Shown here in pieces: positions 1 to 34,452 of a DNA stretch of 34,452 nucleotides; the first letter of the stretch is position 1, and each line of letters begins with the position of its first letter. This stretch comes from Candidatus Adlerbacteria bacterium (GTDB lineage: Bacteria; Patescibacteriota; Minisyncoccia; Phycocordibacterales; SBAW01), in assembly GCA_903915735.1 (NCBI GenBank), contig CAIWUA010000073.1, positions 1 to 34,452 of the forward strand, in the 5' to 3' direction. The notes under the pieces are model-generated. The model did not search any database, was not told the DNA's origin, and saw only the letters and a list, made by a program, of their open reading frames with translations. Made by a program: the position numbers and the translations under genes.

Positions 1-851
1 ACCGGCTTAAGGGCACCTTTAACGTACTCGCGATCAAAGCGCCGGGCTATGGCGATCGCAAAAAGGAGATGCTGGCAGACATTGCGGCGGTGACCGGCGG
101 CGAGGTTGTCTCGGAGGAAAAGGGGCTTAAGTTTGAGGACGCAACACTTTCGGTACTTGGCCGCGCGGGCAAAGTGATTGCGACCAAAGACAAGACGGTT
201 ATTGTCGGCGGCAAAGGCGCCAAAAAAGATATCGACGCGCGCGTGGCGCAACTGCGCGGCCAAATTAAAGAAACCACGAGCAAATTTGATAAAGAAAAGC
301 TCGAGGAGCGTTTGGCCAAGTTGAGCGGCGGTGTGGCGGTGATCCGCGTCGGTGCCGCGACCGAGACCGAGATGAAGTACCTTAAGCTTAAGATCGAGGA
401 CGCGGTCAACGCGACCAAGGCCGCTATCGAGGAGGGTATTGTCGCCGGTGGCGGCACGGCATTGGTTAAGGCCGCGCAAAAAGTTGCCGAAAATTTTGCC
501 AAACAAAAAGACAAACTTGATGCCGCGACGCGCGTTGGGTACGAAGTAGTACTTAAGGCTCTTGAGATGCCGCTGCGCCAAATTGCGTTTAACGCGGGCG
601 TTGACGCGGGTGTGGTGGTAGACAAAGTCAAAAATGCCAAAGGCAACGCCGGTTATGACGCGGTTAAAGACGAGGTCGTGGCCGACATGCTAGCGAGCGG
701 TATCGTCGACCCGGTCAAGGTCACGCGCACCGGGCTCGAGCGCGCCGCCTCGGCTGCCGCGATGCTGCTCACGACTGAAGCCGCCGTCGCCGAAGAGCCC
801 AAGGACGAAAAAGAAAACTCCAACTCCCCAATGGGCGACATGGACTACTAA
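1..851 (+). CDS. groEL: Chaperonin GroEL (Cpn60), C-terminal part; the 5' end lies outside the window
   Basis: The frame starting at nt 3 reads [39 protein letters not shown], then [10 protein letters not shown] and [27 protein letters not shown]. These are canonical GroEL motifs. Stop TAA at 849-851. Confidence 0.95.
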
Positions 852-853
852 CC

Positions 854-880
854 TTGCAATTTGTGCACAAATGATACAAT
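854..880 (+). promoter_or_regulatory. Putative sigma70 promoter of lemA-htpX: TTGCAA (854-859), 15-nt spacer, extended -10 TGATACAAT (872-880)
   Basis: Hexamers read directly from the sequence. The 10-bp palindrome TTGTGCACAA (861-870) lies in the spacer. The lemA ATG is only 6 nt after the -10, which suggests a leaderless mRNA. Confidence 0.45.
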
Positions 881-886
881 AGCGGC

Positions 887-1444
887 ATGATTACTTGGAT
901 ACTCGTTGCCGTACTGGTACTTGCTGCGGTGTGGGTCATTGCCGCCTACAACCGCTTTGTACGGTTTGTTATGCGCGCCAAAGAGGCCTGGGCCGACATC
1001 GACGTGCAGCTTAAGCGGCGCTACGACCTTATACCCAACTTGGTTGAGGCGGTTAAGGGCTATGCGAGCCACGAAAAAGGCGTGTTCGAAAATGTAACCA
1101 AAGCGCGTGCTGCCGCGATGGACGCCGGCAGCTTGGAGGAAAAAGGCAAGGCCGAGGACGCGCTTGGCAAAACACTCAAGAGCCTCTTTGCCGTCGCCGA
1201 GGCGTACCCCGACCTCAAGGCCAACCAAAACTTTTTGGAGTTGCAGCGCGAGCTCGAGGATACCGAAAATAAAATCCAAGCGGCGCGCCGCTTTTACAAC
1301 GGCAACGTGCGTGATCTCAACACCGCGATAGCCTCATTCCCCGGCAATGTCATCGCAGAGATGTTTCGCTTTGAGCCTAGGGAGTTTTTTGAGCTGGGCG
1401 CCGAGGATTCTGCCGCACGACAACCCGTGCAGGTAAAATTCTAA
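887..1444 (+). CDS. lemA: LemA family membrane protein
   Basis: N-terminal TM helix followed by YNRFVRFVMRAKEAWADIDVQLKRRYDLIPNLVEAVKGYASHEKGVFENVTKAR, the typical LemA signature. 185 aa. Confidence 0.9.
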   Translation: MITWILVAVLVLAAVWVIAAYNRFVRFVMRAKEAWADIDVQLKRRYDLIPNLVEAVKGYASHEKGVFENVTKARAAAMDAGSLEEKGKAEDALGKTLKSLFAVAEAYPDLKANQNFLELQRELEDTENKIQAARRFYNGNVRDLNTAIASFPGNVIAEMFRFEPREFFELGAEDSAARQPVQVKF

Positions 1445-2335
1445 ATGGCTACTTTATACACGCATCAGGAAGAAAACGTCGCCAAAACATGGGTCATCAT
1501 GGGCGTCTTTTTGTGCGTCGTCATCGGTCTTGGGTGGGCTATCTCTTTTTACTTTAACAATCCGGGCATTTTACTATTTGCCGTTGTCTTTGCTGTGGGG
1601 ATGAACGTGTGGAGCTACTGGAACAGTGACAAAGTAGTGATAGCTCTGTCGCGCGCCAAGCCCGCCGACCCTGTGCAATACGCCGAGTTGCACCGCATAG
1701 TCGAAAATCTGAGTATCACCGCCGGCCTACCCAAACCAAAGGTGTACATAGTCGACGACCCGGCGCCTAACGCCTTTGCCACCGGCCGCGACAAAAACCA
1801 CGCCGCTGTGGCCGTGACCTCGGGCCTGCTTGCCATGATGGATAAGAGCGAGCTCGAGGGCGTCTTGGCGCACGAGTTAAGCCATATTGGCAACCGCGAC
1901 ATGTTGGTGTCGACGATTGCGGTGGTGTTGGTGGGGTTTGTCGCACTCGCCTCAAACTTTTTTATGCGGTCAATGTTTTGGGGCGGCAACGGGAATAGGG
2001 AAGAGAAGCAAAATCCCATTTTGATGATTGTGGCGGTGGCGTTTATCGTGTTGGCGCCCATTGTCGCAACGCTGCTGCAGCTGGCTATCTCGCGCAAGCG
2101 CGAGTTTTTGGCCGATGCCTCGGGCGCACTCCTAACACGCTACCCCGAAGGCTTGGCCAACGCGCTGTGCAAAATAGGCGCCTACGCGCAGCCCATGCGC
2201 ACCGCCAACAATGCCACCGCGCACCTGTATATCTCTAATCCTTTTGGCCCCAAGGCAGCCAGCTCGGCCCTAGCGCGCCTCTTTATGACCCACCCGCCAA
2301 TAGAGGCTAGGATTAAGGCTCTTTTAGACAATTAG
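1445..2335 (+). CDS. htpX: Zinc metalloprotease HtpX (peptidase M48)
   Basis: HELSHIGNRD (HExxH) motif, four hydrophobic segments, and C-terminal THPPIEARIKAL. The start ATG directly abuts the lemA stop (TAAATG). Confidence 0.9.
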   Translation: MATLYTHQEENVAKTWVIMGVFLCVVIGLGWAISFYFNNPGILLFAVVFAVGMNVWSYWNSDKVVIALSRAKPADPVQYAELHRIVENLSITAGLPKPKVYIVDDPAPNAFATGRDKNHAAVAVTSGLLAMMDKSELEGVLAHELSHIGNRDMLVSTIAVVLVGFVALASNFFMRSMFWGGNGNREEKQNPILMIVAVAFIVLAPIVATLLQLAISRKREFLADASGALLTRYPEGLANALCKIGAYAQPMRTANNATAHLYISNPFGPKAASSALARLFMTHPPIEARIKALLDN

Positions 2336-2345
2336 CCTTTTGTAC

Positions 2346-2374
2346 TTGACTTTATTGCACAACCGTGCTAACAT
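2346..2374 (+). promoter_or_regulatory. Sigma70-like promoter: TTGACT (2346-2351), 17-nt spacer, extended -10 TGCTAACAT (2366-2374)
   Basis: Near-consensus -35, optimal spacing and a TGn extended -10. It sits 11 nt after the htpX stop. Confidence 0.55.
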
Positions 2375-2426
2375 AGCACGTGGAAGGCTCCTGCGCAAAT
2401 GTAGGGGTCGGAGCAAGGGGACTTAC

Positions 2427-2639
2427 ATGAGCAACACTCTTGTTGTGACTGGTAAACCGGCTTGGCTGCGCTTTGAAGACTTTCAGGGGCCAGTGCCCCA
2501 GGAAGAGCGCGAGGCGATCCGCCTGGATCAAATAAAGGGCAAAGGTTTTAAGCGCAATCAGCGCTCCCGTCGCAGCTACACCGAGGCGGATTTGGGAGCC
2601 GGACAGTGGGGGTGTTCGATCCACCGCAGTCTTCGCTGA
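2427..2639 (+). CDS. Small basic hypothetical protein (70 aa), or alternatively part of a roughly 310-nt non-coding transcript
   Basis: ATG at 2427 is preceded by the SD-like AAGGGGA (2415-2421, 5-nt spacing). Product: MSNTLVVTGKPAWLRFEDFQGPVPQEEREAIRLDQIKGKGFKRNQRSRRSY... The unit is bounded by its own promoter and a strong terminator. I recognise no family. Confidence 0.35.
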   Translation: MSNTLVVTGKPAWLRFEDFQGPVPQEEREAIRLDQIKGKGFKRNQRSRRSYTEADLGAGQWGCSIHRSLR

Positions 2640-2647
2640 TAGTTTTT

Positions 2648-2693
2648 GGGGCGGCGAGTTGCAGCAATGCAACGAGCCGCCCCTTTCGTTTTA
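2648..2693 (+). terminator. Rho-independent terminator
   Basis: Long hairpin GGGGCGGC-GA-GTTGCA-gcaa-TGCAAC-GA-GCCGCCCC followed by TTTCGTTTT. Confidence 0.75.
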
Positions 2694-2713
2694 TGTTATA
2701 TTTTGTGCGCATT

Positions 2714-2798
2714 GGAGGCGTCGCATAGCGGTCTAGTGCACCGCCTTGGAAAGGCGGCATACCGAAAGGTATCGAGAGTTCGAATCTCTCCGCCTCCG
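2714..2798 (+). tRNA. tRNA-Ser (anticodon GGA), class II with long variable arm; CCA not encoded
   Basis: Acceptor GGAGGCG/CGCCTCC. Anticodon stem CCGCC/GGCGG with loop TTGGAAA. Variable arm CATACCGAAAGGTATC. T-arm GAGAG-TTCGAAT-CTCTC. An extended -10 TGTTATATT lies at 2694-2702, just upstream. Confidence 0.92.
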
Positions 2799-2935
2799 CA
2801 ACTTATTTTTTGACGGTTTTTTTCAAACAATACTCGAAGTATAGATAGCCATCTATTATCCCCAATTTAGCCTTTTGTTGCAGGCTATTTTTCCAATTCT
2901 TCATATAAAATTAACGGAGGGGATGTACCCCGTTT

Positions 2936-5900
2936 ATGGCTCTACGCCTGCATACGGTCTTTGGAGTATTTTTTGCTGTTTTGGCGCTCTATGGTGCACC
3001 CTTGTTTGTCGCGCACGCGGCGTGGGATCATACTCCCTATGCCGCCGGTCAAACCCTCAACCCCGAGTGCGGGCCAACCGACGAAAACTGCACCGTTAAT
3101 ACTAATTATTTTTCGCAGCCGGTAGGGTTTGCCACCACAACGCCCGCGGCGACGGTAGAGATAGCGGGCTCGGGCAGGGGCAACACCTTTTTGGGCAGCG
3201 GTAGTTCGCTGTTAAACATTGATGCGGCCAATGAGGGTCCGTGGGGGCTCACCTTCCAAAACGATGTTGCCGGCATGGGCAACGAAGTGGGATTTTATCT
3301 CGGCAATGACGGGACATTCCACCTGAGCGACAATATTGGCCACTTTCTTTTTAACGCGTTTCAAAACGGCAACGTAACGCTCGCTCAGTACGGCGGCAGG
3401 GTGGGTGTCGGCACCAGCAACCCCCAAAGCACGCTCGATGTCGGCGGCGACATCGGGATCTCAGGATATAACCGCTATCTCAACTTTAATGTCGATAATT
3501 TTGGTGTCGGCTCGGGCGGCTTTGGCTTGCGCGACAACGGGGGCACCATCCAATACAAAAACCTCGGCGGCAGCTGGACCGACCTCAGCCAAAGCGCCTG
3601 GGAGACCAACGGCAGCGGGATCGACTATGGCGGCGGCAGTGTTGGCATTGGTACCACCGAACCTAAAACAACCCTCACGGTCAACGGCGCGCTCTCGACG
3701 CTTTTGGAGGGCGATGTATTTAAGCAATATGACCCCACCACCGGGGAAGGGAATCTTTACCCGCTGCTTGGCCGCTATTTTGACGAAAGTGGGAGCCCAT
3801 ATAGCGGTATGACTTTCCTCTTTGGCTCCGGCCCTAGCGCTGCGGTTGGTATAGAAAAGCCGGGCGGAGACAAAGTAAATCTCTTCCGCGTGCGCGCGGA
3901 CAACAGCACCTTTACCGGCAATGTCGGGATAGGCACCACTAACCCGACATCCAAGCTCGATGTGGTAAGTATGCCCGGCACCGATGTGGGCGACTCGGTC
4001 GCCTCGTTTACCTCAAACGACACTTGGCAGTCTGGGTTTACCGTCTCCAACACATCCTCCGAGGCCGCGTGGTCCTTTATGGTCGGTGGAGACACAAACA
4101 ACTACAGCGGTGTGGATGTGGGGAACTTTGGTTTTTATAACGCAGCGTCGGGCAACTTTCCGTTTATCATGCAGCGCAGCTCCAACAATGTTATTCTCAC
4201 GCGAGACAACGGCCGGGTGGGTATCGGCACCTCAAACCCCAACGCCAAGTTGCAGGTTGATGGTCTTGTAACCGGCGACAGCTTTGGTGTCGGGCAAAAC
4301 ACCTGGCTCACCAACAGCGCGCCGTGGTACGGCATTGGCCTCAGCGACCTGTCGCTGCCGCGCACCGAGGATGCCGGGCGCGCCGTGCAGGTGGCGGGCT
4401 ACGGCGGGCTCAACTTTATTACCTCGGGCGGGCAGATGGTGCTCAACGACCAAGGCAAGGTAGGTATCGGCACCAACGACCCGCAATCGACGCTCGACGT
4501 CAACGGCGACATCCGTATAACCGGCAGTGACCACCGACTCTACTTCTCCGACGGTTCGTCGATGTGGACCTCTTCGAGCACCAACGCCAGCGGTGTCGAC
4601 AGCGAGGGCGACATCAACTTTACCACCGGCGGGCAAATAAATTTGATTACCGGAGACGGCTTTGCAACGAGCTCAAAACTCACGGTCAAAAACAACGGCT
4701 GGATAGGCATCGGCACGCAAGACCCGACCTCGCCGCTTGATATTTATGATAACCAAACCGGCCAGCGCAATCTTTTAACGCTGCAGAGCTTTTTTGACGG
4801 CGGCGACCAGGGGCCGGGGATACTCTTCCGCGATACCAACAACCCGGGCGGTGACGGCGCGGCCGGTATCCGTGCGATTTCATCCGGCCAAGGCGAGGCG
4901 GGACTTGCATTTGATACCAACTACAGCGGGAGCCTCAACGAGGCGATGCGCATAGACTCTCGCGGCCGCGTGGGCGTCGGCACCAACAACCCCGACGAGA
5001 TGCTGCAGGTCAACGGGCGGGCTAGTGCCGACAGCTTTTCGGTAGGCCAAGCGACCGAGGATAATTTCAACAACTCGCCGTGGTATGGCATCGGGCAGAG
5101 CAACATAACGCTCCCTGGTACCGACTACGAGTTTGGGACAGCTGTGCAGGTTGCGGGCTACTACGGGCTCTTGTTCCAAGCGGCGGGAGGTCAAGCGGTG
5201 TTTAATCAGCAAGGCAACTTTGGCATTGGCACGACCGCTCCCGCGACGATGCTCGATGTAGCTGGCTCGGCGCGTCTTACCAGCACGACGGGCGACACCT
5301 ACCTTAACTTCGGCACGAGCACGACCGGTGCCGACGGCTACGGCGTACGCTTCCACGCTGGGGTGATGCAGTTTCGCAACAATGGCGGCGACTGGACCGA
5401 CCTTGGCACTGGCTACGGTACACCCACCACCACTATCAACATTGCGGGCCCCGGAGGCAACGATGGTCTCAAATTTTCGTCGACCTACAGCTCACCAACC
5501 GGTTGGGCGGGCAATGTGATCGGCTCATCCACCAACTATTTGTATGTACAAAACAACAACAGGGGTTTTGATGTCGTAGACATCACCAATCGCGCGCACC
5601 CGGTAAGGGTGGCGAGTTACCAAACCGGCTCGTCGTGGATTAACCAGTCCTTCTCGTTTGGGAGCACGGTGTATCTCATTGGCTATGACGGTCGGTATCA
5701 CCTCGAGATTATCGATGTGTCCGACCCGACCCACCCGGTAGAGACGGGCACCTACTACTCAACCAGCGCCGACCACGTATACCAAGGTGCCGCGTGGGGA
5801 GGCGAAGTGTATCTTAAAAACGACAACGGTTACATCGAGGCGGTTAATGTATCAAACCCGGCGTCTCCGCAGGTCGACGCTGTGATCCATGCGCACTCAG

Positions 5901-8900
5901 ATGACGGACCTTTTTGGAATCCTCCGCACGCGAGCGGCAACCGGCTCTTTGTGGCCGACTACAACGGTGACGTCGAGATATTTGACGTCACCGACCCGAC
6001 CGCGCCGGTGTGGAAGTCGAACTACCACTCGGCACAAGGGTGGGCCTATCACTACACAATCTCGGGTAATTATTTGTACGAAAACTTTAACAACTTTGAG
6101 GTGGTCGATATCCATGACCTCACCAGCCCGACCCTGGTGGCCACCTACAGCTCGCCGTCGTCATGGATAGACGCACCGACCGTGTCGGGGGCCTATGCCT
6201 ATGCCGAGAACAACAACAGCCAGCTCGAAGCCATTGATATCAGCAACCCTGCAGCACCCACCTTTGTAACTACTTACGCCTCGGCGAGCGGCTGGTTGAA
6301 CGGCTCTCCTTTTATTGACAATGGGTACTTGTACACAGAGAACAACAACAACCAATTAGAGGCCATCGACATCAGCAACCCGCACGTGCCCATTGCCGCG
6401 ACCTTTACCGGCGGGCGCGTGGGGGTGGGCACGCTGTCGCCCGATGCGGCGCTGTCGGTAGTAGGCACCGGCGGCAATGTGCCCGTGTTCAAATCACACT
6501 ACATCTCGCCCACTAACTATCTTAATACTCCCTTTGTACTCAACTCGATTGCGTATAGCGAAAACGATAACGGCGCGATAGAGATAATCGACGAGACCGA
6601 CCCGACGCACCCGGTACTTGATGCAACTTATGCCTCGACGACGGGATCGCTGCGCGTGCCTATGGCTGCCGGCAACGCACTGTATGCGGTCAATAACAGC
6701 GACGGCTCTATCGAGGTTGTAGATGTTACCAACAAATCGGCCCCAACCTACCTGACCTCGCTGGTGGGTCAAGAGGGCTCGACGTTTAATTACTTTACTA
6801 TCAGCGGGTCGCACCTATACGCGGTTGATACGGCGGGGAATCTTGAGATCTTTAACATCTCCGATCCTTCAAACATTACACTAGACGACGCGTTTACTGC
6901 GTCGACCGGCCTTGATTACAACAATGTTATTAGTGCTCAAGGCACGTGGGTCTACGTGCGCACAACTGACGAAGATATAGATATTATAGACGCCTCCACG
7001 CCGTCGGCCCCAACCGACGAGGGTACCTACAGCCCGCATACGGGCATCGTACGCTCTTTCTTTGCGGCCGATGGGGTGCTGTATATCCAAAACAGCAGCT
7101 ACAACATCGAGATAGCCGATCTCCAAACCCCGAGTAGTCCTGTCTATCGCTCAACCTACGATGTGCCGACCAATCTGTTTATCCGGTCCGGTGCCGAGGA
7201 GGAAAACCGCTTCCTTTACATCCCCGATAACGACTGCTCGATTGAAGTCGTCGATGTTAACGACCAGTATAATCCGCGGTTGGTGTCGGTGTACAAGGGG
7301 CCCAGCAACTGCGCAGGGAATGCTTTTGTGGACTCTAACAAGTTGTACGTAATAAACGGCAACGACCAGCTCGAAGTTGCCGACATCTCGAGTGTGCCGC
7401 ACCCCAGCAGTGCGGCCACCTTTGAGGATGGCCTGGTCGGCATCGGTACAAATACTCCGCACGCCACACTCGACGTCAACGGCAATGTCGCTCTCTCGGG
7501 CTACAACCGCTACTTTAACTTTAATGCCGACAACTCCGGTGTGGGCCAAAACGGCTACGGCTTCCGTGACAACAGCGGGACCATACAATACAAAAACGCG
7601 GGCGGCACGTGGAGCGACTTCTCTGCTCCGAGCGGCTGGGTGGCCGAGAGCGACGGCAGCACACGCTTTGGCTCGGGCACTTACACGCTGAGCGGCTTGC
7701 CGACCAAATCATCCGACATAACCGACGGACTCTTTCTTTACCCGGTTAATGTCAACAGCAACACCGACTGGCGCTACTATATCGACGACGACTCGACCGA
7801 CTCGTTGTCCTTTTATGGCAATAGCTGTGCTAGCGACTGTCACAACGCAAGTGCAGCATCGGTCATCATGCACCTCAACGCCTCGGGCGAAGTAGGCATC
7901 GGCACAAGCACGCCCGCCGCCAAGCTCGACGTGGCCGGGTCGGCGCGACTTATCGCCGACGGCGATGCGTATCTCAACTTTAACAGCACGACCAACTACG
8001 CGGGCGATACGATAGGCAACGGCGGCTACGGTATCCGCATGCACAACGGGGTGATGCAGTTTAGAAACGAGAGCGGCGACTGGACCGATATGGGCTCGGG
8101 TACCGGAAGTATTTCATCAACAACAGCGCTTACTCTTATCGGCACAACAACGCCGCCGGTTATCAGCGGCACTTCTACCTACGGCGATTGGCCGACCGCG
8201 GTGGCGATACAGGGCCACTATGCTTACAGCGTCAACTCAAACAGCGGGTCGTTTACCGTGACCGATATCACCAACCACAACAGTCCGGTGGTCGTCGATG
8301 TGATTACCGGGTTGGGGAGCGACTACGACTCGCCCGAGGACATCGCCGTGGCCGGGCACTATGCCTATGTGACCAGCGAAGGTAACGAACGACTGTATGT
8401 TGTCGACATATCAAATGCCGAAAATGTCTCGGTGGTGGGGTCGTACGACTTTTCAAGTTTGGGCAACGGGCCCGACCATATCAAAGTCGAGGGCTCTTAT
8501 GCGTATGTAACCGCGCCTAACGCCGGGCTCGCGGTGCTTAACATACAAAATCCTCTAAACATTACGCTCACCGGCTTTCTTAAGCTGCCGGGCGCCGATC
8601 CGTTGACGGTGCAAGGCTCGTACGTGTATGTCTCGGACGTAACCACCAATGATGTGTATGCCATTAATGTTGCCGACCCGGCGCACCCCGCTATTGTTGG
8701 CGGCATATCGGTGGCTTCTGCGTACGGACTCGATATGGCCGGCCGCTACTTGTATGTGGCCAGCAACAACTCCGGCGAGCTGACGGTCATTGATGCCGCC
8801 GATCCGTCGTCGCTCAGTTTTGTCACCTCGGTCGAGACAGACAACTATCCGGGGTTTGTAAAAATTGAAGGCAAGCGCGCGTATGTGAGCACCTCTAACG

Positions 8901-11900
8901 GTTTGGATGTCTTTGATATATCAGATCCGACGTCGCCCGTCTTTGTCAGTACCGCGCTCTCGGGCACGTATGTGGTTAATTTTGACACCGACGGGCAGTG
9001 GGGCTACGCGCTGGTTGAAGGCATTGGTGGCGCTTTGTTAACCGTGGACCTTGGTAGCTCGTATATCCAAAATCTTGCCGCCGGCGGGATCAAAACAACA
9101 TCGCTTACCATCGAGCACGCACTGAGCGCTCAAAGCGGCCTCTTCCAAAACGGGGTGTCGGTCGGCGGCAGTGTCTTGGCAAACGGCGGCATCTCGGCAA
9201 TGGGCCAGAGCAGCTTTGAGCGCATCGGGGTAGGCACCACCACCATGCGTGCCGGGCTCGACGTGGTAGGGAGCTCTAACGACCAAGTGGTCACGCTCAC
9301 CAGTGCGAGCGCAACTTCGACCGGCAACATTGTAGATATGGCCTGGGGCGATGGGGTGTTGGCAGCGGCCGAGGACGGCACGGTCACGATTTGGACCACC
9401 AGTGGTACTACGCTCCAGTGGCAAAGCACTATCACCGCGACGGATTCTATCAAAGCGGTTGCTATTGTCGGCTCGCTGCTCTTGGTGGGTGACGGCCGCT
9501 ATCTTAAAGCCTACGCTATAACCGACCCGACAAATCCCACATATCAAAACGAGGTCTACACCGGCGAGCAGATACGCGGCATCACAACATACGGCAATAT
9601 CGCCTATGTGGTTAACGACGCGTCTGTTATCGAGACCTACGATCTGGCCGTGCTTGTCGGCGGTTCGGACAACCCGTTCCTCGGCTATGCGTCGTTGAGT
9701 GGGACGCCGTATCATGTCAAGCTAAGTGCCGACGGAAATTATGCCTATGTCTCGGAGTGGGGCCGGGTGCAGGTGATAGATGTATCAAATCTAACCAGCC
9801 CGGTTAGTACCGGCGCATACGCTCCGGGTGACATCGGGGGCGGCGGTATAGCGGTTGGTAACGGCTATGCCTACACGACCCGCAACACCAGCGACGGCAA
9901 GAGTTTTGTCGTGCTCGATACCTCCGACCCAACGAACCCGGTGCCGGTCGGGTATGCCGATATAGGTATAGACCGCGAGTACACCGGTATGGTTGTTGTC
10001 GGCAGCACGGTCTATGTGTCCGACGGCGACCTCGACAGTGTATACGCTATTAACGTTTCTAAACCTACCCATCCGGTGGTGGTGGGACACAGCCCGACAC
10101 AAAGTTCCTACAATCGCGCGATTGCCACCGACGGCAGTGGCAACCTCTTTGTGGGCGAGTTTGGCACGCTCGAGGGCTTCTCGACGTCGGCGCAATCGCT
10201 CGCGGCATTGTTTATGAACGGCAATGTGGGCATCGGCACCAGCCAACCGCAGGCGCAGCTCGAAATTAGCGGGCAAGGTTCGGGCAACTTCTTTGGCGAC
10301 CCGACCTTGTTGGCTATCCATACTCAAGACGGCACGCCGTGGGGCATTGCGTTTGTTAACGACGCGGCCGGCTCTAACATCGGCTTTGGAGAGTTCCTTA
10401 CGAACGACGGCACGCTTGTTTTTGAAAAGGGGGACGACATGAACAATTTGTCGCTGACCCAGGACGGTCTTATGGGTATCGGCACGCGCACCCCCGACGC
10501 AAAATTGACGATTGCAAACGGTGGCATCCACCTGACCAACACGGGCGACAACTACATTAATTTTGGCGAAGCGCCGGGCGAGTTAACCGGTGCCGAAGGC
10601 TACGGTATCCGTATCCACAACGGCGCCATGCAGTTTAAAAACGAGGGCGGCGACTGGACCGACATGGGCTCGGGCGGCGGAGGCAACCTCAGTCTCAGCG
10701 GCAGCATGCTTACCACGACGCTTGGCACTACGACACAGTACACCGATGGTACCGGGGCTTTTGTAGACGGGACGACCGACCACGCGGTCATTGTGGGGCA
10801 AACTATTACTCCCGCCCACAACGGCATGTTGCAGTCGGTCGAGGCACTCATTCGCATGTTCGATGTCGACCACGATGGTCAGGTGATAGTAAAGATCTAC
10901 GATGATAACAACGGTACGCTGCTTGCCCAGGCCGATGCCCCGCAAGTTGCTCCGTATATGTATGGCGCGCCGGCAGACACGACGTGGACCTTTAACGCGT
11001 CGCGTCTCATGTTGCAGGCGGGCCATACCTATGATGTCGAGTTTGTGTCGCTCTCGAACAACGACATCATGCTCTTTGAGGCGGACGGCGACGCGTATGC
11101 CGGCGGCAATATGTATGACGGCCCGTACCACGGTTCGCTCACGCCGCAACCCGGCAACGACCTGCAGTTTAACGTCGTATACGGCGGACAGACAGGCGGC
11201 CTGGTCGAGGTGGGCTCGCTTGCCTCGCCGCTCTCGCTCAACCTACTCGGTTCGACCACGCCGATGACACTCGCTTCGACCAGTGTCGGGCAAACGCCGT
11301 GGGGTATGACCGTTGCGGGCGGGTGGGGCTATGTCGCCAATGGCGAAAGCGGCACGCTGTCGGTACTCTCACTCAGCAACCCCTTGCATCCGCAAACCGT
11401 TGCGACACTCTCGGGGTTTGGACAAAGTGGCGGCCCGACCGAGGTGCCCGAGGATGTCGCCGTGCAGGGCTCATACGCCTATGTCACCTCCGAGGAAGAG
11501 AGCCGGCTGTACGTGGTCGATATCTCCAACCGCGCCAAGCCCGCGATAATCTCTTCGGTCGAGTTTGGCGACTTGGGCGGCTCAAATTCGCCCGACCATG
11601 TGGTCGTGCAAGGCCAATATGCTTACGTGGCCGACGAGGACCAAGGGCTCGTGATTATCAACATCGGCGACCCCAAGCACCCGACCATCGCCAGCCGCAT
11701 GGGGAACAACGGCAGCCCCGAGCAGCTTGCGGTGCGCGGCAAATATGTCTATATCACCAACACCGACCAAAAAGGGCTCGATGTCGTCGATGTCTCTGAC
11801 CCGAGTGCGCCGCACATCGTGGGTCATGATGATATAGCGGGCGGGCCGTACGGCGTGACACTCGATAGTCGCTATGCCTATGTGACGCTTGGCATGAGTG

Positions 11901-14900
11901 ATAGCGGCGGACAATTAGTTGTGGTCGACATTGCCGACCCGACCGCGCCGCACACAGTCGCGACGCTTCCAATAGCACAAGACGGCGCCAACTTTGTGGC
12001 GATACAGGGCAAACTTGCCTACGTTACCGGCGACAACGGTCTCTCGCTTGTCGACATCTCCGACCCGACCAACCCGCAACTTGTCGGCACCAGTAACGAA
12101 AAGGTCGCGCTGGGAGACATGGCTATTGAGGGCCGCTACCTCTTTGCCACCCAGATGGACAGCGGCTCGGTCTATGTGCTCGACCTTGGCGGCAGCTATA
12201 TCCAACAACTCGAGGCCGGCGGCATCAAGGCCGGCAGTCTGTCGGTGACGGGCAACTTCTCGGCACAAAGCGGATCGATTGCCGGCGCACTCAGTGTGGG
12301 CGGCTTGACCGCGCAAGGGCCGGCGGCTATCCACTCGCTGCTGCAGGTATTTGGCAATGGCGGCACCAACGGCGCACGCTACACAGCGACCTACCGCTCG
12401 ACCGAAGGCCTCCAAGTACCGAGCACCGCCACCACGGTTACCGGTCGGCAATTGGCGCTCTTTGGCACCGATGGCGACGGGTTCGAGATTATCGATGTGA
12501 CCAACCCCAACAGCCCCGTTATAAAAGGCCGCTACAGCTCGGTCAACTCGCCGTTTAGCGACCCGTATGTGGCGGGCACCACGGCGTATGGAGCAAACAC
12601 CAACGGCAACCTCGAGGCGGTCGATATTACCGACCCGACCAACCCGCAGTTTGGGTCGGAGACAGCGGGCGATGTGCCGCTCGTTTCGGTGGCGGGGGTT
12701 GAGGCCAGCACGACGGCATCGTCGACTATCTACGCGATCGATGCTGCCGGCAACCTCGAGAAGCTGTATGCCGACCCGTCCGACGGGACGTCGGTCGCCT
12801 ACGACTCTACGTATGTGGCGAGCCATGCGCTCGAGCAGGTGCAGTTTGATTTTGCGCACGAGATGGCCTATGGCGTCAACAGCAACCATCAAATTGAAGT
12901 GGTAAACCTTGTCAATATGTCGAACATTACCTCCTTCGAGGGCTTGGCGCCGATCTTTAAGATCGCTCTCTCAGGCAATTATGTATACGCCACCAACAAC
13001 TACGGTCAACTCATGTCGCTCCACAGTAACAGTAACGGCGACCTCCAACAGGTTGGCATCTACAATACGACCAATGCGTGTATCACGACCGGTACGCCGC
13101 CCGTTATCCACGGTTCGTACGCTTTTGTTTTGACCTGCAACAATGCATTTGAAATCGTAGACATCTCTAACCCGGTGCAGATGAGTTATGTGGGCACCTA
13201 TGCCTCGCCGACCGGCAGCCTCAACTATGCGGCGATTATCGGCAACAACCTGTACTCGATCGACGACAATAATAATCTCGAGATTATCGATGCCTCAAGC
13301 CCCAAGCCGCCGGTGGCTGCAACCTTTACCGGCGGGCACGTGGGCGTCGGCACCACGAACCCCGGCGCGGCGCTGTCGGTAGTGGGCGAGGGCGGCAGTA
13401 CGGTGACGACGCTCGGGCAGTACCAGTCGCCGAGCACCGACCTCAGCAGCAACTACATGGTCGACGGCGACTATGTCTACGCGCTTAACAACAACAGCGC
13501 CATCGAGATAATCGACGAGCGCGACACGGCACGCCCGCAGCGTGTGGCGGTTATCACCGACAAAAACTTCAGTCAAATCGACGTGCAGGGCGACCTGCTT
13601 GCCGCGACGGCGAGCGACGGCAGCGGTCTGCGCCTGTATGACACTGCGGACAAGGCGCACCCGATAGCCACCAGCACGATAGCGGCCAACGATACCGGAG
13701 ATAGTGGTCACTTGGTCTGGCCGGTTATTGTGGGCAACCGGCTGTTTGCGATAGACACAGGCAACAATCAGCTCGAGGCGTTTGATATCTCTGACCCGTC
13801 TAACCCCAGCTACTTGGGCAACTACGCCAGCGTGAGCGGGGACGGGCTCTCTACCAGCTTCCGTATTGCGGTCCAGGGTACGGTGGCCTATGTCTACAAC
13901 CAGGACAATCAAATCGAGCTTATCGATGTGCACGACCCAACAGACATGGCACCACTGTCGACTTGGACCGGCGGCTCGGGCGCGAGCGGCGACTTTAGCG
14001 TGTCGGGGCAGTACCTCTTCCAAAGAAACAACGGCGGCAACCTTGAGATTGTCAGCGTGGCCAACCCGGCGAGCCCGAGCGCTATCACCACGTTTTATCC
14101 CGATAGCTCCTTGGGCACTCTCACTAAGAGTATGTTCTACCAGGGTCATCTGTATGTCCCCGACGACTGCCAAATAGACGTACTCGACCTGACCGACCCC
14201 TCGAGCCCGGTACGCGTCGACACCTACCACTCGCCGAGTAGTTGCGCCAGCGAGCCGAACATAAGCCAAAACGGCAAAGCCTTTGTGTACAACGATAGCG
14301 ACGGCATCGAGGCTATCAACATCGCCGGCATAAGCCAAAAAAATATGGCCGCCACCTTTGTTAACGGCCTCGTGGGTATCGGCACCGACAACCCCGACGC
14401 GCAGCTCGATGTCAGTGGTACCTTTGCGGCGAGCGGCGCACTGCGTTTTGGTTCGGGTACCTATTGGATGAACAATGTCCCGACGCTCGCCACCAACGCC
14501 AACGAAGGGCTCTTTATGTACCCGACCCAAACCGGTGGCGGCAACAGCACAGACTATCAATGGATTATCGACGGCGGGTTTGGCGGCTCGATGTCCTTCT
14601 GGGGGAGTATACCGTTTGGCAACCACAACGCGCAGGATACTAGCCTCATCATGTACATGGATGCGTACAACAACCGCGTGGGTATCGGTACCAGCAACCC
14701 GCACGCATTGCTCGATGTCAACGGCGACGTAGCAATATCGGGTTACAACCACTACATCAACTTTAATGCAGACGGCTCCGGTGTCGGGAGTGGCGGCTAC
14801 GGCATTCGCGACACCGGCGGCACCATGCAGTTTAAAAACAGTGGCGGCACGTGGACCAATTTTGGCGCAGGCACCCTGCAGTGGACCGACGACGGTATGG

Positions 14901-16624
14901 GTAACATCGCCTACAACAGTGGCAGTGTCTCTATCGGCGGCAACGTCTCTATTGGCAACGGCGCGGTGAGCTACGACTCGGGCTCGGGCGTGACCGCCAT
15001 CAGCAACCTCTCTATCGGTGCGCTTAACTTCCCGCTTGATGCGGGCATGGTGCAGTGGGTAGACCTGCCGGTATCGGCCGCCCCCGCCGGCACCGAAGAG
15101 GGTTACTCGGCCATGATCGGCGGTGCCGAAGTGCTCACGGTGTACGGCGAGTCAAACGGCGACGGCACCGTGGGCAACCTGCGTGTGGGCATCGGCACCA
15201 CCACGCCGGTGGCGGTACTCGACGTCGAGTCGACCACCTCGTTTGCATTGTTGCCACGCATGGACAACCTCGAGCGCGACGCGATTAGTTTGCCGCAGAC
15301 CGGCGGGCTTATCTTTAACACCGCAAGCTCGACGCTGCAATACTTTGCAACCTCGACACCGGGCACCGTCGAGACCATCGGCACTTTGGCCGCCGATCAG
15401 GCTGTGTATGACGGCCCGGCCGAGGGTCAAACATACACCACGACCGCCGCCGGGCGACTCACGCAAATCGAAGGCTCCTTTGCAATACGCACGGCGCCCG
15501 ACTCGGTGGTGGCCAAAGTGTACGACGCGCCCAACGGCAAGCTCTTGGGTGTGTCGGACAATGCGGTGTCCGACAGCGACGCCACCGAGTTTACCTTTGT
15601 CGACGGCACGTGGACCTTTAACAACTGGGCGGTGATGCTAAAGGCAAACACGAGCTACTACATCGAATTTACCGCGGTCGGCAACAACAATCTATATTTC
15701 GACACGACGCAAAATTATCCCGGCTCGGGCGGTGTGTACGCCGGCGGCAAGCACTACTCGGGCCCGAGCGGCTCGGTATCGGCGCATGACGACATGGACC
15801 TCAACATGCGCTTGACCTACGGCGGTTCGACGGGCGGATGGTCTGATGTCGGCTACGGCGGCGCCTTCGAGTGGAGTAATGCCGGTGGCACGGGCGCGAT
15901 GTCGTATGTCGGCGGCAATGTCGGTATCGGCACCACCTCGCCGTGGACTACCTTTGCGGTCCAAGGCACCGTGGCTATGAGCGGCCTGTCGACAGAGACC
16001 GGCATGAGCGGCGCGGCGCTGTGTCTAACGGCTTCGGGCGAAGTCGTCGTTAACTCGGGCGTACAAGACTGTACGCTGTCCTCCGAGCGCTACAAACACA
16101 ATATAGAAGGCCTCGATATTTCCGGCACTTCGACCATTATGGAGCTTTCGCCGTCGTCGTTTGTATACAACAGCGACACGGCATCGACGACGCATTGGGG
16201 CTTTATCGCCGAGGCGCTCGCGTCGACCAGCCCCGAACTTGCGCAGTACGGGCTCGACGGCAAACCGCAGTCGGTCAACCAAATCGGCATACTCGCGGTG
16301 GTCGTCAAGGCGGTGCAAGAGCTCACGGCTACGATCCAAGGATTTGCCGAACGCTTTACCTCCAAAGAGGTCGACACACAAAAGTTGTGCGTCGGCGACA
16401 CCTGCGTGACACAAGATCAGCTCAAGGCACTCTTGCAGGCGGCGGGCTCGTCGTCGACCCCTGCGGCACCAAGCGGTGCGGCGACCTCGAGCGACTCAAC
16501 CTCTGGCACCGACGACTCGGCAAGCTCTACGCCGGCCGATACCGAAGCGTCTTCGACGCCACCTGTCGCGCCTACTGACACAGACTCTGCAAGCACCTCT
16601 CCCGACGCCACACCGGCCAATTAA
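2936..16624 (+). CDS. Giant secreted tail-fibre-like surface protein (4,562 aa). Order: signal peptide, GIGT-collar stalk modules, seven LVIVD-like beta-propeller blocks, two paralogous beta-sandwich-like domains, S74-type C-terminal intramolecular chaperone, acidic S/T/P tail
   Basis: One uninterrupted 13,689-nt ORF. The N-terminus MALRLHTVFGVFFAVLALYGAPLFVAHAAW is a signal peptide. GGAGGGG (2917-2923) lies upstream, and there is no in-frame alternative start after the TAA at 2912. A coherent repeat architecture runs throughout (see sub-features). Confidence 0.92.
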   Translation: MALRLHTVFGVFFAVLALYGAPLFVAHAAWDHTPYAAGQTLNPECGPTDENCTVNTNYFSQPVGFATTTPAATVEIAGSGRGNTFLGSGSSLLNIDAANEGPWGLTFQNDVAGMGNEVGFYLGNDGTFHLSDNIGHFLFNAFQNGNVTLAQYGGRVGVGTSNPQSTLDVGGDIGISGYNRYLNFNVDNFGVGSGGFGLRDNGGTIQYKNLGGSWTDLSQSAWETNGSGIDYGGGSVGIGTTEPKTTLTVNGALSTLLEGDVFKQYDPTTGEGNLYPLLGRYFDESGSPYSGMTFLFGSGPSAAVGIEKPGGDKVNLFRVRADNSTFTGNVGIGTTNPTSKLDVVSMPGTDVGDSVASFTSNDTWQSGFTVSNTSSEAAWSFMVGGDTNNYSGVDVGNFGFYNAASGNFPFIMQRSSNNVILTRDNGRVGIGTSNPNAKLQVDGLVTGDSFGVGQNTWLTNSAPWYGIGLSDLSLPRTEDAGRAVQVAGYGGLNFITSGGQMVLNDQGKVGIGTNDPQSTLDVNGDIRITGSDHRLYFSDGSSMWTSSSTNASGVDSEGDINFTTGGQINLITGDGFATSSKLTVKNNGWIGIGTQDPTSPLDIYDNQTGQRNLLTLQSFFDGGDQGPGILFRDTNNPGGDGAAGIRAISSGQGEAGLAFDTNYSGSLNEAMRIDSRGRVGVGTNNPDEMLQVNGRASADSFSVGQATEDNFNNSPWYGIGQSNITLPGTDYEFGTAVQVAGYYGLLFQAAGGQAVFNQQGNFGIGTTAPATMLDVAGSARLTSTTGDTYLNFGTSTTGADGYGVRFHAGVMQFRNNGGDWTDLGTGYGTPTTTINIAGPGGNDGLKFSSTYSSPTGWAGNVIGSSTNYLYVQNNNRGFDVVDITNRAHPVRVASYQTGSSWINQSFSFGSTVYLIGYDGRYHLEIIDVSDPTHPVETGTYYSTSADHVYQGAAWGGEVYLKNDNGYIEAVNVSNPASPQVDAVIHAHSDDGPFWNPPHASGNRLFVADYNGDVEIFDVTDPTAPVWKSNYHSAQGWAYHYTISGNYLYENFNNFEVVDIHDLTSPTLVATYSSPSSWIDAPTVSGAYAYAENNNSQLEAIDISNPAAPTFVTTYASASGWLNGSPFIDNGYLYTENNNNQLEAIDISNPHVPIAATFTGGRVGVGTLSPDAALSVVGTGGNVPVFKSHYISPTNYLNTPFVLNSIAYSENDNGAIEIIDETDPTHPVLDATYASTTGSLRVPMAAGNALYAVNNSDGSIEVVDVTNKSAPTYLTSLVGQEGSTFNYFTISGSHLYAVDTAGNLEIFNISDPSNITLDDAFTASTGLDYNNVISAQGTWVYVRTTDEDIDIIDASTPSAPTDEGTYSPHTGIVRSFFAADGVLYIQNSSYNIEIADLQTPSSPVYRSTYDVPTNLFIRSGAEEENRFLYIPDNDCSIEVVDVNDQYNPRLVSVYKGPSNCAGNAFVDSNKLYVINGNDQLEVADISSVPHPSSAATFEDGLVGIGTNTPHATLDVNGNVALSGYNRYFNFNADNSGVGQNGYGFRDNSGTIQYKNAGGTWSDFSAPSGWVAESDGSTRFGSGTYTLSGLPTKSSDITDGLFLYPVNVNSNTDWRYYIDDDSTDSLSFYGNSCASDCHNASAASVIMHLNASGEVGIGTSTPAAKLDVAGSARLIADGDAYLNFNSTTNYAGDTIGNGGYGIRMHNGVMQFRNESGDWTDMGSGTGSISSTTALTLIGTTTPPVISGTSTYGDWPTAVAIQGHYAYSVNSNSGSFTVTDITNHNSPVVVDVITGLGSDYDSPEDIAVAGHYAYVTSEGNERLYVVDISNAENVSVVGSYDFSSLGNGPDHIKVEGSYAYVTAPNAGLAVLNIQNPLNITLTGFLKLPGADPLTVQGSYVYVSDVTTNDVYAINVADPAHPAIVGGISVASAYGLDMAGRYLYVASNNSGELTVIDAADPSSLSFVTSVETDNYPGFVKIEGKRAYVSTSNGLDVFDISDPTSPVFVSTALSGTYVVNFDTDGQWGYALVEGIGGALLTVDLGSSYIQNLAAGGIKTTSLTIEHALSAQSGLFQNGVSVGGSVLANGGISAMGQSSFERIGVGTTTMRAGLDVVGSSNDQVVTLTSASATSTGNIVDMAWGDGVLAAAEDGTVTIWTTSGTTLQWQSTITATDSIKAVAIVGSLLLVGDGRYLKAYAITDPTNPTYQNEVYTGEQIRGITTYGNIAYVVNDASVIETYDLAVLVGGSDNPFLGYASLSGTPYHVKLSADGNYAYVSEWGRVQVIDVSNLTSPVSTGAYAPGDIGGGGIAVGNGYAYTTRNTSDGKSFVVLDTSDPTNPVPVGYADIGIDREYTGMVVVGSTVYVSDGDLDSVYAINVSKPTHPVVVGHSPTQSSYNRAIATDGSGNLFVGEFGTLEGFSTSAQSLAALFMNGNVGIGTSQPQAQLEISGQGSGNFFGDPTLLAIHTQDGTPWGIAFVNDAAGSNIGFGEFLTNDGTLVFEKGDDMNNLSLTQDGLMGIGTRTPDAKLTIANGGIHLTNTGDNYINFGEAPGELTGAEGYGIRIHNGAMQFKNEGGDWTDMGSGGGGNLSLSGSMLTTTLGTTTQYTDGTGAFVDGTTDHAVIVGQTITPAHNGMLQSVEALIRMFDVDHDGQVIVKIYDDNNGTLLAQADAPQVAPYMYGAPADTTWTFNASRLMLQAGHTYDVEFVSLSNNDIMLFEADGDAYAGGNMYDGPYHGSLTPQPGNDLQFNVVYGGQTGGLVEVGSLASPLSLNLLGSTTPMTLASTSVGQTPWGMTVAGGWGYVANGESGTLSVLSLSNPLHPQTVATLSGFGQSGGPTEVPEDVAVQGSYAYVTSEEESRLYVVDISNRAKPAIISSVEFGDLGGSNSPDHVVVQGQYAYVADEDQGLVIINIGDPKHPTIASRMGNNGSPEQLAVRGKYVYITNTDQKGLDVVDVSDPSAPHIVGHDDIAGGPYGVTLDSRYAYVTLGMSDSGGQLVVVDIADPTAPHTVATLPIAQDGANFVAIQGKLAYVTGDNGLSLVDISDPTNPQLVGTSNEKVALGDMAIEGRYLFATQMDSGSVYVLDLGGSYIQQLEAGGIKAGSLSVTGNFSAQSGSIAGALSVGGLTAQGPAAIHSLLQVFGNGGTNGARYTATYRSTEGLQVPSTATTVTGRQLALFGTDGDGFEIIDVTNPNSPVIKGRYSSVNSPFSDPYVAGTTAYGANTNGNLEAVDITDPTNPQFGSETAGDVPLVSVAGVEASTTASSTIYAIDAAGNLEKLYADPSDGTSVAYDSTYVASHALEQVQFDFAHEMAYGVNSNHQIEVVNLVNMSNITSFEGLAPIFKIALSGNYVYATNNYGQLMSLHSNSNGDLQQVGIYNTTNACITTGTPPVIHGSYAFVLTCNNAFEIVDISNPVQMSYVGTYASPTGSLNYAAIIGNNLYSIDDNNNLEIIDASSPKPPVAATFTGGHVGVGTTNPGAALSVVGEGGSTVTTLGQYQSPSTDLSSNYMVDGDYVYALNNNSAIEIIDERDTARPQRVAVITDKNFSQIDVQGDLLAATASDGSGLRLYDTADKAHPIATSTIAANDTGDSGHLVWPVIVGNRLFAIDTGNNQLEAFDISDPSNPSYLGNYASVSGDGLSTSFRIAVQGTVAYVYNQDNQIELIDVHDPTDMAPLSTWTGGSGASGDFSVSGQYLFQRNNGGNLEIVSVANPASPSAITTFYPDSSLGTLTKSMFYQGHLYVPDDCQIDVLDLTDPSSPVRVDTYHSPSSCASEPNISQNGKAFVYNDSDGIEAINIAGISQKNMAATFVNGLVGIGTDNPDAQLDVSGTFAASGALRFGSGTYWMNNVPTLATNANEGLFMYPTQTGGGNSTDYQWIIDGGFGGSMSFWGSIPFGNHNAQDTSLIMYMDAYNNRVGIGTSNPHALLDVNGDVAISGYNHYINFNADGSGVGSGGYGIRDTGGTMQFKNSGGTWTNFGAGTLQWTDDGMGNIAYNSGSVSIGGNVSIGNGAVSYDSGSGVTAISNLSIGALNFPLDAGMVQWVDLPVSAAPAGTEEGYSAMIGGAEVLTVYGESNGDGTVGNLRVGIGTTTPVAVLDVESTTSFALLPRMDNLERDAISLPQTGGLIFNTASSTLQYFATSTPGTVETIGTLAADQAVYDGPAEGQTYTTTAAGRLTQIEGSFAIRTAPDSVVAKVYDAPNGKLLGVSDNAVSDSDATEFTFVDGTWTFNNWAVMLKANTSYYIEFTAVGNNNLYFDTTQNYPGSGGVYAGGKHYSGPSGSVSAHDDMDLNMRLTYGGSTGGWSDVGYGGAFEWSNAGGTGAMSYVGGNVGIGTTSPWTTFAVQGTVAMSGLSTETGMSGAALCLTASGEVVVNSGVQDCTLSSERYKHNIEGLDISGTSTIMELSPSSFVYNSDTASTTHWGFIAEALASTSPELAQYGLDGKPQSVNQIGILAVVVKAVQELTATIQGFAERFTSKEVDTQKLCVGDTCVTQDQLKALLQAAGSSSTPAAPSGAATSSDSTSGTDDSASSTPADTEASSTPPVAPTDTDSASTSPDATPAN
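3394..5410 (+). other. N-terminal stalk region of the giant ORF, containing eight collar motifs (G-x-V-G-I/V-G-T-x-x-P-x-x-x-L-D-V) and two 'QY/F-K/R-N-x-G-G-x-W-T-D' modules
   Basis: Read from the translation: GRVGVGTSNPQSTLDV, GSVGIGTTEPKTTLTV, GNVGIGTTNPTSKLDV, GRVGIGTSNPNAKLQV, GKVGIGTNDPQSTLDV, GWIGIGTQDPTSPLDI, GRVGVGTNNPDEMLQV, GNFGIGTTAPATMLDV. There is also a duplicated SPWYGIG...AVQVAGY segment. Confidence 0.6.
5510..6405 (+). repeat. LVIVD-like beta-propeller block 1 (7 blades, type A) in the giant ORF
   Basis: Blade cores: FDVVDITNRAHPV, LEIIDVSDPTHPV, IEAVNVSNPASPQ, VEIFDVTDPTAPV, FEVVDIHDLTSPT, LEAIDISNPAAPT, LEAIDISNPHVPI. Period is about 43 aa. Boundaries are approximate. Confidence 0.6.
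6485..7423 (+). repeat. LVIVD-like beta-propeller block 2 (7 blades, type A)
   Basis: Blade cores: IEIIDETDPTHPV, IEVVDVTNKSAPT, LEIFNISDPSNIT, IDIIDASTPSAPT, IEIADLQTPSSPV, IEVVDVNDQYNPR, LEVADISSVPHPS. Confidence 0.6.
8170..9075 (+). repeat. LVIVD-like beta-propeller block 3 (7 blades, type B with G-x-Y-A-Y-V strands)
   Basis: GHYAYSVN..FTVTDITNHNSPV, GHYAYVTS..LYVVDISNAENVS, GSYAYVTA..LAVLNIQNPLNIT, GSYVYVSD..VYAINVADPAHPA, GRYLYVAS..LTVIDAADPSSLS, GKRAYVST..LDVFDISDPTSPV. The block ends LLTVDLGSSYIQNLAAGGIK. Confidence 0.6.
9290..10190 (+). repeat. Divergent propeller-like block 4 (about 7 blades, type C)
   Basis: YLKAYAITDPTNPT, VQVIDVSNLTSPV, FVVLDTSDPTNPV and VYAINVSKPTHPV, plus degenerate blades (VTIWTTSGTT, VIETYDLAVL, LFVGEFGTLE). 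Confidence 0.45.
10720..11190 (+). other. Domain X, copy 1: about 155-aa beta-sandwich-like domain of unknown function (its pattern is reminiscent of DUF4082-type domains)
   Basis: GQTITPAHNGMLQSVEALIRMFDVDHDGQVIVKIYDDNNGTLLAQADAP...TTWTFNASRLMLQAGHTYDVEFVSLSNNDIMLFEAD...YAGGNMYDGPYHGS...NDLQFNVVYGG. It is paralogous to 15380-15826. Confidence 0.4.
11270..12210 (+). repeat. LVIVD-like beta-propeller block 5 (7 blades, type B; paralogue of block 3)
   Basis: GGWGYVANG..LSVLSLSNPLHPQ, GSYAYVTS..LYVVDISNRAKPA, GQYAYVAD..LVIINIGDPKHPT, GKYVYITN..LDVVDVSDPSAPH, SRYAYVTL..LVVVDIADPTAPH, GKLAYVTG..LSLVDISDPTNPQ. The block ends VYVLDLGGSYIQQLEAGGIK. Confidence 0.6.
12400..13327 (+). repeat. LVIVD-like beta-propeller block 6 (7 blades, type A)
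   Basis: FEIIDVTNPNSPV, LEAVDITDPTNPQ, LEKLYADPSDGTS, IEVVNLVNMSNIT, a degenerate blade LMSLHSNSNGDLQ, FEIVDISNPVQMS, LEIIDASSPKPPV. Confidence 0.55.
13410..14358 (+). repeat. LVIVD-like beta-propeller block 7 (7 blades, type A)
   Basis: IEIIDERDTARPQ, LRLYDTADKAHPI, LEAFDISDPSNPS, IELIDVHDPTDMA, LEIVSVANPASPS, IDVLDLTDPSSPV, IEAINIAGISQKN. Confidence 0.55.
15380..15826 (+). other. Domain X, copy 2 (paralogue of 10720-11190)
   Basis: GQTYTTTAAGRLTQIEGSFAIRTAPDSVVAKVYDAPNGKLLGVSDNAV...GTWTFNNWAVMLKANTSYYIEFTAVGNNNLYFDTT...YAGGKHYSGPSGS...MDLNMRLTYGG. Its conserved positions are in the same order as in copy 1. Confidence 0.4.
16079..16440 (+). other. Peptidase S74-type C-terminal intramolecular chaperone / autoproteolysis domain of the giant ORF
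   Basis: S-S-E-R-Y-K-H-N-I-E-G-L (codons from 16079) fits the S-D-x-R-x-K-x-x-I Ser/Lys dyad signature of tail-fibre and endosialidase chaperone domains. It is followed by FVYNSD...HWGFIAEALAS..PEL...VNQIGILAVVVKAVQEL and LCVGDTCVTQDQLKALL. Confidence 0.7.
16441..16621 (+). repeat. Low-complexity acidic Ser/Thr/Pro/Asp tail (about 60 aa) at the extreme C-terminus of the giant ORF
   Basis: AGSSSTPAAPSGAATSSDSTSGTDDSASSTPADTEASSTPPVAPTDTDSASTSPDATPAN. Confidence 0.8.
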
Positions 16625-16627
16625 TAT

Positions 16628-19351
16628 ATGAAGCGCTTTTGGCAATTTCTCCCGCTCATTGTCGCGAGCTTTTTAATCATCTCGGCGGCATCGGCATCGG
16701 TCGTGATGGGGGTCTTGCGCTCAAACCAAGGAGACATAACAACCGGCTTGGTCGACCACTACACCATGGACCATGTCGACTTTAGCGGGTCGACGCTCCA
16801 CGATGTGGCGGGCGGCGCCGACGCAACCTTGGTCGGTTCGGCCGGCACGACGGTCGGCGGGCCGCTGGGGCAGGGGTACTTATTTTCGGGGGGTACCACC
16901 TTTGACACGACGCGCATCGTGCAGGACGACTTTACTATTTGTGCGTGGTTTAAAACGACCAGCCGTGGCATCTACACGAACCACTGGCAGAGCATGGCGA
17001 TTTACGACTCGGAGCAGCCGGGGCTTGCACAAGATTTTAGTTTGGGACTCGACTCCAACGGCAGGCTGATGTTTGGTGACGGCAGCGTAAGCCAAGGAGA
17101 CTTTAGTTTTAGTGGTCAGAGTACCGTCAACACCGGGCTATGGGTGTTGGGATGCGCGACGCGCCAAAAAAGCACCGGCGCGATTACACTCTACGTCAAC
17201 GGCGCGCCCGACGGCAGCGGCACGGGGGCGATTGGCACGTCGCTTACCTCAAATGCTTCGGCGCGCATTGGTGGCGGATTTGACGGGGCAGCCAACTTTA
17301 CGGGCACGATCGACGACGTACGTGTATACAACCGCGTTCTGTCGCCGCGGGACATCCAAACGCTTTACAGCGTGCCGGTGCCGGCCTCAATCCCGGGGCT
17401 CCGGCTGTGGCTGCGGGCGGACGAAATCCCGGGTCTCTCCGACGGCTCCGAGCTCACGGCGTGGGACGACTCAAGCGGACACAACAACTCGTTTACGCCG
17501 CACCCCGGCGATTCGGGGCCGACCTATCACACCGGCGAGTTGGGCGGCCTGCCGTCGCTGATGTTTAGTACGAGCCAATCGCTGCAAAACACCGGGCTCA
17601 ACCTCAACTCGAGTTGGACCATACTCTACGTCACAAGACTGCTCGGCACGACCAACGGCCGCACGCTGCAAGGCGGCAGCAATAATTGGCTCTTGGGTAC
17701 ATGGGGCACGTATGTCAACTCGGCATACTACAACAACGACATCCATTTAGTGAGCGATGCGGCCGACACGCAGTGGCGGCTGTATGAAGGTACCGGCAGT
17801 CGCGCGCAGGCGCATGGCACCTTTTATGTTAACGGCCGGCTCGTTGCGCAATCGAGCACGGCCTTTGAGGGGCCGGTGGGGTTAGGACTCAACAGCGGCG
17901 CTTTTAACGGCGAGCGCTCGGGTATGGAGGTGAGCGAGGTGCTGGCCTACGACCACCCGCTGACGCAAGTCGAGCGGGTACGGCTCGAGCAGTATCTTAA
18001 AACTAAATACGGGTTGGATATTGTGTCCGAAAAGCCCGCGACCGCCGCGCAGGTTAACAGTGTCTCGACTGATGGGTTGGTGGCGTACTGGCCGCTCGAC
18101 GATGCGTCGACGCCTATCAGGGACAAAAGCGGCAATGGATACGACGGTACATTGGGGGGCATTTTTGCTCCGGCTACGGGCAAAATAAATAAAGCACTCT
18201 ACTTTAACGGCGGCACGCTTATCGCCACCACGCTGCCGCTGCCGCGCTCGTACACCAAAGCGGCGTGGGTCAAGCTAAGTTCGTGTGTCGGTGCCAACAA
18301 CTTTATCTCGAGTGTCGACGACAGCGGGACGGCCTTTTGGGCGCCAGATTCCTTTGGGTGCAAATTGAGCGCCGGTAATCAAGGGACATGGGATATTGTT
18401 CAAGACTCGGTGGGGCTGACGCCGGGTGTGTGGTACCACGTGGCGGTAACGTACGACCCCGACCTCAACGGCGGCACCTTGAGTCTGTATAAAAACGGCG
18501 TCTTGGTAAGTGCTGCCACTAACATATCGCCGGCATCGAGTCCGTATGTGCAGCTGGGCGGCCACGACAACGGCAATAATCTCAACGGGTACATGGACGA
18601 CGTGCGCATCTACAACCGCGCGCTCTCGGCCGCCGAAATTAAAAAGCTCGCCTCCTTTGTGCAGACAACTCTCAATGACTCGACAAACGCGCGCTTTACC
18701 TCGGGGCTTGTCGGCCACTGGAGTTTTGACGGCGGCGACATTAATTGGGCTGCGCCAAGCGTCACCGACAGTTCGGTGTCGGGGCACAATGGCGCGCTCG
18801 TCGGCTTTTCGAAATCGAGCGTCGCGGCCGGCAAGGACGGCCAGGCGCTGCGGTTTAACGGCAGCAATTATATTGCCGGCGGCGACGCGTCGTTGCTAAG
18901 CGGCAATCATCCGCGTACGGTGAGTGTGTGGGTCAAGCCCGACCAATTGCCGGCCACTAACGAAGCCGGAGTGTTGTTTAATTACGGCACAGCCGACACA
19001 GACCAAGCGTTTGGTATCGGGCTTATAAACATCGAGGGGGTACAAAAGGTGCGTGTCTTTGGTTGGGGTGATGATTATGATGTGACGGTAACGCTCCCGG
19101 TGCATCAATGGACATTGCTTGTTGCCGAGTATGACGGGTCCCACTCTAACTTGTTTGTTAACACGACATTTGCAAGCGGGCATTATCCGGACAACAGCAA
19201 CGTCCGCCCTTCTTTATATACGGTCCTCAACCAGTATGAGATTGGGCGCAATATTGCTGGGGGCGACTATTATCAAGGGCTTATAGACGACGTACGTGTG
19301 TATAACCGGGCTCTTGCGCCGAGTGAGATACAAGCTTTATACTTACTGTAA
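16628..19351 (+). CDS. Secreted protein with four tandem LamG / concanavalin-A-like lectin domains (907 aa)
   Basis: Signal/TM segment MKRFWQFLPLIVASFLIISAASA. Four roughly 200-aa units each end in a LamG_3-type motif: GTIDDVRVYNRVLSPRDIQTLY, SEVLAYDHPLTQVERVRLEQYLKTKYGL, GYMDDVRIYNRALSAAEIKKLA, GLIDDVRVYNRALAPSEIQALY. The ATG is 3 nt after the giant ORF stop. Confidence 0.88.
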   Translation: MKRFWQFLPLIVASFLIISAASASVVMGVLRSNQGDITTGLVDHYTMDHVDFSGSTLHDVAGGADATLVGSAGTTVGGPLGQGYLFSGGTTFDTTRIVQDDFTICAWFKTTSRGIYTNHWQSMAIYDSEQPGLAQDFSLGLDSNGRLMFGDGSVSQGDFSFSGQSTVNTGLWVLGCATRQKSTGAITLYVNGAPDGSGTGAIGTSLTSNASARIGGGFDGAANFTGTIDDVRVYNRVLSPRDIQTLYSVPVPASIPGLRLWLRADEIPGLSDGSELTAWDDSSGHNNSFTPHPGDSGPTYHTGELGGLPSLMFSTSQSLQNTGLNLNSSWTILYVTRLLGTTNGRTLQGGSNNWLLGTWGTYVNSAYYNNDIHLVSDAADTQWRLYEGTGSRAQAHGTFYVNGRLVAQSSTAFEGPVGLGLNSGAFNGERSGMEVSEVLAYDHPLTQVERVRLEQYLKTKYGLDIVSEKPATAAQVNSVSTDGLVAYWPLDDASTPIRDKSGNGYDGTLGGIFAPATGKINKALYFNGGTLIATTLPLPRSYTKAAWVKLSSCVGANNFISSVDDSGTAFWAPDSFGCKLSAGNQGTWDIVQDSVGLTPGVWYHVAVTYDPDLNGGTLSLYKNGVLVSAATNISPASSPYVQLGGHDNGNNLNGYMDDVRIYNRALSAAEIKKLASFVQTTLNDSTNARFTSGLVGHWSFDGGDINWAAPSVTDSSVSGHNGALVGFSKSSVAAGKDGQALRFNGSNYIAGGDASLLSGNHPRTVSVWVKPDQLPATNEAGVLFNYGTADTDQAFGIGLINIEGVQKVRVFGWGDDYDVTVTLPVHQWTLLVAEYDGSHSNLFVNTTFASGHYPDNSNVRPSLYTVLNQYEIGRNIAGGDYYQGLIDDVRVYNRALAPSEIQALYLL

Positions 19352-19362
19352 CCTTGATACTT

Positions 19363-19566
19363 ATGAACCGACTCATACAACTCGCATCGCTCTTTTCGGT
19401 AGCGTTGGTCGCCGGTGCCGCAGGCGTAGTTAAAATCGCGCACAATCCGGGTGCTCTCATGGCAACTCTGCACAGCAGCAAGGTGGCGCTCGCCGCCGCT
19501 CCGGTGTGTACCGTGCAAGAAAAAAACGGTGTCTATTTTGCAAGCTGCGGCGACTTTGTCGAATAA
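19363..19566 (+). CDS. Small secreted hypothetical protein (67 aa from the ATG; a TTG at 19354 is possible)
   Basis: MNRLIQLASLFSVALVAGAAG is a signal peptide. The mature part has two Cys (PVCTVQEKNGVYFASCGDFVE). It is packed between neighbouring genes with 11-nt and 3-nt gaps. Confidence 0.5.
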   Translation: MNRLIQLASLFSVALVAGAAGVVKIAHNPGALMATLHSSKVALAAAPVCTVQEKNGVYFASCGDFVE

Positions 19567-19569
19567 ATC

Positions 19570-21144
19570 GTGAGACTATTGCGTCTCGGGTTGGTAGTGG
19601 TTGCGGTGGTGATAGTTGGGGGCGGCGTGTGGGTGGGCTATGACCGCTACGCGCAGGCAGAAGAGCGCGCACGCCTGGTGCGCGAACTTGCCGACTTTGT
19701 GGTGCCCGAGGTGGTATATAACGGCATTACCTATACGGTTGGCGACAGCACACCACTGCCGGTGTTGCGTATTGCCTATGCCGCGGTACTCAGCCGACTT
19801 GACCCTTTGTACGGGCTCGAGGGGACTGAGCCCGACAAGTTGGTGCAAAGTGTTGATGATTTAGAAAACTTTCAATCCTCGCTCGGGGCATCGTACGACC
19901 CCAGCCAGGCGCTCTACATTACTAAACTCTTTCCGATTGATTTTTTGCGCGCCGCGGCCGACACCGAGCGGGCGCGGCAGGATTTTGTTGCTGCACCGTC
20001 GGACACTCGTCTCCGTGCTTACGAGCAAAGTCTGCGCACAACAGTGCGGGGAGGCCAGAGCTATGTAGACGACTTGCTCAACTTTTTAGATACGCAAGAC
20101 ACCGGAGTAAAGAAGGGCCTCGCATTTTTTGACGGAGAGACCACCCTGTCCGATTACACCGCGAGCCTCGCCGAGTACCGCAAGACTCTTGCCTGGGCCT
20201 CTGCCGCAGTCGACCGGCGTGATGCTTGTTTTGATCGGGTAGGCGACGGGTGTCCGTCGTTGCAGGACACCTTAGCAAAGCTCGCGGCGGGCACGACCAC
20301 CGCATCGGTTGCGGCCGCCTTACCGTCACAGGTCGAGACTAACCGCGCTTTGCTTACAAAGTACATGCGCGGCAGTTCGGAGGCGACGGTTGGCAAGGTG
20401 GTGGCGCTTACGGGGAGCCCCTGCTTTGCGCAATTTGATCCGGTGTACTACTTGTCTATGCAAATACCGCAAGGCAGCTCGACCGCGTACTCGTTGGGGT
20501 TGCTCAACGATATTTATTTTTATGATTCGGCCAAACATCCGACCGACGCGCGCTACACGCCCGAGCTAAAGGCCGCCGTGCCGTACGTCTATCAGTCGGC
20601 ATCTAATTTGTACATGTGTTTGGCATCGGGCAACGACCTGGTGCGCGCGATAACACTCGACACGCTGGCGCATCGCTTTGGCGTCCGTTCGCCGGTCATA
20701 ACCGAACCTGACCTCGTGGCCCGCACGGCGAGCGCCGGCAGCGAGCTGGTACATGTTGGCGAGCGTGCGCTTGCGGCTCGGCAAGGCACGGCCACGGTCT
20801 ATGCTACCGAGCGTACGCTCCTTATTGCCCACGAGCACGGCGCTCGTTTTGACGAGCTGATAGAAGATGCTATCGCTAACGAAGACGCCGCCGCGGTGTA
20901 TGCCGCCAATAACGAAAAGTTGCCCTTGGCAACGCTCTTTTTGGCGCGCAGTTACTTGCCGCTTCTTATGCTGACCTACAACCTAAGTGTGTCGCCCCAG
21001 CCGCTGGTGTTAACGACGCCGTACTATTTCACCATTACCCAGTTTGGGTTGGTCCCGTACAGCGCGCTTGAAAGTACCTACTCGCCGGCACAAATGCTCG
21101 CCATGATGTTGAGGGGGAGTGCCATACAAAAAAAGCGCCCCTAA
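19570..21144 (+). CDS. Hypothetical membrane-anchored protein (524 aa); no family recognised
   Basis: GTG start. The N-terminal TM is LRLGLVVVAVVIVGGGVWVGY. The composition looks like real protein, in contrast to the Arg-rich alternative frames. The following gene starts 2 nt after its stop. Confidence 0.75.
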   Translation: MRLLRLGLVVVAVVIVGGGVWVGYDRYAQAEERARLVRELADFVVPEVVYNGITYTVGDSTPLPVLRIAYAAVLSRLDPLYGLEGTEPDKLVQSVDDLENFQSSLGASYDPSQALYITKLFPIDFLRAAADTERARQDFVAAPSDTRLRAYEQSLRTTVRGGQSYVDDLLNFLDTQDTGVKKGLAFFDGETTLSDYTASLAEYRKTLAWASAAVDRRDACFDRVGDGCPSLQDTLAKLAAGTTTASVAAALPSQVETNRALLTKYMRGSSEATVGKVVALTGSPCFAQFDPVYYLSMQIPQGSSTAYSLGLLNDIYFYDSAKHPTDARYTPELKAAVPYVYQSASNLYMCLASGNDLVRAITLDTLAHRFGVRSPVITEPDLVARTASAGSELVHVGERALAARQGTATVYATERTLLIAHEHGARFDELIEDAIANEDAAAVYAANNEKLPLATLFLARSYLPLLMLTYNLSVSPQPLVLTTPYYFTITQFGLVPYSALESTYSPAQMLAMMLRGSAIQKKRP

Positions 21145-21146
21145 CT

Positions 21147-21728
21147 ATGTTGCACCACTACGCTCCGGCTTCGTTCGACAAAGACGCAACAGACGTTGTC
21201 GTCCTTTCCGACCGGCCGGAGTGGAGCTCGGGTACCCGCGCTCTTCGGGTGCTCAAGTCTGTGGTAGTGCTGACACTGGTGCCGCTTTTTTGGCAGCTGC
21301 TCCCGGGGTTACACGGCGCGTGTCGGGTACTCAAGGTGCCGTTTTTTTTAGGTTCGATGGGCAACCTTACTCTGGCGGCCGTGGTAGCAGCCGAAGCGGC
21401 TGTTGATACGGTTATGGCCGAGGCATGCGATGCTCAACAAATTATCGACGCCCTCAAGCTTCATGGGGTCGCGCCGCGTGCATGGGTGCTCCTTCATCGG
21501 GGTGGGGAGGTGCGGCCTTTGCCGATGGCTTTATTGGCGCCGTATATCCAGGTCGCCCAAGAGGTCCACGCTATCCCGGGCGTGGCGTGCTTGGCACAAT
21601 GCGAGGTGCTTATCGCGCGCAAAGAAGCTCTCTTTCATACCGTGCCAATGCCTGCCGCGGTCGAGCCGCTCGCGACCGAGGCCACAGGCACCTGCACGTG
21701 CGGCGAAACAATTTACCGATGCGTATGA
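21147..21728 (+). CDS. Hypothetical protein (193 aa) with a Cys-rich C-terminus; no family recognised
   Basis: ATG 2 nt after the previous stop. One hydrophobic segment, VVVLTLVPLFWQLLPGL. Ends GTCTCGETIYRCV. Its stop TGA overlaps the next ATG (ATGA at 21725-21728). Confidence 0.65.
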   Translation: MLHHYAPASFDKDATDVVVLSDRPEWSSGTRALRVLKSVVVLTLVPLFWQLLPGLHGACRVLKVPFFLGSMGNLTLAAVVAAEAAVDTVMAEACDAQQIIDALKLHGVAPRAWVLLHRGGEVRPLPMALLAPYIQVAQEVHAIPGVACLAQCEVLIARKEALFHTVPMPAAVEPLATEATGTCTCGETIYRCV

Positions 21729-22927
21729 ACCTACCCCAACCTCTTGTCGATCTTGTCGCGCGCTGCACGCACCTGCACATCAGTACGTGGGCGCAGTGGC
21801 AGGCCCTGCCGCCCGTTACGCGCGAGCAGCTCGGCCGCTTTTCGTATCGTGAGCGATGTGTAGTGCCGCTTGCCGAGGTCGAACGCATTGTGGCGACCTC
21901 GGGCACCAGCGGGCGACCGCCGTTTCTTACGGCACTGGGGTTCACGGTGCGTAGCTACGACTTTTTAGACGAGTGGTATCGTTTTAGCAAACCTATTGTG
22001 TGTGTTGACCAAAATTATCTGCGGCTCGAGCAGTACTTGGCGCGTGCCGGCTCGCCGGTGCCTATCCTTATTATCGACCCGCGCGCGCCAAAGGTAACGG
22101 CGGCGCTCGCCCAAGCGGCCGGTGCCGACACGTTGTTTATCCTCGAGCCGCAATTGCGCTCGGTGGGTGATGAGATGGCACGGTGCGGGGCTGCCGCCAA
22201 TATCCGCTTTTTAATGCTTGGCGGTGGCGACATTGGCCCGCACGTTGCGTATTTGTCGCGCACCTTCCCACAGGCGGTATTACTTGGCCGGTATGCGGCG
22301 AGCGAGGTCGAGGGCAACCCTATTGGGGTGCCGTGCAACGCGGTCACTCCCGAGGCACCCGAGCAGTACTATCATGCCAATACGGACATGCATCTCGATA
22401 TAGTCGACCCAACCGACGGTACCGATGTCCCGTGGGCACCGGGTGCCGAGGGCGACCTGCTGGTGTCGACTCCGCATCCGGCGGTCGCTTCGCCGCTCAT
22501 CCGCTACAAAATAGGCGACCGCGTGCGCGTCGCCGAAACGCCCTGTGCGCGCCACCGCGCGTACGCGTTTGCGGTACTCGGTCGCGCTAATCTCGACTTT
22601 GTTAAGGTGCAGGGCGGTCAATTGCGTGTCGACGAACTGGCCCGCACCGTGCGGCAATTTGCCGCCGTCATAACCGGTGAGTTTGAGTTGCAATACACCG
22701 AGCGCGACAACGGCCGTGGGGTCGAGCTTGCCGCCACACTCTACCTCGAGCCACGCGGGCCGCTTGACTGGACCCAGTTTGCCGAGACGATGGCACACGA
22801 GCTACGGGTGGGGCCGAGCTTTACCTACGCACAGGGTGTCGCTCGCGGCTGGTATGCCCCCTTGGTGTGCGCCCCTTTGCCGCCTATTACACAAGGGGTC
22901 AAGCGCAAACGCCTCACCCGTGTGTGA
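21725..22927 (+). CDS. Adenylate-forming enzyme of the phenylacetate-CoA ligase (PaaK) / coenzyme F390 synthetase family, about 400 aa (the ATG at 21719 is also possible)
   Basis: It aligns by eye to E. coli PaaK. VERIVATSGTSGRPPF matches VRIHASSGTTGKPTV. GRYAASEVEGNPIGVPC matches DIYGLSEVMGPGVAMEC. DIVDPTDGTDVPWAPGAEGDLLVST....PLIRYKIGDRVRV matches EIVNPHDGTPLADGEHGELLFTT....PVIRYRTRDLTRL. LGRANLDFVKVQGGQLRVDEL matches SGRSDDMLIIRGVNVFPSQLE. Confidence 0.8.
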   Translation: MNLPQPLVDLVARCTHLHISTWAQWQALPPVTREQLGRFSYRERCVVPLAEVERIVATSGTSGRPPFLTALGFTVRSYDFLDEWYRFSKPIVCVDQNYLRLEQYLARAGSPVPILIIDPRAPKVTAALAQAAGADTLFILEPQLRSVGDEMARCGAAANIRFLMLGGGDIGPHVAYLSRTFPQAVLLGRYAASEVEGNPIGVPCNAVTPEAPEQYYHANTDMHLDIVDPTDGTDVPWAPGAEGDLLVSTPHPAVASPLIRYKIGDRVRVAETPCARHRAYAFAVLGRANLDFVKVQGGQLRVDELARTVRQFAAVITGEFELQYTERDNGRGVELAATLYLEPRGPLDWTQFAETMAHELRVGPSFTYAQGVARGWYAPLVCAPLPPITQGVKRKRLTRV

Positions 22928-22993
22928 ATATCGGGGTATTTTTATCCCCACGGGGGTGCGGTATACTTAACGGGATAGTAATTATTTATTTGT

Positions 22994-23578
22994 ATGGACA
23001 CCCCTCTACCAGAGCCGCGTCGCCGTCGTCGTCGCACAGAGCTCGAGGTAGAAGTACAACCACCTATGACAGACCAACAACAAGCCGCCTATGCAACAGT
23101 AGCCAAGCCGGGATTTTTTGTCCGCATGCTTGTATGGTTGCTGCGATTTTGCCGCCGCAATATCTTTAGCGTCGTGCCCGTCGCTATTTTGCTTATAGCG
23201 CTCGGGTATTATTACTACCAGTATCAAAACCTGCTCAGTAAAAGCCCGGCGAACGCCCAAGCTCAGGCGCAAGAGCAGACGCGCGCCGTCGTGACCGATA
23301 TCGAAAAGCTCATGTATATTGCCGACGACTCGGGCGCGCAGTTGGCGACCATATCGGATATCACCAAACTCCAAGGTCAAAAGTTTTTTGAGAACGCCAA
23401 AAACGGCGACGACTTGGTGCTCTTCCCGGCGGCGCAACAAGCCATCCTGTACCGGCCTTCGACGCACAAGATAGTGCAGGTAGGTCCTTTTACTCCGGGG
23501 ACAGGGTCAACAGCCTCCTCGGCCGCCTCGGGCACTAAAGCTCCGGCTACCCAAGCCACCTCGACAAAAACACGCTAA
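22994..23578 (+). CDS. Hypothetical single-pass membrane protein (194 aa)
   Basis: Arg-rich cytoplasmic N-terminus (PEPRRRRRRTELE), TM FSVVPVAILLIALGYYYY, and a C-terminal S/T/A-rich tail. Confidence 0.7.
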   Translation: MDTPLPEPRRRRRRTELEVEVQPPMTDQQQAAYATVAKPGFFVRMLVWLLRFCRRNIFSVVPVAILLIALGYYYYQYQNLLSKSPANAQAQAQEQTRAVVTDIEKLMYIADDSGAQLATISDITKLQGQKFFENAKNGDDLVLFPAAQQAILYRPSTHKIVQVGPFTPGTGSTASSAASGTKAPATQATSTKTR

Positions 23579-23581
23579 CCT

Positions 23582-24832
23582 ATGCGCACCGCGCTCCTTA
23601 CGGCCATGCTCCTCTTGGGCTTACCGGCCGTGGCCTTTGCGTCGCAAACTGACGGCACTGTCTCTGCCACAACTAAGTATGCCTGGGGCGAGAATATGGG
23701 TTGGATAAACTTTGCGCCCCAAAACGGAGATACGTATACCGGCATCCATATTACCGATACAGCCGTAACCGGCTATGCATGGAGTGCGGCGGTAGGTTGG
23801 ATCAACTTTAGCCCGACCAACTCCGGGCAGGGGGTCACCAACACATCCGACGGCCACTTGGGCGGCTATGCGTGGATAGCGACCAAGGGATGGTTGTCTA
23901 TGTCGGGCGTTAGTATCAACTCCTCGGGCAAAATCACCGGTATTGCAGGCACCGAGGGGAGCACGGTTGGCCGCGTGTCGTTTGATTGTACGCAATGCAA
24001 CGTGACCACCGACTGGCGCCCCACATCGGCGCGCTCGGAGGATACACCTCCTCCGTCGCCGCCACCGGCCGCCGGCGGACCTATTGCCGTGGCGACAAAC
24101 CACCCAGTACCTGCAACACTTCCGGTGCCGACAACAGCGCCTGCCAGCCCCAACGCCGCGCCGTCCGCGGGCGACACGGCCGTACCAGCGGCCCCAGTTA
24201 GCAGCCCGGATCCTATCGCGCAATTTTATAGAGACATTATCCAAACTGTTCCCGCGTTGCGTGCCGACCTAAACCACGTCGAGTCGTACGACAAACCTTT
24301 GCGGGTCGAACCCCAACAAACCGGGCTTGTTGTCGGGCAGTTTGTAAGCGGGGTGGGGGCGGCCGTCGAGATACCGCGCAATGTATCAACCGGCGCGTTG
24401 ACTATCTCTATTACGGCGCGGCCGCTCGCGGTCTCTACCGCCACAACCGCCCTCGTAGCTATGGGGGGTGTAGCGTTTGATGTTACGGCCGTCGACTCTC
24501 AGGGCAATGCCGTCCACTCGTTTAATCATCTATTAAAAATTACGCTTGTCGTCCCACAGTCGCTGCAAGGCCGCAGCGACATTGGCGTGTATTGGTTTGA
24601 CCCCGGCTCGAACAATTGGGTGCTGGTGTCCGACGTGACGTTTACCGGGCGGACGGCGAGCTTTACGGTTGCGCACCTTACTCGCTTTGCGGTACTTGGC
24701 GACCGCATCGCAGTATCCCAACCGACACTGCCGCCGAAGACCGCCGTCAATGAAGACTGGCTTTGGCTGCTCGTGGTGCTTATTGTTGTGTACATTGCAC
24801 AGCGTTGGTATAGACACACCAGAGACAAATGA
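23582..24832 (+). CDS. Secreted, C-terminally anchored surface protein with three 'YAW-x(4-5)-GW-I/L-x-F/M' repeats and a Pro-rich linker (416 aa)
   Basis: Signal peptide MRTALLTAMLLLGLPAVAFA. Repeats KYAWGENMGWINFAPQNG, GYAWSAAVGWINFSPTNSG and GYAWIATKGWLSMSG. Linker TPPPSPPPAAGGP...PVPATLPVPTTAPASP. C-terminal TM WLWLLVVLIVVYIAQRWY. Confidence 0.8.
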   Translation: MRTALLTAMLLLGLPAVAFASQTDGTVSATTKYAWGENMGWINFAPQNGDTYTGIHITDTAVTGYAWSAAVGWINFSPTNSGQGVTNTSDGHLGGYAWIATKGWLSMSGVSINSSGKITGIAGTEGSTVGRVSFDCTQCNVTTDWRPTSARSEDTPPPSPPPAAGGPIAVATNHPVPATLPVPTTAPASPNAAPSAGDTAVPAAPVSSPDPIAQFYRDIIQTVPALRADLNHVESYDKPLRVEPQQTGLVVGQFVSGVGAAVEIPRNVSTGALTISITARPLAVSTATTALVAMGGVAFDVTAVDSQGNAVHSFNHLLKITLVVPQSLQGRSDIGVYWFDPGSNNWVLVSDVTFTGRTASFTVAHLTRFAVLGDRIAVSQPTLPPKTAVNEDWLWLLVVLIVVYIAQRWYRHTRDK

Positions 24833-25290
24833 AATATTCGATTATAGTGGTAGGGCTACTTATGGCTGTAGTAGTAGCCTACGTGCTCTGGCCTAAAGAG
24901 GCACATACTATTTCTACTTCTTTTGCCCCTATCCCTGTTATGCGTACTATTACTGTTGGCACTACTGCGTTTAAAGTCGAGACTGTCGATACCGAAAGCT
25001 CGCGCGAGTTGGGGTTGAGCGGGCGCGCATCACTATCACAAGGGCAGGGGATGCTGTTTGTTTTTGACCATCCAGCCAACTGGGGTTTTTGGATGAAGGA
25101 TATGCACTTTGCTATCGATATTATTTTTATCGATACAAACGACGTAGCCACTACGATATATCGTAGTATCTCGCCAGACACGTACCCACAAGTTTTTTAT
25201 CCAAAAAACCCCGACACCAAGTATGTGCTCGAGGTTGCCGCCGGCGCCGCGGCAAGTATTGCCGAGGGGGATAAATTAGTGGTACAATAG
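24829..25290 (+). CDS. DUF192 family protein (COG1430-like), N-terminally membrane anchored
   Basis: GLSGRASLSQGQGMLFVFDHPANWGFWMKDMHFAIDIIFID...KYVLEVAAGAAASIAEGDKL matches the DUF192 signature. ATGA overlap with the upstream gene. GC is visibly lower than in neighbouring genes. Confidence 0.85.
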   Translation: MKYSIIVVGLLMAVVVAYVLWPKEAHTISTSFAPIPVMRTITVGTTAFKVETVDTESSRELGLSGRASLSQGQGMLFVFDHPANWGFWMKDMHFAIDIIFIDTNDVATTIYRSISPDTYPQVFYPKNPDTKYVLEVAAGAAASIAEGDKLVVQ

Positions 25291-25291
25291 T

Positions 25292-25597
25292 GTCAGCGCG
25301 TTGGGTTGCAACCCTGCCCTAAAAAGCAGGGAGGAAAGTCGGAACACTTACCCTGCAATAGTAATATTGAAGAGGGTTAAAAAGGTAGCAGGTAATGCCT
25401 GTCATGCGCTTCTAACGGGCGCAAGGGGTGCGAACAGAAACGACCCGGTTAAGTCCGGCTGAAACGGCTAAATCCCTATCCAAGTGCAAGGTCGTGCCTC
25501 GCGCAAGCGAGGAGTGCCGCTCGAGCCGCGCAGCGATGCGAGGCCCAGATAAATTGCAGCCTCAGACAGAATTCCGCTTACAGACGCGCGCGTTAGG
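25292..25597 (+). ncRNA. rnpB: RNase P RNA, bacterial type A (compact, about 305 nt; ends +/-10 nt)
   Basis: P4 5' strand GGGAGGAAAGTCGGAAC (about 25331-25347). GTGCGAACAGAAACGACCCGG. The 3' part GCTCGAGCCGCGCAGCGATGCGAGGCCCAGATAAATTGCAGCCTCAGACAGAATTCCGCTTACAG parallels E. coli M1 GCTTGAGCC...CCTAGATGAATGACTGTCCACGACAGAACCCGGCTTATCGG. P1 pairs GCGCGT (25297-25302) with ACGCGC (25584-25589). Confidence 0.88.
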
Positions 25598-25606
25598 AAT
25601 GTAGGG

Positions 25607-25629
25607 GCCCCGCTACCGCGGGGCTTTTG
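25607..25629 (+). terminator. Rho-independent terminator after rnpB
   Basis: GCCCCGC-tacc-GCGGGGC followed by TTTT. Confidence 0.7.
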
Positions 25630-25702
25630 CGTACTTGAGGCCAAGTAATCCACCTTTAATCCACACCTAGCCCCTTGAAGGCGCTGGGGTATACTTGGAG
25701 CT

Positions 25703-27919
25703 ATGAAATCCATTTTGTGGGCTCGTCGTGCGTATTTACTAGGAGTGGTTTTGGCTGTGGTTTTGTTTTTGCCGCAAACGTGGTTTCCACTCATGGCGGG
25801 CAAAATTACCGTCGTTGCGGTGTGCCTATTACTGGCGGGGGTGCTCTATTTGTGGAGCCGTTTGCAAGGGGCTGCCGAGCCTGTCCCGGGTGCCGCGCTT
25901 TTGTTGGCACTCTTGCCCATTACCTACGTGGCCTCCTTTTTGCTGTCTAGCAACCGCGCCGTTGGTCTTATAGGCACCGGCATCGAGACAGACACCCTGC
26001 TGTTTGTCACGCTGGCCTTTGTAGCTGCACTGCTCGGGTCGTTGTTGTTTCGCACCGGCGAGTCGGCCCGCCTGTTTGTGCGCACCCTATTTTTGACGTT
26101 TGGTTTTGTAGCACTCTTCCAGTGTGTGGTGCTTATCTTCGGCTTGCCGGGGCCGTTTACCGACCACTCGGTCAATCTCATCGGCAAATGGAACGATTTT
26201 GGCGCCTCGCTCATGGTGCTTGCGTTTATCCTCCTTATCGAGCTTGAGTTCGGCCACCTCTCTACGCTTATGCGCCGTCTCAGCGCCGCCTTGCTCGTGG
26301 TGGTGTTGGTGCTCCTTGGGGCGGTCAACTTTAATGTTGCGTGGGCAATGCTCTTGGTAGTGTCGCTTGCCTTCTTGGTCGTGCGCTGGCTGTCGGCGCG
26401 CAAGGTGGCTTGGGGTGCGCTGGTGGCGGGTGTGGTTGCGGGGGCCTTCCTCTTTTTTGGGGCGGCGCTTAACGCGCAGCTATCCAAGGTAATCCCGGTG
26501 ACCTCTCTCGAGATACGCCCGGCATTGCAGGCGACCTTCGACGTTACCACCGCAGCACACGGCGCCTCGGCCAAAAATGCGGCACTTGGTACCGGCCCCA
26601 ACACGTTTGGGTTGACGTGGCTTACCTACAAACCTTTGGCGGTTAACCAGTCGCAGTTCTGGAATCTCGACTTTACCGTCGGGTTTTCAACACTTGCGAC
26701 GGCGTTTAGTTCGGTCGGCCTGCTTGGTGCCATCATGTGGCTCCTGCCGGCGCTGCTCGTACTTTTTGGTTTGTGGCGCAATCGTAGCAACCAAGAGCAC
26801 CGCGTACTTTCGTGGACGGTCGCCGGCGTGGCGCTGCTGTTGTGGAGCGTCATCATCTTGTATGTCCCGAGCCCAGATGTGCTCTTGCTTGCGTTTGCCG
26901 CTGCAGGCGTAGCTATTGGTGTCCTGTGGCGCGGCGGTGTAGCTCTTTCGAACCGTGCTCTCTCGGCCGCGTTTATGATTGTCTTGTTTGCGCTTGTGGT
27001 GTGGACCGCCGGTACCAGCGTGCGCCGCGTCCTTGCCGAAAGTTACGTAGGGCAATCAACGGCCGCGCTCCAGGCAAACAACCTCGACTTGGCCCAATCG
27101 CTTGCCGCACGGTCGGTTGCTATCGAGCCCACCCCCGAGAACCTGCGCCTGTTGACCCAGGTAGACGCATCAAAACTCGCCGCGCTTGCCGCAGCGGCCA
27201 AGCCCGAGTCGCAACAAGCCTTTAAAGACTTGTTAAACAAGATAGTTGGGACAAGCGGCGCCAACGGTATCGGCCAGCAGTCTATCGCACTCGACCCGCA
27301 AGACTACCGCTCGTACTTGTCGCTTGCGCAGGTGTACGACTTTCTCGCTACTAACAAGGTCCAAGGCGCTTTCGAAAACGCAAAAGCCGCCTACCTTGCC
27401 GCCGCCAAACTTAGCCCGCTTAATCCATTGATCTGGCTCTCGCTTGCCAAGCTCGAGGCCTCGGTTGGTACGGTGCAGGGTGTCCAAGATGCGCTTAAGC
27501 AGTCGCTCACGCTCAAACCCGACTACACCGATGCGATACTCTTTTTGGCTCAAATAGACATCGCGCGCAACGACCTTGCCTCGGCCATCAAAGACACGCA
27601 AATAGCGGTGCAAACCGCGCCGGGGGTACCGTCTATCTGGCTCGAGTTGGGCCTGCTCTACTACGCGGGCGGGGATGCTAAAGATGCTATTGCACCGCTC
27701 GAACAGGCGCTCAAGCTCCAGCCCGACTATGCCAATGCACAGTACTTCCTGGCTGTCTCGTACGCTGCACAGGGTCGCACCCAAGATGCACTAACACTCT
27801 TTGAGCGCTTGGCACAAACCAACCCGGACAGCGCCGAGGTAAAGGCCGCTATTGCTAACATGCAAGCCGGTCGCCAGCCGCTCGACGACGGTACCAAAAA
27901 GGCCGCTGCCAAAAAGTAG
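25703..27919 (+). CDS. Polytopic membrane protein with C-terminal TPR repeats (738 aa). An O-antigen-ligase/Wzy-like glycan polymerase family is suspected but not verified
   Basis: About 10-12 hydrophobic helices over the first 450 aa or so. TPR-like repeats follow (YRSYLSLAQVYDF..., PDYTDAILFLAQIDIARNDL, PSIWLELGLLYYAGGDAKDAIAPLEQALKLQPDYANAQYFLAVSYAAQGRTQDALTLFERLAQTNP). GGAG lies 3 nt before the ATG. Confidence 0.8.
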   Translation: MKSILWARRAYLLGVVLAVVLFLPQTWFPLMAGKITVVAVCLLLAGVLYLWSRLQGAAEPVPGAALLLALLPITYVASFLLSSNRAVGLIGTGIETDTLLFVTLAFVAALLGSLLFRTGESARLFVRTLFLTFGFVALFQCVVLIFGLPGPFTDHSVNLIGKWNDFGASLMVLAFILLIELEFGHLSTLMRRLSAALLVVVLVLLGAVNFNVAWAMLLVVSLAFLVVRWLSARKVAWGALVAGVVAGAFLFFGAALNAQLSKVIPVTSLEIRPALQATFDVTTAAHGASAKNAALGTGPNTFGLTWLTYKPLAVNQSQFWNLDFTVGFSTLATAFSSVGLLGAIMWLLPALLVLFGLWRNRSNQEHRVLSWTVAGVALLLWSVIILYVPSPDVLLLAFAAAGVAIGVLWRGGVALSNRALSAAFMIVLFALVVWTAGTSVRRVLAESYVGQSTAALQANNLDLAQSLAARSVAIEPTPENLRLLTQVDASKLAALAAAAKPESQQAFKDLLNKIVGTSGANGIGQQSIALDPQDYRSYLSLAQVYDFLATNKVQGAFENAKAAYLAAAKLSPLNPLIWLSLAKLEASVGTVQGVQDALKQSLTLKPDYTDAILFLAQIDIARNDLASAIKDTQIAVQTAPGVPSIWLELGLLYYAGGDAKDAIAPLEQALKLQPDYANAQYFLAVSYAAQGRTQDALTLFERLAQTNPDSAEVKAAIANMQAGRQPLDDGTKKAAAKK

Positions 27920-27924
27920 GCCCT

Positions 27925-29607
27925 ATGGTACGGGCTTTCCTATCCGCGGTCGGTAAAGAGATCCGAGGCATGCACGAGGCCGCCTACTTGTTGGCGGCCT
28001 TTGCGCTCTTAAGTCAGCTGCTCGCGTTGGTGCGTGACCGATTGTTAGCGGCATCCTTTGGGGCAGGGCACACGCTCGACCTGTACTACGCGGCGTTTCG
28101 GATACCGGACTTCTTGTTTGCGACCGTGGCGTCGTTGTTGTCGTTGTATGCGCTTTTGCCGGTGCTGTCGCGGCTCGAGCGCGAGCATCCGGGGCTGGTT
28201 ATATCGTTTATGCGGCAGGCACTGCTGTGGTTTTTTGTCACGATGGCGCTTGTCTCCGGTGTGATATTTATTTTTGCACCGGCGTTTGTGGCGCTTGCCG
28301 CGCCCGGTCTGTTTGCAAGCGATGGGGCACACCTGGTGTTTTTGACGCGCATTCTCTTGTTGCAGCCAATACTCATCGGATGCAGCAACATACTGTCTAA
28401 CCTCACCCAGCTGCGCAACCGTTTTGTGCTCTACTCGGTATCACCTCTCTTGTACAACCTTGGGATTATTTTTGGCATCATATTTTTATATCCGCGCATG
28501 GGCGTGGTGGGGCTGGCGTGGGGCGTGGTGGTGGGCGCGTTTTTGCACATGATGGTGCAGGTGCCGTTTTTTACTGCCGAAAAGGCCTCAGCGAATTTGC
28601 CCTGGCGGCAGTCCTTGCGCTACCTGCGCGAGGTGCTTGCACTCTCGGTACCGCGCACGCTCTCGCTTGGCGCTAACCAAATATCATTGTTTGTATTAAC
28701 CGCGTTTGCCTCGCTGTTGTCGGTGGGGTCTATCTCGGTGTTTATGTTTGCGTGGAACCTGCAAGCCGTGCCGCTTACTATTATTGGCGTGTCATACTCG
28801 GTGGCGGCATTCCCCACACTGTCGCGCCTGTTTGCCGGCGGGTCAACGCGCGAGTTTGTGTCGCACGTCGAGACAGCCCTGCGGCACGTGATGTTTTGGG
28901 CTATCCCCGCAACTGTGCTTACCATCGTGCTGCGCGCGCAGCTGGTACGCGTAATACTCGGCAGCGGCGAGTTTGACTGGTCGGCCACCAGGCTGGTGGC
29001 TGCGGCGCTGGCGCTCTTGGTGGTGTCGCTGTTAGCACAGTCTGCAACACTCTTGATAGCTCGCGCGTACTATGCGGCGGGCAACACGCGCAAACCTTTT
29101 TACTTTGCGCTTGTCGACGTCGCGGTCTCGGTGGGCGGCGCTATTGTGTTTGCAAGCCTCTTTCATGAGAGCCCATTCTTTCGCTATTTTCTTGAGTCGT
29201 TGCTGCGCGTCTCGGACCTCTCGGGTACGACCGTGCTCACGCTGGCGCTGGGGCTTGCGCTTGGCTCGATAGCCGAGGGTTGGATAGCGATGTGGGCATT
29301 TTCTAAAGACTTTCAACTCCTCGGCGGGGGCGGGTTGTGGCGGTTGTCGTTTCAGAGTTTTGCGGCGTCGGTCATTGGCGGCGGCTGTGCCTATTTGGTG
29401 CTTAGCCTAACGGGGCTGTACGTCAACATCAACACCGCGGTGGGCGTGTTTGTACAGGGGTTTGCGGGTGGGGTAGTGGGGCTTGGGGTCACGGTGCTGG
29501 TGCTGTGGCTGCTTAAGACTCCCGAGTTGTACGAAGTGTTGGGAGCCTTTGCCCGCAAGTTCCGAGACGCCGAGCCGGTCGCCCTCGAACCCTCCGACAT
29601 CTCGTAA
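27925..29607 (+). CDS. murJ: Lipid II flippase MurJ (MviN family)
   Basis: N-terminus LLSQLLALVRDRLLAASFGAGHTLDLYYAAFRIPDFLF is the MurJ signature. About 14 TM segments, 560 aa. Confidence 0.88.
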   Translation: MVRAFLSAVGKEIRGMHEAAYLLAAFALLSQLLALVRDRLLAASFGAGHTLDLYYAAFRIPDFLFATVASLLSLYALLPVLSRLEREHPGLVISFMRQALLWFFVTMALVSGVIFIFAPAFVALAAPGLFASDGAHLVFLTRILLLQPILIGCSNILSNLTQLRNRFVLYSVSPLLYNLGIIFGIIFLYPRMGVVGLAWGVVVGAFLHMMVQVPFFTAEKASANLPWRQSLRYLREVLALSVPRTLSLGANQISLFVLTAFASLLSVGSISVFMFAWNLQAVPLTIIGVSYSVAAFPTLSRLFAGGSTREFVSHVETALRHVMFWAIPATVLTIVLRAQLVRVILGSGEFDWSATRLVAAALALLVVSLLAQSATLLIARAYYAAGNTRKPFYFALVDVAVSVGGAIVFASLFHESPFFRYFLESLLRVSDLSGTTVLTLALGLALGSIAEGWIAMWAFSKDFQLLGGGGLWRLSFQSFAASVIGGGCAYLVLSLTGLYVNINTAVGVFVQGFAGGVVGLGVTVLVLWLLKTPELYEVLGAFARKFRDAEPVALEPSDIS

Positions 29608-29610
29608 TAA

Positions 29611-29645
29611 AAAAGAAACCCCGCAAGAAGCGCGGGGCTTCTTCG
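29611..29645. terminator. Shared (bidirectional) intrinsic terminator between the convergent murJ and the minus-strand small gene
   Basis: CCCCGC-aagaagc-GCGGGG. On the minus strand the hairpin is followed by TTTCTTTTTTATT (strong). On the plus strand it is followed only by CTTCTT (weak). Confidence 0.7.
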
Positions 29646-29658
29646 GGGTCGTCGAGCT

Positions 29659-29895
29659 TCAGAAAAGCTCGGGGTACTTGGTCTTAATCTCTTGGTAGTG
29701 AATCTTCGCTTCTTCATGCTTGCCCTGGACCAGGTCGAGGTCGAGGACAGCAACACTGAGGCCGCACATCGTTGCACGGATGGCACTGCTCAGCGAGTCA
29801 CATTTGGTATAGAGGGCCTTGATTTCGTCCTGCCATCCAGCTTGCGCCGGAATGGAGACAAGGATGATGGCGATAGCAAATGCAAACCTGCGCAT
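29659..29895 (-). CDS. Small secreted hypothetical protein (78 aa), the only confident minus-strand CDS in the window
   Basis: Signal peptide MRRFAFAIAIILVSIPAQAG. The mature part is about 58 aa with two Cys. A consensus SD GGAGG lies 5 nt upstream of the ATG. A consensus promoter and a strong terminator flank it. Confidence 0.75.
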   Translation of the reverse strand: MRRFAFAIAIILVSIPAQAGWQDEIKALYTKCDSLSSAIRATMCGLSVAVLDLDLVQGKHEEAKIHYQEIKTKYPELF

Positions 29896-29944
29896 GAGAT
29901 CCTCCCAAAAGCGCTATGAAACAGAACTGCGAACTTCATCCTTA

Positions 29945-29981
29945 AGTATACACCCAAACAACAGATTTGTCAAGGTGTCAA
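29945..29981 (-). promoter_or_regulatory. Near-consensus sigma70 promoter for the 78-aa gene: TTGACA (29973-29968), 17 nt, TATACT (29950-29945). A second tandem TTGACA lies at 29981-29976
   Basis: The minus strand reads TTTGACACCTTGACAAATCTGTTGTTTGGGTGTATACT. Confidence 0.6.
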
Positions 29982-30037
29982 ATGGGGGCTTAAAATAAGG
30001 GGGAATTTCCTCTAGGTTAGAGGAGGTTAAAATTCAC

Positions 30038-30073
30038 TTGCGCGACAACTGCAAAAAGATATGATAATATCAT
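30038..30073 (+). promoter_or_regulatory. Putative toxin-antitoxin promoter (TTGCGC, then extended -10 TGATAATAT at 30062-70 or TATGAT at 30060-65) overlapping the 13-bp palindrome ATGATAATATCAT (30061-30073), a likely operator
   Basis: Read directly from the sequence. The antitoxin ATG (30080) is 9 nt after the -10 and has no SD, so the mRNA is leaderless or has a very short leader. Confidence 0.45.
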
Positions 30074-30079
30074 ACTTAT

Positions 30080-30289
30080 ATGACTACTATATCTATACCT
30101 ATCACTGCCGAGCAGGAAAAGTTTATCCGCTCGTATATCAAAGAGGGTAAAGCCGAGAACAAGGCCCAAGTGGTACGCCGGGCGCTCGCCAAGATGGCCG
30201 AAGACGAAGCCGTCGAGGCCGTCTTGCGCGCACAAACAGAGCCGTTGCTTAAGGGCGACATCCGCACACTGATGCGCAAGTTTAAGTAG
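30080..30289 (+). CDS. Type II antitoxin, ribbon-helix-helix (CopG/ParD-like), 69 aa
   Basis: MTTISIPITAEQEKFIRSYIKEGKAENKAQVVRRALAKMAEDEA shows a beta-strand/helix/helix RHH pattern. It lies 4 nt upstream of a RelE/ParE-type toxin gene. Confidence 0.75.
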   Translation: MTTISIPITAEQEKFIRSYIKEGKAENKAQVVRRALAKMAEDEAVEAVLRAQTEPLLKGDIRTLMRKFK

Positions 30290-30293
30290 TCCT

Positions 30294-30557
30294 ATGGAGA
30301 TAGGATATCGCCCAAGCTTCGTACGCCAACTCAAGACTCTCGAGTATGGGTTGCGCCAAGAAGCGATAGAGGCAATAGAACAGTTTAAAGATCCAAAAAA
30401 TCATCGTATCTTGCGCGTACACGCGTTGCGAGGCAAACTCAAAGGACTTCATAGTTTTTCGGTAAACTATAAGTACCGGATAGTGTTCGGGTGGGTGGGA
30501 AAGGGCAAAACTCTGGCTGCTCTTATCGCCATAGGAGATCACGACGTATATCGATGA
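30294..30557 (+). CDS. Type II toxin, RelE/ParE superfamily, 87 aa
   Basis: F..QLK.L......AIEAIEQF..DP.....RVHALRGKLKGLHSFSVNYKYRIVF......ALIAIGDHDVYR is the classic RelE/ParE-fold motif (H.L.G.L.G..S..V....RI.F......L..IG.HD.Y). Confidence 0.8.
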   Translation: MEIGYRPSFVRQLKTLEYGLRQEAIEAIEQFKDPKNHRILRVHALRGKLKGLHSFSVNYKYRIVFGWVGKGKTLAALIAIGDHDVYR

Positions 30558-32356
30558 ACAAAATAAGAAACTTTAGTATCATCGCCCACATCGACCACGG
30601 CAAGTCTACGCTTGCCGACCGGTTTTTAGAGGCTACCCACACCATCGAAAAGCGCAAAATGCGCGAGCAGGTTTTGGACTCGATGGAGCTCGAGCGCGAG
30701 CGCGGGATTACCATTAAAATGCAGCCGGTGCGTATGGAGTATCAGGGGTACATACTCAACCTTATCGACACACCGGGGCACATCGACTTTAGCTACGAGG
30801 TCAGCCGCGCCTTAACCGCCGTTGAGGGCGCTATATTGCTCGTTGATGCCACGCAGGGCGTACAGGCGCAAACTTTAACCACCCTGCGCAGCGCGCGCGA
30901 GCAGGGGCTCGTCATAATCCCCGCTATATCTAAAATAGATTCGCCACTCGCCAATATTGCCGACGTGCAGACACAGGTGGCATCGCTGCTCGACATCGAC
31001 GAGAGCGAGATACTCTTGTGCTCGGGCCGCACCGGCGAGGGGATCGAAGGGTTGTTGGCGGCGGTGATTGAGCGTGTGCCGCCCCCGAAAACCGGCGGGA
31101 CAAAACTTATTGAACGGGAGCAAGTTTTGTCCCAGCTACCGCGCGCGCTTATTTTTGACTTTCAGTATTCCGACCATCAGGGCGTTATTGTGTACTTTCG
31201 TATGTTCGAGGGCGCTGTTAAAAAAGGCGACGCGCTCGAGTTTGCCGCAAGCGGCCGCAAGTTTGCTGCGCTCGAGGTCGGCACGTTTAGCCCGGCGCCC
31301 AAACCCGCGCACTCTATTGGCGCGGGCGAAATAGGCTACATGGTCACCGGTATCAAAGAGCCGGGGCTTGCGCGCGTGGGCGACACGGTGCGTGCGCGCG
31401 GTTCGAACTCCTCACCACTCGAGGGCTATGCCGAGCCCAAGCCGGTGGTGTGGGCGTCGCTTTACCCCGAGTCGCAAGACGACTTTACCGCGCTGCGCCA
31501 GGCACTGCAGCGGTTGCGGCTCAGCGACTCGTCGCTCTCGTTTGAGGAAGAGTCGTCAGGCGTGCTGGGGCGCGGCTTTAGATGCGGCATGCTCGGGATG
31601 CTGCACCTCGAGATTGTGACCGAGCGCCTGCGTCGCGAGGCCAACCTGAGTTTGATAGTCACGACGCCGAGCATCGAGTATGAGGTCGAGACCAAGGGCG
31701 GCAAGCGTGTGAGCGTCTACTCGGCGCCTCAATTCCCCGAGCATGGCTTGATAGCGCAGGTGTGGGAGCCGTTTGTCGAGGTCGAGATTATTTTGCCGTC
31801 CGAGTATTTGGGCAACACGGTGACGCTTTTGTTTGAGCACGAGGCCGTGACCGAAAAGACAGAAAACTTTTCAGAGGCGCGCATCAAGTTGACGGTCGTA
31901 ATGCCGCTGCGCGAGCTGATGCGCAACTTTTTTGACAAGATAAAGAGCGCCACCTCGGGCTATGCATCTGTGTCGTACCAAATGCGCGAGCTGCGCGTGG
32001 CCGACGTGGCGCGGCTCGACATATTGGTGGCCGACGAGCTGGTACCGGCCTTCTCGCGTATTGTGGCGAGGCACCGCGTCGACGAAGAGGCTATTGCTGC
32101 AGTCGAAAAGCTGTATAAAATACTCCCGCGGCAGATGTTTAGCACTAAAATCCAAGGCCAAGCGCTCGGGCGCATAGTCTCGAGCCGCACACTCTCGGCT
32201 ATGAGCAAAAATGTTACCCAGCACATGTACGGCGGCGACATCACCCGCAAGATGAAGCTGCGCGAAAAGCAGAAAAAGGGTAAGGCTAAAATGAAAGAGC
32301 GCGGCAAAGTCAACATCCCCGAGGACGTCTTTTTAAAGATGGTCAAAAGCGACTAA
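30554..32356 (+). CDS. lepA: Elongation factor 4 (LepA)
   Basis: MNKIRNFSIIAHIDHGKSTLADRFLE, DTPGHIDFSYEVSR and the C-terminal LepA-specific region ...KQKKGKAKMKERGKVNIPEDVF. 600 aa. The ATG overlaps the toxin stop (ATGA at 30554-30557). Confidence 0.95.
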   Translation: MNKIRNFSIIAHIDHGKSTLADRFLEATHTIEKRKMREQVLDSMELERERGITIKMQPVRMEYQGYILNLIDTPGHIDFSYEVSRALTAVEGAILLVDATQGVQAQTLTTLRSAREQGLVIIPAISKIDSPLANIADVQTQVASLLDIDESEILLCSGRTGEGIEGLLAAVIERVPPPKTGGTKLIEREQVLSQLPRALIFDFQYSDHQGVIVYFRMFEGAVKKGDALEFAASGRKFAALEVGTFSPAPKPAHSIGAGEIGYMVTGIKEPGLARVGDTVRARGSNSSPLEGYAEPKPVVWASLYPESQDDFTALRQALQRLRLSDSSLSFEEESSGVLGRGFRCGMLGMLHLEIVTERLRREANLSLIVTTPSIEYEVETKGGKRVSVYSAPQFPEHGLIAQVWEPFVEVEIILPSEYLGNTVTLLFEHEAVTEKTENFSEARIKLTVVMPLRELMRNFFDKIKSATSGYASVSYQMRELRVADVARLDILVADELVPAFSRIVARHRVDEEAIAAVEKLYKILPRQMFSTKIQGQALGRIVSSRTLSAMSKNVTQHMYGGDITRKMKLREKQKKGKAKMKERGKVNIPEDVFLKMVKSD

Positions 32357-32474
32357 GCTAGAGCAAAATCGAGAAGTAGGCGAAGATCATCGAGGCTATC
32401 ACCACCACGGCCAAGAGGCCCCCAAAGATACGGGTGTTGCGGTCGCGGTTTTTGCCAAACAGGTCAAACATGCC

Positions 32475-32483
32475 TGCTACAAT
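32475..32483 (+). promoter_or_regulatory. Extended -10 element TGCTACAAT, 10 nt upstream of the next ATG
   Basis: Read directly from the sequence. No good -35 is visible. It implies a leaderless or very short-leader transcript for 32494-32907. Confidence 0.35.
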
Positions 32484-32493
32484 AGCATAAAGT

Positions 32494-32907
32494 ATGCGAG
32501 ATTTCAAAAAAGACAGGAGTATACGATCGGGCAAAGGAGACCGGCGGCACCAGTATGCCCGTATGGCGGGCGGGCTTGGGGTCATGGTGGTGTTGGCGCT
32601 GCTTGCCTTTGGGTCGGCACATGCCGCGTGGGATATGTATCAAAAGTTTAGCGATGCGAGCACCGCCGATGCGGCGGCGCAAGGCGAGCTCGCAACCATG
32701 CAGGCACAGTACCAGAGCATCGCCAGCACGACCGACGCCCTACAGACCGATCGCGGGCTCGAGGCGGCCATACGCACGCGCTACGGGGTTGGCAGGCCCG
32801 GCGAGGGCGAGATAGATATTATCCGCCAAGCGACCAGTACCGCCACGCAAGGCAGCGGCAGCCAAAACTGGTTTGAGCGCCTTTGGCAGGCTATTGTTCC
32901 TTTCTAG
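32494..32907 (+). CDS. Septum formation initiator-like protein (FtsB/DivIC family suspected), 137 aa
   Basis: Basic N-terminal tail, one TM (GLGVMVVLALLAFG), then a coiled-coil-like Q/A-rich segment and LEAAIRTRYGVGRPGEGEIDII. The last resembles the FtsB/DivIC C-terminal motif (E..AR..LG...PGE). Confidence 0.55.
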   Translation: MRDFKKDRSIRSGKGDRRHQYARMAGGLGVMVVLALLAFGSAHAAWDMYQKFSDASTADAAAQGELATMQAQYQSIASTTDALQTDRGLEAAIRTRYGVGRPGEGEIDIIRQATSTATQGSGSQNWFERLWQAIVPF

Positions 32908-32978
32908 TGCGGAATGGGAGAATCGAACTCCCGTCCTATGCTTGGGAAGCACATGTTTTGCCACTAAACTAATTCCGC
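32908..32978 (-). tRNA. tRNA-Gly (anticodon CCC); CCA not encoded
   Basis: Reverse complement: GCGGAAT-TA-GTTT-AGTGGCA-AAAC-A-TGTGC-TTCCCAA-GCATA-GGAC-GGGAG-TTCGATT-CTCCC-ATTCCGC-A. The 3' end abuts the stop codon of the convergent FtsB-like gene. Confidence 0.9.
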
Positions 32979-33026
32979 AGTACTTTGTTATACTAACTAC
33001 TCTTTTATCAATTGTCACCCACATCT

Positions 33027-33644
33027 ATGGACTACAATACCCTCGCGTCAGACGAGACGCTCGCTGCAACCACCGCCGCCTTACAAGCTCGCAACTTCGA
33101 GCCTATTATTGTTGCGACTAAAGAAGAGGCTTTGGCCAAAATTAAAGAGCTCATACCCGCCGGCGCCTCGGTGATGAACGGCTCGTCGACGACGCTGCAG
33201 CAGATAGGCTTTGTCGATTATCTTAAGGCGGGGCAGCACGGCTGGCACAACCTCCACGAGGCTGTCTTGGCCGAACAGGATCCCGAAAAGCAAAAGCAGC
33301 TCCGCCGCCAAGCGCTCTTGTCGGACTACTACCTTGGTAGCGTGCACGCGCTCTCGCAGGCGGGGGAGCTGGTTATAGCCTCTAACTCGGGGAGCCAGCT
33401 GCCGCACATTGTCTTTAGCTCGCCCAACGTCATCTTTGTCGTCGGGACGCAAAAGATAGCGCCTACCTTGGCCGACGCCGAGGCACGCCTACGCACCCAC
33501 GTAATCCCGCTCGAGGACGCCCGTATGAAGAGTGTCGGCATGGGCGGCACCGCGCTTAATAAGCTCTTTTACTTCTTTGGCGAGCCGGCCTATACCGGGC
33601 GCAAAATCACCGTGGTGCTTGTCAAAGAGAAGCTGGGGTTCTAA
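33027..33644 (+). CDS. LUD domain protein (lactate-utilisation LutC/YkgG-like, DUF162), 205 aa from the ATG (a TTG at 33012 is possible)
   Basis: Overall pattern: ...ARNFEPIIVATKEEALAKIKELIPAGASVMNGSSTTL....GSVHALSQAGELVIASNSGSQL.....SPNVIFVVGTQKIAPTLADAEARLR.....LEDAR, typical of LUD_dom proteins. An extended -10 TGTTATACT lies at 32986-32994. Confidence 0.7.
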   Translation: MDYNTLASDETLAATTAALQARNFEPIIVATKEEALAKIKELIPAGASVMNGSSTTLQQIGFVDYLKAGQHGWHNLHEAVLAEQDPEKQKQLRRQALLSDYYLGSVHALSQAGELVIASNSGSQLPHIVFSSPNVIFVVGTQKIAPTLADAEARLRTHVIPLEDARMKSVGMGGTALNKLFYFFGEPAYTGRKITVVLVKEKLGF

Positions 33645-33655
33645 AATAGGAGTAT

Positions 33656-33898
33656 ATGGACAAAACCGTAACCATTTATTCGACTCCGACCTGCCACTTT
33701 TGCAAGATGGCCAAGGAGTTCTTTACCGAAAAAGGCGTAGCCTTTACTAACTTCGACGTGTCGCAAGATGCGGTTAAGCGCGAGGAGATGATCAAGATGA
33801 CAGGCCAGCTCGGCGTGCCGGTCATTGTCATCGGCGGCGATGTGATGGTCGGGTTTGACCGCGAGAGGTTGGCGGGCAAGCTTGGAATTGCGGCCTAG
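33656..33898 (+). CDS. Glutaredoxin-like protein (NrdH/YruB type), 80 aa
   Basis: VTIYSTPTCHFCKMAKEFFTEKGVAF (CxxC motif) and GVPVIVIGGDVMVGFDRERL. SD AGGAG lies 6 nt upstream. Confidence 0.88.
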   Translation: MDKTVTIYSTPTCHFCKMAKEFFTEKGVAFTNFDVSQDAVKREEMIKMTGQLGVPVIVIGGDVMVGFDRERLAGKLGIAA

Positions 33899-33924
33899 CC
33901 TCTAAAAATAGAGTATGCTAAAAA

Positions 33925-33946
33925 CCGGCCGCAAGGCCGGTTTGTT
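33925..33946 (+). terminator. Rho-independent terminator
   Basis: CCGGCC-gcaa-GGCCGG followed by TTTGTT. It is preceded by an A-run. Confidence 0.7.
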
Positions 33947-33947
33947 C

Positions 33948-34019
33948 GTCCCCGTAGTTCAATAGATAGAACAGCCCCGTCCTAAGGGGTAGATGTGGGT
34001 GCAATTCCTGCCGGGGACA
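33948..34019 (+). tRNA. tRNA-Arg (anticodon CCT) with an atypical T-loop; CCA not encoded
   Basis: GTCCCCG-TA-GTTC-AATAGATA-GAAC-A-GCCCC-GTCCTAA-GGGGT-AGAT-GTGGG-TGCAATT-CCTGC-CGGGGAC-A. The T-loop is TGCAATT instead of TTCRANN, and the T-stem has two G-U pairs. Confidence 0.75.
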
Positions 34020-34031
34020 CTAAGAAAGGGA

Positions 34032-34040
34032 TGATAAAAT
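34032..34040 (+). promoter_or_regulatory. Extended -10 element TGATAAAAT, 7 nt upstream of the ATG at 34048
   Basis: Read directly from the sequence. AAGGTG lies between it and the ATG. Confidence 0.35.
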
Positions 34041-34047
34041 AAGGTGT

Positions 34048-34374
34048 ATGGATCAAGACACAGGAAGCGAAATAGACGAATTAAAACAAGAGGTCGAGGA
34101 GTTAAAGGAGATGACTATAGACACCAACCGCCAGGTGCACAAGATGCGCCGCGGGGCGCGGTGGGCTATGCTGCTGCAGCTTTTGTGGTGGCTCACTATT
34201 TTTGGCGTTACCGGCGCGGCGTACTATTACTACCTGCAGCCGTATGTCATAAAGATCGAAAACATGTACTTTAAAACGCAGCAGAGCGCTACGCAGGCGC
34301 AAGACTGGTGGCAGCAGGTGCAGCATACCTTTGGGTCCTACTTTGCCGCGCCGACCTCGACGCAGATTAAATAA
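34048..34374 (+). CDS. Hypothetical membrane protein (108 aa): acidic coiled-coil N-terminus plus one TM
   Basis: MDQDTGSEIDELKQEVEELKEM, then TM WAMLLQLLWWLTIFGVTGAAYYYY, then a Q-rich tail. Confidence 0.65.
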   Translation: MDQDTGSEIDELKQEVEELKEMTIDTNRQVHKMRRGARWAMLLQLLWWLTIFGVTGAAYYYYLQPYVIKIENMYFKTQQSATQAQDWWQQVQHTFGSYFAAPTSTQIK

Positions 34375-34379
34375 ACAAG

Positions 34380-34452
34380 TGCTTGGGGCCGGGATCGAAC
34401 CGGCGACCTATTCCTCTTCAGGGAAGCGCTCTACCAACTGAGCTACCCAAGC
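34380..34452 (-). tRNA. tRNA-Phe (anticodon GAA); its 5' end coincides with the window edge; CCA not encoded
   Basis: Reverse complement: GCTTGGG-TA-GCTC-AGTTGGTA-GAGC-G-CTTCC-CTGAAGA-GGAAT-AGGTC-GCCGG-TTCGATC-CCGGC-CCCAAGC-A. Confidence 0.9.

What the first reader, a model, noticed from the sequence alone, without database searches (positions are those of the whole stretch)
2936..25290. About 22 kb of co-directional, nearly gapless surface-protein genes between tRNA-Ser and RNase P RNA: a candidate undescribed cell-surface or host-contact system
Nine + strand ORFs are separated, in order, by 3 nt, 11 nt, 3 nt, 2 nt, an ATGA overlap (21725-21728), one 66-nt gap, 3 nt, and a second ATGA overlap (24829-24832). 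This looks like translational coupling. At least seven of the nine products start with a signal peptide or a single TM anchor: the giant fibre, the 4xLamG protein, the 67-aa peptide, the 524-aa orphan, the 194-aa orphan, the GWINF-repeat protein and DUF192. The only recognisable enzyme is a cytoplasmic PaaK-family adenylating enzyme. An S74-chaperone tail-fibre-like protein appears here without any phage structural, secretion-ATPase, sortase or glycosyltransferase genes. I do not know a described system with this gene set. One hypothesis is a dedicated attachment or host-interaction apparatus whose assembly or decoration needs an adenylation step.
Basis: partly seen in the sequence, partly recalled or inferred. 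Interest (0 to 1): 0.8.

Follow-up and report, generated by a model that had tools for sequence, protein, structure and literature searches.

The report
Mosaic surface-gene slot hiding a conserved peptide–ligase cassette
The nine tightly packed genes are not one apparatus: they fill a highly variable slot in a Patescibacteria (ultra-small bacteria) chromosome, and four of them form a conserved, undescribed cassette of a small cysteine-tailed peptide, a membrane protein with no known structural relative, and a pair of adenylating enzymes.

Summary
Nine co-directional ORFs (2936-25290) lie between tRNA-Ser and a reduced RNase P RNA, with the stated spacings, and seven carry a hydrophobic segment.

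In seven related Patescibacteria genomes the backbone GroEL-LemA-M48-tRNA-Ser…DUF192-RNase P RNA-TPR protein-MurJ-LepA is conserved. The tRNA-Ser-to-DUF192 slot holds 1.4-3.8 kb of unrelated genes in six of them, against 22 kb here. DUF192 is therefore a backbone gene, and unrelated backbone genes are packed just as tightly.

The 22 kb splits into three units.
- **Fibre and LamG protein:** a 4562-aa tail-fibre-like/LVIVD/S74 protein and a LamG protein, typical fast-evolving patescibacterial surface proteins.
- **Conserved cassette (g3-g6):** a 67-aa peptide ending in a Cys motif, a TM-anchored 524-aa protein with no structural neighbour, a truncated PaaK-like paralogue and a PaaK-like ligase. 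This set recurs, often in several copies, in eight other loci, none with the fibre. One locus has a g5-g6 fusion.
- **Two orphan envelope proteins (g7, g8).**

The cassette's function is inferred, not shown: ATP-dependent modification of the peptide's C-terminal Cys motif.

The parts
2714..2799 (+). tRNA-Ser(GGA). This is the left edge of the variable slot. DNA homology to the relatives stops at its 3' end.
   Evidence: ARAGORN and Rfam. blastn against L006-L011 ends at about 2799-2801. The same tRNA sits upstream of DUF192 in 6 relatives.
2936..16624 (+). g1: a 4562-aa secreted giant protein. It has an N-terminal signal-like segment, 19 'VGIGT' fibre motifs, about seven LVIVD beta-propeller blocks, a C-terminal Peptidase_S74 intramolecular-chaperone domain (aa 4382-4435) and a Ser/Thr/Pro/Asp-rich tail.
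   Evidence: Pfam LVIVD 1.8e-116 and S74 1.1e-6 (29.3 bits, cut-off 22). Choice-of-anchor B 2.6e-39. PHROG tail fibre 1.1e-17 at aa 494-799. Motif map. Only partial homologues, at most 41% coverage, for its last 762 aa.
16628..19351 (+). g2: a 907-aa secreted protein with multiple LamG/ConA-like lectin domains.
   Evidence: Laminin_G_3 2.1e-74 in 3 stretches. Signal-like N-terminus. Three DNA copies of the 'DDVR[VI]YNR' motif (D12).
19363..19566 (+). g3: a 67-aa peptide with an N-terminal hydrophobic helix and a conserved C-terminal tail, C-x12-C-G-D-F-V-E-stop. It is the first component of the cassette.
   Evidence: 18 non-redundant family members were found by regex, all in cassette loci and none in the other ~85 fetched loci. 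One more is in L100. Alignment A6: F59 and C62 invariant, C49 and G63 at least 90% conserved. No Pfam or NCBIfam match.
19570..21144 (+). g4: a 524-aa protein with one N-terminal TM anchor and four invariant cysteines (C220, C228, C285, C350). It is probably extracytoplasmic and has no detectable structural relative. Second component of the cassette.
   Evidence: Homologues sit next to g6 homologues in 8 of 8 other loci. Alignment A5. AF2 pLDDT 83, pTM 0.85. Best Foldseek E-value is 0.24 against PDB and 0.5 against BFVD. No Pfam, NCBIfam or PDB-sequence match.
21147..21728 (+). g5: a 193-aa truncated PaaK-like paralogue. It lacks the P-loop and the C-terminal domain and ends in G-T-C-x-C-G. 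Third component of the cassette.
   Evidence: hhalign of the g5 family against the g6 family: probability 89%, E 2.4e-6, aligned to the N-domain core. It is adjacent to or overlaps g6 homologues in most copies. It is fused to g6 in L097 1660-3432 (590 aa, P0078).
21725..22927 (+). g6: a 400-aa PaaK-family adenylate-forming ligase (ANL superfamily), cytoplasmic. Fourth component of the cassette.
   Evidence: Full HMMER search: 51 relatives at E<=1e-30 and 226 at E<=1e-10 among 1.84e9 representatives. S-G-T-x-G and R-Y-[RK]-x-G-D conserved (S59 90%+, K393 90%+). AF2 pLDDT 91. Foldseek top matches are PaaK1 2y27 (9e-21), ClxA, BT_0428, NatL2 and AjiA1. Curated PaaK cut-offs are not reached.
22994..23578 (+). 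g7: a 194-aa orphan with an Arg-rich N-terminus, a TM at aa 52-70 and a Ser/Thr/Ala-rich tail. The start codon is uncertain.
   Evidence: Hydropathy scan. No family in Pfam, NCBIfam, PHROGs or PADLOC. Called as 150 aa on an identical contig. No homologue in any fetched locus.
23582..24832 (+). g8: a 416-aa orphan with a signal-like N-terminus, three 'YAW…GWINF' repeats, a Pro-rich linker and a C-terminal TM anchor.
   Evidence: The repeat was found only in the window and its identical contig among all fetched loci. No family match. No phage tblastn hit.
24829..25290 (+). g9: a DUF192 protein with an N-terminal TM. It is a conserved backbone gene and not part of the variable cargo.
   Evidence: Pfam 1.1e-25. 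Orthologues of 39-61% identity sit upstream of the TPR-protein/MurJ genes in 6 of 7 relatives; in L012 (the most distant) only DUF192 and MurJ were found. DNA homology to relatives resumes inside this gene at about 24937-24946.
25293..25596 (+). Reduced bacterial class A RNase P RNA. This is a backbone feature that starts 3 nt after the DUF192 stop codon.
   Evidence: Rfam RF00010: 76.7 bits (gathering score 100), E 1.6e-23, model positions 1-367. The region is conserved at DNA level in L006, L007, L008 and L010.

Best explanation
The 22 kb between tRNA-Ser(GGA) and DUF192 is lineage-specific cargo in a hypervariable slot of a Patescibacteria (Parcubacteria-type) chromosome. It is a mosaic of at least three independent units, not one apparatus.

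**(a) g1 and g2.** g1 is a giant secreted protein that joins phage-tail-fibre-like segments, about seven LVIVD beta-propellers and a C-terminal S74 intramolecular chaperone. The chaperone most likely drives trimerisation and is then cleaved off (inferred from the domain family). g2 is a multi-LamG lectin-like protein. Both are fast-evolving surface or host-contact proteins of the kind already reported for these episymbiotic bacteria.

**(b) g3-g4-g5-g6.** This is a conserved four-gene cassette found elsewhere in Patescibacteria, often multiplied and often beside TctC- or DctP-type carboxylate-binding protein genes. g6 is a competent PaaK-type adenylating ligase. It works with g5, a truncated and probably inactive paralogue that is sometimes fused to it.

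My inferred mechanism is that the g5/g6 pair uses ATP to activate a carboxylate and couple it to the invariant cysteine of g3. That cysteine lies 4-5 residues from the peptide's C-terminus. The carboxylate could be an imported acid, giving S-acylation. It could also be the peptide's own C-terminal carboxylate, giving a thiolactone ring. The TM-anchored four-cysteine protein g4 would then handle the peptide on the outer face of the membrane.

**(c) g7 and g8.** These are orphan envelope proteins.

DUF192 (g9) is a housekeeping backbone gene. It overlaps g8 only because this genome is compact.

**Shown:** the decomposition, the synteny results, the folds and the motifs. **Inferred:** every biochemical step of the cassette and the adhesin role of g1 and g2.
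For: **Variable slot**
- Seven relatives share the backbone genes at decreasing completeness with distance (83-45% MurJ identity; tblastn).
- The tRNA-Ser-to-DUF192 interval is 1.4-3.8 kb in the six relatives where both ends are held (L006-L008, L010-L012; L009's contig lacks the tRNA). It holds a PALP enzyme, DUF1761, a hybrid histidine kinase, G6PD, a PsbP-like protein or an inositol monophosphatase.
- None of the seven has a g1-g8 homologue.
- DNA homology breaks at 2799 and resumes at about 24940.

**Compact genome**
- Unrelated backbone genes are spaced by 0-5 nt.

**Cassette**
- The g4, g5 and g6 families co-occur in L013, L014, L094, L096, L097, L098, L099 and L100, usually within a few hundred nt of each other.
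- g3-type peptides were found only in those loci.
- There is a g5-g6 fusion of 590 aa.
- g5 is homologous to the core of g6.
- g6 has the PaaK fold and motifs.
- g4 gives a confident model with no structural neighbour.
- SBP genes lie beside the cassette in L013, L094, L097, L098 and L099.
- Source labels of family members are Ca. Adlerbacteria and Ca. Kaiserbacteria.

**Fibre**
- Domain and PHROG matches.
- Only partial homologues, in other contexts.
- The literature describes giant, homologue-poor surface proteins in Patescibacteria (PMC11809585, PMC13059738).
Against: - Co-directionality and the 2-11 nt junctions allow a single transcript for g1-g6. Transcriptional linkage of the fibre and the cassette in this organism therefore cannot be excluded.
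- Only about 20 kb of each relative was examined, so g1-g8 homologues could exist elsewhere in those genomes.
- Only eight cassette loci were inspected, out of at least 51 close family representatives.
- Most cassette loci carry no taxonomic label.
- The topology of g3 is ambiguous (charges flank both sides of the helix). Its Cys tail may therefore never meet a cytoplasmic ligase.
- No enzyme-substrate relation between g6 and g3 has been tested.
- PaaK-type pockets normally take small acids, not peptide termini.
- The window cassette has no SBP gene.
Confidence: 0.75

Rival explanations
1. One reading: all nine genes form one dedicated attachment or host-interaction apparatus. They would be co-translated, and the adenylating enzyme would assemble or decorate the giant fibre.
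For: - The nine ORFs are co-directional with 2-11 nt gaps and two ATGA overlaps.
- Seven of nine products have a hydrophobic targeting segment.
- No internal terminator stands out above chance.
Against: - DUF192 is conserved with the backbone in 7 of 7 relatives that lack g1-g8.
- The ligase travels with g3, g4 and g5 in 8 of 8 other loci, and never with a fibre, LamG or GWINF gene.
- Domain-level relatives of the fibre have unrelated neighbours.
- Equally tight spacing joins unrelated backbone genes.
Confidence: 0.06
2. The 22 kb is an integrated mobile element or degraded prophage inserted at tRNA-Ser. The fibre would be a remnant tail fibre and the remaining genes would be cargo.
For: - The block sits directly 3' of a tRNA gene and is absent from relatives.
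- g1 has a phage tail-fibre PHROG match and an S74 chaperone domain.
Against: - There is no integrase, recombinase or phage structural gene in the window.
- No repeat of the tRNA 3' end flanks the block.
- GC3 and codon usage of g1-g8 match the backbone.
- Every relative carries different non-mobile cargo in the same slot.
- g1 has a signal peptide and LVIVD propellers typical of cellular surface proteins.
Confidence: 0.07
3. The g3-g6 cassette is an ordinary small-acid uptake and activation unit. The ligase would make a CoA (or other thiol) ester of an acid delivered by the nearby TctC/DctP binding proteins. g3 and g4 would be membrane accessory or transport subunits, not substrates.
For: - TctC or DctP genes lie beside the cassette in 5 of 9 loci.
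- The structural neighbours of g6 are small-acid ligases such as PaaK1, BT_0428 and 2-hydroxyisobutyryl-CoA ligase.
Against: - No TctA/B or DctQ/M permease gene appeared among the called genes that carry Pfam hits in these loci.
- g4 has a single TM and four invariant cysteines, which is not a transporter architecture.
- The g3 tail is fixed at the very C-terminus in all 19 non-redundant peptides (18 by regex plus L100's). That pattern fits a substrate or a recognised terminus better than a passive subunit.
- The window cassette has no SBP gene.
Confidence: 0.12

Closest known systems
Phage tail fibres and tailspikes with a C-terminal intramolecular chaperone (Peptidase_S74 family, e.g. endosialidase-type)
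   Same: - g1 has a C-terminal S74 domain above Pfam's cut-off.
- It has repeated 'G-x-V-G-I-G-T' fibre segments that match a PHROG tail-fibre family.
- The expected mode of action, from knowledge of the family, is chaperone-driven trimerisation followed by self-cleavage.
   Different: - g1 is 4562 aa long and has a signal-like N-terminus and about seven LVIVD propeller blocks.
- It sits in a chromosome with no phage genes.
- Self-cleavage and trimerisation were not tested.
Giant fast-evolving surface proteins of Patescibacteria (PMC11809585; PMC13059738)
   Same: - It exceeds 4000 aa and is targeted to the surface.
- It carries adhesion- or lectin-type domains, with a ConA-like protein (g2) next door.
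- It has no full-length homologues.
   Different: The domain set differs: LVIVD plus tail-fibre plus S74 here, against FhaB/DUF2341, FN3 or integrin-type domains in the published cases.
PaaK-family ANL ligases (PaaK1 2Y27/2Y4N; the ester- and amide-forming NatL2, AjiA1 and ClxA)
   Same: - The two-domain fold matches (Foldseek E down to 9e-21).
- The S-G-T-x-G loop, the R-Y-[RK]-x-G-D motif and a C-terminal lysine are present.
   Different: - Identity to solved structures is only 13-19%.
- Scores are far below every curated NCBIfam cut-off.
- An N-terminal segment is shortened.
- The enzyme always travels with a truncated paralogue, a Cys-tailed peptide and g4.
AgrD/AgrB-type autoinducing peptide maturation (a works-like analogy recalled from memory, not a membership claim)
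   Same: - The peptide is small and has an N-terminal membrane-associating helix.
- A cysteine lies 4 residues (5 in some members) from the C-terminus and is followed by hydrophobic residues. That is the ring size of a thiolactone autoinducer.
- A membrane protein is encoded next to it.
   Different: - No AgrB, AgrC or AgrA homologue was found.
- An ATP-dependent ligase stands in place of a protease-cyclase.
- The tail already ends at the stop codon.
- No modification has been shown.
tRNA-linked genomic islands
   Same: - The block lies directly 3' of a tRNA gene.
- Its content differs in every relative.
   Different: There is no integrase, no flanking direct repeat and no compositional deviation.

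Membership tests
Peptidase_S74 intramolecular-chaperone fibre proteins | C-terminal S74 chaperone domain | tested here: met
   Pfam PF13884, E 1.1e-6, 29.3 bits against a cut-off of 22, at aa 4382-4435.
Peptidase_S74 intramolecular-chaperone fibre proteins | Fibre or triple-beta-helix region upstream of the chaperone | tested here: inconclusive
   A PHROG tail-fibre family matches aa 494-799 (1.1e-17), and 19 VGIGT motifs are present. No structure of the region next to the chaperone was predicted.
Peptidase_S74 intramolecular-chaperone fibre proteins | Autoproteolytic release at a conserved serine after trimerisation | not testable with these tools
   The sequence 'SSERYKHNIEGL' at the domain start resembles the known cleavage motif (from memory).
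Peptidase_S74 intramolecular-chaperone fibre proteins | Phage or prophage gene context | tested here: not met
   No phage structural family occurs in g2-g9 or the flanks.
LVIVD-repeat beta-propeller surface proteins | Multiple LVIVD repeats | tested here: met
   PF08309, E 1.8e-116, 12 stretches. Choice-of-anchor B TIGR04312, 135.6 bits against a cut-off of 100.
LamG/ConA-like lectin fold proteins | Laminin_G_3 domains | tested here: met
   PF13385, E 2.1e-74, three stretches.
Phenylacetate-CoA ligase PaaK (equivalog) | Score above the curated whole-protein cut-off | tested here: not met
   TIGR02155 29.8 bits against 646.3. NF041878 32.2 bits against 700.
PaaK-like branch of the ANL adenylate-forming superfamily | Two-domain PaaK fold | tested here: met
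   AF2 pLDDT 91. Foldseek matches PaaK1, ClxA, BT_0428, NatL2 and AjiA1 at E 1e-15 to 1e-20 with TM 0.55-0.60.
PaaK-like branch of the ANL adenylate-forming superfamily | Phosphate-binding S-G-T-x-G loop, R-Y-[RK]-x-G-D motif and C-terminal catalytic lysine | tested here: met
   G60, T61, G63, R260 and D265 are invariant. S59, Y261, R262, G264 and K393 are at least 90% conserved in the 41-sequence alignment A1.
PaaK-like branch of the ANL adenylate-forming superfamily | Adenylation of a carboxylate and transfer to a thiol, amine or hydroxyl group | not testable with these tools
   This needs an enzyme assay.
RiPP-type (ribosomal peptide plus modifying enzyme) gene cluster | Short precursor gene with a conserved core, next to the putative modifying enzyme and recurring across genomes | tested here: met
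   19 non-redundant g3-type peptides occur in 9 of 9 cassette loci (window included), and none in the other fetched loci.
RiPP-type (ribosomal peptide plus modifying enzyme) gene cluster | Recognised RiPP enzyme class, leader-recognition element or leader peptidase | tested here: not met
   g3, g4 and g5 match no Pfam or NCBIfam family. I know of no established RiPP class that uses a PaaK-type ligase.
RiPP-type (ribosomal peptide plus modifying enzyme) gene cluster | Covalently modified peptide product | not testable with these tools
   This needs mass spectrometry.
tRNA-integrated genomic island or prophage | Integrase or recombinase gene | tested here: not met
   None appears in the Pfam, NCBIfam or PHROGs scans.
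tRNA-integrated genomic island or prophage | Direct repeat of the tRNA 3' end at the far boundary | tested here: not met
   No match of 16-20 nt with up to 2 mismatches in 2851-26000. The repeat finder shows only repeats internal to g1 and g2.
tRNA-integrated genomic island or prophage | Atypical base or codon composition | tested here: not met
   GC is 0.581 in the slot against 0.557 in the backbone. GC3 and codon-usage distances fall within the backbone range.
tRNA-integrated genomic island or prophage | Presence or absence polymorphism among relatives | tested here: met
   Absent from all 7 relatives. The slot content differs in each.
Anti-phage defence system (PADLOC) | Match to any known or candidate defence protein model | tested here: not met
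   No hit for g2-g9 or orf99.
DUF192 (COG1430) | Pfam domain match | tested here: met
   PF02643, E 1.1e-25. Orthologues occupy the same backbone position in 7 relatives.

The most novel reading that the evidence does not exclude
The g3-g6 cassette may be a previously unrecognised kind of ribosomal-peptide maturation system in Patescibacteria.

In this reading a PaaK-type ligase, paired with a degenerate paralogue, uses ATP to modify the invariant C-terminal cysteine motif of a small membrane-tethered peptide. The product would be a thiolactone ring of autoinducer size or an S-acylated peptide. A membrane protein with no known structural relative would then process, export or sense that product.

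The multiplied and diversified copies per genome would be a repertoire of signals or effectors used between these episymbionts and their hosts.
Probability: 0.22. Interest if true: 0.8.

Novelty: new variant of a known kind. Interest (0 to 1): 0.55.

Why it matters
Patescibacteria make up a large part of bacterial diversity. They live attached to other cells and have very few characterised lineage-specific systems.

- **A caution for genome scans.** In these compact genomes, co-directional and near-gapless genes next to a giant adhesin need not form a system. Comparing the slot with relatives separates backbone, variable cargo and true modules.
- **A testable new object.** The scan turned up a rare four-gene cassette that is conserved and often multiplied. 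Three of its four protein families are in no curated library, and one has no structural neighbour. It pairs an adenylating enzyme with a cysteine-tailed peptide. If the peptide is the enzyme's substrate, this would be new peptide chemistry and a candidate signalling or effector system in organisms that cannot yet be grown alone.
- **The fibre and LamG pair.** These add one more example of fast-evolving host-contact proteins, which is expected rather than surprising.

Tried and rejected
- **Word-indexed searches misled at first.** Searches with g4 and g6 returned only the proteins themselves, which made them look like orphans. The exhaustive HMMER search overturned this for g6, and local tblastn, phmmer and jackhmmer on fetched loci overturned it for g3, g4 and g5.
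- **Whole-g1 query.** It timed out. Only the last 762 aa were searched, so a full-length g1 relative could have been missed.
- **Locus scan with the 41-sequence alignment.** 78 of its 80 loci were generic PaaK relatives and served only as negative controls.
- **Structure prediction with locus-derived sequences.** This was solved by registering g4 homologues through an exact look-up.
- **Profile searches of the g4 and g5 families against PDB sequences.** Nothing credible.
- **Promoter and terminator scans.** Counts were at chance level, so they do not define operon boundaries.
- **Mobile-element reading.** No att-like repeat, no integrase and native codon usage.
- **Defence-island reading.** No PADLOC hits.
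- **Phage origin of g8.** No tblastn hit in 50,697 phage records.
- **GWINF repeat elsewhere.** Not found in any other fetched locus.
- **Literature.** No paper holds the peptide motifs, and none links a PaaK-like ligase to precursor peptides or to Parcubacteria.
- **MftA resemblance.** I noted from memory that the mycofactocin precursor MftA also ends in …C-G-V-Y. No radical-SAM gene accompanies the cassette, so I did not pursue it.

Full report
**1. Observation**

The window carries nine + strand ORFs from 2936 to 25290 with the reported lengths. Junction spacings are 3, 11, 3, 2, -4, 66, 3 and -4 nt.

tRNA-Ser(GGA) lies at 2714-2799. An RNase P class A RNA lies at 25293-25596. It misses Rfam's gathering score (76.7 against 100 bits) but matches the full model at E 1.6e-23.

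Pfam and NCBIfam confirm the following:
- g1: LVIVD repeats (E 1.8e-116), a C-terminal Peptidase_S74 domain and a choice-of-anchor B match.
- g2: three Laminin_G_3 stretches.
- g9: DUF192.
- g6: only weak PaaK-like matches.
- g3, g4, g5, g7 and g8: nothing.

A hydropathy scan supports a targeting or anchor segment in seven of the nine products.

Three junctions depend on start-codon choice, because gene calls on identical public contigs differ for g4, g7 and DUF192. Homologues support the longer g4 and DUF192 forms.

**2. Where this is**

The flanks encode a GroEL fragment, LemA and an M48 peptidase on one side. On the other side they encode a TPR membrane protein, MurJ, LepA and a LUD protein. 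This is a chromosome.

A scan of species-representative genomes with MurJ found seven relatives:
- L006, 83% MurJ identity, a Patescibacteria MAG.
- L007, 79%, labelled Ca. Nomurabacteria.
- L008, 64%, Ca. Adlerbacteria.
- L009 to L012, 64-45%.

tblastn and blastn show a conserved backbone: GroEL-LemA-M48-tRNA-Ser(GGA)-[slot]-DUF192-RNase P RNA-TPR protein-MurJ-LepA-tRNAs. Its completeness falls with distance; the most distant relative, L012, shows only part of LemA, the tRNA, DUF192 and MurJ.

**3. The slot is hypervariable**

From tRNA-Ser to DUF192 the window has 22.0 kb. The six relatives in which both ends are held have 1.4-3.8 kb (L009's contig does not reach the tRNA). Each carries different genes:
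- a PLP enzyme, a secreted orphan and DUF1761 (L006);
- a hybrid histidine kinase and DUF1761 (L007);
- G6PD (L010, and by eye L008);
- PsbP-like and other genes (L011);
- an inositol monophosphatase and others (L012).

None of g1-g8 has a tblastn hit in any relative locus.

DNA homology stops at the end of the tRNA and resumes about 110 nt inside DUF192.

There is no repeat of the tRNA 3' end, no integrase and no compositional deviation. This looks like a plasticity slot rather than a classical mobile island.

DUF192 is a backbone gene. Its ATGA overlap with g8 has a parallel in L006, where the unrelated DUF1761 gene overlaps DUF192.

Unrelated backbone genes in the window are separated by only 0-5 nt. 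Near-gapless packing therefore carries no information about function here.

**4. The fibre and the LamG protein**

Two PHROG families match g1:
- a tail-fibre family matches aa 494-799;
- a family of unknown function matches repeatedly.

g1 also has 19 'VGIGT' motifs that alternate with LVIVD blocks.

Its last 762 aa find only partial homologues of at most 41% coverage. Most are S74-containing proteins of 600-1300 aa, and several are labelled Patescibacteria or Parcubacteria.

Three of these homologues on long contigs share no neighbours with the window. The only overlap is LamG genes several kb away in one toxin-antitoxin-rich region.

Published work on Patescibacteria describes exactly this picture:
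- Proteins over 4000 aa with adhesion-type domains have no full-length homologues across the phylum and are proposed to evolve by domain reshuffling (PMC11809585).
- Very large surface-targeted proteins carry ConA-like and other adhesion domains (PMC13059738).

I therefore file g1 and g2 as new members of a known kind. Their adhesin role and the trimerise-then-cleave action of the S74 domain are inferred from family knowledge, not tested.

**5. The conserved cassette g3-g6**

The exhaustive HMMER search showed that g6 is not an orphan. Among 1.84 billion representatives it has 51 full-length relatives at E<=1e-30 and 226 at E<=1e-10, with 34-39% identity for the best. Source labels of family members include Ca. 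Adlerbacteria and Ca. Kaiserbacteria.

Contexts came from a metagenome scan (L013 and L014) and exact look-ups (L094 to L101). Eight independent loci have usable flanks. Homologues of g4, g5 and g6 sit together in all eight, usually within a few hundred nt and often in two to five copies.

A C-terminal motif search found g3-type peptides 18 times (non-redundant), all in these loci or the window, and none in the roughly 85 other fetched loci. L100 has one more, giving 19 in all.

The peptides are 45-81 aa as read from the first ATG, most of them 66-81 aa; one further motif hit lies in a 156-aa ORF and was realigned from an internal start. They have an N-terminal hydrophobic helix, a first cysteine and a variable polar stretch. 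The tail then runs straight to the stop codon and comes in two forms:
- [IV][FY]F[VIA][SG]-C-G-G-[FIL][FY];
- M-L-F-[IV]-[SG]-C-G-G-F-[LI]-D, which lies next to a second, shorter PaaK-like type.

The window's tail is V-Y-F-A-S-C-G-D-F-V-E.

The usual gene order is [TctC or DctP binding protein]-g5-g6-g3-g4. The window has g3-g4-g5-g6 and no binding protein.

None of these loci encodes a g1, g2, g7, g8 or g9 homologue.

**6. Anatomy of the cassette proteins**

- **g6** models confidently (pLDDT 91). Its closest solved structures are PaaK1, ClxA, BT_0428, NatL2 and AjiA1. The S-G-T-x-G loop, the R-Y-[RK]-x-G-D motif and a C-terminal lysine are conserved, so it should be an active adenylate-forming enzyme. 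It is far below every curated PaaK cut-off.
- **g5** is a truncated relative of the g6 N-domain core (hhalign 89%, E 2.4e-6). It lacks the phosphate loop and the C-terminal domain. It is fused upstream of g6 in one 590-aa protein, which argues for a physical partnership.
- **g4** has one N-terminal TM helix and four invariant cysteines. Its model is confident (pLDDT 83, pTM 0.85). Foldseek finds no significant neighbour in the PDB (best E 0.24) or in BFVD (best E 0.5).

**7. How the cassette most likely works (inference)**

PaaK-type enzymes adenylate a carboxylate and pass it to a thiol, amine or hydroxyl group. This is established family chemistry. NatL2, AjiA1 and ClxA show that the acceptor need not be CoA.

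The one feature conserved in every g3 peptide is a cysteine in a small-residue context, 4 or 5 residues from a free C-terminus.

I therefore propose that g5/g6 couples an activated carboxylate to this cysteine. There are two candidate carboxylates:
- An imported acid. The carboxylate-binding protein genes beside 5 of 9 cassettes fit this.
- The peptide's own C-terminus, which would give a 5- or 6-residue thiolactone ring.

g4, with its probable disulfides, would act outside the membrane. I give about 0.35 to 'g3 is the acceptor or substrate of g6'.

The main alternative is a plain acid-CoA ligase unit with membrane accessory proteins.

The membrane topology of g3 is unresolved, and that is the weakest point of the model.

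**8. g7 and g8**

Both are envelope orphans with no relatives in any library or fetched locus. They follow the only real gap in the block (66 nt, or 198 nt with the alternative g7 start). I can say nothing about their function beyond localisation.

**9. Verdict**

The sequence-level observation is right. The nine-gene system is not supported.

The stretch is a mosaic:
- variable surface-protein cargo (g1, g2, g7, g8);
- one conserved backbone gene (DUF192);
- a real, rare and undescribed four-gene cassette.

The cassette is the part worth following up.

**10. Limits**

- Only about 20 kb per relative was examined.
- Eight cassette loci were inspected.
- Most cassette loci have no taxonomic label.
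- No expression or biochemical data exist.
- No library of predicted cellular structures was searched for g4.

Noticed in passing
window 25293-25596: The RNase P RNA is short (304 nt against a 367-position model) and scores 76.7 bits, below Rfam's gathering score of 100. It starts 3 nt after the DUF192 stop codon. The default Rfam scan missed it.
   Followed up: partly
window 29608-30490 (conserved part at 30060-30186): About 880 nt lie between MurJ and LepA with no convincing ORF. In relatives L007-L011 the two genes are about 15-45 nt apart, and about 510 nt in L006. A 127-nt stretch is 86.6% identical to L006 7912-8037. Only weak Rfam matches below gathering score were found, and those lie at 29606-29673.
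   Followed up: partly
window 32907-34452; L006-L011 at about 12-17 kb: The tRNA-Gly(CCC), tRNA-Arg(CCT) and tRNA-Phe(GAA) cluster downstream of LepA is conserved in the relatives. The strand of individual tRNAs differs between genomes, which points to small local inversions.
   Followed up: no
window 2340-2639: A 99-aa ORF lies between M48 and tRNA-Ser. It matches no family, and the closest relatives show no DNA homology there (the blastn gap runs from 2322 to 2711). It may not be a gene.
   Followed up: partly
L013 1250-5335 (-), L014 4528-6236 (-), L098 726-5103 (-), L100 9607-12816 (-): A second, related cassette type lies beside the first. It has a shorter PaaK-like ligase (366-386 aa) and, in L013 and L098, a 248-aa partner of unknown family, which is cut to a 170-aa ORF in L014. 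Its peptides end in N-P-N-[KR]-M-L-F-[IV]-[SG]-C-G-G-F-[LI]-D. No such peptide was found in L100. In L098 a 357-aa protein follows.
   Followed up: partly
L097 1660-3432 (P0078, 590 aa); also P0144 (549 aa): P0078 is a natural g5-g6 fusion, with the truncated paralogue N-terminal to the ligase. P0144 is a longer g6-family protein that may be a similar fusion; its N-terminal part was not examined.
   Followed up: partly
L094 8951-9913; L097 4994-5977 and 8960-9931; L099 2672-3592 and 5991-6968; L098 8195-9235; L013 14908-17128: TctC- or DctP-family solute-binding protein genes sit directly beside cassette copies. No matching permease gene appears among the called genes.
   Followed up: partly
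window g1 aa ~2603-2751 and ~3996-4305 (nt ~10742-11188 and ~14921-15850): Two similar internal modules of g1 align to a collagen/PTL_trimer protein (P0007, L003). They may be repeated head or receptor-binding-like domains inside the fibre.
   Followed up: no
L006 2675-3127 and L007 6289-6870: In the two closest relatives a DUF1761 membrane-protein gene sits directly before DUF192, overlapping it in L006 and abutting it in L007. The window has g8 in that position and no DUF1761 gene.
   Followed up: no
L002 13.8-23.6 kb: The region downstream of another patescibacterial S74 protein is packed with toxin-antitoxin and abortive-infection-type genes (AbiEii, Fic, MNT/HepT, HicAB) interleaved with LamG genes. 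This is another variable region.
   Followed up: no

What the first reader, a model, noticed from the sequence alone, without database searches (positions are those of the whole stretch)
2936..16624. A single 13.7-kb ORF (4,562 aa) occupies about 40% of the window
The reading frame is uninterrupted under the standard code. It has a clean signal peptide and a consistent repeat grammar from start to end, so it is not an assembly or frame artefact. Proteins of this size are rare. This one mixes phage-tail-fibre hallmarks (GIGT collars, an S74 chaperone) with many beta-propellers, which is not a classical fibre design. If the S74 domain works as it does in phage fibres, the mature product would be a homotrimer of about 4,380-aa chains.
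Basis: partly seen in the sequence, partly recalled or inferred. Interest (0 to 1): 0.7.

Follow-up and report, generated by a model that had tools for sequence, protein, structure and literature searches.

The report
Giant propeller-studded surface fibre gene
The 13.7-kb reading frame is a real chromosomal gene of an ultra-small (CPR/Parcubacteria) bacterium; it most likely encodes a secreted, self-cleaving, three-chain fibre related to phage tail fibres and to the prey-recognition fibres of Bdellovibrio, here greatly enlarged by seven beta-propellers per chain, and probably used to bind other cells.

Summary
An uninterrupted 4,562-codon ORF lies at 2936-16624 (+). Codon statistics are uniform along it and no 21-mer is repeated, so repeat collapse is very unlikely.

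The protein has:
- a Sec signal peptide;
- 19 'GIGT' modules, whose profile matches only the crystal structures of Bdellovibrio MAT trimeric fibres;
- seven LVIVD/choice-of-anchor-B beta-propellers (46 blades);
- two copies of a phage-tail-like beta-sandwich domain;
- one C-terminal Peptidase_S74 chaperone with an invariant Ser4382/Lys4387 dyad.

Three points are new.
1. The gene is cellular, not phage. It sits among GroEL, tRNAs, MurJ and LepA of a Patescibacteria genome.
2. It belongs to a large, undescribed family. Of the 150 best relatives, 26 are at least 2,000 aa and 6 at least 4,000 aa. A subfamily shares its N-terminal head, propellers and S74 end.
3. It heads a conserved cluster: fibre, often a LamG protein, then two unknown membrane proteins. 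This order recurs in five independent relatives.

Trimerisation, self-cleavage and a role in host-cell adhesion are inferred, not shown. Beta-propeller plus beta-helix stalk plus S74 is the design of phage K1F endosialidase, so it is not an unclassical design. I rate it a new variant of a known kind, of moderate interest.

The parts
2916..2922 (+). Shine-Dalgarno-like GGAGGGG upstream of the ATG at 2936
   Evidence: Read directly from the sequence. tRNA-Ser(GGA) lies just upstream at 2714-2799.
2936..16624 (+). Whole ORF: 4,562 aa plus stop, 475 kDa precursor, pI 4.1
2936..3019 (+). Signal peptide, aa 1-28; predicted cleavage AHA|AW
   Evidence: It is the only hydrophobic segment of the protein apart from one isolated window at aa 2166 inside propeller 4. 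Relatives P0128, P0133 and P0139 have the same AxA|(A/S)W site. No signal-peptide predictor was available.
3020..3100 (+). Conserved N-terminal 'head', aa 29-55: AW.H.PY..GQTLNPEC.PTDENCTV, with Cys45/Cys52
   Evidence: phmmer finds it at the same place, right after the signal peptide, in 17 relatives. These include all the propeller-bearing ones: P0128, P0133, P0138, P0139 and P0008. No Pfam match.
3101..5422 (+). Shaft 1, aa 56-829: eight GIGT modules, predicted trimeric beta-helix
   Evidence: GIGT positions. PHROG tail-fibre family phrog_18345 over aa 494-799. PDB hit to 8OND, the Bd2133 MAT fibre. 912 homologues, many ending in S74.
5423..7435 (+). Propellers 1 and 2, aa 830-1161 and 1162-1500; a GIGT loop at aa 1162 lies between them
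   Evidence: LVIVD. TIGR04312 choice-of-anchor B, best stretch aa 1250-1493. The blade HMM finds 7 + 7 blades.
7436..8092 (+). Shaft 2, aa 1501-1719: two GIGT + 'YLNF...GYGIR...MQFKN..G.W' modules
8093..10225 (+). Propellers 3 and 4, aa 1720-2096 and 2097-2430, joined by a short 'GSYIQNL.AGGIK' beta-helix-like junction and the GIGT-type loop (RIGVGT) at aa 2097
   Evidence: LVIVD. 6 + 5 blades detected. 40.6% identity to P0128 over aa 1653-2446. Weak PDB match to the 7-bladed hydrazine synthase beta subunit 5C2V.
10226..10732 (+). Shaft 3, aa 2431-2599: two GIGT modules
10733..11260 (+). Domain X, aa 2600-2775: beta-sandwich, paralogue of X'
   Evidence: 34% identity to aa 4164-4300. Member of alignment A1. 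No Pfam match.
11261..14371 (+). Propellers 5, 6 and 7: aa 2776-3130, 3131-3468, 3469-3812
   Evidence: LVIVD, best stretch aa 2888-2921. 7 + 6 + 7 blades. Propeller 5 is about 42% identical to propeller 3, and propellers 6-7 are paralogous to 1-2.
14372..15352 (+). Shaft 4, aa 3813-4139. It holds three GIGT modules, the widely shared module at aa ~3995-4084, and a motif at aa ~4092-4140 (LDVES...LLPRM..ERDAIS.P..GLIFNT...LQYF) resembling proteins that carry Pfam PF26696 'PTL_trimer'
   Evidence: The best-matching stretch in most giant relatives falls here. P0276, precomputed as PF26696 + Collar, matches aa ~4092-4140 at 56% identity. PF26696 is not in the local Pfam copy, so this assignment is indirect.
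15353..15865 (+). Domain X', aa 4140-4310: jelly-roll-like beta-sandwich
   Evidence: AlphaFold2 with a 14-sequence alignment gave pLDDT 82.6 and pTM 0.80. Foldseek: phage phi812 baseplate protein 9EUI_Q (E 6e-6, TMq 0.58), PBCV-1 and cyanophage capsid-associated proteins, mycobacteriophage central fibre, CBM6/CBM22. In BFVD: phage minor tail, DUF4815 and collagen-repeat tail proteins.
15866..16078 (+). Last beta-helix segment, aa 4311-4381, with the GIGT at 4329 and Cys4363/Cys4379. It becomes the distal tip after cleavage
   Evidence: Cys4379 is invariant in the family alignment.
16079..16360 (+). Peptidase_S74 intramolecular chaperone, aa 4382-4475; catalytic motif S4382-S-E-R-Y-K4387
   Evidence: Pfam PF13884 above its cut-off. 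Ser and Lys invariant in 26 relatives. The profile hits solved S74 domains 8JOV, 6F45, 8HQZ and 7DC3.
16361..16621 (+). Post-chaperone 'KLCVGDTCVTQDQLKALL' Cys hairpin (aa ~4476-4498) and acidic Ser/Thr/Pro-rich tail (aa 4499-4562). Both would leave with the chaperone as an 18.5-kDa fragment
   Evidence: The hairpin is conserved in many relatives. Composition and mass.
16628..19351 (+). Downstream partner gene: secreted 907-aa protein with three Laminin_G_3 domains. It starts 4 nt after the fibre stop
   Evidence: Pfam E 2e-74. A LamG gene directly follows the fibre gene in L081, L082 and L086/L087 as well.
22994..23578 (+). Conserved cluster gene u194: 194 aa, one transmembrane segment at aa ~52-75, no known family
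   Evidence: Homologues (39-58% identity) follow the fibre gene in L081, L083/84, L085 and L086/87, and in L033 and L049. Hydrophobicity.
23582..24832 (+). Conserved cluster gene u416: 416 aa, with signal peptide, three 'GYAW...GWINF' repeats, a Pro-rich linker, a beta-rich domain and a C-terminal membrane anchor; no known family
   Evidence: Homologues (40-45% identity) in all five relatives' clusters. Sequence. No Pfam, NCBIfam, PHROG or PDB match.

Best explanation
The ORF is a chromosomal gene of a Patescibacteria (CPR, Parcubacteria-type) bacterium. It encodes a giant secreted fibre of the S74-chaperoned, phage-tail-fibre-like kind. The closest characterised analogues are the MAT (mosaic adhesive trimer) fibres of Bdellovibrio.

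Proposed mechanism:
1. The 475-kDa precursor is exported by Sec and the signal peptide is cut after AHA28.
2. The three C-terminal S74 domains associate and nucleate folding of an intertwined trimeric beta-helix shaft. The 19 GIGT motifs are the edge 'capping loops' of that helix.
3. Ser4382/Lys4387 then cut the chain. This releases an 18.5-kDa chaperone-plus-tail fragment and leaves a 3 x 454-kDa fibre (about 1.36 MDa).
4. Between shaft segments each chain loops out into seven 7-bladed LVIVD propellers and two jelly-roll domains. The trimer would therefore carry 21 propellers and 6 beta-sandwiches in tiers along a rod roughly 100 nm long.
5. These globular domains and the exposed C-terminal tip bind ligands, probably glycans or surface proteins, on a partner or host cell.
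6. The conserved N-terminal head is probably cell-proximal. It may dock to the co-conserved membrane proteins u194 and u416.

Shown here: gene integrity, domain content, homologies, cellular context and the conserved cluster.
Inferred: trimer, cleavage, geometry, anchoring and the adhesive role.

The gene grew by internal duplication of shaft-plus-propeller cassettes (aa ~830-1720 resembles 3130-4100; aa 1645-2090 resembles 2505-3125).
For: - Integrity.
- Cellular CPR context: the neighbours are GroEL, LemA, an M48 peptidase, four tRNAs, DUF192, a TPR protein, MurJ and LepA. LepA is 84-85% identical to Parcubacteria-type MAGs. No neighbour matches a phage family. The only match among cultured phages is 31% identity over the S74 part. 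Large GIGT ORFs, with weak S74-like matches in some, sit upstream of TPR-MurJ-LepA in other Parcubacteria (L033, L036, L041, L049, L058), followed by a u194-like gene in L033 and L049.
- Shaft: the profile of the protein's own 19 GIGT windows hits only MAT fibre crystal structures (E 2e-8 to 3e-3) and then MyRF. The MAT paper defines this motif (V-G-G/N-pi-x-x-P-x-x-x-L) as capping loops of an intertwined trimeric beta-helix, shared with MyRF (PMC10769870).
- S74.
- Propellers.
- X' fold.
- Extracellular character: 14 Cys in 7 close pairs and no internal transmembrane segment.
- Family: 5,674 relatives at E <= 1e-3. A subfamily (P0128 2,528 aa, P0138 2,342, P0133 2,892, P0139 3,120) has the same head, LVIVD propellers and S74 end; all but P0128 also carry domain X.
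- Conserved cluster with u194 and u416, with or without LamG.
- Precedent for giant surface proteins in CPR host attachment: PMC8080830 and PMC13059738.
- Precedent for propeller + beta-helix stalk + cleaved chaperone: K1F endosialidase (PMC12632334).
Against: - No multimer model could be made, and the single-sequence AlphaFold2 model of aa 4073-4505 failed (pLDDT 37). Trimerisation therefore rests on homology only.
- The single-sequence search of the C-terminus against the PDB found nothing; only the family profile did.
- Position +1 of the S74 motif is Ser, not the usual Asp (SSERYK versus SDxxxK).
- No anchor to the cell is visible: no lipobox, no sortase signal and no C-terminal transmembrane segment. 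The fibre might simply be released.
- No ligand or host is known, and LVIVD propellers have no established function.
- Whether 21 propellers can pack around one three-fold shaft is untested.
- Expression is not shown.
- No close orthologue of similar length was found to confirm the 13.7-kb length independently.
Confidence: 0.68

Rival explanations
1. It is a phage or prophage tail-fibre gene, a virion part, that happens to lie in this window.
For: S74 and GIGT modules are typical of phage fibres. PHROG tail-fibre and other PHROG families match parts of it. A tRNA gene lies directly upstream.
Against: Flanking genes are housekeeping. No neighbour hits a phage family. There is no match in IMG/VR by its own peptides. 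Only 31% identity over the S74 part to a cultured phage. The same fibre, u194, u416 order recurs in five relatives among cellular genes, without nearby tRNAs. The cluster sits next to TPR-MurJ-LepA in several Parcubacteria. The protein has a Sec signal peptide, which virion fibres do not need.
Confidence: 0.04
2. The long ORF is an assembly or frame artefact: collapsed or chimeric repeats, or two genes fused by an error.
For: The protein is highly repetitive, comes from a metagenome-type genome, and no identical protein is on record.
Against: No 21-mer is repeated and the longest exact repeat is 19 nt. DNA repeats are at most 84% identical. GC3 is uniform. There is a single signal peptide, head and S74 domain. 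P0128 is co-linear at both ends and over aa 1653-2446. Relatives of 2.3-6 kaa come from independent assemblies, and P0139 was found on two contigs and P0138 on ten.
Confidence: 0.04
3. It is a monomeric 'beads-on-a-string' adhesin in which the S74-like end is vestigial. There would be no cleavage and no trimer, and the GIGT segments would be spacers.
For: Trimerisation was not tested. The motif has Ser in place of the usual Asp at +1. Many giant bacterial adhesins are monomeric.
Against: The catalytic Ser and Lys and the preceding Cys are invariant in 26 relatives. The domain scores above Pfam's cut-off, and its profile finds active phage chaperones. Every PDB match of the GIGT profile below E 1e-2 is an intertwined trimer (PMC10769870).
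Confidence: 0.1
4. It is the same trimeric fibre, but its main role is enzymatic or offensive rather than adhesive: a depolymerase or cell-wall-attacking spike, like endosialidase and other tailspikes. Alternatively it is a structural coat or spacer of the cell.
For: The founding S74 proteins are depolymerases with catalytic propellers. Giant genes of predatory bacteria have been linked to cell-wall degradation (10.1101/2023.11.21.568195).
Against: No glycosidase, sialidase/BNR, lyase or peptidase family other than S74 matches. LVIVD/choice-of-anchor-B propellers have no known catalysis. X' resembles carbohydrate-binding and phage receptor-binding sandwiches. The partner gene is a LamG lectin-type protein.
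Confidence: 0.12

Closest known systems
Bdellovibrio bacteriovorus MAT (mosaic adhesive trimer) fibres, e.g. Bd3182 (S74 type) and Bd2133 (PDB 8OND); Caulton et al. 2024, PMC10769870
   Same: A cellular, not viral, Sec-exported protein. It has a conserved domain right after the signal peptide. A long shaft is built from repeats carrying the VG(G/N/I)GxxPxxxL capping-loop motif. It ends in an S74 self-cleaving chaperone with an S-x4-K dyad. The family varies by swapping binding domains. These fibres are used by a bacterium that lives on other bacteria. MAT structures are the only PDB sequences that the GIGT profile finds below E 1e-2.
   Different: It is about 4.5 times longer (4,562 versus about 1,000 aa). 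Binding domains are not only at the tip: seven LVIVD propellers and two jelly-rolls are intercalated along the shaft. The N-terminal head is a different, CPR-specific sequence, and its relation to the MAT N-domain was not tested. The host is a Patescibacteria cell without an outer membrane. A Cys hairpin and an acidic tail follow the chaperone. It sits in a conserved cluster with LamG, u194 and u416.
Phage K1F endosialidase tailspike (founding Peptidase_S74 / CIMCD protein)
   Same: A homotrimer combining a beta-propeller per chain, a triple beta-helix stalk and a C-terminal chaperone that is cleaved off at a Ser-Lys dyad (PMC12632334).
   Different: It has one catalytic GH58 sialidase propeller rather than seven LVIVD propellers. 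It is about 1,060 aa, is a virion component without a signal peptide, and no sialidase/BNR signature is found here.
Phage T5 L-shaped tail fibre pb1 and other S74-ended tail fibres (PDB 8HQZ, 4UW8, 8JOV, 6F45)
   Same: A long trimeric fibre whose C-terminal ~130 residues are an intramolecular chaperone removed by self-cleavage. These are direct profile matches.
   Different: They are phage-encoded, have no propellers, and are at most about 1,400 aa.
Giant surface proteins of CPR and other episymbionts (Vampirococcus lugosii 1,392-4,163 aa, PMC8080830; Strigamonas methylophilicida, PMC13059738)
   Same: Very large, signal-peptide-bearing surface proteins of ultra-small host-dependent bacteria. 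They are rich in interaction domains and are proposed to mediate host recognition.
   Different: Those reports list WD40, PKD, fibronectin, integrin and concanavalin-type domains. The passages I read do not mention S74, GIGT shafts or trimeric phage-like fibres.
LVIVD-repeat / choice-of-anchor B (TIGR04312) surface proteins
   Same: The seven propellers match both models above their cut-offs.
   Different: The TIGR04312 profile is 364 positions long, about one propeller; here seven are strung within a fibre.
MyRF (myelin regulatory factor) ICA domain
   Same: A non-viral protein using the same beta-helix plus S74 module for trimerisation-dependent self-cleavage (profile hit 7DC3, E 6.5e-4). 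It shares the capping-loop motif.
   Different: It is a eukaryotic membrane-bound transcription factor in which cleavage frees the N-terminal part from a membrane anchor. The C-terminal fragment here has no membrane anchor.

Membership tests
Peptidase_S74 / intramolecular chaperone auto-processing (CIMCD/ICA) proteins | C-terminal domain homologous to the endosialidase chaperone | tested here: met
   PF13884 at aa 4382-4435, 29.3 bits against a cut-off of 22. The family profile hits 8JOV 9e-13, 6F45 4e-10, 8HQZ 5e-8 and 7DC3 6.5e-4.
Peptidase_S74 / intramolecular chaperone auto-processing (CIMCD/ICA) proteins | Ser-Lys catalytic dyad, S-x-x-x-x-K, at the start of the domain | tested here: met
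   S4382-S-E-R-Y-K4387. Both residues are invariant in 26 aligned relatives and align with the S and K of the SDERLK motif of 8JOV. Position +1 is Ser rather than Asp.
Peptidase_S74 / intramolecular chaperone auto-processing (CIMCD/ICA) proteins | Trimerisation-dependent self-cleavage that releases the chaperone | not testable with these tools
   This needs expression of wild type against S4382A, or trimer modelling. Only monomer AlphaFold2 was available, and that model failed for this region.
Peptidase_S74 / intramolecular chaperone auto-processing (CIMCD/ICA) proteins | Triple beta-helix directly upstream of the chaperone | tested here: inconclusive
   A GIGT capping-loop module lies at aa 4329, 53 residues before the cleavage site. 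The GIGT profile matches trimeric beta-helices. No structure was obtained for this segment.
MAT (mosaic adhesive trimer) fibres of Bdellovibrio | Repeated capping-loop motif V-G-G/N-pi-x-x-P-x-x-x-L on a beta-helical shaft | tested here: met
   There are 19 copies with consensus G.VGIGT..P...LDV. The profile hits five distinct MAT sequences in 9 PDB entries at E 2e-8 to 3e-3.
MAT (mosaic adhesive trimer) fibres of Bdellovibrio | Signal peptide followed by the conserved ~130-aa beta-rich MAT N-terminal domain | not tested
   A signal peptide and a conserved head are present. No MAT N-terminal sequence was at hand for comparison, because the PDB entries cover only the tips. The head has no Pfam match.
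MAT (mosaic adhesive trimer) fibres of Bdellovibrio | About 1,000 aa, with the variable adhesive domain at the C-terminal tip only | tested here: not met
   The protein is 4,562 aa, with nine globular domains intercalated along the shaft.
MAT (mosaic adhesive trimer) fibres of Bdellovibrio | Surface display and a role in recognising other bacteria | not testable with these tools
   Needs microscopy or genetics in the organism.
LVIVD repeat / choice-of-anchor B beta-propeller | Tandem ~43-aa LVIVD blades forming a propeller | tested here: met
   PF08309 E 1.8e-116. TIGR04312 135.6 bits against a cut-off of 100. 46 blades at 41-48 aa spacing, all within seven regions.
Phage tail fibre (virion component) | Encoded in a phage genome next to tail or baseplate genes | tested here: not met
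   The neighbours are housekeeping genes with no phage families. The chromosomal cluster is conserved in relatives.
Endosialidase (GH58) tailspikes | Sialidase-type catalytic propeller | tested here: not met
   No sialidase or BNR family matches the giant protein at E <= 0.1.
Pfam PF26696 'PTL_trimer' | Match to the family model | not testable with these tools
   The model is absent from the local Pfam copy. P0276, P0139 and P0004 carry it in the precomputed table but not in the local scan. Aa ~4092-4140 is 56% identical to the corresponding stretch of P0276, and relatives P0133 and P0139 are precomputed hits.

The most novel reading that the evidence does not exclude
The fibre gene, the two co-conserved membrane proteins of unknown family (u194, u416) and the frequent LamG partner form a so far undescribed, lineage-wide cell-surface apparatus of Parcubacteria. 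It would be a membrane-docked, phage-fibre-derived 1.3-MDa trimer about 100 nm long, carrying 21 beta-propellers, and would serve as the cell's host-capture device. That would make it a CPR counterpart of Bdellovibrio MAT fibres, in which specificity evolves by duplicating and swapping intercalated binding domains.
Probability: 0.35. Interest if true: 0.72.

Novelty: new variant of a known kind. Interest (0 to 1): 0.55.

Why it matters
How CPR/Patescibacteria find and hold their host cells is largely unknown. Experimental work so far points mainly to type IV pili and a few adhesins.

This locus offers a concrete candidate. It is a large family of phage-fibre-like, S74-processed surface fibres in CPR and other small-celled lineages, held in a conserved gene cluster. 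Its parts can be tested directly: the self-cleavage site, the propeller and beta-sandwich binding domains, and two candidate anchor proteins.

It also extends the S74/MAT design principle in three ways. It moves it from one predatory proteobacterium to a different bacterial superphylum. It raises the size roughly 4.5-fold. And it shows that globular binding domains can be intercalated repeatedly along a trimeric shaft rather than sitting only at the tip.

For annotation, such genes should not be read as prophage markers. NCBI records among the relatives found here name some of them 'tail fiber domain-containing protein'.

Tried and rejected
- The full-length homology search timed out. Exact look-up of the protein found nothing. 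Scans of genome contigs, metagenome contigs and viral contigs with the protein's own peptides found no relative. The source genome and close orthologues are therefore not in those collections.
- The search for homologous proteins listed no protein above about 1,400 aa, so giant relatives were invisible there. The exhaustive representative search revealed them.
- The domain X' word-index search gave one weak hit.
- The single-sequence AlphaFold2 model of aa 4073-4505 failed (pLDDT 37) and was not used.
- Pfam at E <= 10 found nothing for the head, X, X' or the post-S74 region. The X profile against PDB sequences found nothing significant.
- 'LPQTG' at aa 4119 was considered as a sortase signal and rejected. 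It lies 440 residues from the C-terminus, inside the PTL_trimer-like motif, and homologues have YPAVG, SPGVG or NPALG there.
- A tRNA-linked genomic island was considered and rejected. The relatives' clusters have no tRNA nearby, and the cluster is syntenic with TPR-MurJ-LepA in other genomes.
- A fusion of two fibre genes was rejected.
- The long antisense ORFs inside the gene (for example 13295-14752 on the minus strand, 485 aa) have no evidence of coding. They were not examined further.
- The N-terminal membrane part of the TPR protein was checked for a glycosyltransferase family, which might glycosylate the Ser/Thr tails. No match was found.


Full report
**Observation**

The window contains one ORF at 2936-16624 on the + strand, 4,562 codons, ATG to TAA. 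A GGAGGGG site precedes it at 2916-2922, and tRNA-Ser(GGA) lies at 2714-2799.

Chance does not explain a frame of this length. From base composition, the probability of no stop in 4,562 codons is about 1e-70. The longest open stretch in 50 shuffles of the window was 359 codons.

Third-position GC is 0.68-0.77 in every 500-codon block, the same as in LepA, MurJ, the LamG gene and the M48 peptidase gene (0.69-0.72).

That can largely be set aside from sequence alone:
- the longest exact repeat inside the ORF is 19 nt;
- no 21-mer occurs twice, and there are no Ns;
- the DNA repeat families are only 60-84% identical;
- the protein-level repeats are 25-60% identical.

The ORF has one N-terminal hydrophobic segment, one head motif and one S74 motif, so it is not two fibre genes fused by an error. 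Read-level support could not be examined.

**Anatomy**

The parts, from N to C, are based.

| aa | Part |
|---|---|
| 1-28 | Signal peptide; predicted cut AHA\|AW |
| 29-55 | Conserved head with a Cys45/Cys52 pair |
| 56-829 | Shaft 1, eight 'GIGT' modules |
| 830-1500 | Propellers 1-2 |
| 1501-1719 | Shaft 2 |
| 1720-2430 | Propellers 3-4 |
| 2431-2599 | Shaft 3 |
| 2600-2775 | Domain X |
| 2776-3812 | Propellers 5-7 |
| 3813-4139 | Shaft 4 |
| 4140-4310 | Domain X' |
| 4311-4381 | Last beta-helix segment |
| 4382-4475 | Peptidase_S74 |
| ~4476-4498 | Small Cys hairpin |
| 4499-4562 | Acidic Ser/Thr/Pro tail |

- Pfam scores LVIVD at E 1.8e-116. NCBIfam scores choice-of-anchor B above its cut-off.
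- A blade HMM built from the protein finds 46 blades. All lie inside the seven propeller regions, 5-7 per region, spaced 41-48 aa.
- After each propeller or propeller group, the chain resumes with 'AA(T/L)F..G.VGIGT'. This fits propellers as excursions from a continuous shaft. The N and C termini of a beta-propeller lie next to each other, which is established structural knowledge.
- The 14 cysteines form seven close pairs, as expected for an extracellular protein.
- The gene grew by internal duplication: aa ~830-1720 resembles 3130-4100, and aa 1645-2090 resembles 2505-3125.

**What the modules are**

*GIGT modules.* A profile of the 19 GIGT windows, searched against all PDB sequences, finds at E below 1e-2 only the Bdellovibrio MAT fibre structures. 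These are 8OND (2.4e-8), 8OML, 8OL4/8ONF, 8OJN/8ONB/8ONC and 8ON4. MyRF follows below threshold. The single-sequence search had already found 8OND. The paper describing those structures defines exactly this motif (V-G-G/N-pi-x-x-P-x-x-x-L) as the capping loops of an intertwined trimeric beta-helix. It notes that the motif is shared with MyRF, and shows S74 self-cleavage at the SDxxxK serine (PMC10769870).

*S74 domain.* It is above Pfam's cut-off. In an alignment of 26 relatives, the Ser (4382), the Lys (4387) and the preceding Cys (4379) are invariant. The profile finds solved phage chaperone domains (8JOV 9e-13, 6F45 4e-10, T5 8HQZ 5e-8) and MyRF 7DC3. Cleavage there would leave aa 29-4381 (4,353 aa, 454 kDa) and free an 18.5-kDa fragment.

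*Domain X'.* Modelled with a 14-sequence alignment, it gave a confident all-beta sandwich (pLDDT 82.6, pTM 0.80). Its best structural matches are phage baseplate, central-fibre and minor-tail proteins, virus capsid-associated proteins and carbohydrate-binding modules, with TM-scores of about 0.5-0.58. Pfam has no match for it, nor for the head and the post-S74 region.

*PTL_trimer-like motif.* A motif at aa ~4092-4140 resembles proteins that carry the recent Pfam family PF26696 'PTL_trimer'. That model is not in the local library, so membership is untested.

**Context: cellular, not viral**

The window also encodes the C-terminal part of GroEL, LemA, an M48 peptidase, four tRNAs, DUF192, a TPR membrane protein, MurJ, LepA and a LUD-domain protein.

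LepA is 84-85% identical to LepA of Patescibacteria MAGs labelled Kaiser-, Nomura- or Adlerbacteria and the like.

The evidence against a viral origin:
- none of the unannotated neighbours hits a phage family;
- the protein's own peptides are absent from IMG/VR;
- cultured phages match only the S74 part, at 31% identity.

**Family**

The exhaustive search with aa 3813-4470 found 5,674 relatives at E <= 1e-3. Among the best 150:
- 26 are at least 2,000 aa and six are at least 4,000 aa;
- 109 share the S74 end;
- 10 have LVIVD-like propellers;
- 16 have the same head.

The closest subfamily comprises P0128 (2,528 aa), P0138 (2,342 aa), P0133 (2,892 aa) and P0139 (3,120 aa). These have the same signal-peptide cut site, head, GIGT shafts, two to four LVIVD propellers, S74, Cys hairpin and low-complexity tail; all but P0128 also have domain X. 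P0128 is 40.6% identical over aa 1653-2446 and co-linear at both ends.

Other giants of the wider family keep the shaft but carry different globular inserts: LamG, Kelch-like, BNR-like and FG-GAP-like domains (read from the sequences).

Shorter relatives (about 1,000-1,400 aa) occur in CPR, Elusimicrobiota, Margulisiibacteriota, DPANN archaea and a cyanophage.

The window's protein is the largest member of the head + LVIVD subfamily that I retrieved. The design is a family trait, however, not a one-off.

**Conserved gene cluster (new)**

The fibre stop is followed 4 nt later by a secreted 907-aa protein with three Laminin_G_3 domains. The same adjacency occurs after P0128 (3 nt), after the 90%-identical fragment P0136, and after P0138.

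Two further genes of no known family follow the fibre gene in all five independent relatives examined, at 39-58% and 40-45% identity:
- u194 (22994-23578) has one transmembrane segment;
- u416 (23582-24832) has a signal peptide, GWINF repeats and a C-terminal membrane anchor.

In the window, a 3.4-kb insert separates LamG from u194. It carries a 524-aa membrane protein and a PaaK-like ligase.

In more distant Parcubacteria, large GIGT ORFs, with weak S74-like matches in some, lie directly upstream of TPR-MurJ-LepA. In two of them (L033, L049) a u194-like gene follows. The locus is therefore an old chromosomal feature of this clade.

**Mechanism**

The best-supported reading is a Sec-exported, S74-chaperoned homotrimeric fibre.

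- The C-terminal chaperones nucleate the triple beta-helix and then cut themselves off. This is how S74 domains work in K1F endosialidase, T5 pb1, Bd3182 and MyRF (and the titles listed).
- About 1,700 shaft residues, scaled from Bd3182 (about 550 Å for about 760 residues) and Bd2133 (about 150 Å for 370 residues), plus nine tiers of globular domains, give a rod of roughly 100 nm. This is a rough inference.
- The rod would carry 21 propellers and 6 beta-sandwiches.
- I infer that the globular domains and the tip bind surface structures of a partner cell. The grounds are the analogy with MAT fibres and phage receptor-binding proteins, the lectin-type partner gene, and the general picture of giant surface proteins in CPR episymbionts (PMC8080830; PMC13059738).
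- The protein itself has no anchor. The co-conserved membrane proteins u194 and u416 are the obvious candidates for holding the N-terminal head. This is a hypothesis only.

**Rivals**

- Prophage fibre: contradicted by context and synteny.
- Assembly artefact: contradicted by k-mer uniqueness, uniform coding statistics and co-linear relatives.
- Monomeric adhesin with a dead S74 domain: unlikely given the invariant dyad, but not excluded.
- Enzymatic spike rather than adhesin: no catalytic family detected, but LVIVD function is unknown.

**Comparison and novelty**

The protein works like a MAT fibre or S74 tail fibre, and it passes the sequence-level tests for S74 and for the MAT capping-loop shaft. 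It fails the MAT size and tip-only architecture, and the MAT N-domain was not tested. I therefore call it MAT-like rather than a MAT member.

The new features are the seven-fold intercalation of propellers, the CPR setting, the family's size range and the conserved cluster.

I found no paper that mentions S74 in Patescibacteria or that links S74 or MAT fibres to CPR/DPANN among the listed results, and two CPR genetics/microscopy papers do not mention tail fibres or propellers.

**Verdict**

This is a new variant of a known kind. Interest is 0.55. Confidence in the overall explanation is 0.68: about 0.9 for a real cellular fibre gene, about 0.75 for trimer plus self-cleavage, and about 0.5 for host adhesion.

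Noticed in passing
window 22994-23578 and 23582-24832: Two genes of no known family follow the fibre gene in five independent relatives, at 39-58% and 40-45% identity. u194 has a single transmembrane segment. u416 has a signal peptide, three 'GYAW..GWINF' repeats, a Pro-rich linker and a C-terminal membrane anchor. They are candidate anchor or assembly partners.
   Followed up: partly
window 16628-19351: A secreted 907-aa protein with three Laminin_G_3 domains starts 4 nt after the fibre stop. A LamG gene sits in the same place in L081, L082 and L086/L087. It shows partial similarity to the TafC fimbrial family, through the LamG domain only.
   Followed up: partly
window 19570-22927: This looks like an insertion into the conserved cluster. 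It carries a 524-aa N-terminally anchored protein of no family and a PaaK-like AMP-dependent ligase (NCBIfam DVU_1553 family, E 5e-13). The listed 500-aa ORF overlaps a 193-aa ORF, so its true start is probably later.
   Followed up: partly
window 16361-16621 (aa 4476-4562): After the S74 chaperone come a conserved 'LCVGDTCVT..QLKALL' Cys hairpin and an acidic Ser/Thr/Pro-rich tail. Many family members share them. Their function is unknown, and they would be released with the chaperone.
   Followed up: partly
window 14918-15187 (aa ~3995-4084): The module 'GALNF..DAG.V.W.DLPV....Y.A..GG...LTVYGE..G.G' is the piece most widely shared with other giant relatives (P0129, P0134, P0135, P0141 and others). 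It has no family assignment.
   Followed up: no
window 15209-15352 (aa ~4092-4140): This motif resembles proteins annotated with the new Pfam family PF26696 'PTL_trimer', which is missing from the local Pfam copy. It contains a chance 'LPQTG'.
   Followed up: partly
window 2428-2700: An open reading frame starting at the ATG at 2428 (about 70 codons by eye; my translation of 2428-2640 hit stops, so the end is unverified) is followed by a G+C-rich hairpin and T-run at ~2650-2695, just before tRNA-Ser. It may be a small gene with its own terminator.
   Followed up: no
L033, L036, L041, L049, L058 (loci around LepA of other Parcubacteria): Large ORFs with GIGT modules (weak S74-like matches in L036, L049 and L058) run off the locus edge directly upstream of TPR-MurJ-LepA. 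In L033 and L049 a u194-like gene follows. The fibre locus is therefore syntenic across part of the clade, and some of these genes may also be giants.
   Followed up: partly
window 25703-27919 and 27925-29607: A strong negative AT skew (-0.42 and -0.37) falls in the N-terminal part of the 738-aa TPR protein (aa 1-520, no family found) and in MurJ.
   Followed up: partly
window 13295-14752 (- strand) and other antisense ORFs within the gene: Long antisense ORFs of up to 485 aa lie inside the giant gene. I found no evidence that they code for anything and did not examine them further.
   Followed up: no

Follow-up and report, generated by a model that had tools for sequence, protein, structure and literature searches.

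Seven LVIVD beta-propeller domains set between tail-fibre-like shaft segments in a 4,562-aa protein of a Patescibacteria (CPR) bacterium

The window analysed here is a contig of 34,452 nt assigned to Candidatus Adlerbacteria bacterium (GCA_903915735.1, CAIWUA010000073.1:1-34452). Its positions 2936-16624 on the plus strand, which carries all the features described below, form one uninterrupted ORF of 4,562 aa that contains no stop codon or frame break and encloses the whole of an array of repeat blocks at 5492-14326. Neighbouring genes encode GroEL, LemA, an HtpX-like M48 peptidase, MurJ and LepA, and the next gene downstream encodes three ConA-like lectin domains. A PHROG search among eight neighbouring ORFs found no other phage families, and the gene neighbourhood is shown to be chromosomal and non-phage. 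The LepA is 84-85% identical to those of Paceibacteria-type MAGs, and the encoding organism is an ultra-small Patescibacteria (CPR) bacterium.

The protein begins with a putative Sec-type signal peptide or anchor (2936..3019, aa 1-28), read from the translation, with a hydrophobic core and ending in AHA before AW. An N-terminal shaft follows (3020..5491, aa 29-852), in which 8 collar motifs recur ~80-95 aa apart and which matches the PHROG tail-fibre families phrog_9942 (E 6e-20) and phrog_18345 (E 1.5e-14). Beyond the repeat array lie a C-terminal shaft (14327..16078, aa 3798-4381) with 4 collar motifs, an S74 intramolecular-chaperone/auto-cleavage domain (16079..16435), and a low-complexity tail rich in Ser, Thr, Pro and Asp (16436..16621, read from the translation). 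All 14 cysteines of the protein fall in close pairs, as expected of an extracellular protein; it has no recognisable C-terminal anchor.

Within the array, the Pfam LVIVD model (PF08309) is matched with E = 1.8e-116 and 379.7 bits, far above its cut-off of 20.2, and the tandem units carry the LVIVD-type core hydrophobic-x-[VI]-x-D-[VI]-S-x-P-x-x-P, placing them by sequence similarity in the LVIVD repeat family. We count 49 units in seven blocks of seven (mean length 43.3 aa, median 44). An HMM built from the units themselves returns 46 matches, 43 of them with i-E < 0.01; one of the 46 is a stray outside the blocks, at aa 4332-4347. Against shuffled sequence, this HMM finds 45 of the 49 units individually significant, while the seventh unit of block B3, the first and seventh of B4 and the third of B6 are not separable from the shuffled background. 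These four are degenerate or ring-closing units, and were counted by their spacing and by block-to-block alignment, and in B4 also from the structure model. The NCBIfam choice-of-anchor B model TIGR04312 scores 135.6 bits against a cut-off of 100, with its best stretch at aa 1250-1493 (block B2); this match is to a domain-level model of LVIVD propellers and carries no functional assignment. Repeat identity at the DNA level is 60-80% and restricted to motif cores, so the array is old and diverged; a recent amplification as its origin is ruled out by the same figures.

Block B1 (5492..6415, aa 853-1160) has seven strong LVIVD units, all with E 1e-14 to 1e-20, and is joined through a linker with a single collar motif (6416..6505, ATFTGGRVGVGTLSPDAALSVVG) to B2 (6506..7429, aa 1191-1498), which has seven units and a Cys1434/Cys1459 pair. 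A shaft spacer with two collar motifs (7430..8176, aa 1499-1747) leads to B3 (8177..9070, aa 1748-2045), composed of six strong units and a short seventh ending VDLGSSYIQNLAAGGIK, and a linker with a degenerate collar (9071..9277, ERIGVGTTTMRAGLDV) leads on to B4 (9278..10198, aa 2115-2421), the most degenerate block, with five significant and two weak units. The spacer between B4 and B5 (10199..11281, aa 2422-2782) holds two collar motifs and a domain of ~180 aa without family assignment, a second copy of which lies in the C-terminal shaft. B5 (11282..12190, aa 2783-3085) has seven units and ends VLDLGGSYIQQLEAGGIK; after a linker (12191..12406) comes B6 (12407..13336, aa 3158-3467), in which units 1, 2, 6 and 7 are strong, units 4 and 5 are significant though weak, and unit 3 is not significant. 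Another linker with a single collar (13337..13429, ATFTGGHVGVGTTNPGAALSVVG) connects B6 to B7 (13430..14326, aa 3499-3797), with seven units and a Cys3745/Cys3770 pair. The B3/B4 and B5/B6 linkers measure 65-70 aa, and the B2/B3 and B4/B5 spacers, with their internal collars, 250-360 aa.

Protein identity between blocks is 19-36%, with paralogue pairs B1 and B6 (30% over 308 aa), B2 and B7 (31% over 304 aa) and B3 and B5 (36% over 307 aa). All seven align end to end and in register, and hhalign of the B1, B2, B6 and B7 profile against that of B4, B3 and B5 gives a probability of 99.3% (E = 1e-20, columns 13-294 against 16-306); these alignments show the blocks as homologous over their whole length. 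A preliminary description, made from the DNA sequence alone, had reported 49 units of ~43 aa in seven blocks at 5510-14358, had called them LVIVD-like, and had each block delimited by a collar motif or a linker. We arrive at the same count, and our coordinates agree with the earlier ones to within ~30 nt; the Pfam search bears out the family, and one or the other kind of boundary lies between all neighbouring blocks.

AlphaFold2 models B4 with pLDDT 84.9 and pTM 0.83 as 28 strands (7 x 4); the first strand precedes unit 1, and in the last blade only three strands are C-terminal. The top Foldseek matches of this model are all propellers, the best being seven-bladed with TM 0.75-0.77; it superposes on the seven-bladed beta-TrCP, Gbeta, EED and Cdc20 at TM 0.72-0.77 and on the eight-bladed Tako8 and BamB at TM ~0.6. 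B4 is confidently predicted to be a seven-bladed propeller of four-stranded blades. The model of B6 has pLDDT 70 and pTM 0.68, with aa 3243-3330 (units 3-4) below 50, and its Foldseek matches are again propellers, seven- and eight-bladed alike, at TM of only 0.4-0.5; B6 is thus predicted to be a propeller, for which the 30% identity to B1 along its full length may indicate seven blades. That B1, B2, B3, B5 and B7 also have seven blades is predicted from homology: each has seven units and aligns to B4, profile to profile, in register. In the PDB, the best relative by sequence is Sb-PTE (5hrm), a seven-bladed propeller, in an alignment limited to generic blade motifs. The preliminary description had read the array as seven seven-bladed propellers on one chain and had proposed structure prediction, by which a different fold might appear. 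On B4 that prediction gives a propeller with a seven-bladed best match and no other fold, and the homology of the blocks extends the reading to the others; for B6 it stands less firmly, given the low-confidence units 3-4. Overall, the seven LVIVD blocks of ~300 residues each, set between tail-fibre-like shaft segments, are confirmed, and their reading as seven-bladed propellers is supported in part.

The chain around the propellers carries 19 collar motifs (G.VGIGT..P...L.V) in all, which fit the capping-loop consensus of MAT (mosaic adhesive trimer) and S74 fibres, V-G-G/N-pi-x-x-P-x-x-x-L, which was defined from structures of trimeric fibres (Caulton et al. 2024, PMC10769870). The shaft also matches, weakly, the Bdellovibrio MAT fibre Bd2133 (PDB 8ond, E 7.6e-4). 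Together with the PHROG matches, these similarities show the shaft to be built of repeated collar (capping-loop) modules homologous to the tail fibres of phages and to the MAT fibres of Bdellovibrio. Pfam Peptidase_S74 (PF13884) reaches 29.3 bits over aa 4382-4435, above its cut-off of 22, and tail-fibre chain 8jov matches the S74 region with E 1.1e-3. Ser4382 and Lys4387, within SSERYKHNI, belong to a stretch (S-S-E-R-Y-K) that aligns to S-D-E-R-L-K of 8jov, leaving the Ser/Lys motif intact; the Ser and Lys of S-x-x-R-x-K are the catalytic residues of S74 auto-cleavage. The chain bears the marks of trimeric fibres of the S74 type, and the fibre context given in the preliminary description is upheld by the putative signal peptide read from the translation, the collars, the tail-fibre PHROGs and the S74 domain, whose Ser/Lys motif is intact.

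A block profile search retrieved 66,846 proteins with E <= 0.001. Among the best 150 of these, most measure 1,000-7,200 aa and show 4-17 matched stretches; block size peaks at 6-7 units, with blocks of 13-14 also present, some members have S74-type ends, and 15 of the 150 have a recognisable auto-chaperone motif. Named relatives are annotated 'tail fiber domain-containing protein [Patescibacteria group bacterium]'. The array had been called unusual, a view that the many similar multi-block chains among these best 150 matches do not sustain: judged by these matches, the protein is one more example of a common giant metagenomic design and no rarity. Such giants (P0126, P0152, P0137, P0144, P0131, P0189, P0160/P0305, P0178) have LVIVD blocks of 6-7 units, 4-9 per chain, and resemble our protein in their collar motifs and in the exit motif DLGG.YIQQL.AGG. 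The chain ends in some of them with an auto-chaperone, S74-like or of the G2 type, and the named members come from Patescibacteria. None has been characterised, and their automatic annotations read 'hypothetical', 'tail fiber domain-containing' or 'lactonase family'. No close orthologue was found among them, the best match to the C-terminal 764 aa being 49% identical over 19% of that stretch.

LVIVD-repeat proteins were first described by Adindla et al. 2004 (PMC2447325; see also COG5276 and TIGR04312). As cell-surface proteins of bacteria and archaea, they share with our protein the ~42-aa repeat and its core motif (PF08309), but the close relatives found with B1, ~30% identical to it, are mostly 300-540 aa, with room for one propeller, whereas here seven are interleaved with shaft. 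Oscillospiraceae giant RCC1-propeller proteins (West-Roberts et al. 2023, 10.1101/2023.11.21.568195) are likewise giant and extracellular with many seven-bladed propellers, but belong to the RCC1 repeat family and repeat a single domain along their entire length, with no interleaved shaft. Closer in plan are the MAT fibres of Bdellovibrio bacteriovorus, which include an S74 subgroup (PMC10769870): these too are secreted, cellular, non-phage fibres with a repeated capping loop and a C-terminal S74 domain. MAT fibres, however, are ~1,000 aa long, come from a deltaproteobacterial predator rather than a CPR bacterium, and have one adhesive domain at the C-terminal tip, in contrast to seven internal domains in 4,562 aa; the word 'propeller' does not occur in PMC10769870. 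Taken strictly, the MAT family combines a conserved N-terminal domain with a single adhesive tip domain; our protein lies outside it, since it has neither the single tip domain nor the length of ~1,000 aa and its similarity to Bd2133 is confined to the beta-helix shaft. Phage S74 tail fibres and tailspikes (K1F endosialidase, T5 pb1; PHROGs 9942 and 18345) share the S74 Ser/Lys motif and shaft homology, and some uncultured phage proteins join a propeller to S74; our protein differs in its chromosomal context without phage genes, its far longer chain and its seven propellers. In both MAT and phage fibres the binding domain is at the tip, while here the propellers lie inside the shaft, a difference that weighs against an adhesive role by analogy with them.

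We estimate a probability of about 0.6 that the region encodes seven paralogous seven-bladed LVIVD propellers spaced along the shaft of a secreted, tail-fibre-like Patescibacteria (CPR) protein. This protein is most likely a trimeric cell-surface adhesion fibre with up to 21 propellers, for which we infer trimerisation and ligand binding; the adhesion role is drawn by analogy with MAT and phage fibres, and the literature searched yielded no demonstrated ligand for any LVIVD protein. In the manner of other S74 fibres, the S74 domain would first drive trimerisation of the shaft and afterwards release itself by cleavage at Ser4382. The strand preceding unit 1 would, from the strand order, close each propeller ring (velcro closure), so that the chain would enter and leave a propeller at the same point and the propeller would project laterally from the three-fold shaft. 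With three propellers at each of seven stations, the total would be up to 21 per fibre, and because the blocks are so diverged, specificity probably varies between stations. Most likely, the fibre attaches this episymbiont either to its host or to some surface polymer.

The chain could instead be a monomeric surface protein with its seven propellers in a row like beads on a string, the collars mere linkers and the S74 domain vestigial. The modest S74 score and the scarcity of recognisable auto-chaperone motifs in the best 150 relatives speak for this, but many of those relatives may be incomplete metagenome fragments, which would lower that count, and the intact Ser/Lys motif, the fit of 19 collars to a loop defined on trimeric structures and the tail-fibre PHROG match (E 6e-20) make it unlikely. 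About as unlikely, in our judgement, is a mainly structural role, in which the propellers, as bulky spacers or as a protective coat, would make the fibre or cell surface stiffer or longer or would shield it, and binding would fall to the two ~180-aa domains or to the downstream lectin-like protein. Those two domains without family assignment, the three ConA-like domains next door and the degeneracy of several blades all speak for it; yet divergence of the blocks around a conserved fold fits diversified binding faces, and a propeller on an extracellular protein typically serves for binding.

That the propellers are enzymes, hydrolases or lactonases like Sb-PTE tethered on a fibre against the host envelope, is suggested by the phosphotriesterase propeller as best PDB match and by a relative auto-annotated 'beta-propeller fold lactonase family protein'. 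We consider this improbable, as the 5hrm match covers generic blade motifs only, no catalytic or metal-binding residues were identified in the propellers, and seven diverged copies of one enzyme per chain would be odd. An origin as a phage or prophage tail fibre would account for the S74 domain and PHROG matches, and phage proteins combining a propeller with S74 do exist; with housekeeping genes on both sides, no further phage family among eight neighbouring ORFs and cellular S74 fibres established in Bdellovibrio (PMC10769870), it is very improbable. Other public assemblies break within this gene and the full-length protein is not on record, so that the seven-fold array might be an assembly artefact. 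This we find scarcely credible: no stop interrupts the frame over 13.7 kb, the start of the gene recurs in independent contigs, and the blocks are so dissimilar in protein (19-36%) and in DNA that there is nothing to mis-join.

If the protein is indeed a trimeric fibre with laterally displayed propellers, it could represent a new host-recognition organelle of CPR episymbionts, in which seven stations of three binding modules, different in specificity from station to station, project from the shaft in place of the one tip domain of phage and MAT fibres. We offer this only tentatively, as a speculative possibility. Were it true, a single fibre would combine high avidity with a built-in repertoire of ligands, and the many related multi-propeller giants known from Patescibacteria would be versions of this one device.

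The whole seven-block array of the giant protein lies within a single open frame of 4,562 codons (2936-16624, + strand). Two Pfam families exceed threshold in its product, LVIVD (PF08309; 379.7 bits, E = 1.8e-116), which the preliminary description had recognized by eye, and Peptidase_S74; the LVIVD-type 'choice-of-anchor B' domain of NCBIfam is matched as well. A unit HMM, seeded by regular expression with 24 units and then iterated on the giant protein, retrieves 46 units in all, one of them a stray beyond the blocks (aa 4332-4347); 43 have i-E < 0.01. The blocks are B1 (aa 853-1160), B2 (aa 1191-1498), B3 (aa 1748-2045), B4 (aa 2115-2421), B5 (aa 2783-3085), B6 (aa 3158-3467), and B7 (aa 3499-3797), each holding seven units, for a total of 49 (mean length 43.3 aa, median 44). 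Weak units were checked singly against 100 shuffles each: B2u6 (unit 6 of block B2, and so on), B4u3, B6u4, B6u5, and B7u7 proved significant, and B3u7, B4u1, B4u7, and B6u3 did not, so that 45 of the 49 units are supported by sequence alone. The originally proposed count, 49 units in seven blocks of seven, is confirmed, with coordinates agreeing to within about 30 nt. In B3, B4, B5, and B7 the final unit is short (29-36 aa) and ends after its third strand, as expected of a ring-closing blade.

We modelled the two blocks with the least certain unit counts, B4 and B6, each from a 127-row alignment in which the six remaining blocks were joined by 120 single-propeller homologues; single-block alignments were used because a joint B3+B4 query left B4 nearly uncovered. 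The B4 model (aa 2105-2430; mean pLDDT 84.9, pTM 0.83) has 28 beta-strands and is nearly helix-free. Its best Foldseek matches in the PDB are 7-bladed propellers, namely beta-TrCP/FBXW11 (TM 0.75-0.77, values that reject a beta-helix fold for the repeat region), Cdc20 (0.73-0.74), G-beta (0.70-0.73), and EED (0.71-0.73), with the LVIVD-like phosphotriesterase 5hrm at rank 17, as compared to only 0.59-0.63 for the 8-bladed Tako8/Ika8 designs and BamB. In unit register, one B4 strand (aa 2119-2122) precedes unit 1 and the last unit has three strands only, an order that in the model would amount to the '3+1 velcro' closure pattern and would consequently place the N and C termini of the propeller side by side. 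A strand-like segment lies immediately upstream of all seven blocks (e.g. 'GLKFSSTYSSP', 'VPVFKSHYISP', and 'TVTTLGQYQSP'). The B6 model (aa 3150-3475) is less confident overall (pLDDT 70.1, pTM 0.68): blades 1-2 and 5-7 score 85-97, against less than 50 for units 3-4 (aa 3243-3330), and the PDB matches are all propellers, 7- and 8-bladed mixed, at TM of only 0.4-0.5. B6 resembles B1 over its full length, which favours a count of seven blades, and in-register homology would extend the 7-bladed assignment to B1, B2, B3, B5, and B7. The earlier structural interpretation, seven 7-bladed propellers, is thus largely right: it holds for B4, where the high-confidence model gives no other fold or blade number, while B6 is a propeller in which units 3-4 are poorly modelled.

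All seven blocks can be aligned over their whole length, with identities to B1 of 19-28%. By BLAST, B1 pairs with B6 (30% over 308 aa), B2 with B7 (31% over 304 aa), and B3 with B5 (36% over 307 aa), B4 being closest to B3 and B5. B3 and B5 have in common the exit motif 'DLG[GS]SYIQ.L.AGGIK'. A common linker, 'ATFTGG[RH]VGVGT..P.AALSVVG', occurs in both B1-collar-B2 and B6-collar-B7 (the collar being the motif 'G.VGIGT..P...L.V'), and therefore a two-propeller module has been duplicated. A profile of [B1,B2,B6,B7] matches one of [B4,B3,B5] with probability 99.3% (E = 1e-20, columns 13-294 versus 16-306), a match that is full-length and without a one-blade shift. The seven blocks thus represent a single domain type, in register.

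Outside the propellers, the protein is made up of mutually similar modules, each with the collar motif (19 copies), and it opens with what reads like a Sec signal peptide (hydrophobic core, AHA↓A). The collar fits the capping-loop consensus V-G-G/N-pi-x-x-P-x-x-x-L, common to S74 and non-S74 fibres, of the Bdellovibrio 'mosaic adhesive trimer' (MAT) fibres, for which Caulton et al. 2024 solved structures (PMC10769870). The N-terminal shaft matches Bd2133 (8ond) weakly in the PDB (E 7.6e-4) and tail fibres clearly in PHROGs (phrog_9942, E 6e-20; phrog_18345, E 1.5e-14). Neither the shaft nor two mutually similar ~180-aa spacer domains have Pfam matches, even at E <= 1; these domains (window about 10733-11278, aa ~2600-2780, and 15353-15865, aa ~4140-4310) are possible additional binding modules. 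The C-terminal 764 aa gave nothing but noise in a PDB sequence search. The Peptidase_S74 'chaperone of endosialidase' domain spans aa 4382-4435 (Pfam 29.3 bits, cut-off 22), and in alignment with the solved tail fibre 8jov its 'SSERYK' lies opposite 'SDERLK', so the auto-cleavage motif retains its Ser and Lys. Together, the S74 domain, the 19 collars, the PHROG matches, and the Bd2133 match support the fibre context suspected at the outset. All 14 cysteines fall in seven close pairs, which suggests an extracellular protein with disulfides. Between blades 6 and 7, one such pair is conserved in B2 (Cys1434/Cys1459, window 7235-7312) and B7 (Cys3745/Cys3770, window 14168-14245).

The array had also been thought unusual, which was wrong. 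Among 1.84 billion representatives, a profile of the seven blocks matches 66,846 proteins at E <= 1e-3, of which 20,891 reach E <= 1e-30, and most of the best 150 of the 66,846 are similarly built giants, chains of 1,000-7,200 aa with 4-17 matched stretches. Block sizes in these 150, by the same unit HMM, peak at 6 and 7 units (121 and 120 blocks), with a second peak at 13-14 units that corresponds to two back-to-back propellers. Among these relatives, P0126 has blocks of [7,7,7,7,7,6] and P0152 of [7x5]; P0137, P0144, and P0132 are further multi-block forms, and P0121 has nine blocks. Collars together with an S74-like end recur in P0126, P0131, and P0189. Eight other multi-propeller giants (P0125, P0138, P0149, P0154, P0175, P0186, P0191, and P0194) carry 'ADYAEYF' near the end, by regular expression, in a region that we take to be a G2-type (phi29 gp12-like) auto-chaperone replacing S74. 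By motif, 15 of the 150 best relatives have an S74-like or G2-type end. Where sources name the relatives, the labels are 'tail fiber domain-containing protein [Patescibacteria group bacterium]', 'beta-propeller fold lactonase family protein [Candidatus Magasanikbacteria]', or 'hypothetical protein'. Our searches found no close orthologue (best match for the C-terminal 764 aa: 49% identity across 19% of that length), and single-propeller relatives are ~30% identical. The BFVD entry A0A6J5KKT3 (uncultured Caudovirales phage, 756 aa) combines an auto-processing intramolecular-chaperone annotation with a propeller matching the B4 model (TM 0.62); propeller-plus-S74 fibres therefore occur in phages also. 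Our literature search on LVIVD yielded essentially the 2004 description plus passing mentions. Giant multi-propeller proteins have already been noted for RCC1 repeats (bioRxiv 10.1101/2023.11.21.568195), and propellers go unmentioned in the MAT paper (PMC10769870). The multi-propeller architecture is thus widespread among known sequences and, as far as we found, undescribed in the literature searched.

The neighbours of the giant gene are housekeeping genes: a GroEL fragment (C-terminal 260 aa only, 69-851, + strand, the window beginning inside the gene), LemA, M48 peptidase, MurJ, and LepA. LepA shares 84-85% identity with MAGs labelled Kaiserbacteria, Nomurabacteria, or Saccharibacteria, and each of its 80 matches is a Patescibacteria/Parcubacteria-type or unclassified MAG; given these neighbours and matches, the window is CPR chromosomal DNA, not phage. 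No phage family was found in the eight neighbouring ORFs except for generic lectin-domain matches of the downstream gene, and amid the housekeeping genes we reject a prophage origin; that the giant gene is a phage gene at all is very improbable. Still harder to credit is an assembly artefact behind the seven-fold array. In other public contigs groES-groEL-lemA-M48 precede the giant gene, inside which these contigs break off, and exact look-up of the protein gave no matching record; DNA-level repetition, however, is confined to motif cores at 60-80% identity, so the array is old and not a mis-join, and recent tandem amplification is ruled out likewise. No LVIVD ORF was found near lepA at 80 loci in related MAGs (flanks up to 10 kb each side), and synteny is therefore of no use.

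A 907-aa gene (16628-19351, + strand) begins 4 nt past the giant ORF stop. Three Laminin_G_3/ConA-like lectin domains (Pfam E 2e-74) are recognized in it, along with weak similarity to TafC; it probably is co-transcribed with the giant gene and encodes a second surface or binding protein. Further downstream, two + strand ORFs (21147-21728 and 21425-22927, the second weakly PaaK/AMP-ligase-like) overlap by ~300 nt in different frames, which could mean that a start is misassigned, that there is a frameshift, or that the overlap is real. Minus-strand ORFs of up to 485 aa within the giant gene (e.g. 13295-14752) are most probably shadow ORFs rather than genes, in a coding region that is repetitive and rich in GC.

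What the analysis establishes is a cellular CPR gene whose product has a secretion signal and carries seven paralogous LVIVD propellers on an S74-type fibre framework. The overall picture, in which the propellers are carried on a secreted, trimeric, S74-type attachment fibre of a CPR bacterium, we put at a probability of roughly 0.6, with confidence in the domain architecture alone well above that. We propose four steps, in order of falling support. The S74 domain would template a homotrimeric shaft and then cleave at Ser4382, freeing the last ~180 residues, S/T/P-rich tail included, like characterised S74 fibres; that the chain is instead a monomeric string is unlikely. Each propeller would be a self-contained domain with termini meeting in blade 7, and so could project laterally from the shaft; there would then be seven stations with three propellers each. 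The propellers would be putative binding modules, a function that is plausible, and their 19-36% identity would give the stations different specificities. A structural or shielding role for them is no likelier than the monomeric string, and a role as tethered enzymes is about half as likely. Finally, the putative fibre would mediate episymbiont attachment to a host cell or polymer.

The giant protein belongs to a large uncharacterised class whose public labels are only 'hypothetical' or 'tail fiber domain-containing'. Its component parts were already known and its architecture recurs widely in databases, which makes the finding useful, not startling. It extends the S74/MAT fibre idea: those fibres have one adhesive tip domain, whereas the giant protein has many propellers inside the shaft. 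Cultivated Patescibacteria live attached to other microbes, and their means of host recognition is largely unknown (PMC11623550). For such recognition the giant protein offers a concrete candidate, a secreted fibre of 4,562-aa chains that would bear up to 21 diversified propellers.

Follow-up and report, generated by a model that had tools for sequence, protein, structure and literature searches.

A conserved four-gene module of CPR bacteria pairs a predicted PaaK-like adenylating enzyme with a cysteine-tailed membrane microprotein

Four tightly packed genes, of which only a ligase gene carries a database annotation, raise the question of whether they form one functional unit and, if so, what that unit might do. 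They lie in a 34,452-nucleotide contig stretch of a Candidatus Adlerbacteria bacterium (the window, analysed here as a whole), directly behind two genes for large surface proteins. All four open reading frames (P1 to P4) were recovered on the plus strand with the coordinates and spacings given by the earlier note, which had proposed that they constitute one sub-cluster. The features referred to below are as follows:

2936-16624, + strand: 4562-aa LVIVD-repeat protein with a C-terminal Peptidase_S74 chaperone domain (context, outside the conserved module)
16628-19351, + strand: 907-aa protein with four Laminin_G_3 stretches (context, outside the conserved module)
19363-19566, + strand: P1, open reading frame of 67 aa
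19531-19563, + strand: P1 C-terminal motif VYFASCGDFVE, residues 57-67, from the family alignment
19570-21144, + strand: P2, open reading frame of 524 aa with a GTG start
21147-21728, + strand: P3, open reading frame of 193 aa with the C-terminal end GTCTCGETIYRCV
21693-21704, + strand: CxCG motif of P3 (CTCG, residues 183-186), the C-terminus falling just past it
21725-22927, + strand: P4, open reading frame of 400 aa
21896-21922, + strand: P-loop (A3 motif) of P4, TSGTSGRPP, residues 58-66, aligning with SSGTTGKP of PaaK 2y4o
22901-22903, + strand: Lys393 of P4, the A10 catalytic lysine of ANL enzymes, a lysine in 46 of 50 family members

The open reading frame coordinates reproduce the reported gaps of 3 nt (P1/P2) and 2 nt (P2/P3) and the 4-nt overlap (ATGA) of P3 and P4, and codon-position GC follows a coding pattern (position 1 high, 2 low, 3 high) in all four. 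Upstream, the gene for the 4562-aa protein is separated by 3 nt from that for the 907-aa LamG protein, which is separated by 11 nt from P1. Public gene calls place the start of P2 nine codons downstream, giving 515 aa. An alternative 500-aa frame for P4, starting within P3, was rejected for an Arg/Gly-rich extension that does not resemble protein, and is used by none of the public gene calls.

Short spacers occur throughout this gene-dense CPR window, and four unrelated small genes could come to lie side by side in a streamlined genome; the comparative data already contradict this highly improbable explanation. An exhaustive HMMER search found families for each of the three larger proteins; of 1096 matches, the best 150 included 90 P4 relatives, 51 P2-like and 6 P3-like proteins, so that P2 and P3, previously described as orphans, belong to sizeable families. 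All four families are found together again, with gene order and orientation varying, in 14 other independent informative loci from genomes only distantly related to one another (P1 in 14/14, an ANL gene and a P3-type pseudo-ANL each in 13/14, P2 in 12/14), which places their clustering beyond chance, and two proteins (P0012 and P0138) are fusions of P3 and the ligase. These loci come from different organisms, since their GC content ranges from 38% to 61% and their proteins share only 24% to 38% identity with those of the window, and all are CPR/Patescibacteria wherever a taxon is named. In contrast, P1, P2 and P3 were absent from all 77 control loci for generic PaaK enzymes from other phyla (1.18 Mb in total). 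The earlier note had allowed that the PaaK homologue might prove unlinked to its neighbours, or the neighbours to have clear homologues of unrelated function; instead, the nearest ANL relatives do occur in linkage with the P1-P3 families, and no homologue of known function was found for the supposed orphans. Its view that this part of the locus has the least precedent also held, as P1-P3 have no match in Pfam, NCBIfam or PHROG and their relatives are labelled only 'hypothetical protein'. As judged by this recurrence, P1-P4 represent one conserved CPR/Patescibacteria module, predicted to comprise two cytoplasmic parts (P3 and P4) and two extracytoplasmic parts (P1 and P2). The genes downstream in the window (194 aa, 416 aa and DUF192) were not found to be conserved with it.

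P4 is identified by its motifs as a PaaK-like ANL adenylating enzyme with a complete catalytic set, and is presumably the catalytic subunit. The PaaK-type assignment made previously was borne out, though weakly from the P4 sequence alone: the match to PaaK 2y4o has an E-value of 9.5e-7 (31 bits, residues 186-347), the Pfam AMP-binding model reaches 13.7 bits where its cut-off is 29.9, and the PaaK-type models of NCBIfam give E-values of 1e-7 to 1e-13, with the PaaK equivalog models reaching 30-33 bits against cut-offs of 646-700. Residues 16-319 align with PDB 9s3l. The core motifs are nevertheless intact, comprising the P-loop, the A5 Glu, RYRxGD, the GRxxxD hinge and Lys393, and the P-loop is retained across the family (S59 in 48/50 members, G60 and T61 in 50/50, G63 in 49/50). 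The P4 subfamily is further marked by C204, C274, H277 and C382, conserved in 34-39 of the 50 members. No paa catabolic genes were found near P4.

P3 appears to be a paralogue, in truncated form, of the N-terminal domain of the ligase itself, being homologous to the central part of that domain and missing the P-loop and C-terminal domain. The homology was detected by profile comparisons of modest depth: hhalign of the P3 and P4 families gave an E-value of 3e-4, improving to 3e-7 (probability 93%) on addition of long forms that themselves match the ligase profile. The CxCG motif of P3 is common to these long pseudo-ANL forms and to a short ligase subtype, and at each of the six other sites inspected P3 has a ligase gene beside it. 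A single-sequence AF2 model of P3 reached a pLDDT of 42. Having neither a P-loop nor the mobile C-terminal domain, P3 is best read as a non-catalytic partner of the ligase.

P1 is predicted to be a single-pass membrane microprotein with its C-terminus facing outward. It combines a positive N-terminus, a hydrophobic helix at residues 4-27 (from hydropathy), a variable linker, Cys49 and the tail VYFASCGDFVE, and in most family members (60-90 aa) the N-terminal flank of the helix is more positive than the C-terminal one. At the extreme C-terminus the family shares the consensus [LVY]-F-[VIA]-[SGN]-C-[GANS]-[GD]-[FL]-x-[EDP]?, a tail of the type F-x-x-C-x-G-F. In the alignment of 13 sequences only one Phe and one Cys, F59 and C62, are invariant, flanked by small residues, with G64 nearly so and the Cys lying four to five residues from the C-terminus; the endings vary (…GFF, …GLF, …GFLE, …GFLP). 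The core motif formed the C-terminus of 16 open reading frames in the 14 module loci versus 0 of 19,693 control open reading frames (1.18 Mb). Every P1 has a second Cys 9-21 residues upstream of the motif Cys, enclosing an acidic loop; the spacing in the window is C-x12-C (residues 49 and 62) rather than the C-x14-C first reported. Of the original description as a secreted peptide with a Cys tail, the N-terminal hydrophobic segment stands, but the protein is better called a membrane-anchored microprotein whose conserved part is the extreme C-terminal motif. Most members have no A-x-A signal-peptidase site after the helix (…GVSKTG, …GISKSG, …GVRKTT). P1 adjoins the ligase gene even without an adjacent P2 (L092 15931-16122, L097 1247-1447, L098 15387-15647 and L095 3976-4173).

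P2 fits its earlier description as a transmembrane-anchored extracytoplasmic protein without a recognised motif, with a single N-terminal hydrophobic helix (residues 1-26, from hydropathy) followed by a large extracytoplasmic domain; Pfam, NCBIfam and PHROG returned nothing for it, and none of 50 family members matched Pfam. The structural comparison suggested by the earlier note yielded a confident AF2 model (pLDDT 94.6, pTM 0.92) with no Foldseek match in PDB or BFVD, so that on this model its fold has no counterpart in the libraries searched. Four Cys (220, 228, 285 and 350), R136, Y151 and Y348 are invariant in the family alignment, in which no invariant Ser or His and no recognisable catalytic triad was found, suggesting that binding or scaffolding, and not acyl transfer, may be the role of P2.

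Taken together, these parts suggest a tentative mechanism, to which we assign a probability of about 0.35: P3 and P4 would place a thioester on the invariant Cys of P1, and the acyl or peptidyl group would be carried outward and used by P2. The P3/P4 pair would use ATP to convert a carboxylate into an acyl-adenylate. In the canonical second half-reaction of ANL enzymes a thiol captures the acyl group, and here the invariant Cys thiol of P1 would do so in place of CoA or phosphopantetheine. The carboxylate could be a small acid, which fits the presence of TctC/DctP carboxylate-binding proteins beside the ligase in some genomes, or the C-terminal carboxylate of P1 itself, which would produce a five- or six-residue thiolactone; the latter is awkward if the α-carboxylate must keep a constant spacing from the motif, since the tail endings vary. 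Neither a TctC nor a DctP gene is present in the window, an observation at odds with this carboxylate theme. Loading would take place in the cytoplasm, ahead of translocation of the P1 tail, an order that is compatible with P1 being too short for co-translational export. Outside the cell there is no ATP, and the energy of the thioester would be spent there, with P2 as the partner passing the acyl or peptidyl group to an acceptor in the envelope or on a surface protein. Loading before export has to be assumed because the P1 motif is predicted outside and the ligase inside, and no conserved polytopic protein bridging the membrane was found in the module, nor any MBOAT; the sole recurrent multi-pass neighbour is a TPR/GT-C-like protein at 3 loci. 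The thioester role would also face competition, since the motif Cys and the upstream Cys are expected to form a disulfide outside the cell.

A different use of the same cysteine would make P1 a ribosomal peptide precursor of the AIP type, processed to a cyclic peptide, secreted or on the cell surface, that acts as a signal or toxin. P4 would adenylate its C-terminus and the Cys would close a 5-6-residue thiolactone, or the two Cys would form a disulfide loop, with P3 as a non-catalytic peptide-binding scaffold and P2 serving as receptor or in processing or immunity. A precursor-sized gene does directly adjoin the modifying enzyme at every locus, thioester formation is native to ANL chemistry, and RiPP systems use inactive paralogues as leader-binding partners. 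The C-terminal pentapeptides of P1 (C-G-G-L-F, C-G-G-F-F, C-N-G-F-F and C-A-G-F-F) are moreover shaped like the rings of staphylococcal AIPs (e.g. C-S-S-L-F and C-D-F-L-L), with a Cys, two small or polar residues and two terminal hydrophobic residues. However, conservation runs opposite to that of most RiPPs, the 'core' being invariant and the 'leader' variable; the usual lack of an A-x-A site makes P1 look like a permanent anchor instead of a released peptide; the loci show no recurring Agr-like component, be it a protease, an exporter, a histidine kinase or another; and the conserved upstream Cys is left unexplained. This reading seems rather unlikely. Attention to the carboxylate instead of the cysteine leads to a scavenging role, which is quite unlikely: TctC/DctP would catch an external carboxylic acid (e.g. 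a host-derived organic, aromatic or fatty acid) and P3/P4 would trap it by activation ('vectorial acylation'), with P1 and P2 as accessories and the Cys motif and surface proteins incidental. Carboxylates are ANL substrates, CPR bacteria presumably rely on scavenging metabolites, and a TctC or DctP gene lies directly beside the ligase in seven loci (L089, L090, L091, L092, L097, L098 and L104; TctC Pfam E-values 1e-66 to 1e-70). Yet the module occurs without either gene in L004, L005, L093 and L102 as well as in the window, genes for a TctA/TctB or DctQ/DctM permease did not turn up, P1 and P2 are single-pass with no obvious means of forming a channel, and this reading would explain neither the Cys motif nor why, of all the parts, P1 has the tightest linkage to the ligase.

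The earlier note had raised, as one hypothesis, that the enzyme modifies a neighbouring product or an envelope component used to anchor the fibre; in a fibre-specific form, the module would modify or anchor the giant fibre encoded upstream, e.g. through ligation of the fibre, or of a tether made from P1, to the envelope. The note's claim of tight coupling to the fibre genes holds for the window, where the module continues the tight array of the 4562-aa S74-chaperone and LamG genes, and for the Adlerbacteria locus L004, where P1-P3-P4 come immediately after a giant gene (>3103 aa). In L005, L086/L106 and L090, too, large surface proteins are encoded within 1-4 kb of the module. The coupling is nevertheless partial: such proteins were found near the module at only 5 of 15 loci and belong to unrelated families (LVIVD/S74, Fib_succ_major, InlB-repeat/CARDB and FG-GAP), and around two thirds of the module loci have no giant gene within the DNA available for each. 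The module is present in two or three copies in several genomes (L092, L098 and L104), suggesting a role more general than the fibre, and the non-conservation of the downstream genes likewise speaks against a fibre-specific unit, for which the prospects are slim. Large surface proteins and TctC/DctP are thus frequent but not obligatory neighbours of the module.

Returning to the preferred reading, in which an ANL pair loads the Cys of P1, the individual parts can be compared with known systems. P4 shares domain order and length (~400-440 aa) with PaaK-type ligases (COG1541; PDB 2y4o, 9s3l, 6siw, 4r1l and 6wuq), and keeps their P-loop, A5 motif, RYRxGD, hinge and C-terminal catalytic Lys, but similarity is very low and P4 has a truncated pseudo-paralogue and a Cys microprotein as obligate partners; we know of neither pairing for any described PaaK-like enzyme. 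P3 also recalls the catalytically dead paralogue partners of ATP-dependent enzymes, e.g. the E1-like 'C protein' that accompanies YcaO cyclodehydratases: like P3, these are truncated or inactivated versions of the fold of the enzyme itself, encoded beside or fused to the active enzyme, and such partners plausibly serve dimerisation or substrate presentation; to our knowledge, none has been described for ANL/PaaK enzymes. AgrD, the precursor of the staphylococcal Agr autoinducing peptides, resembles P1 in its small size, in an N-terminus that associates with the membrane and in a Cys placed four to five residues before the end of a hydrophobic C-terminus, a geometry that in both could yield a 5-6-residue thiolactone. 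However, the module has no AgrB (the thiolactone-forming protease), AgrC or AgrA, the P1 motif is invariant instead of strain-variable, most P1 lack an evident signal-peptidase site, and ring closure in P1 could not be driven by cleavage of a C-terminal tail, which P1 lacks, but would need ATP and an ANL enzyme.

The Dlt pathway of teichoic-acid D-alanylation (DltA to DltX to DltD) offers a resemblance of logic, not of homology, its parts being unrelated to those of the module. Dlt has a carrier protein (DltC) and an MBOAT (DltB), neither of which is present here; P4 is PaaK-like rather than DltA-like and is joined by an additional pseudo-ANL subunit; the nucleophile is a Tyr in DltX and a Cys in P1; and DltD is an SGNH protein, whereas P2 is not SGNH by sequence or fold. 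Both systems nevertheless bring together a cytoplasmic ANL ligase, a microprotein that spans the membrane once and an extracytoplasmic protein anchored in the membrane. In DltX, itself a membrane microprotein, the invariant nucleophile lies within a C-terminal FXYXXF 'acyl shuttle' motif, and DltX hands D-Ala on to membrane-anchored DltD (PMC12148441). P1 likewise ends in a motif of hexapeptide scale, predicted to be extracellular, with an invariant nucleophile flanked by Phe, F-x-x-C-x-G-F in place of FXYXXF (PMC12148441).

The window comes from a cellular genome, all its substantial genes lie on the + strand, and within it four closely packed genes encode a Cys microprotein (P1), a predicted membrane-anchored ectoprotein (P2), a putative pseudo-ANL protein (P3) and a PaaK-like ligase (P4).

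The four genes of the module in the window.
19363-19566, + strand: P1, Cys microprotein, 67 aa
19570-21144, + strand: P2, predicted membrane-anchored ectoprotein, 524 aa
21147-21728, + strand: P3, putative pseudo-ANL protein, 193 aa
21725-22927, + strand: P4, PaaK-like ligase, 400 aa

These are the coordinates and spacers that an earlier note had given for the four ORFs (3 nt between P1 and P2, 2 nt between P2 and P3 and a 4-nt overlap between P3 and P4), and both stand; 11 nt lie between the LamG gene and P1. GC content by codon position is coding-like in all four genes, and independent public gene calls on four contigs delimit the same genes, while a 500-aa reading of P4 from a start at 21425 was rejected. 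These four contigs, all those that encode P4, are 99.98% identical to the window and thus represent the same organism, leaving no variation for dN/dS.

Upstream of the module lie the C-terminal part of GroEL, LemA, an M48 peptidase and two large proteins of 4562 and 907 aa, the latter with four Laminin_G_3 stretches. Downstream of P4, three small genes are followed by a TPR membrane protein, MurJ, LepA and four tRNAs. Promoter and terminator scans gave nothing stronger than expected from shuffled sequence by which the gene array would be divided. A phage origin of the 'fibre' cluster was rejected, because a PHROG scan found nothing relevant for P1-P4 and the window is cellular in content (GroEL, LepA, MurJ and the tRNAs).

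As single sequences, P1, P2 and P3 had no match in Pfam or NCBIfam, among the PHROGs or in the PDB sequence set, and a word-indexed search of 5.8 billion proteins with P2, P3 and P4 returned only the queries themselves. The orphan status implied by that search was overturned by an exhaustive HMMER search with the three proteins concatenated, which recovered 1096 proteins from 1.84 billion representatives at E <= 1e-3. The best 150 of these 1096 include 51 P2-like proteins (24-41% identical), 90 P4-like ligases, 5 P3-like proteins (188-264 aa) and one P3-P4 fusion, P0012; where sources name the relatives of P2-P4, the name is 'hypothetical protein'. The two proteins first described as orphans therefore belong to families, and the description needs qualifying; P2 and P3 have no Pfam or NCBIfam annotation.

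Genome contigs of GTDB were also searched with a generic PaaK motif ([FSL]P[LM][ILV]RYR[ITS]GD), and 80 loci were kept, 3 of them from CPR (Patescibacteria).

CPR loci recovered with the generic PaaK motif.
L004, Candidatus Adlerbacteria: giant gene, P1-P3-P4, P2 8.5 kb downstream
L005, 'Patescibacteria group bacterium': giant gene, P1, P2, P4 divergently oriented
L006, Saccharibacteria: more distant ligase, then an Lnt-like N-acyltransferase; no P1-P3

The 77 other loci carry ordinary PaaK genes (Planctomycetota, Verrucomicrobiota, methanogens and others) and were reused as a negative control, in which P1, P2 and P3 were found 0 times. When metagenomes were queried with P2, ligase-type genes adjoined it in 6/6 loci with usable flanks, and exact look-ups of P3-, P4- and P2-like representatives placed each P3 relative next to a ligase or fused to one, with P1 and P2 present wherever the contig was long enough. 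After removal of duplicates, 14 informative loci remained besides the window; P1 occurs in all 14, a ligase and a P3-type gene in 13 each and P2 in 12, the two loci without P2 being short contigs. Gene order runs P1-P2-P3-P4 in the window, P3-P4-P1-P2 in L102 and L093 and P3'-P4s-P1-P2 in L090 and L084 (P3' being a P3-type variant and P4s a short ligase subtype), and divergent and convergent arrangements are also seen. GC content spans 38% to 61% across the loci and identity to the window proteins is 24-38%, so the related loci come from different organisms. Two to three module copies per contig are found in L092, L098 and L104, and some of these contigs include minimal P1-ligase pairs, which makes the P1-ligase link the tightest. 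We conclude, with a probability of about 0.9, that the four genes form a conserved module. The earlier note had treated them as a single unit and proposed a survey of PaaK neighbourhoods, and that survey bears it out, as the P1-P4 families recur together in 14 loci and the generic PaaK control loci lack this linkage.

The smallest member, P1, has one N-terminal hydrophobic helix by hydropathy and Cys at residues 49 and 62, a spacing of C-x12-C in place of the C-x14-C tail originally read. P1-type ORFs in related loci are 60-90 aa long and adjoin the ligase or P2 gene, and the build is the same throughout: a basic N-terminus leads into a single hydrophobic helix and a variable linker, after which come one Cys, an acidic segment 9-21 residues long and a tail of the pattern [LVY]-F-[VIA]-[SGN]-C-[GANS]-[GD]-[FL]-x-[EDP]? 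followed by the stop codon.

C-termini of P1 in the window and four related loci.
Window: C-TVQEKNGVYFAS-CGDFVE
L102: C-AVEEKNVYFVS-CAGFF
L090: C-QPESAEESVSLFVG-CAGFLE
L004: …VYFVGCGGLF
L093: …SYFVSCGGIF

Across an alignment of 13 sequences, F59 and C62 are the sole invariant residues and G64 is nearly invariant. Within the 14 module loci (188.5 kb), 16 ORFs terminate in the core motif, against 0/19,693 ORFs in the 77 control loci (1.18 Mb), and no fusion of the P1 motif to P2- or P4-like proteins was found among 147 representatives. Most members lack an A-x-A cleavage site, and the charge around the helix favours an N-in, C-out orientation in most of them; on these sequence features, P1 is read as a permanently anchored microprotein with its tail predicted outside.

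The ligase retains the full set of ANL core motifs. Its P-loop (motif A3, TSGTSGRPP at residues 58-66, aligned to SSGTTGKP of PaaK 2y4o and tested with the pattern [ST]-S-G-T-[ST]-G-x-P) keeps S59, G60, T61 and G63 in 48-50 of 50 P4 relatives. The A5 motif YAASE (pattern Y-G-x-x-E) keeps E194 in 47/50, the A8 motif IRYKIGD (R-Y-R-x-G-D) keeps R260 and D265 in 50/50, the hinge GRANLD (G-R-x-x-x-D) keeps G286 in 50/50, R287 in 49/50 and D291 in 45/50, and the A10 catalytic Lys of the C-terminal domain, K393, is found in 46/50. Against Pfam AMP-binding (PF00501), for which a match is precomputed for some relatives, P4 scores 13.7 bits and misses the cut-off of 29.9, so its membership rests on these motifs together with PDB and NCBIfam similarity. 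The latter comprises the NCBIfam DVU_1553-family ligase (2.6e-13) and PaaK models at about 1e-7, all far under equivalog cut-offs (29.8 and 32.2 bits for the PaaK equivalogs TIGR02155 and NF041878, with cut-offs of 646 and 700), while in the PDB PaaK 2y4o matches at 9.5e-7 and 9s3l, a 401-aa 'phenylacetate-CoA ligase', aligns over P4 residues 16-319. The assignment to the PaaK-like branch of the ANL superfamily, made at first reading, was thus right, although P4 is recognisable only weakly from the single sequence, and with every core motif kept it is predicted to be a competent ligase. Within this known superfamily P4 is divergent; functionally it is not PaaK and should not carry that name, and no paa catabolic genes were found in the window.

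Two ligase subtypes can be distinguished. Those of the window type are 400-434 aa long, have C-x-x-H-G in place of CxCG and are paired with a short P3; the shorter subtype (366-384 aa) has CxCG, lacks the N-terminal ~55-70 residues and is either partnered by a P3' (long, or 144 aa) or follows P1 without a partner. C204, C274, H277 and C382 of P4 are conserved in 34-39 of 50 relatives in the ligase family alignment, and Cys also occupies the equivalent Q-C and CxCG positions in the P3 family; together these may form a structural metal site common to both families, a feature not standard among ANL enzymes. Paralogues are expanded in several loci: two P3-like genes stand in tandem in L095 (1524-2712), P2-like genes do so in L093, L102 and L104, and the contigs L092, L098 and L104 each carry two to three ligases, L104 further having an apparently fragmented one at 3840-5098.

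P3 is recognisable by the family motifs P-x-x-F-D, P-L-F-W-Q, V-A-Q-E-V-H-x-x-P-G, Q-C and F-H; the family lacks the P-loop in its consensus and ends a few residues past G-x-C-x-C-G-E, before the hinge. Profile-profile comparison is the sole method that links it to the ligase, as direct BLASTP of P3 against P4 was not significant (E 0.69) and neither the P3 sequence nor the family profile found anything significant in the PDB. With the P3 family alone, hhalign placed P3 37-117 on P4 87-166 (E 3e-4, 40% probability), and with long forms added it placed P3 37-167 on P4 87-222 (E 3e-7, 93% probability), a result with some circularity, since the added sequences resemble ligases in their own right. 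These longer proteins (282-301 aa), which hold the P3 position in related loci, match the ligase profile directly over positions 3-304 (32-45 bits), have a PaaK-type N-terminus (F-Y-K/R-x-I/V-W) without the P-loop or the RYRxGD Asp, and stop directly past CxC. The two domains are also joined in the 590-aa fusion P0012, and in P0138 a shorter P3-like N-terminus stands ahead of a ligase. From the profile comparisons and the two fusions we conclude that P3 is a putative non-catalytic, N-domain-only ligase paralogue that would work with the ligase. PaaK enzymes dimerise via their N-terminal domains, which makes a putative heterodimer of P3 and P4 the obvious model. AF2 on the single P3 sequence reached a pLDDT of 42, and this model was left out of the fold search. 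We know of no pseudo-enzyme partner of an ANL or PaaK-like ligase, and P3 would be the first described.

P2 has one N-terminal hydrophobic helix by hydropathy, and its family alignment of 50 sequences, no member of which matches Pfam, contains invariant Cys at 220, 228, 285 and 350 together with R136, Y151 and Y348. The AF2 model built from this alignment is confident (pLDDT 94.6, pTM 0.92) and combines helical bundles and a central β-sheet with an N-terminal helix that is long. The Foldseek comparison suggested at the outset for this protein returned no match at E <= 0.001 in either the PDB (best E 0.07, TM < 0.2) or BFVD. A single weak, short match of the P2 profile to the PDB, B. subtilis YoeB/IseA (E 0.057, motif Y-x-Y-Q…Y-M-C-x-D-x-G), was unconfirmed by Foldseek and set aside as probable chance.

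Several other genes lie close to the module.

Genes near the module in the window and related loci.
Window 2936-16624, + strand: 4562-aa LVIVD-repeat protein, at least 12 LVIVD repeats, Peptidase_S74 at residues 4382-4435
Window 23582-24832, + strand: 416-aa secreted protein
Window 25703-27919, + strand: TPR multi-pass protein (C-terminal TPR)
L004 12199-13653; L098 1932-3803, 4955-7006: TPR multi-pass proteins of this type
L089 1587-2555; L090 6330-7334; L091 603-1565; L092 17232-18272; L098 7802-8698, 12411-13391, 20184-20795; L104 6951-7913: TctC-family genes
L097, L098: DctP genes
L006 6580-9542: distant ligase and Lnt-like apolipoprotein N-acyltransferase
L093 3-932: GDSL/SGNH protein
L105 6768-8105; L106 724-2061: lytic transglycosylase

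TPR multi-pass proteins with 8-13 TM occur near the module in three loci, a 13-TM protein resembling that of the window being present in L004 and L098; the protein may be a GT-C-type glycosyltransferase, as the comparable position in L092 is taken by a PMT_2-like protein. Strongly negative AT skew at 26001-27000 (-0.42) and 28001-29000 (-0.37) of the window coincides with the membrane-spanning parts of the TPR protein and of MurJ, and probably reflects T-rich hydrophobic codons. The three genes directly downstream of P4 (194 aa, 416 aa and DUF192) are not conserved with the module. The 416-aa protein has a Pro/Ala-rich linker and a C-terminus (…LPPKTAVNEDW-LWLLVVLIVVYIA-QRWYRHTRDK) that looks like a sorting signal, in which a short motif precedes a hydrophobic helix and the tail is basic; the window showed no gene for a sortase or exosortase. 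In the Saccharibacteria locus L006 (CAZDFQ010000012.1), which has no P1, P2 or P3, the ligase overlaps by 4 nt with the Lnt-like protein (LNT_N plus CN_hydrolase, 7 TM), and this is another way to pair a ligase with a membrane acyltransferase. The GDSL/SGNH protein of L093 (Lipase_GDSL_2, 40.6 bits) lies immediately upstream of P3-P4-P1-P2-P2' in that single locus, while the lytic transglycosylase (SLT_2) of L105/L106 lies directly upstream of P3''-ligase-P1-P2, P3'' being a further P3-type variant, and genes resembling AbiEii toxins, together with one for a protein of at least 2371 aa, follow downstream in this lineage.

An ANL ligase makes an acyl-adenylate from which the acyl group is normally passed to a thiol, and in the module that thiol would be the invariant Cys of P1. 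As an invariant Cys and Phe lie in a flexible tail of small residues, 4-5 from the free carboxylate, and P1 is tightly tied to the ligase, thioester formation on this Cys would be the simplest chemistry using all the parts. The acyl group would come from a small acid, a source suggested by the TctC/DctP neighbours, or from P1's own C-terminus, giving an AIP-sized thiolactone. P1 and P2 are predicted outside and the ligase inside, and no conserved multi-pass protein lies between the compartments, so loading of P1 would have to precede translocation of its tail. The thioester would then carry the energy of the activated carboxyl to the outer face, which has no ATP, for use by P2. The parts list, the homologies and the linkage beneath this scheme are shown, and the thioester shuttle as a whole is offered tentatively, as the reading we favour. 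Its weak points are the separation of the ligase from P1 and P2, a second Cys that every P1 contains and that points to a disulfide, the variation in P1's final residue and the lack of an evident catalytic centre in P2. Its fullest form, in which the ribosomally made P1 of CPR bacteria would replace CoA or a phosphopantetheine carrier as the ANL thiol acceptor and the ATP-derived thioester (acyl-S-P1 or a thiolactone at the P1 C-terminus) would be formed in the cytoplasm, cross the membrane on P1's own tail and be spent by P2 on acylating or ligating envelope or surface-protein targets, with no MBOAT, carrier protein or sortase, is rather doubtful.

Other readings draw on parts of the same evidence. 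The product could be an AIP-like or RiPP-like cyclic peptide, which we consider unlikely; the Agr system has the AgrB peptidase, AgrC/AgrA and an AgrD with a cleavable C-terminal tail, whereas none of these was found in the window or related loci and P1 ends 4-5 residues past its Cys. Salvage of carboxylates would fit the TctC (Pfam E 1e-66 to 1e-70) or DctP genes that adjoin the ligase in 7 related loci, though none is in the window. However, TTT/TRAP transporters pair the binding protein with permease subunits, none of the loci showed a gene for TctA/B or DctQ/M, and salvage appears distinctly unlikely. A dedicated role in which the module anchors or modifies the giant fibre is close to the coupling with fibre genes claimed in the earlier note, of which one part stands: large surface proteins occur within a few kb of the module in the window, L004, L005, L086/L106 and L090. 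These proteins belong to unrelated families, and such a role seems improbable. Peptidase_S74 is an intramolecular chaperone of the endosialidase/tail-fibre type, and as the genome is cellular and CPR-like, the 4562-aa LVIVD/Peptidase_S74 protein may be a trimeric surface fibre that cleaves itself; its similarity to the giant protein of the Adlerbacteria locus L004 is weak (E 1e-6). That the four genes are adjacent without meaning is scarcely credible beside their recurrence across the related loci.

CPR bacteria make up a large, mostly uncultured part of bacterial diversity and live attached to host cells, and to our knowledge their envelope biology is almost unknown. What appeared to be the oddity of a single genome is now a defined, widespread four-part module in which three families are without annotation, comprising a protein with a very confident predicted structure unmatched in the PDB and BFVD, a putative pseudo-enzyme partner and a microprotein with an invariant C-terminal Cys motif. 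If the thioester shuttle is true, it would represent a new route by which chemical energy reaches the cell surface, and would show how organisms with minimal cofactor metabolism can run ANL chemistry. Should the mechanism prove wrong, the module is still open to simple assays, with P1 as a clear candidate substrate and Cys62 as a specific residue.

No characterised system with this four-part architecture was found by sequence, by structure or in the literature searched, in which nothing relevant turned up on CPR phenylacetate-CoA ligases, giant or LamG surface proteins or PDB 9s3l. The proposed scheme mirrors the logic of the Dlt chain, DltA -> (DltC/DltB) -> DltX -> DltD. In Dlt systems, the membrane microprotein DltX carries an acyl group on an invariant residue of its C-terminal FXYXXF motif and delivers it to a membrane-anchored transferase (PMC12148441). 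That residue is a Tyr, whereas P1 has F-x-x-C-x-G-F with an invariant Cys and no conserved Tyr there. Dlt also relies on an MBOAT (DltB/PatA type); the scan of window ORFs gave no MBOAT match, and the multi-pass proteins close to the module are TPR/GT-C-like, MurJ, PMT_2 or Lnt-like. Its phosphopantetheinyl carrier DltC has no PP-binding counterpart in the window ORFs scanned or in the precomputed Pfam tables of related loci, and DltD/PatB adopt an SGNH fold, whereas P2 has no Pfam or PDB fold match and an SGNH protein adjoins the module in L093 only. As all the Dlt features tested are absent, the likeness, in position and flanking Phe, is one of analogy rather than a family assignment. With three unannotated families, a predicted fold unmatched in the PDB and BFVD and no matching system, the module represents a new kind of system, and its existence is well supported.
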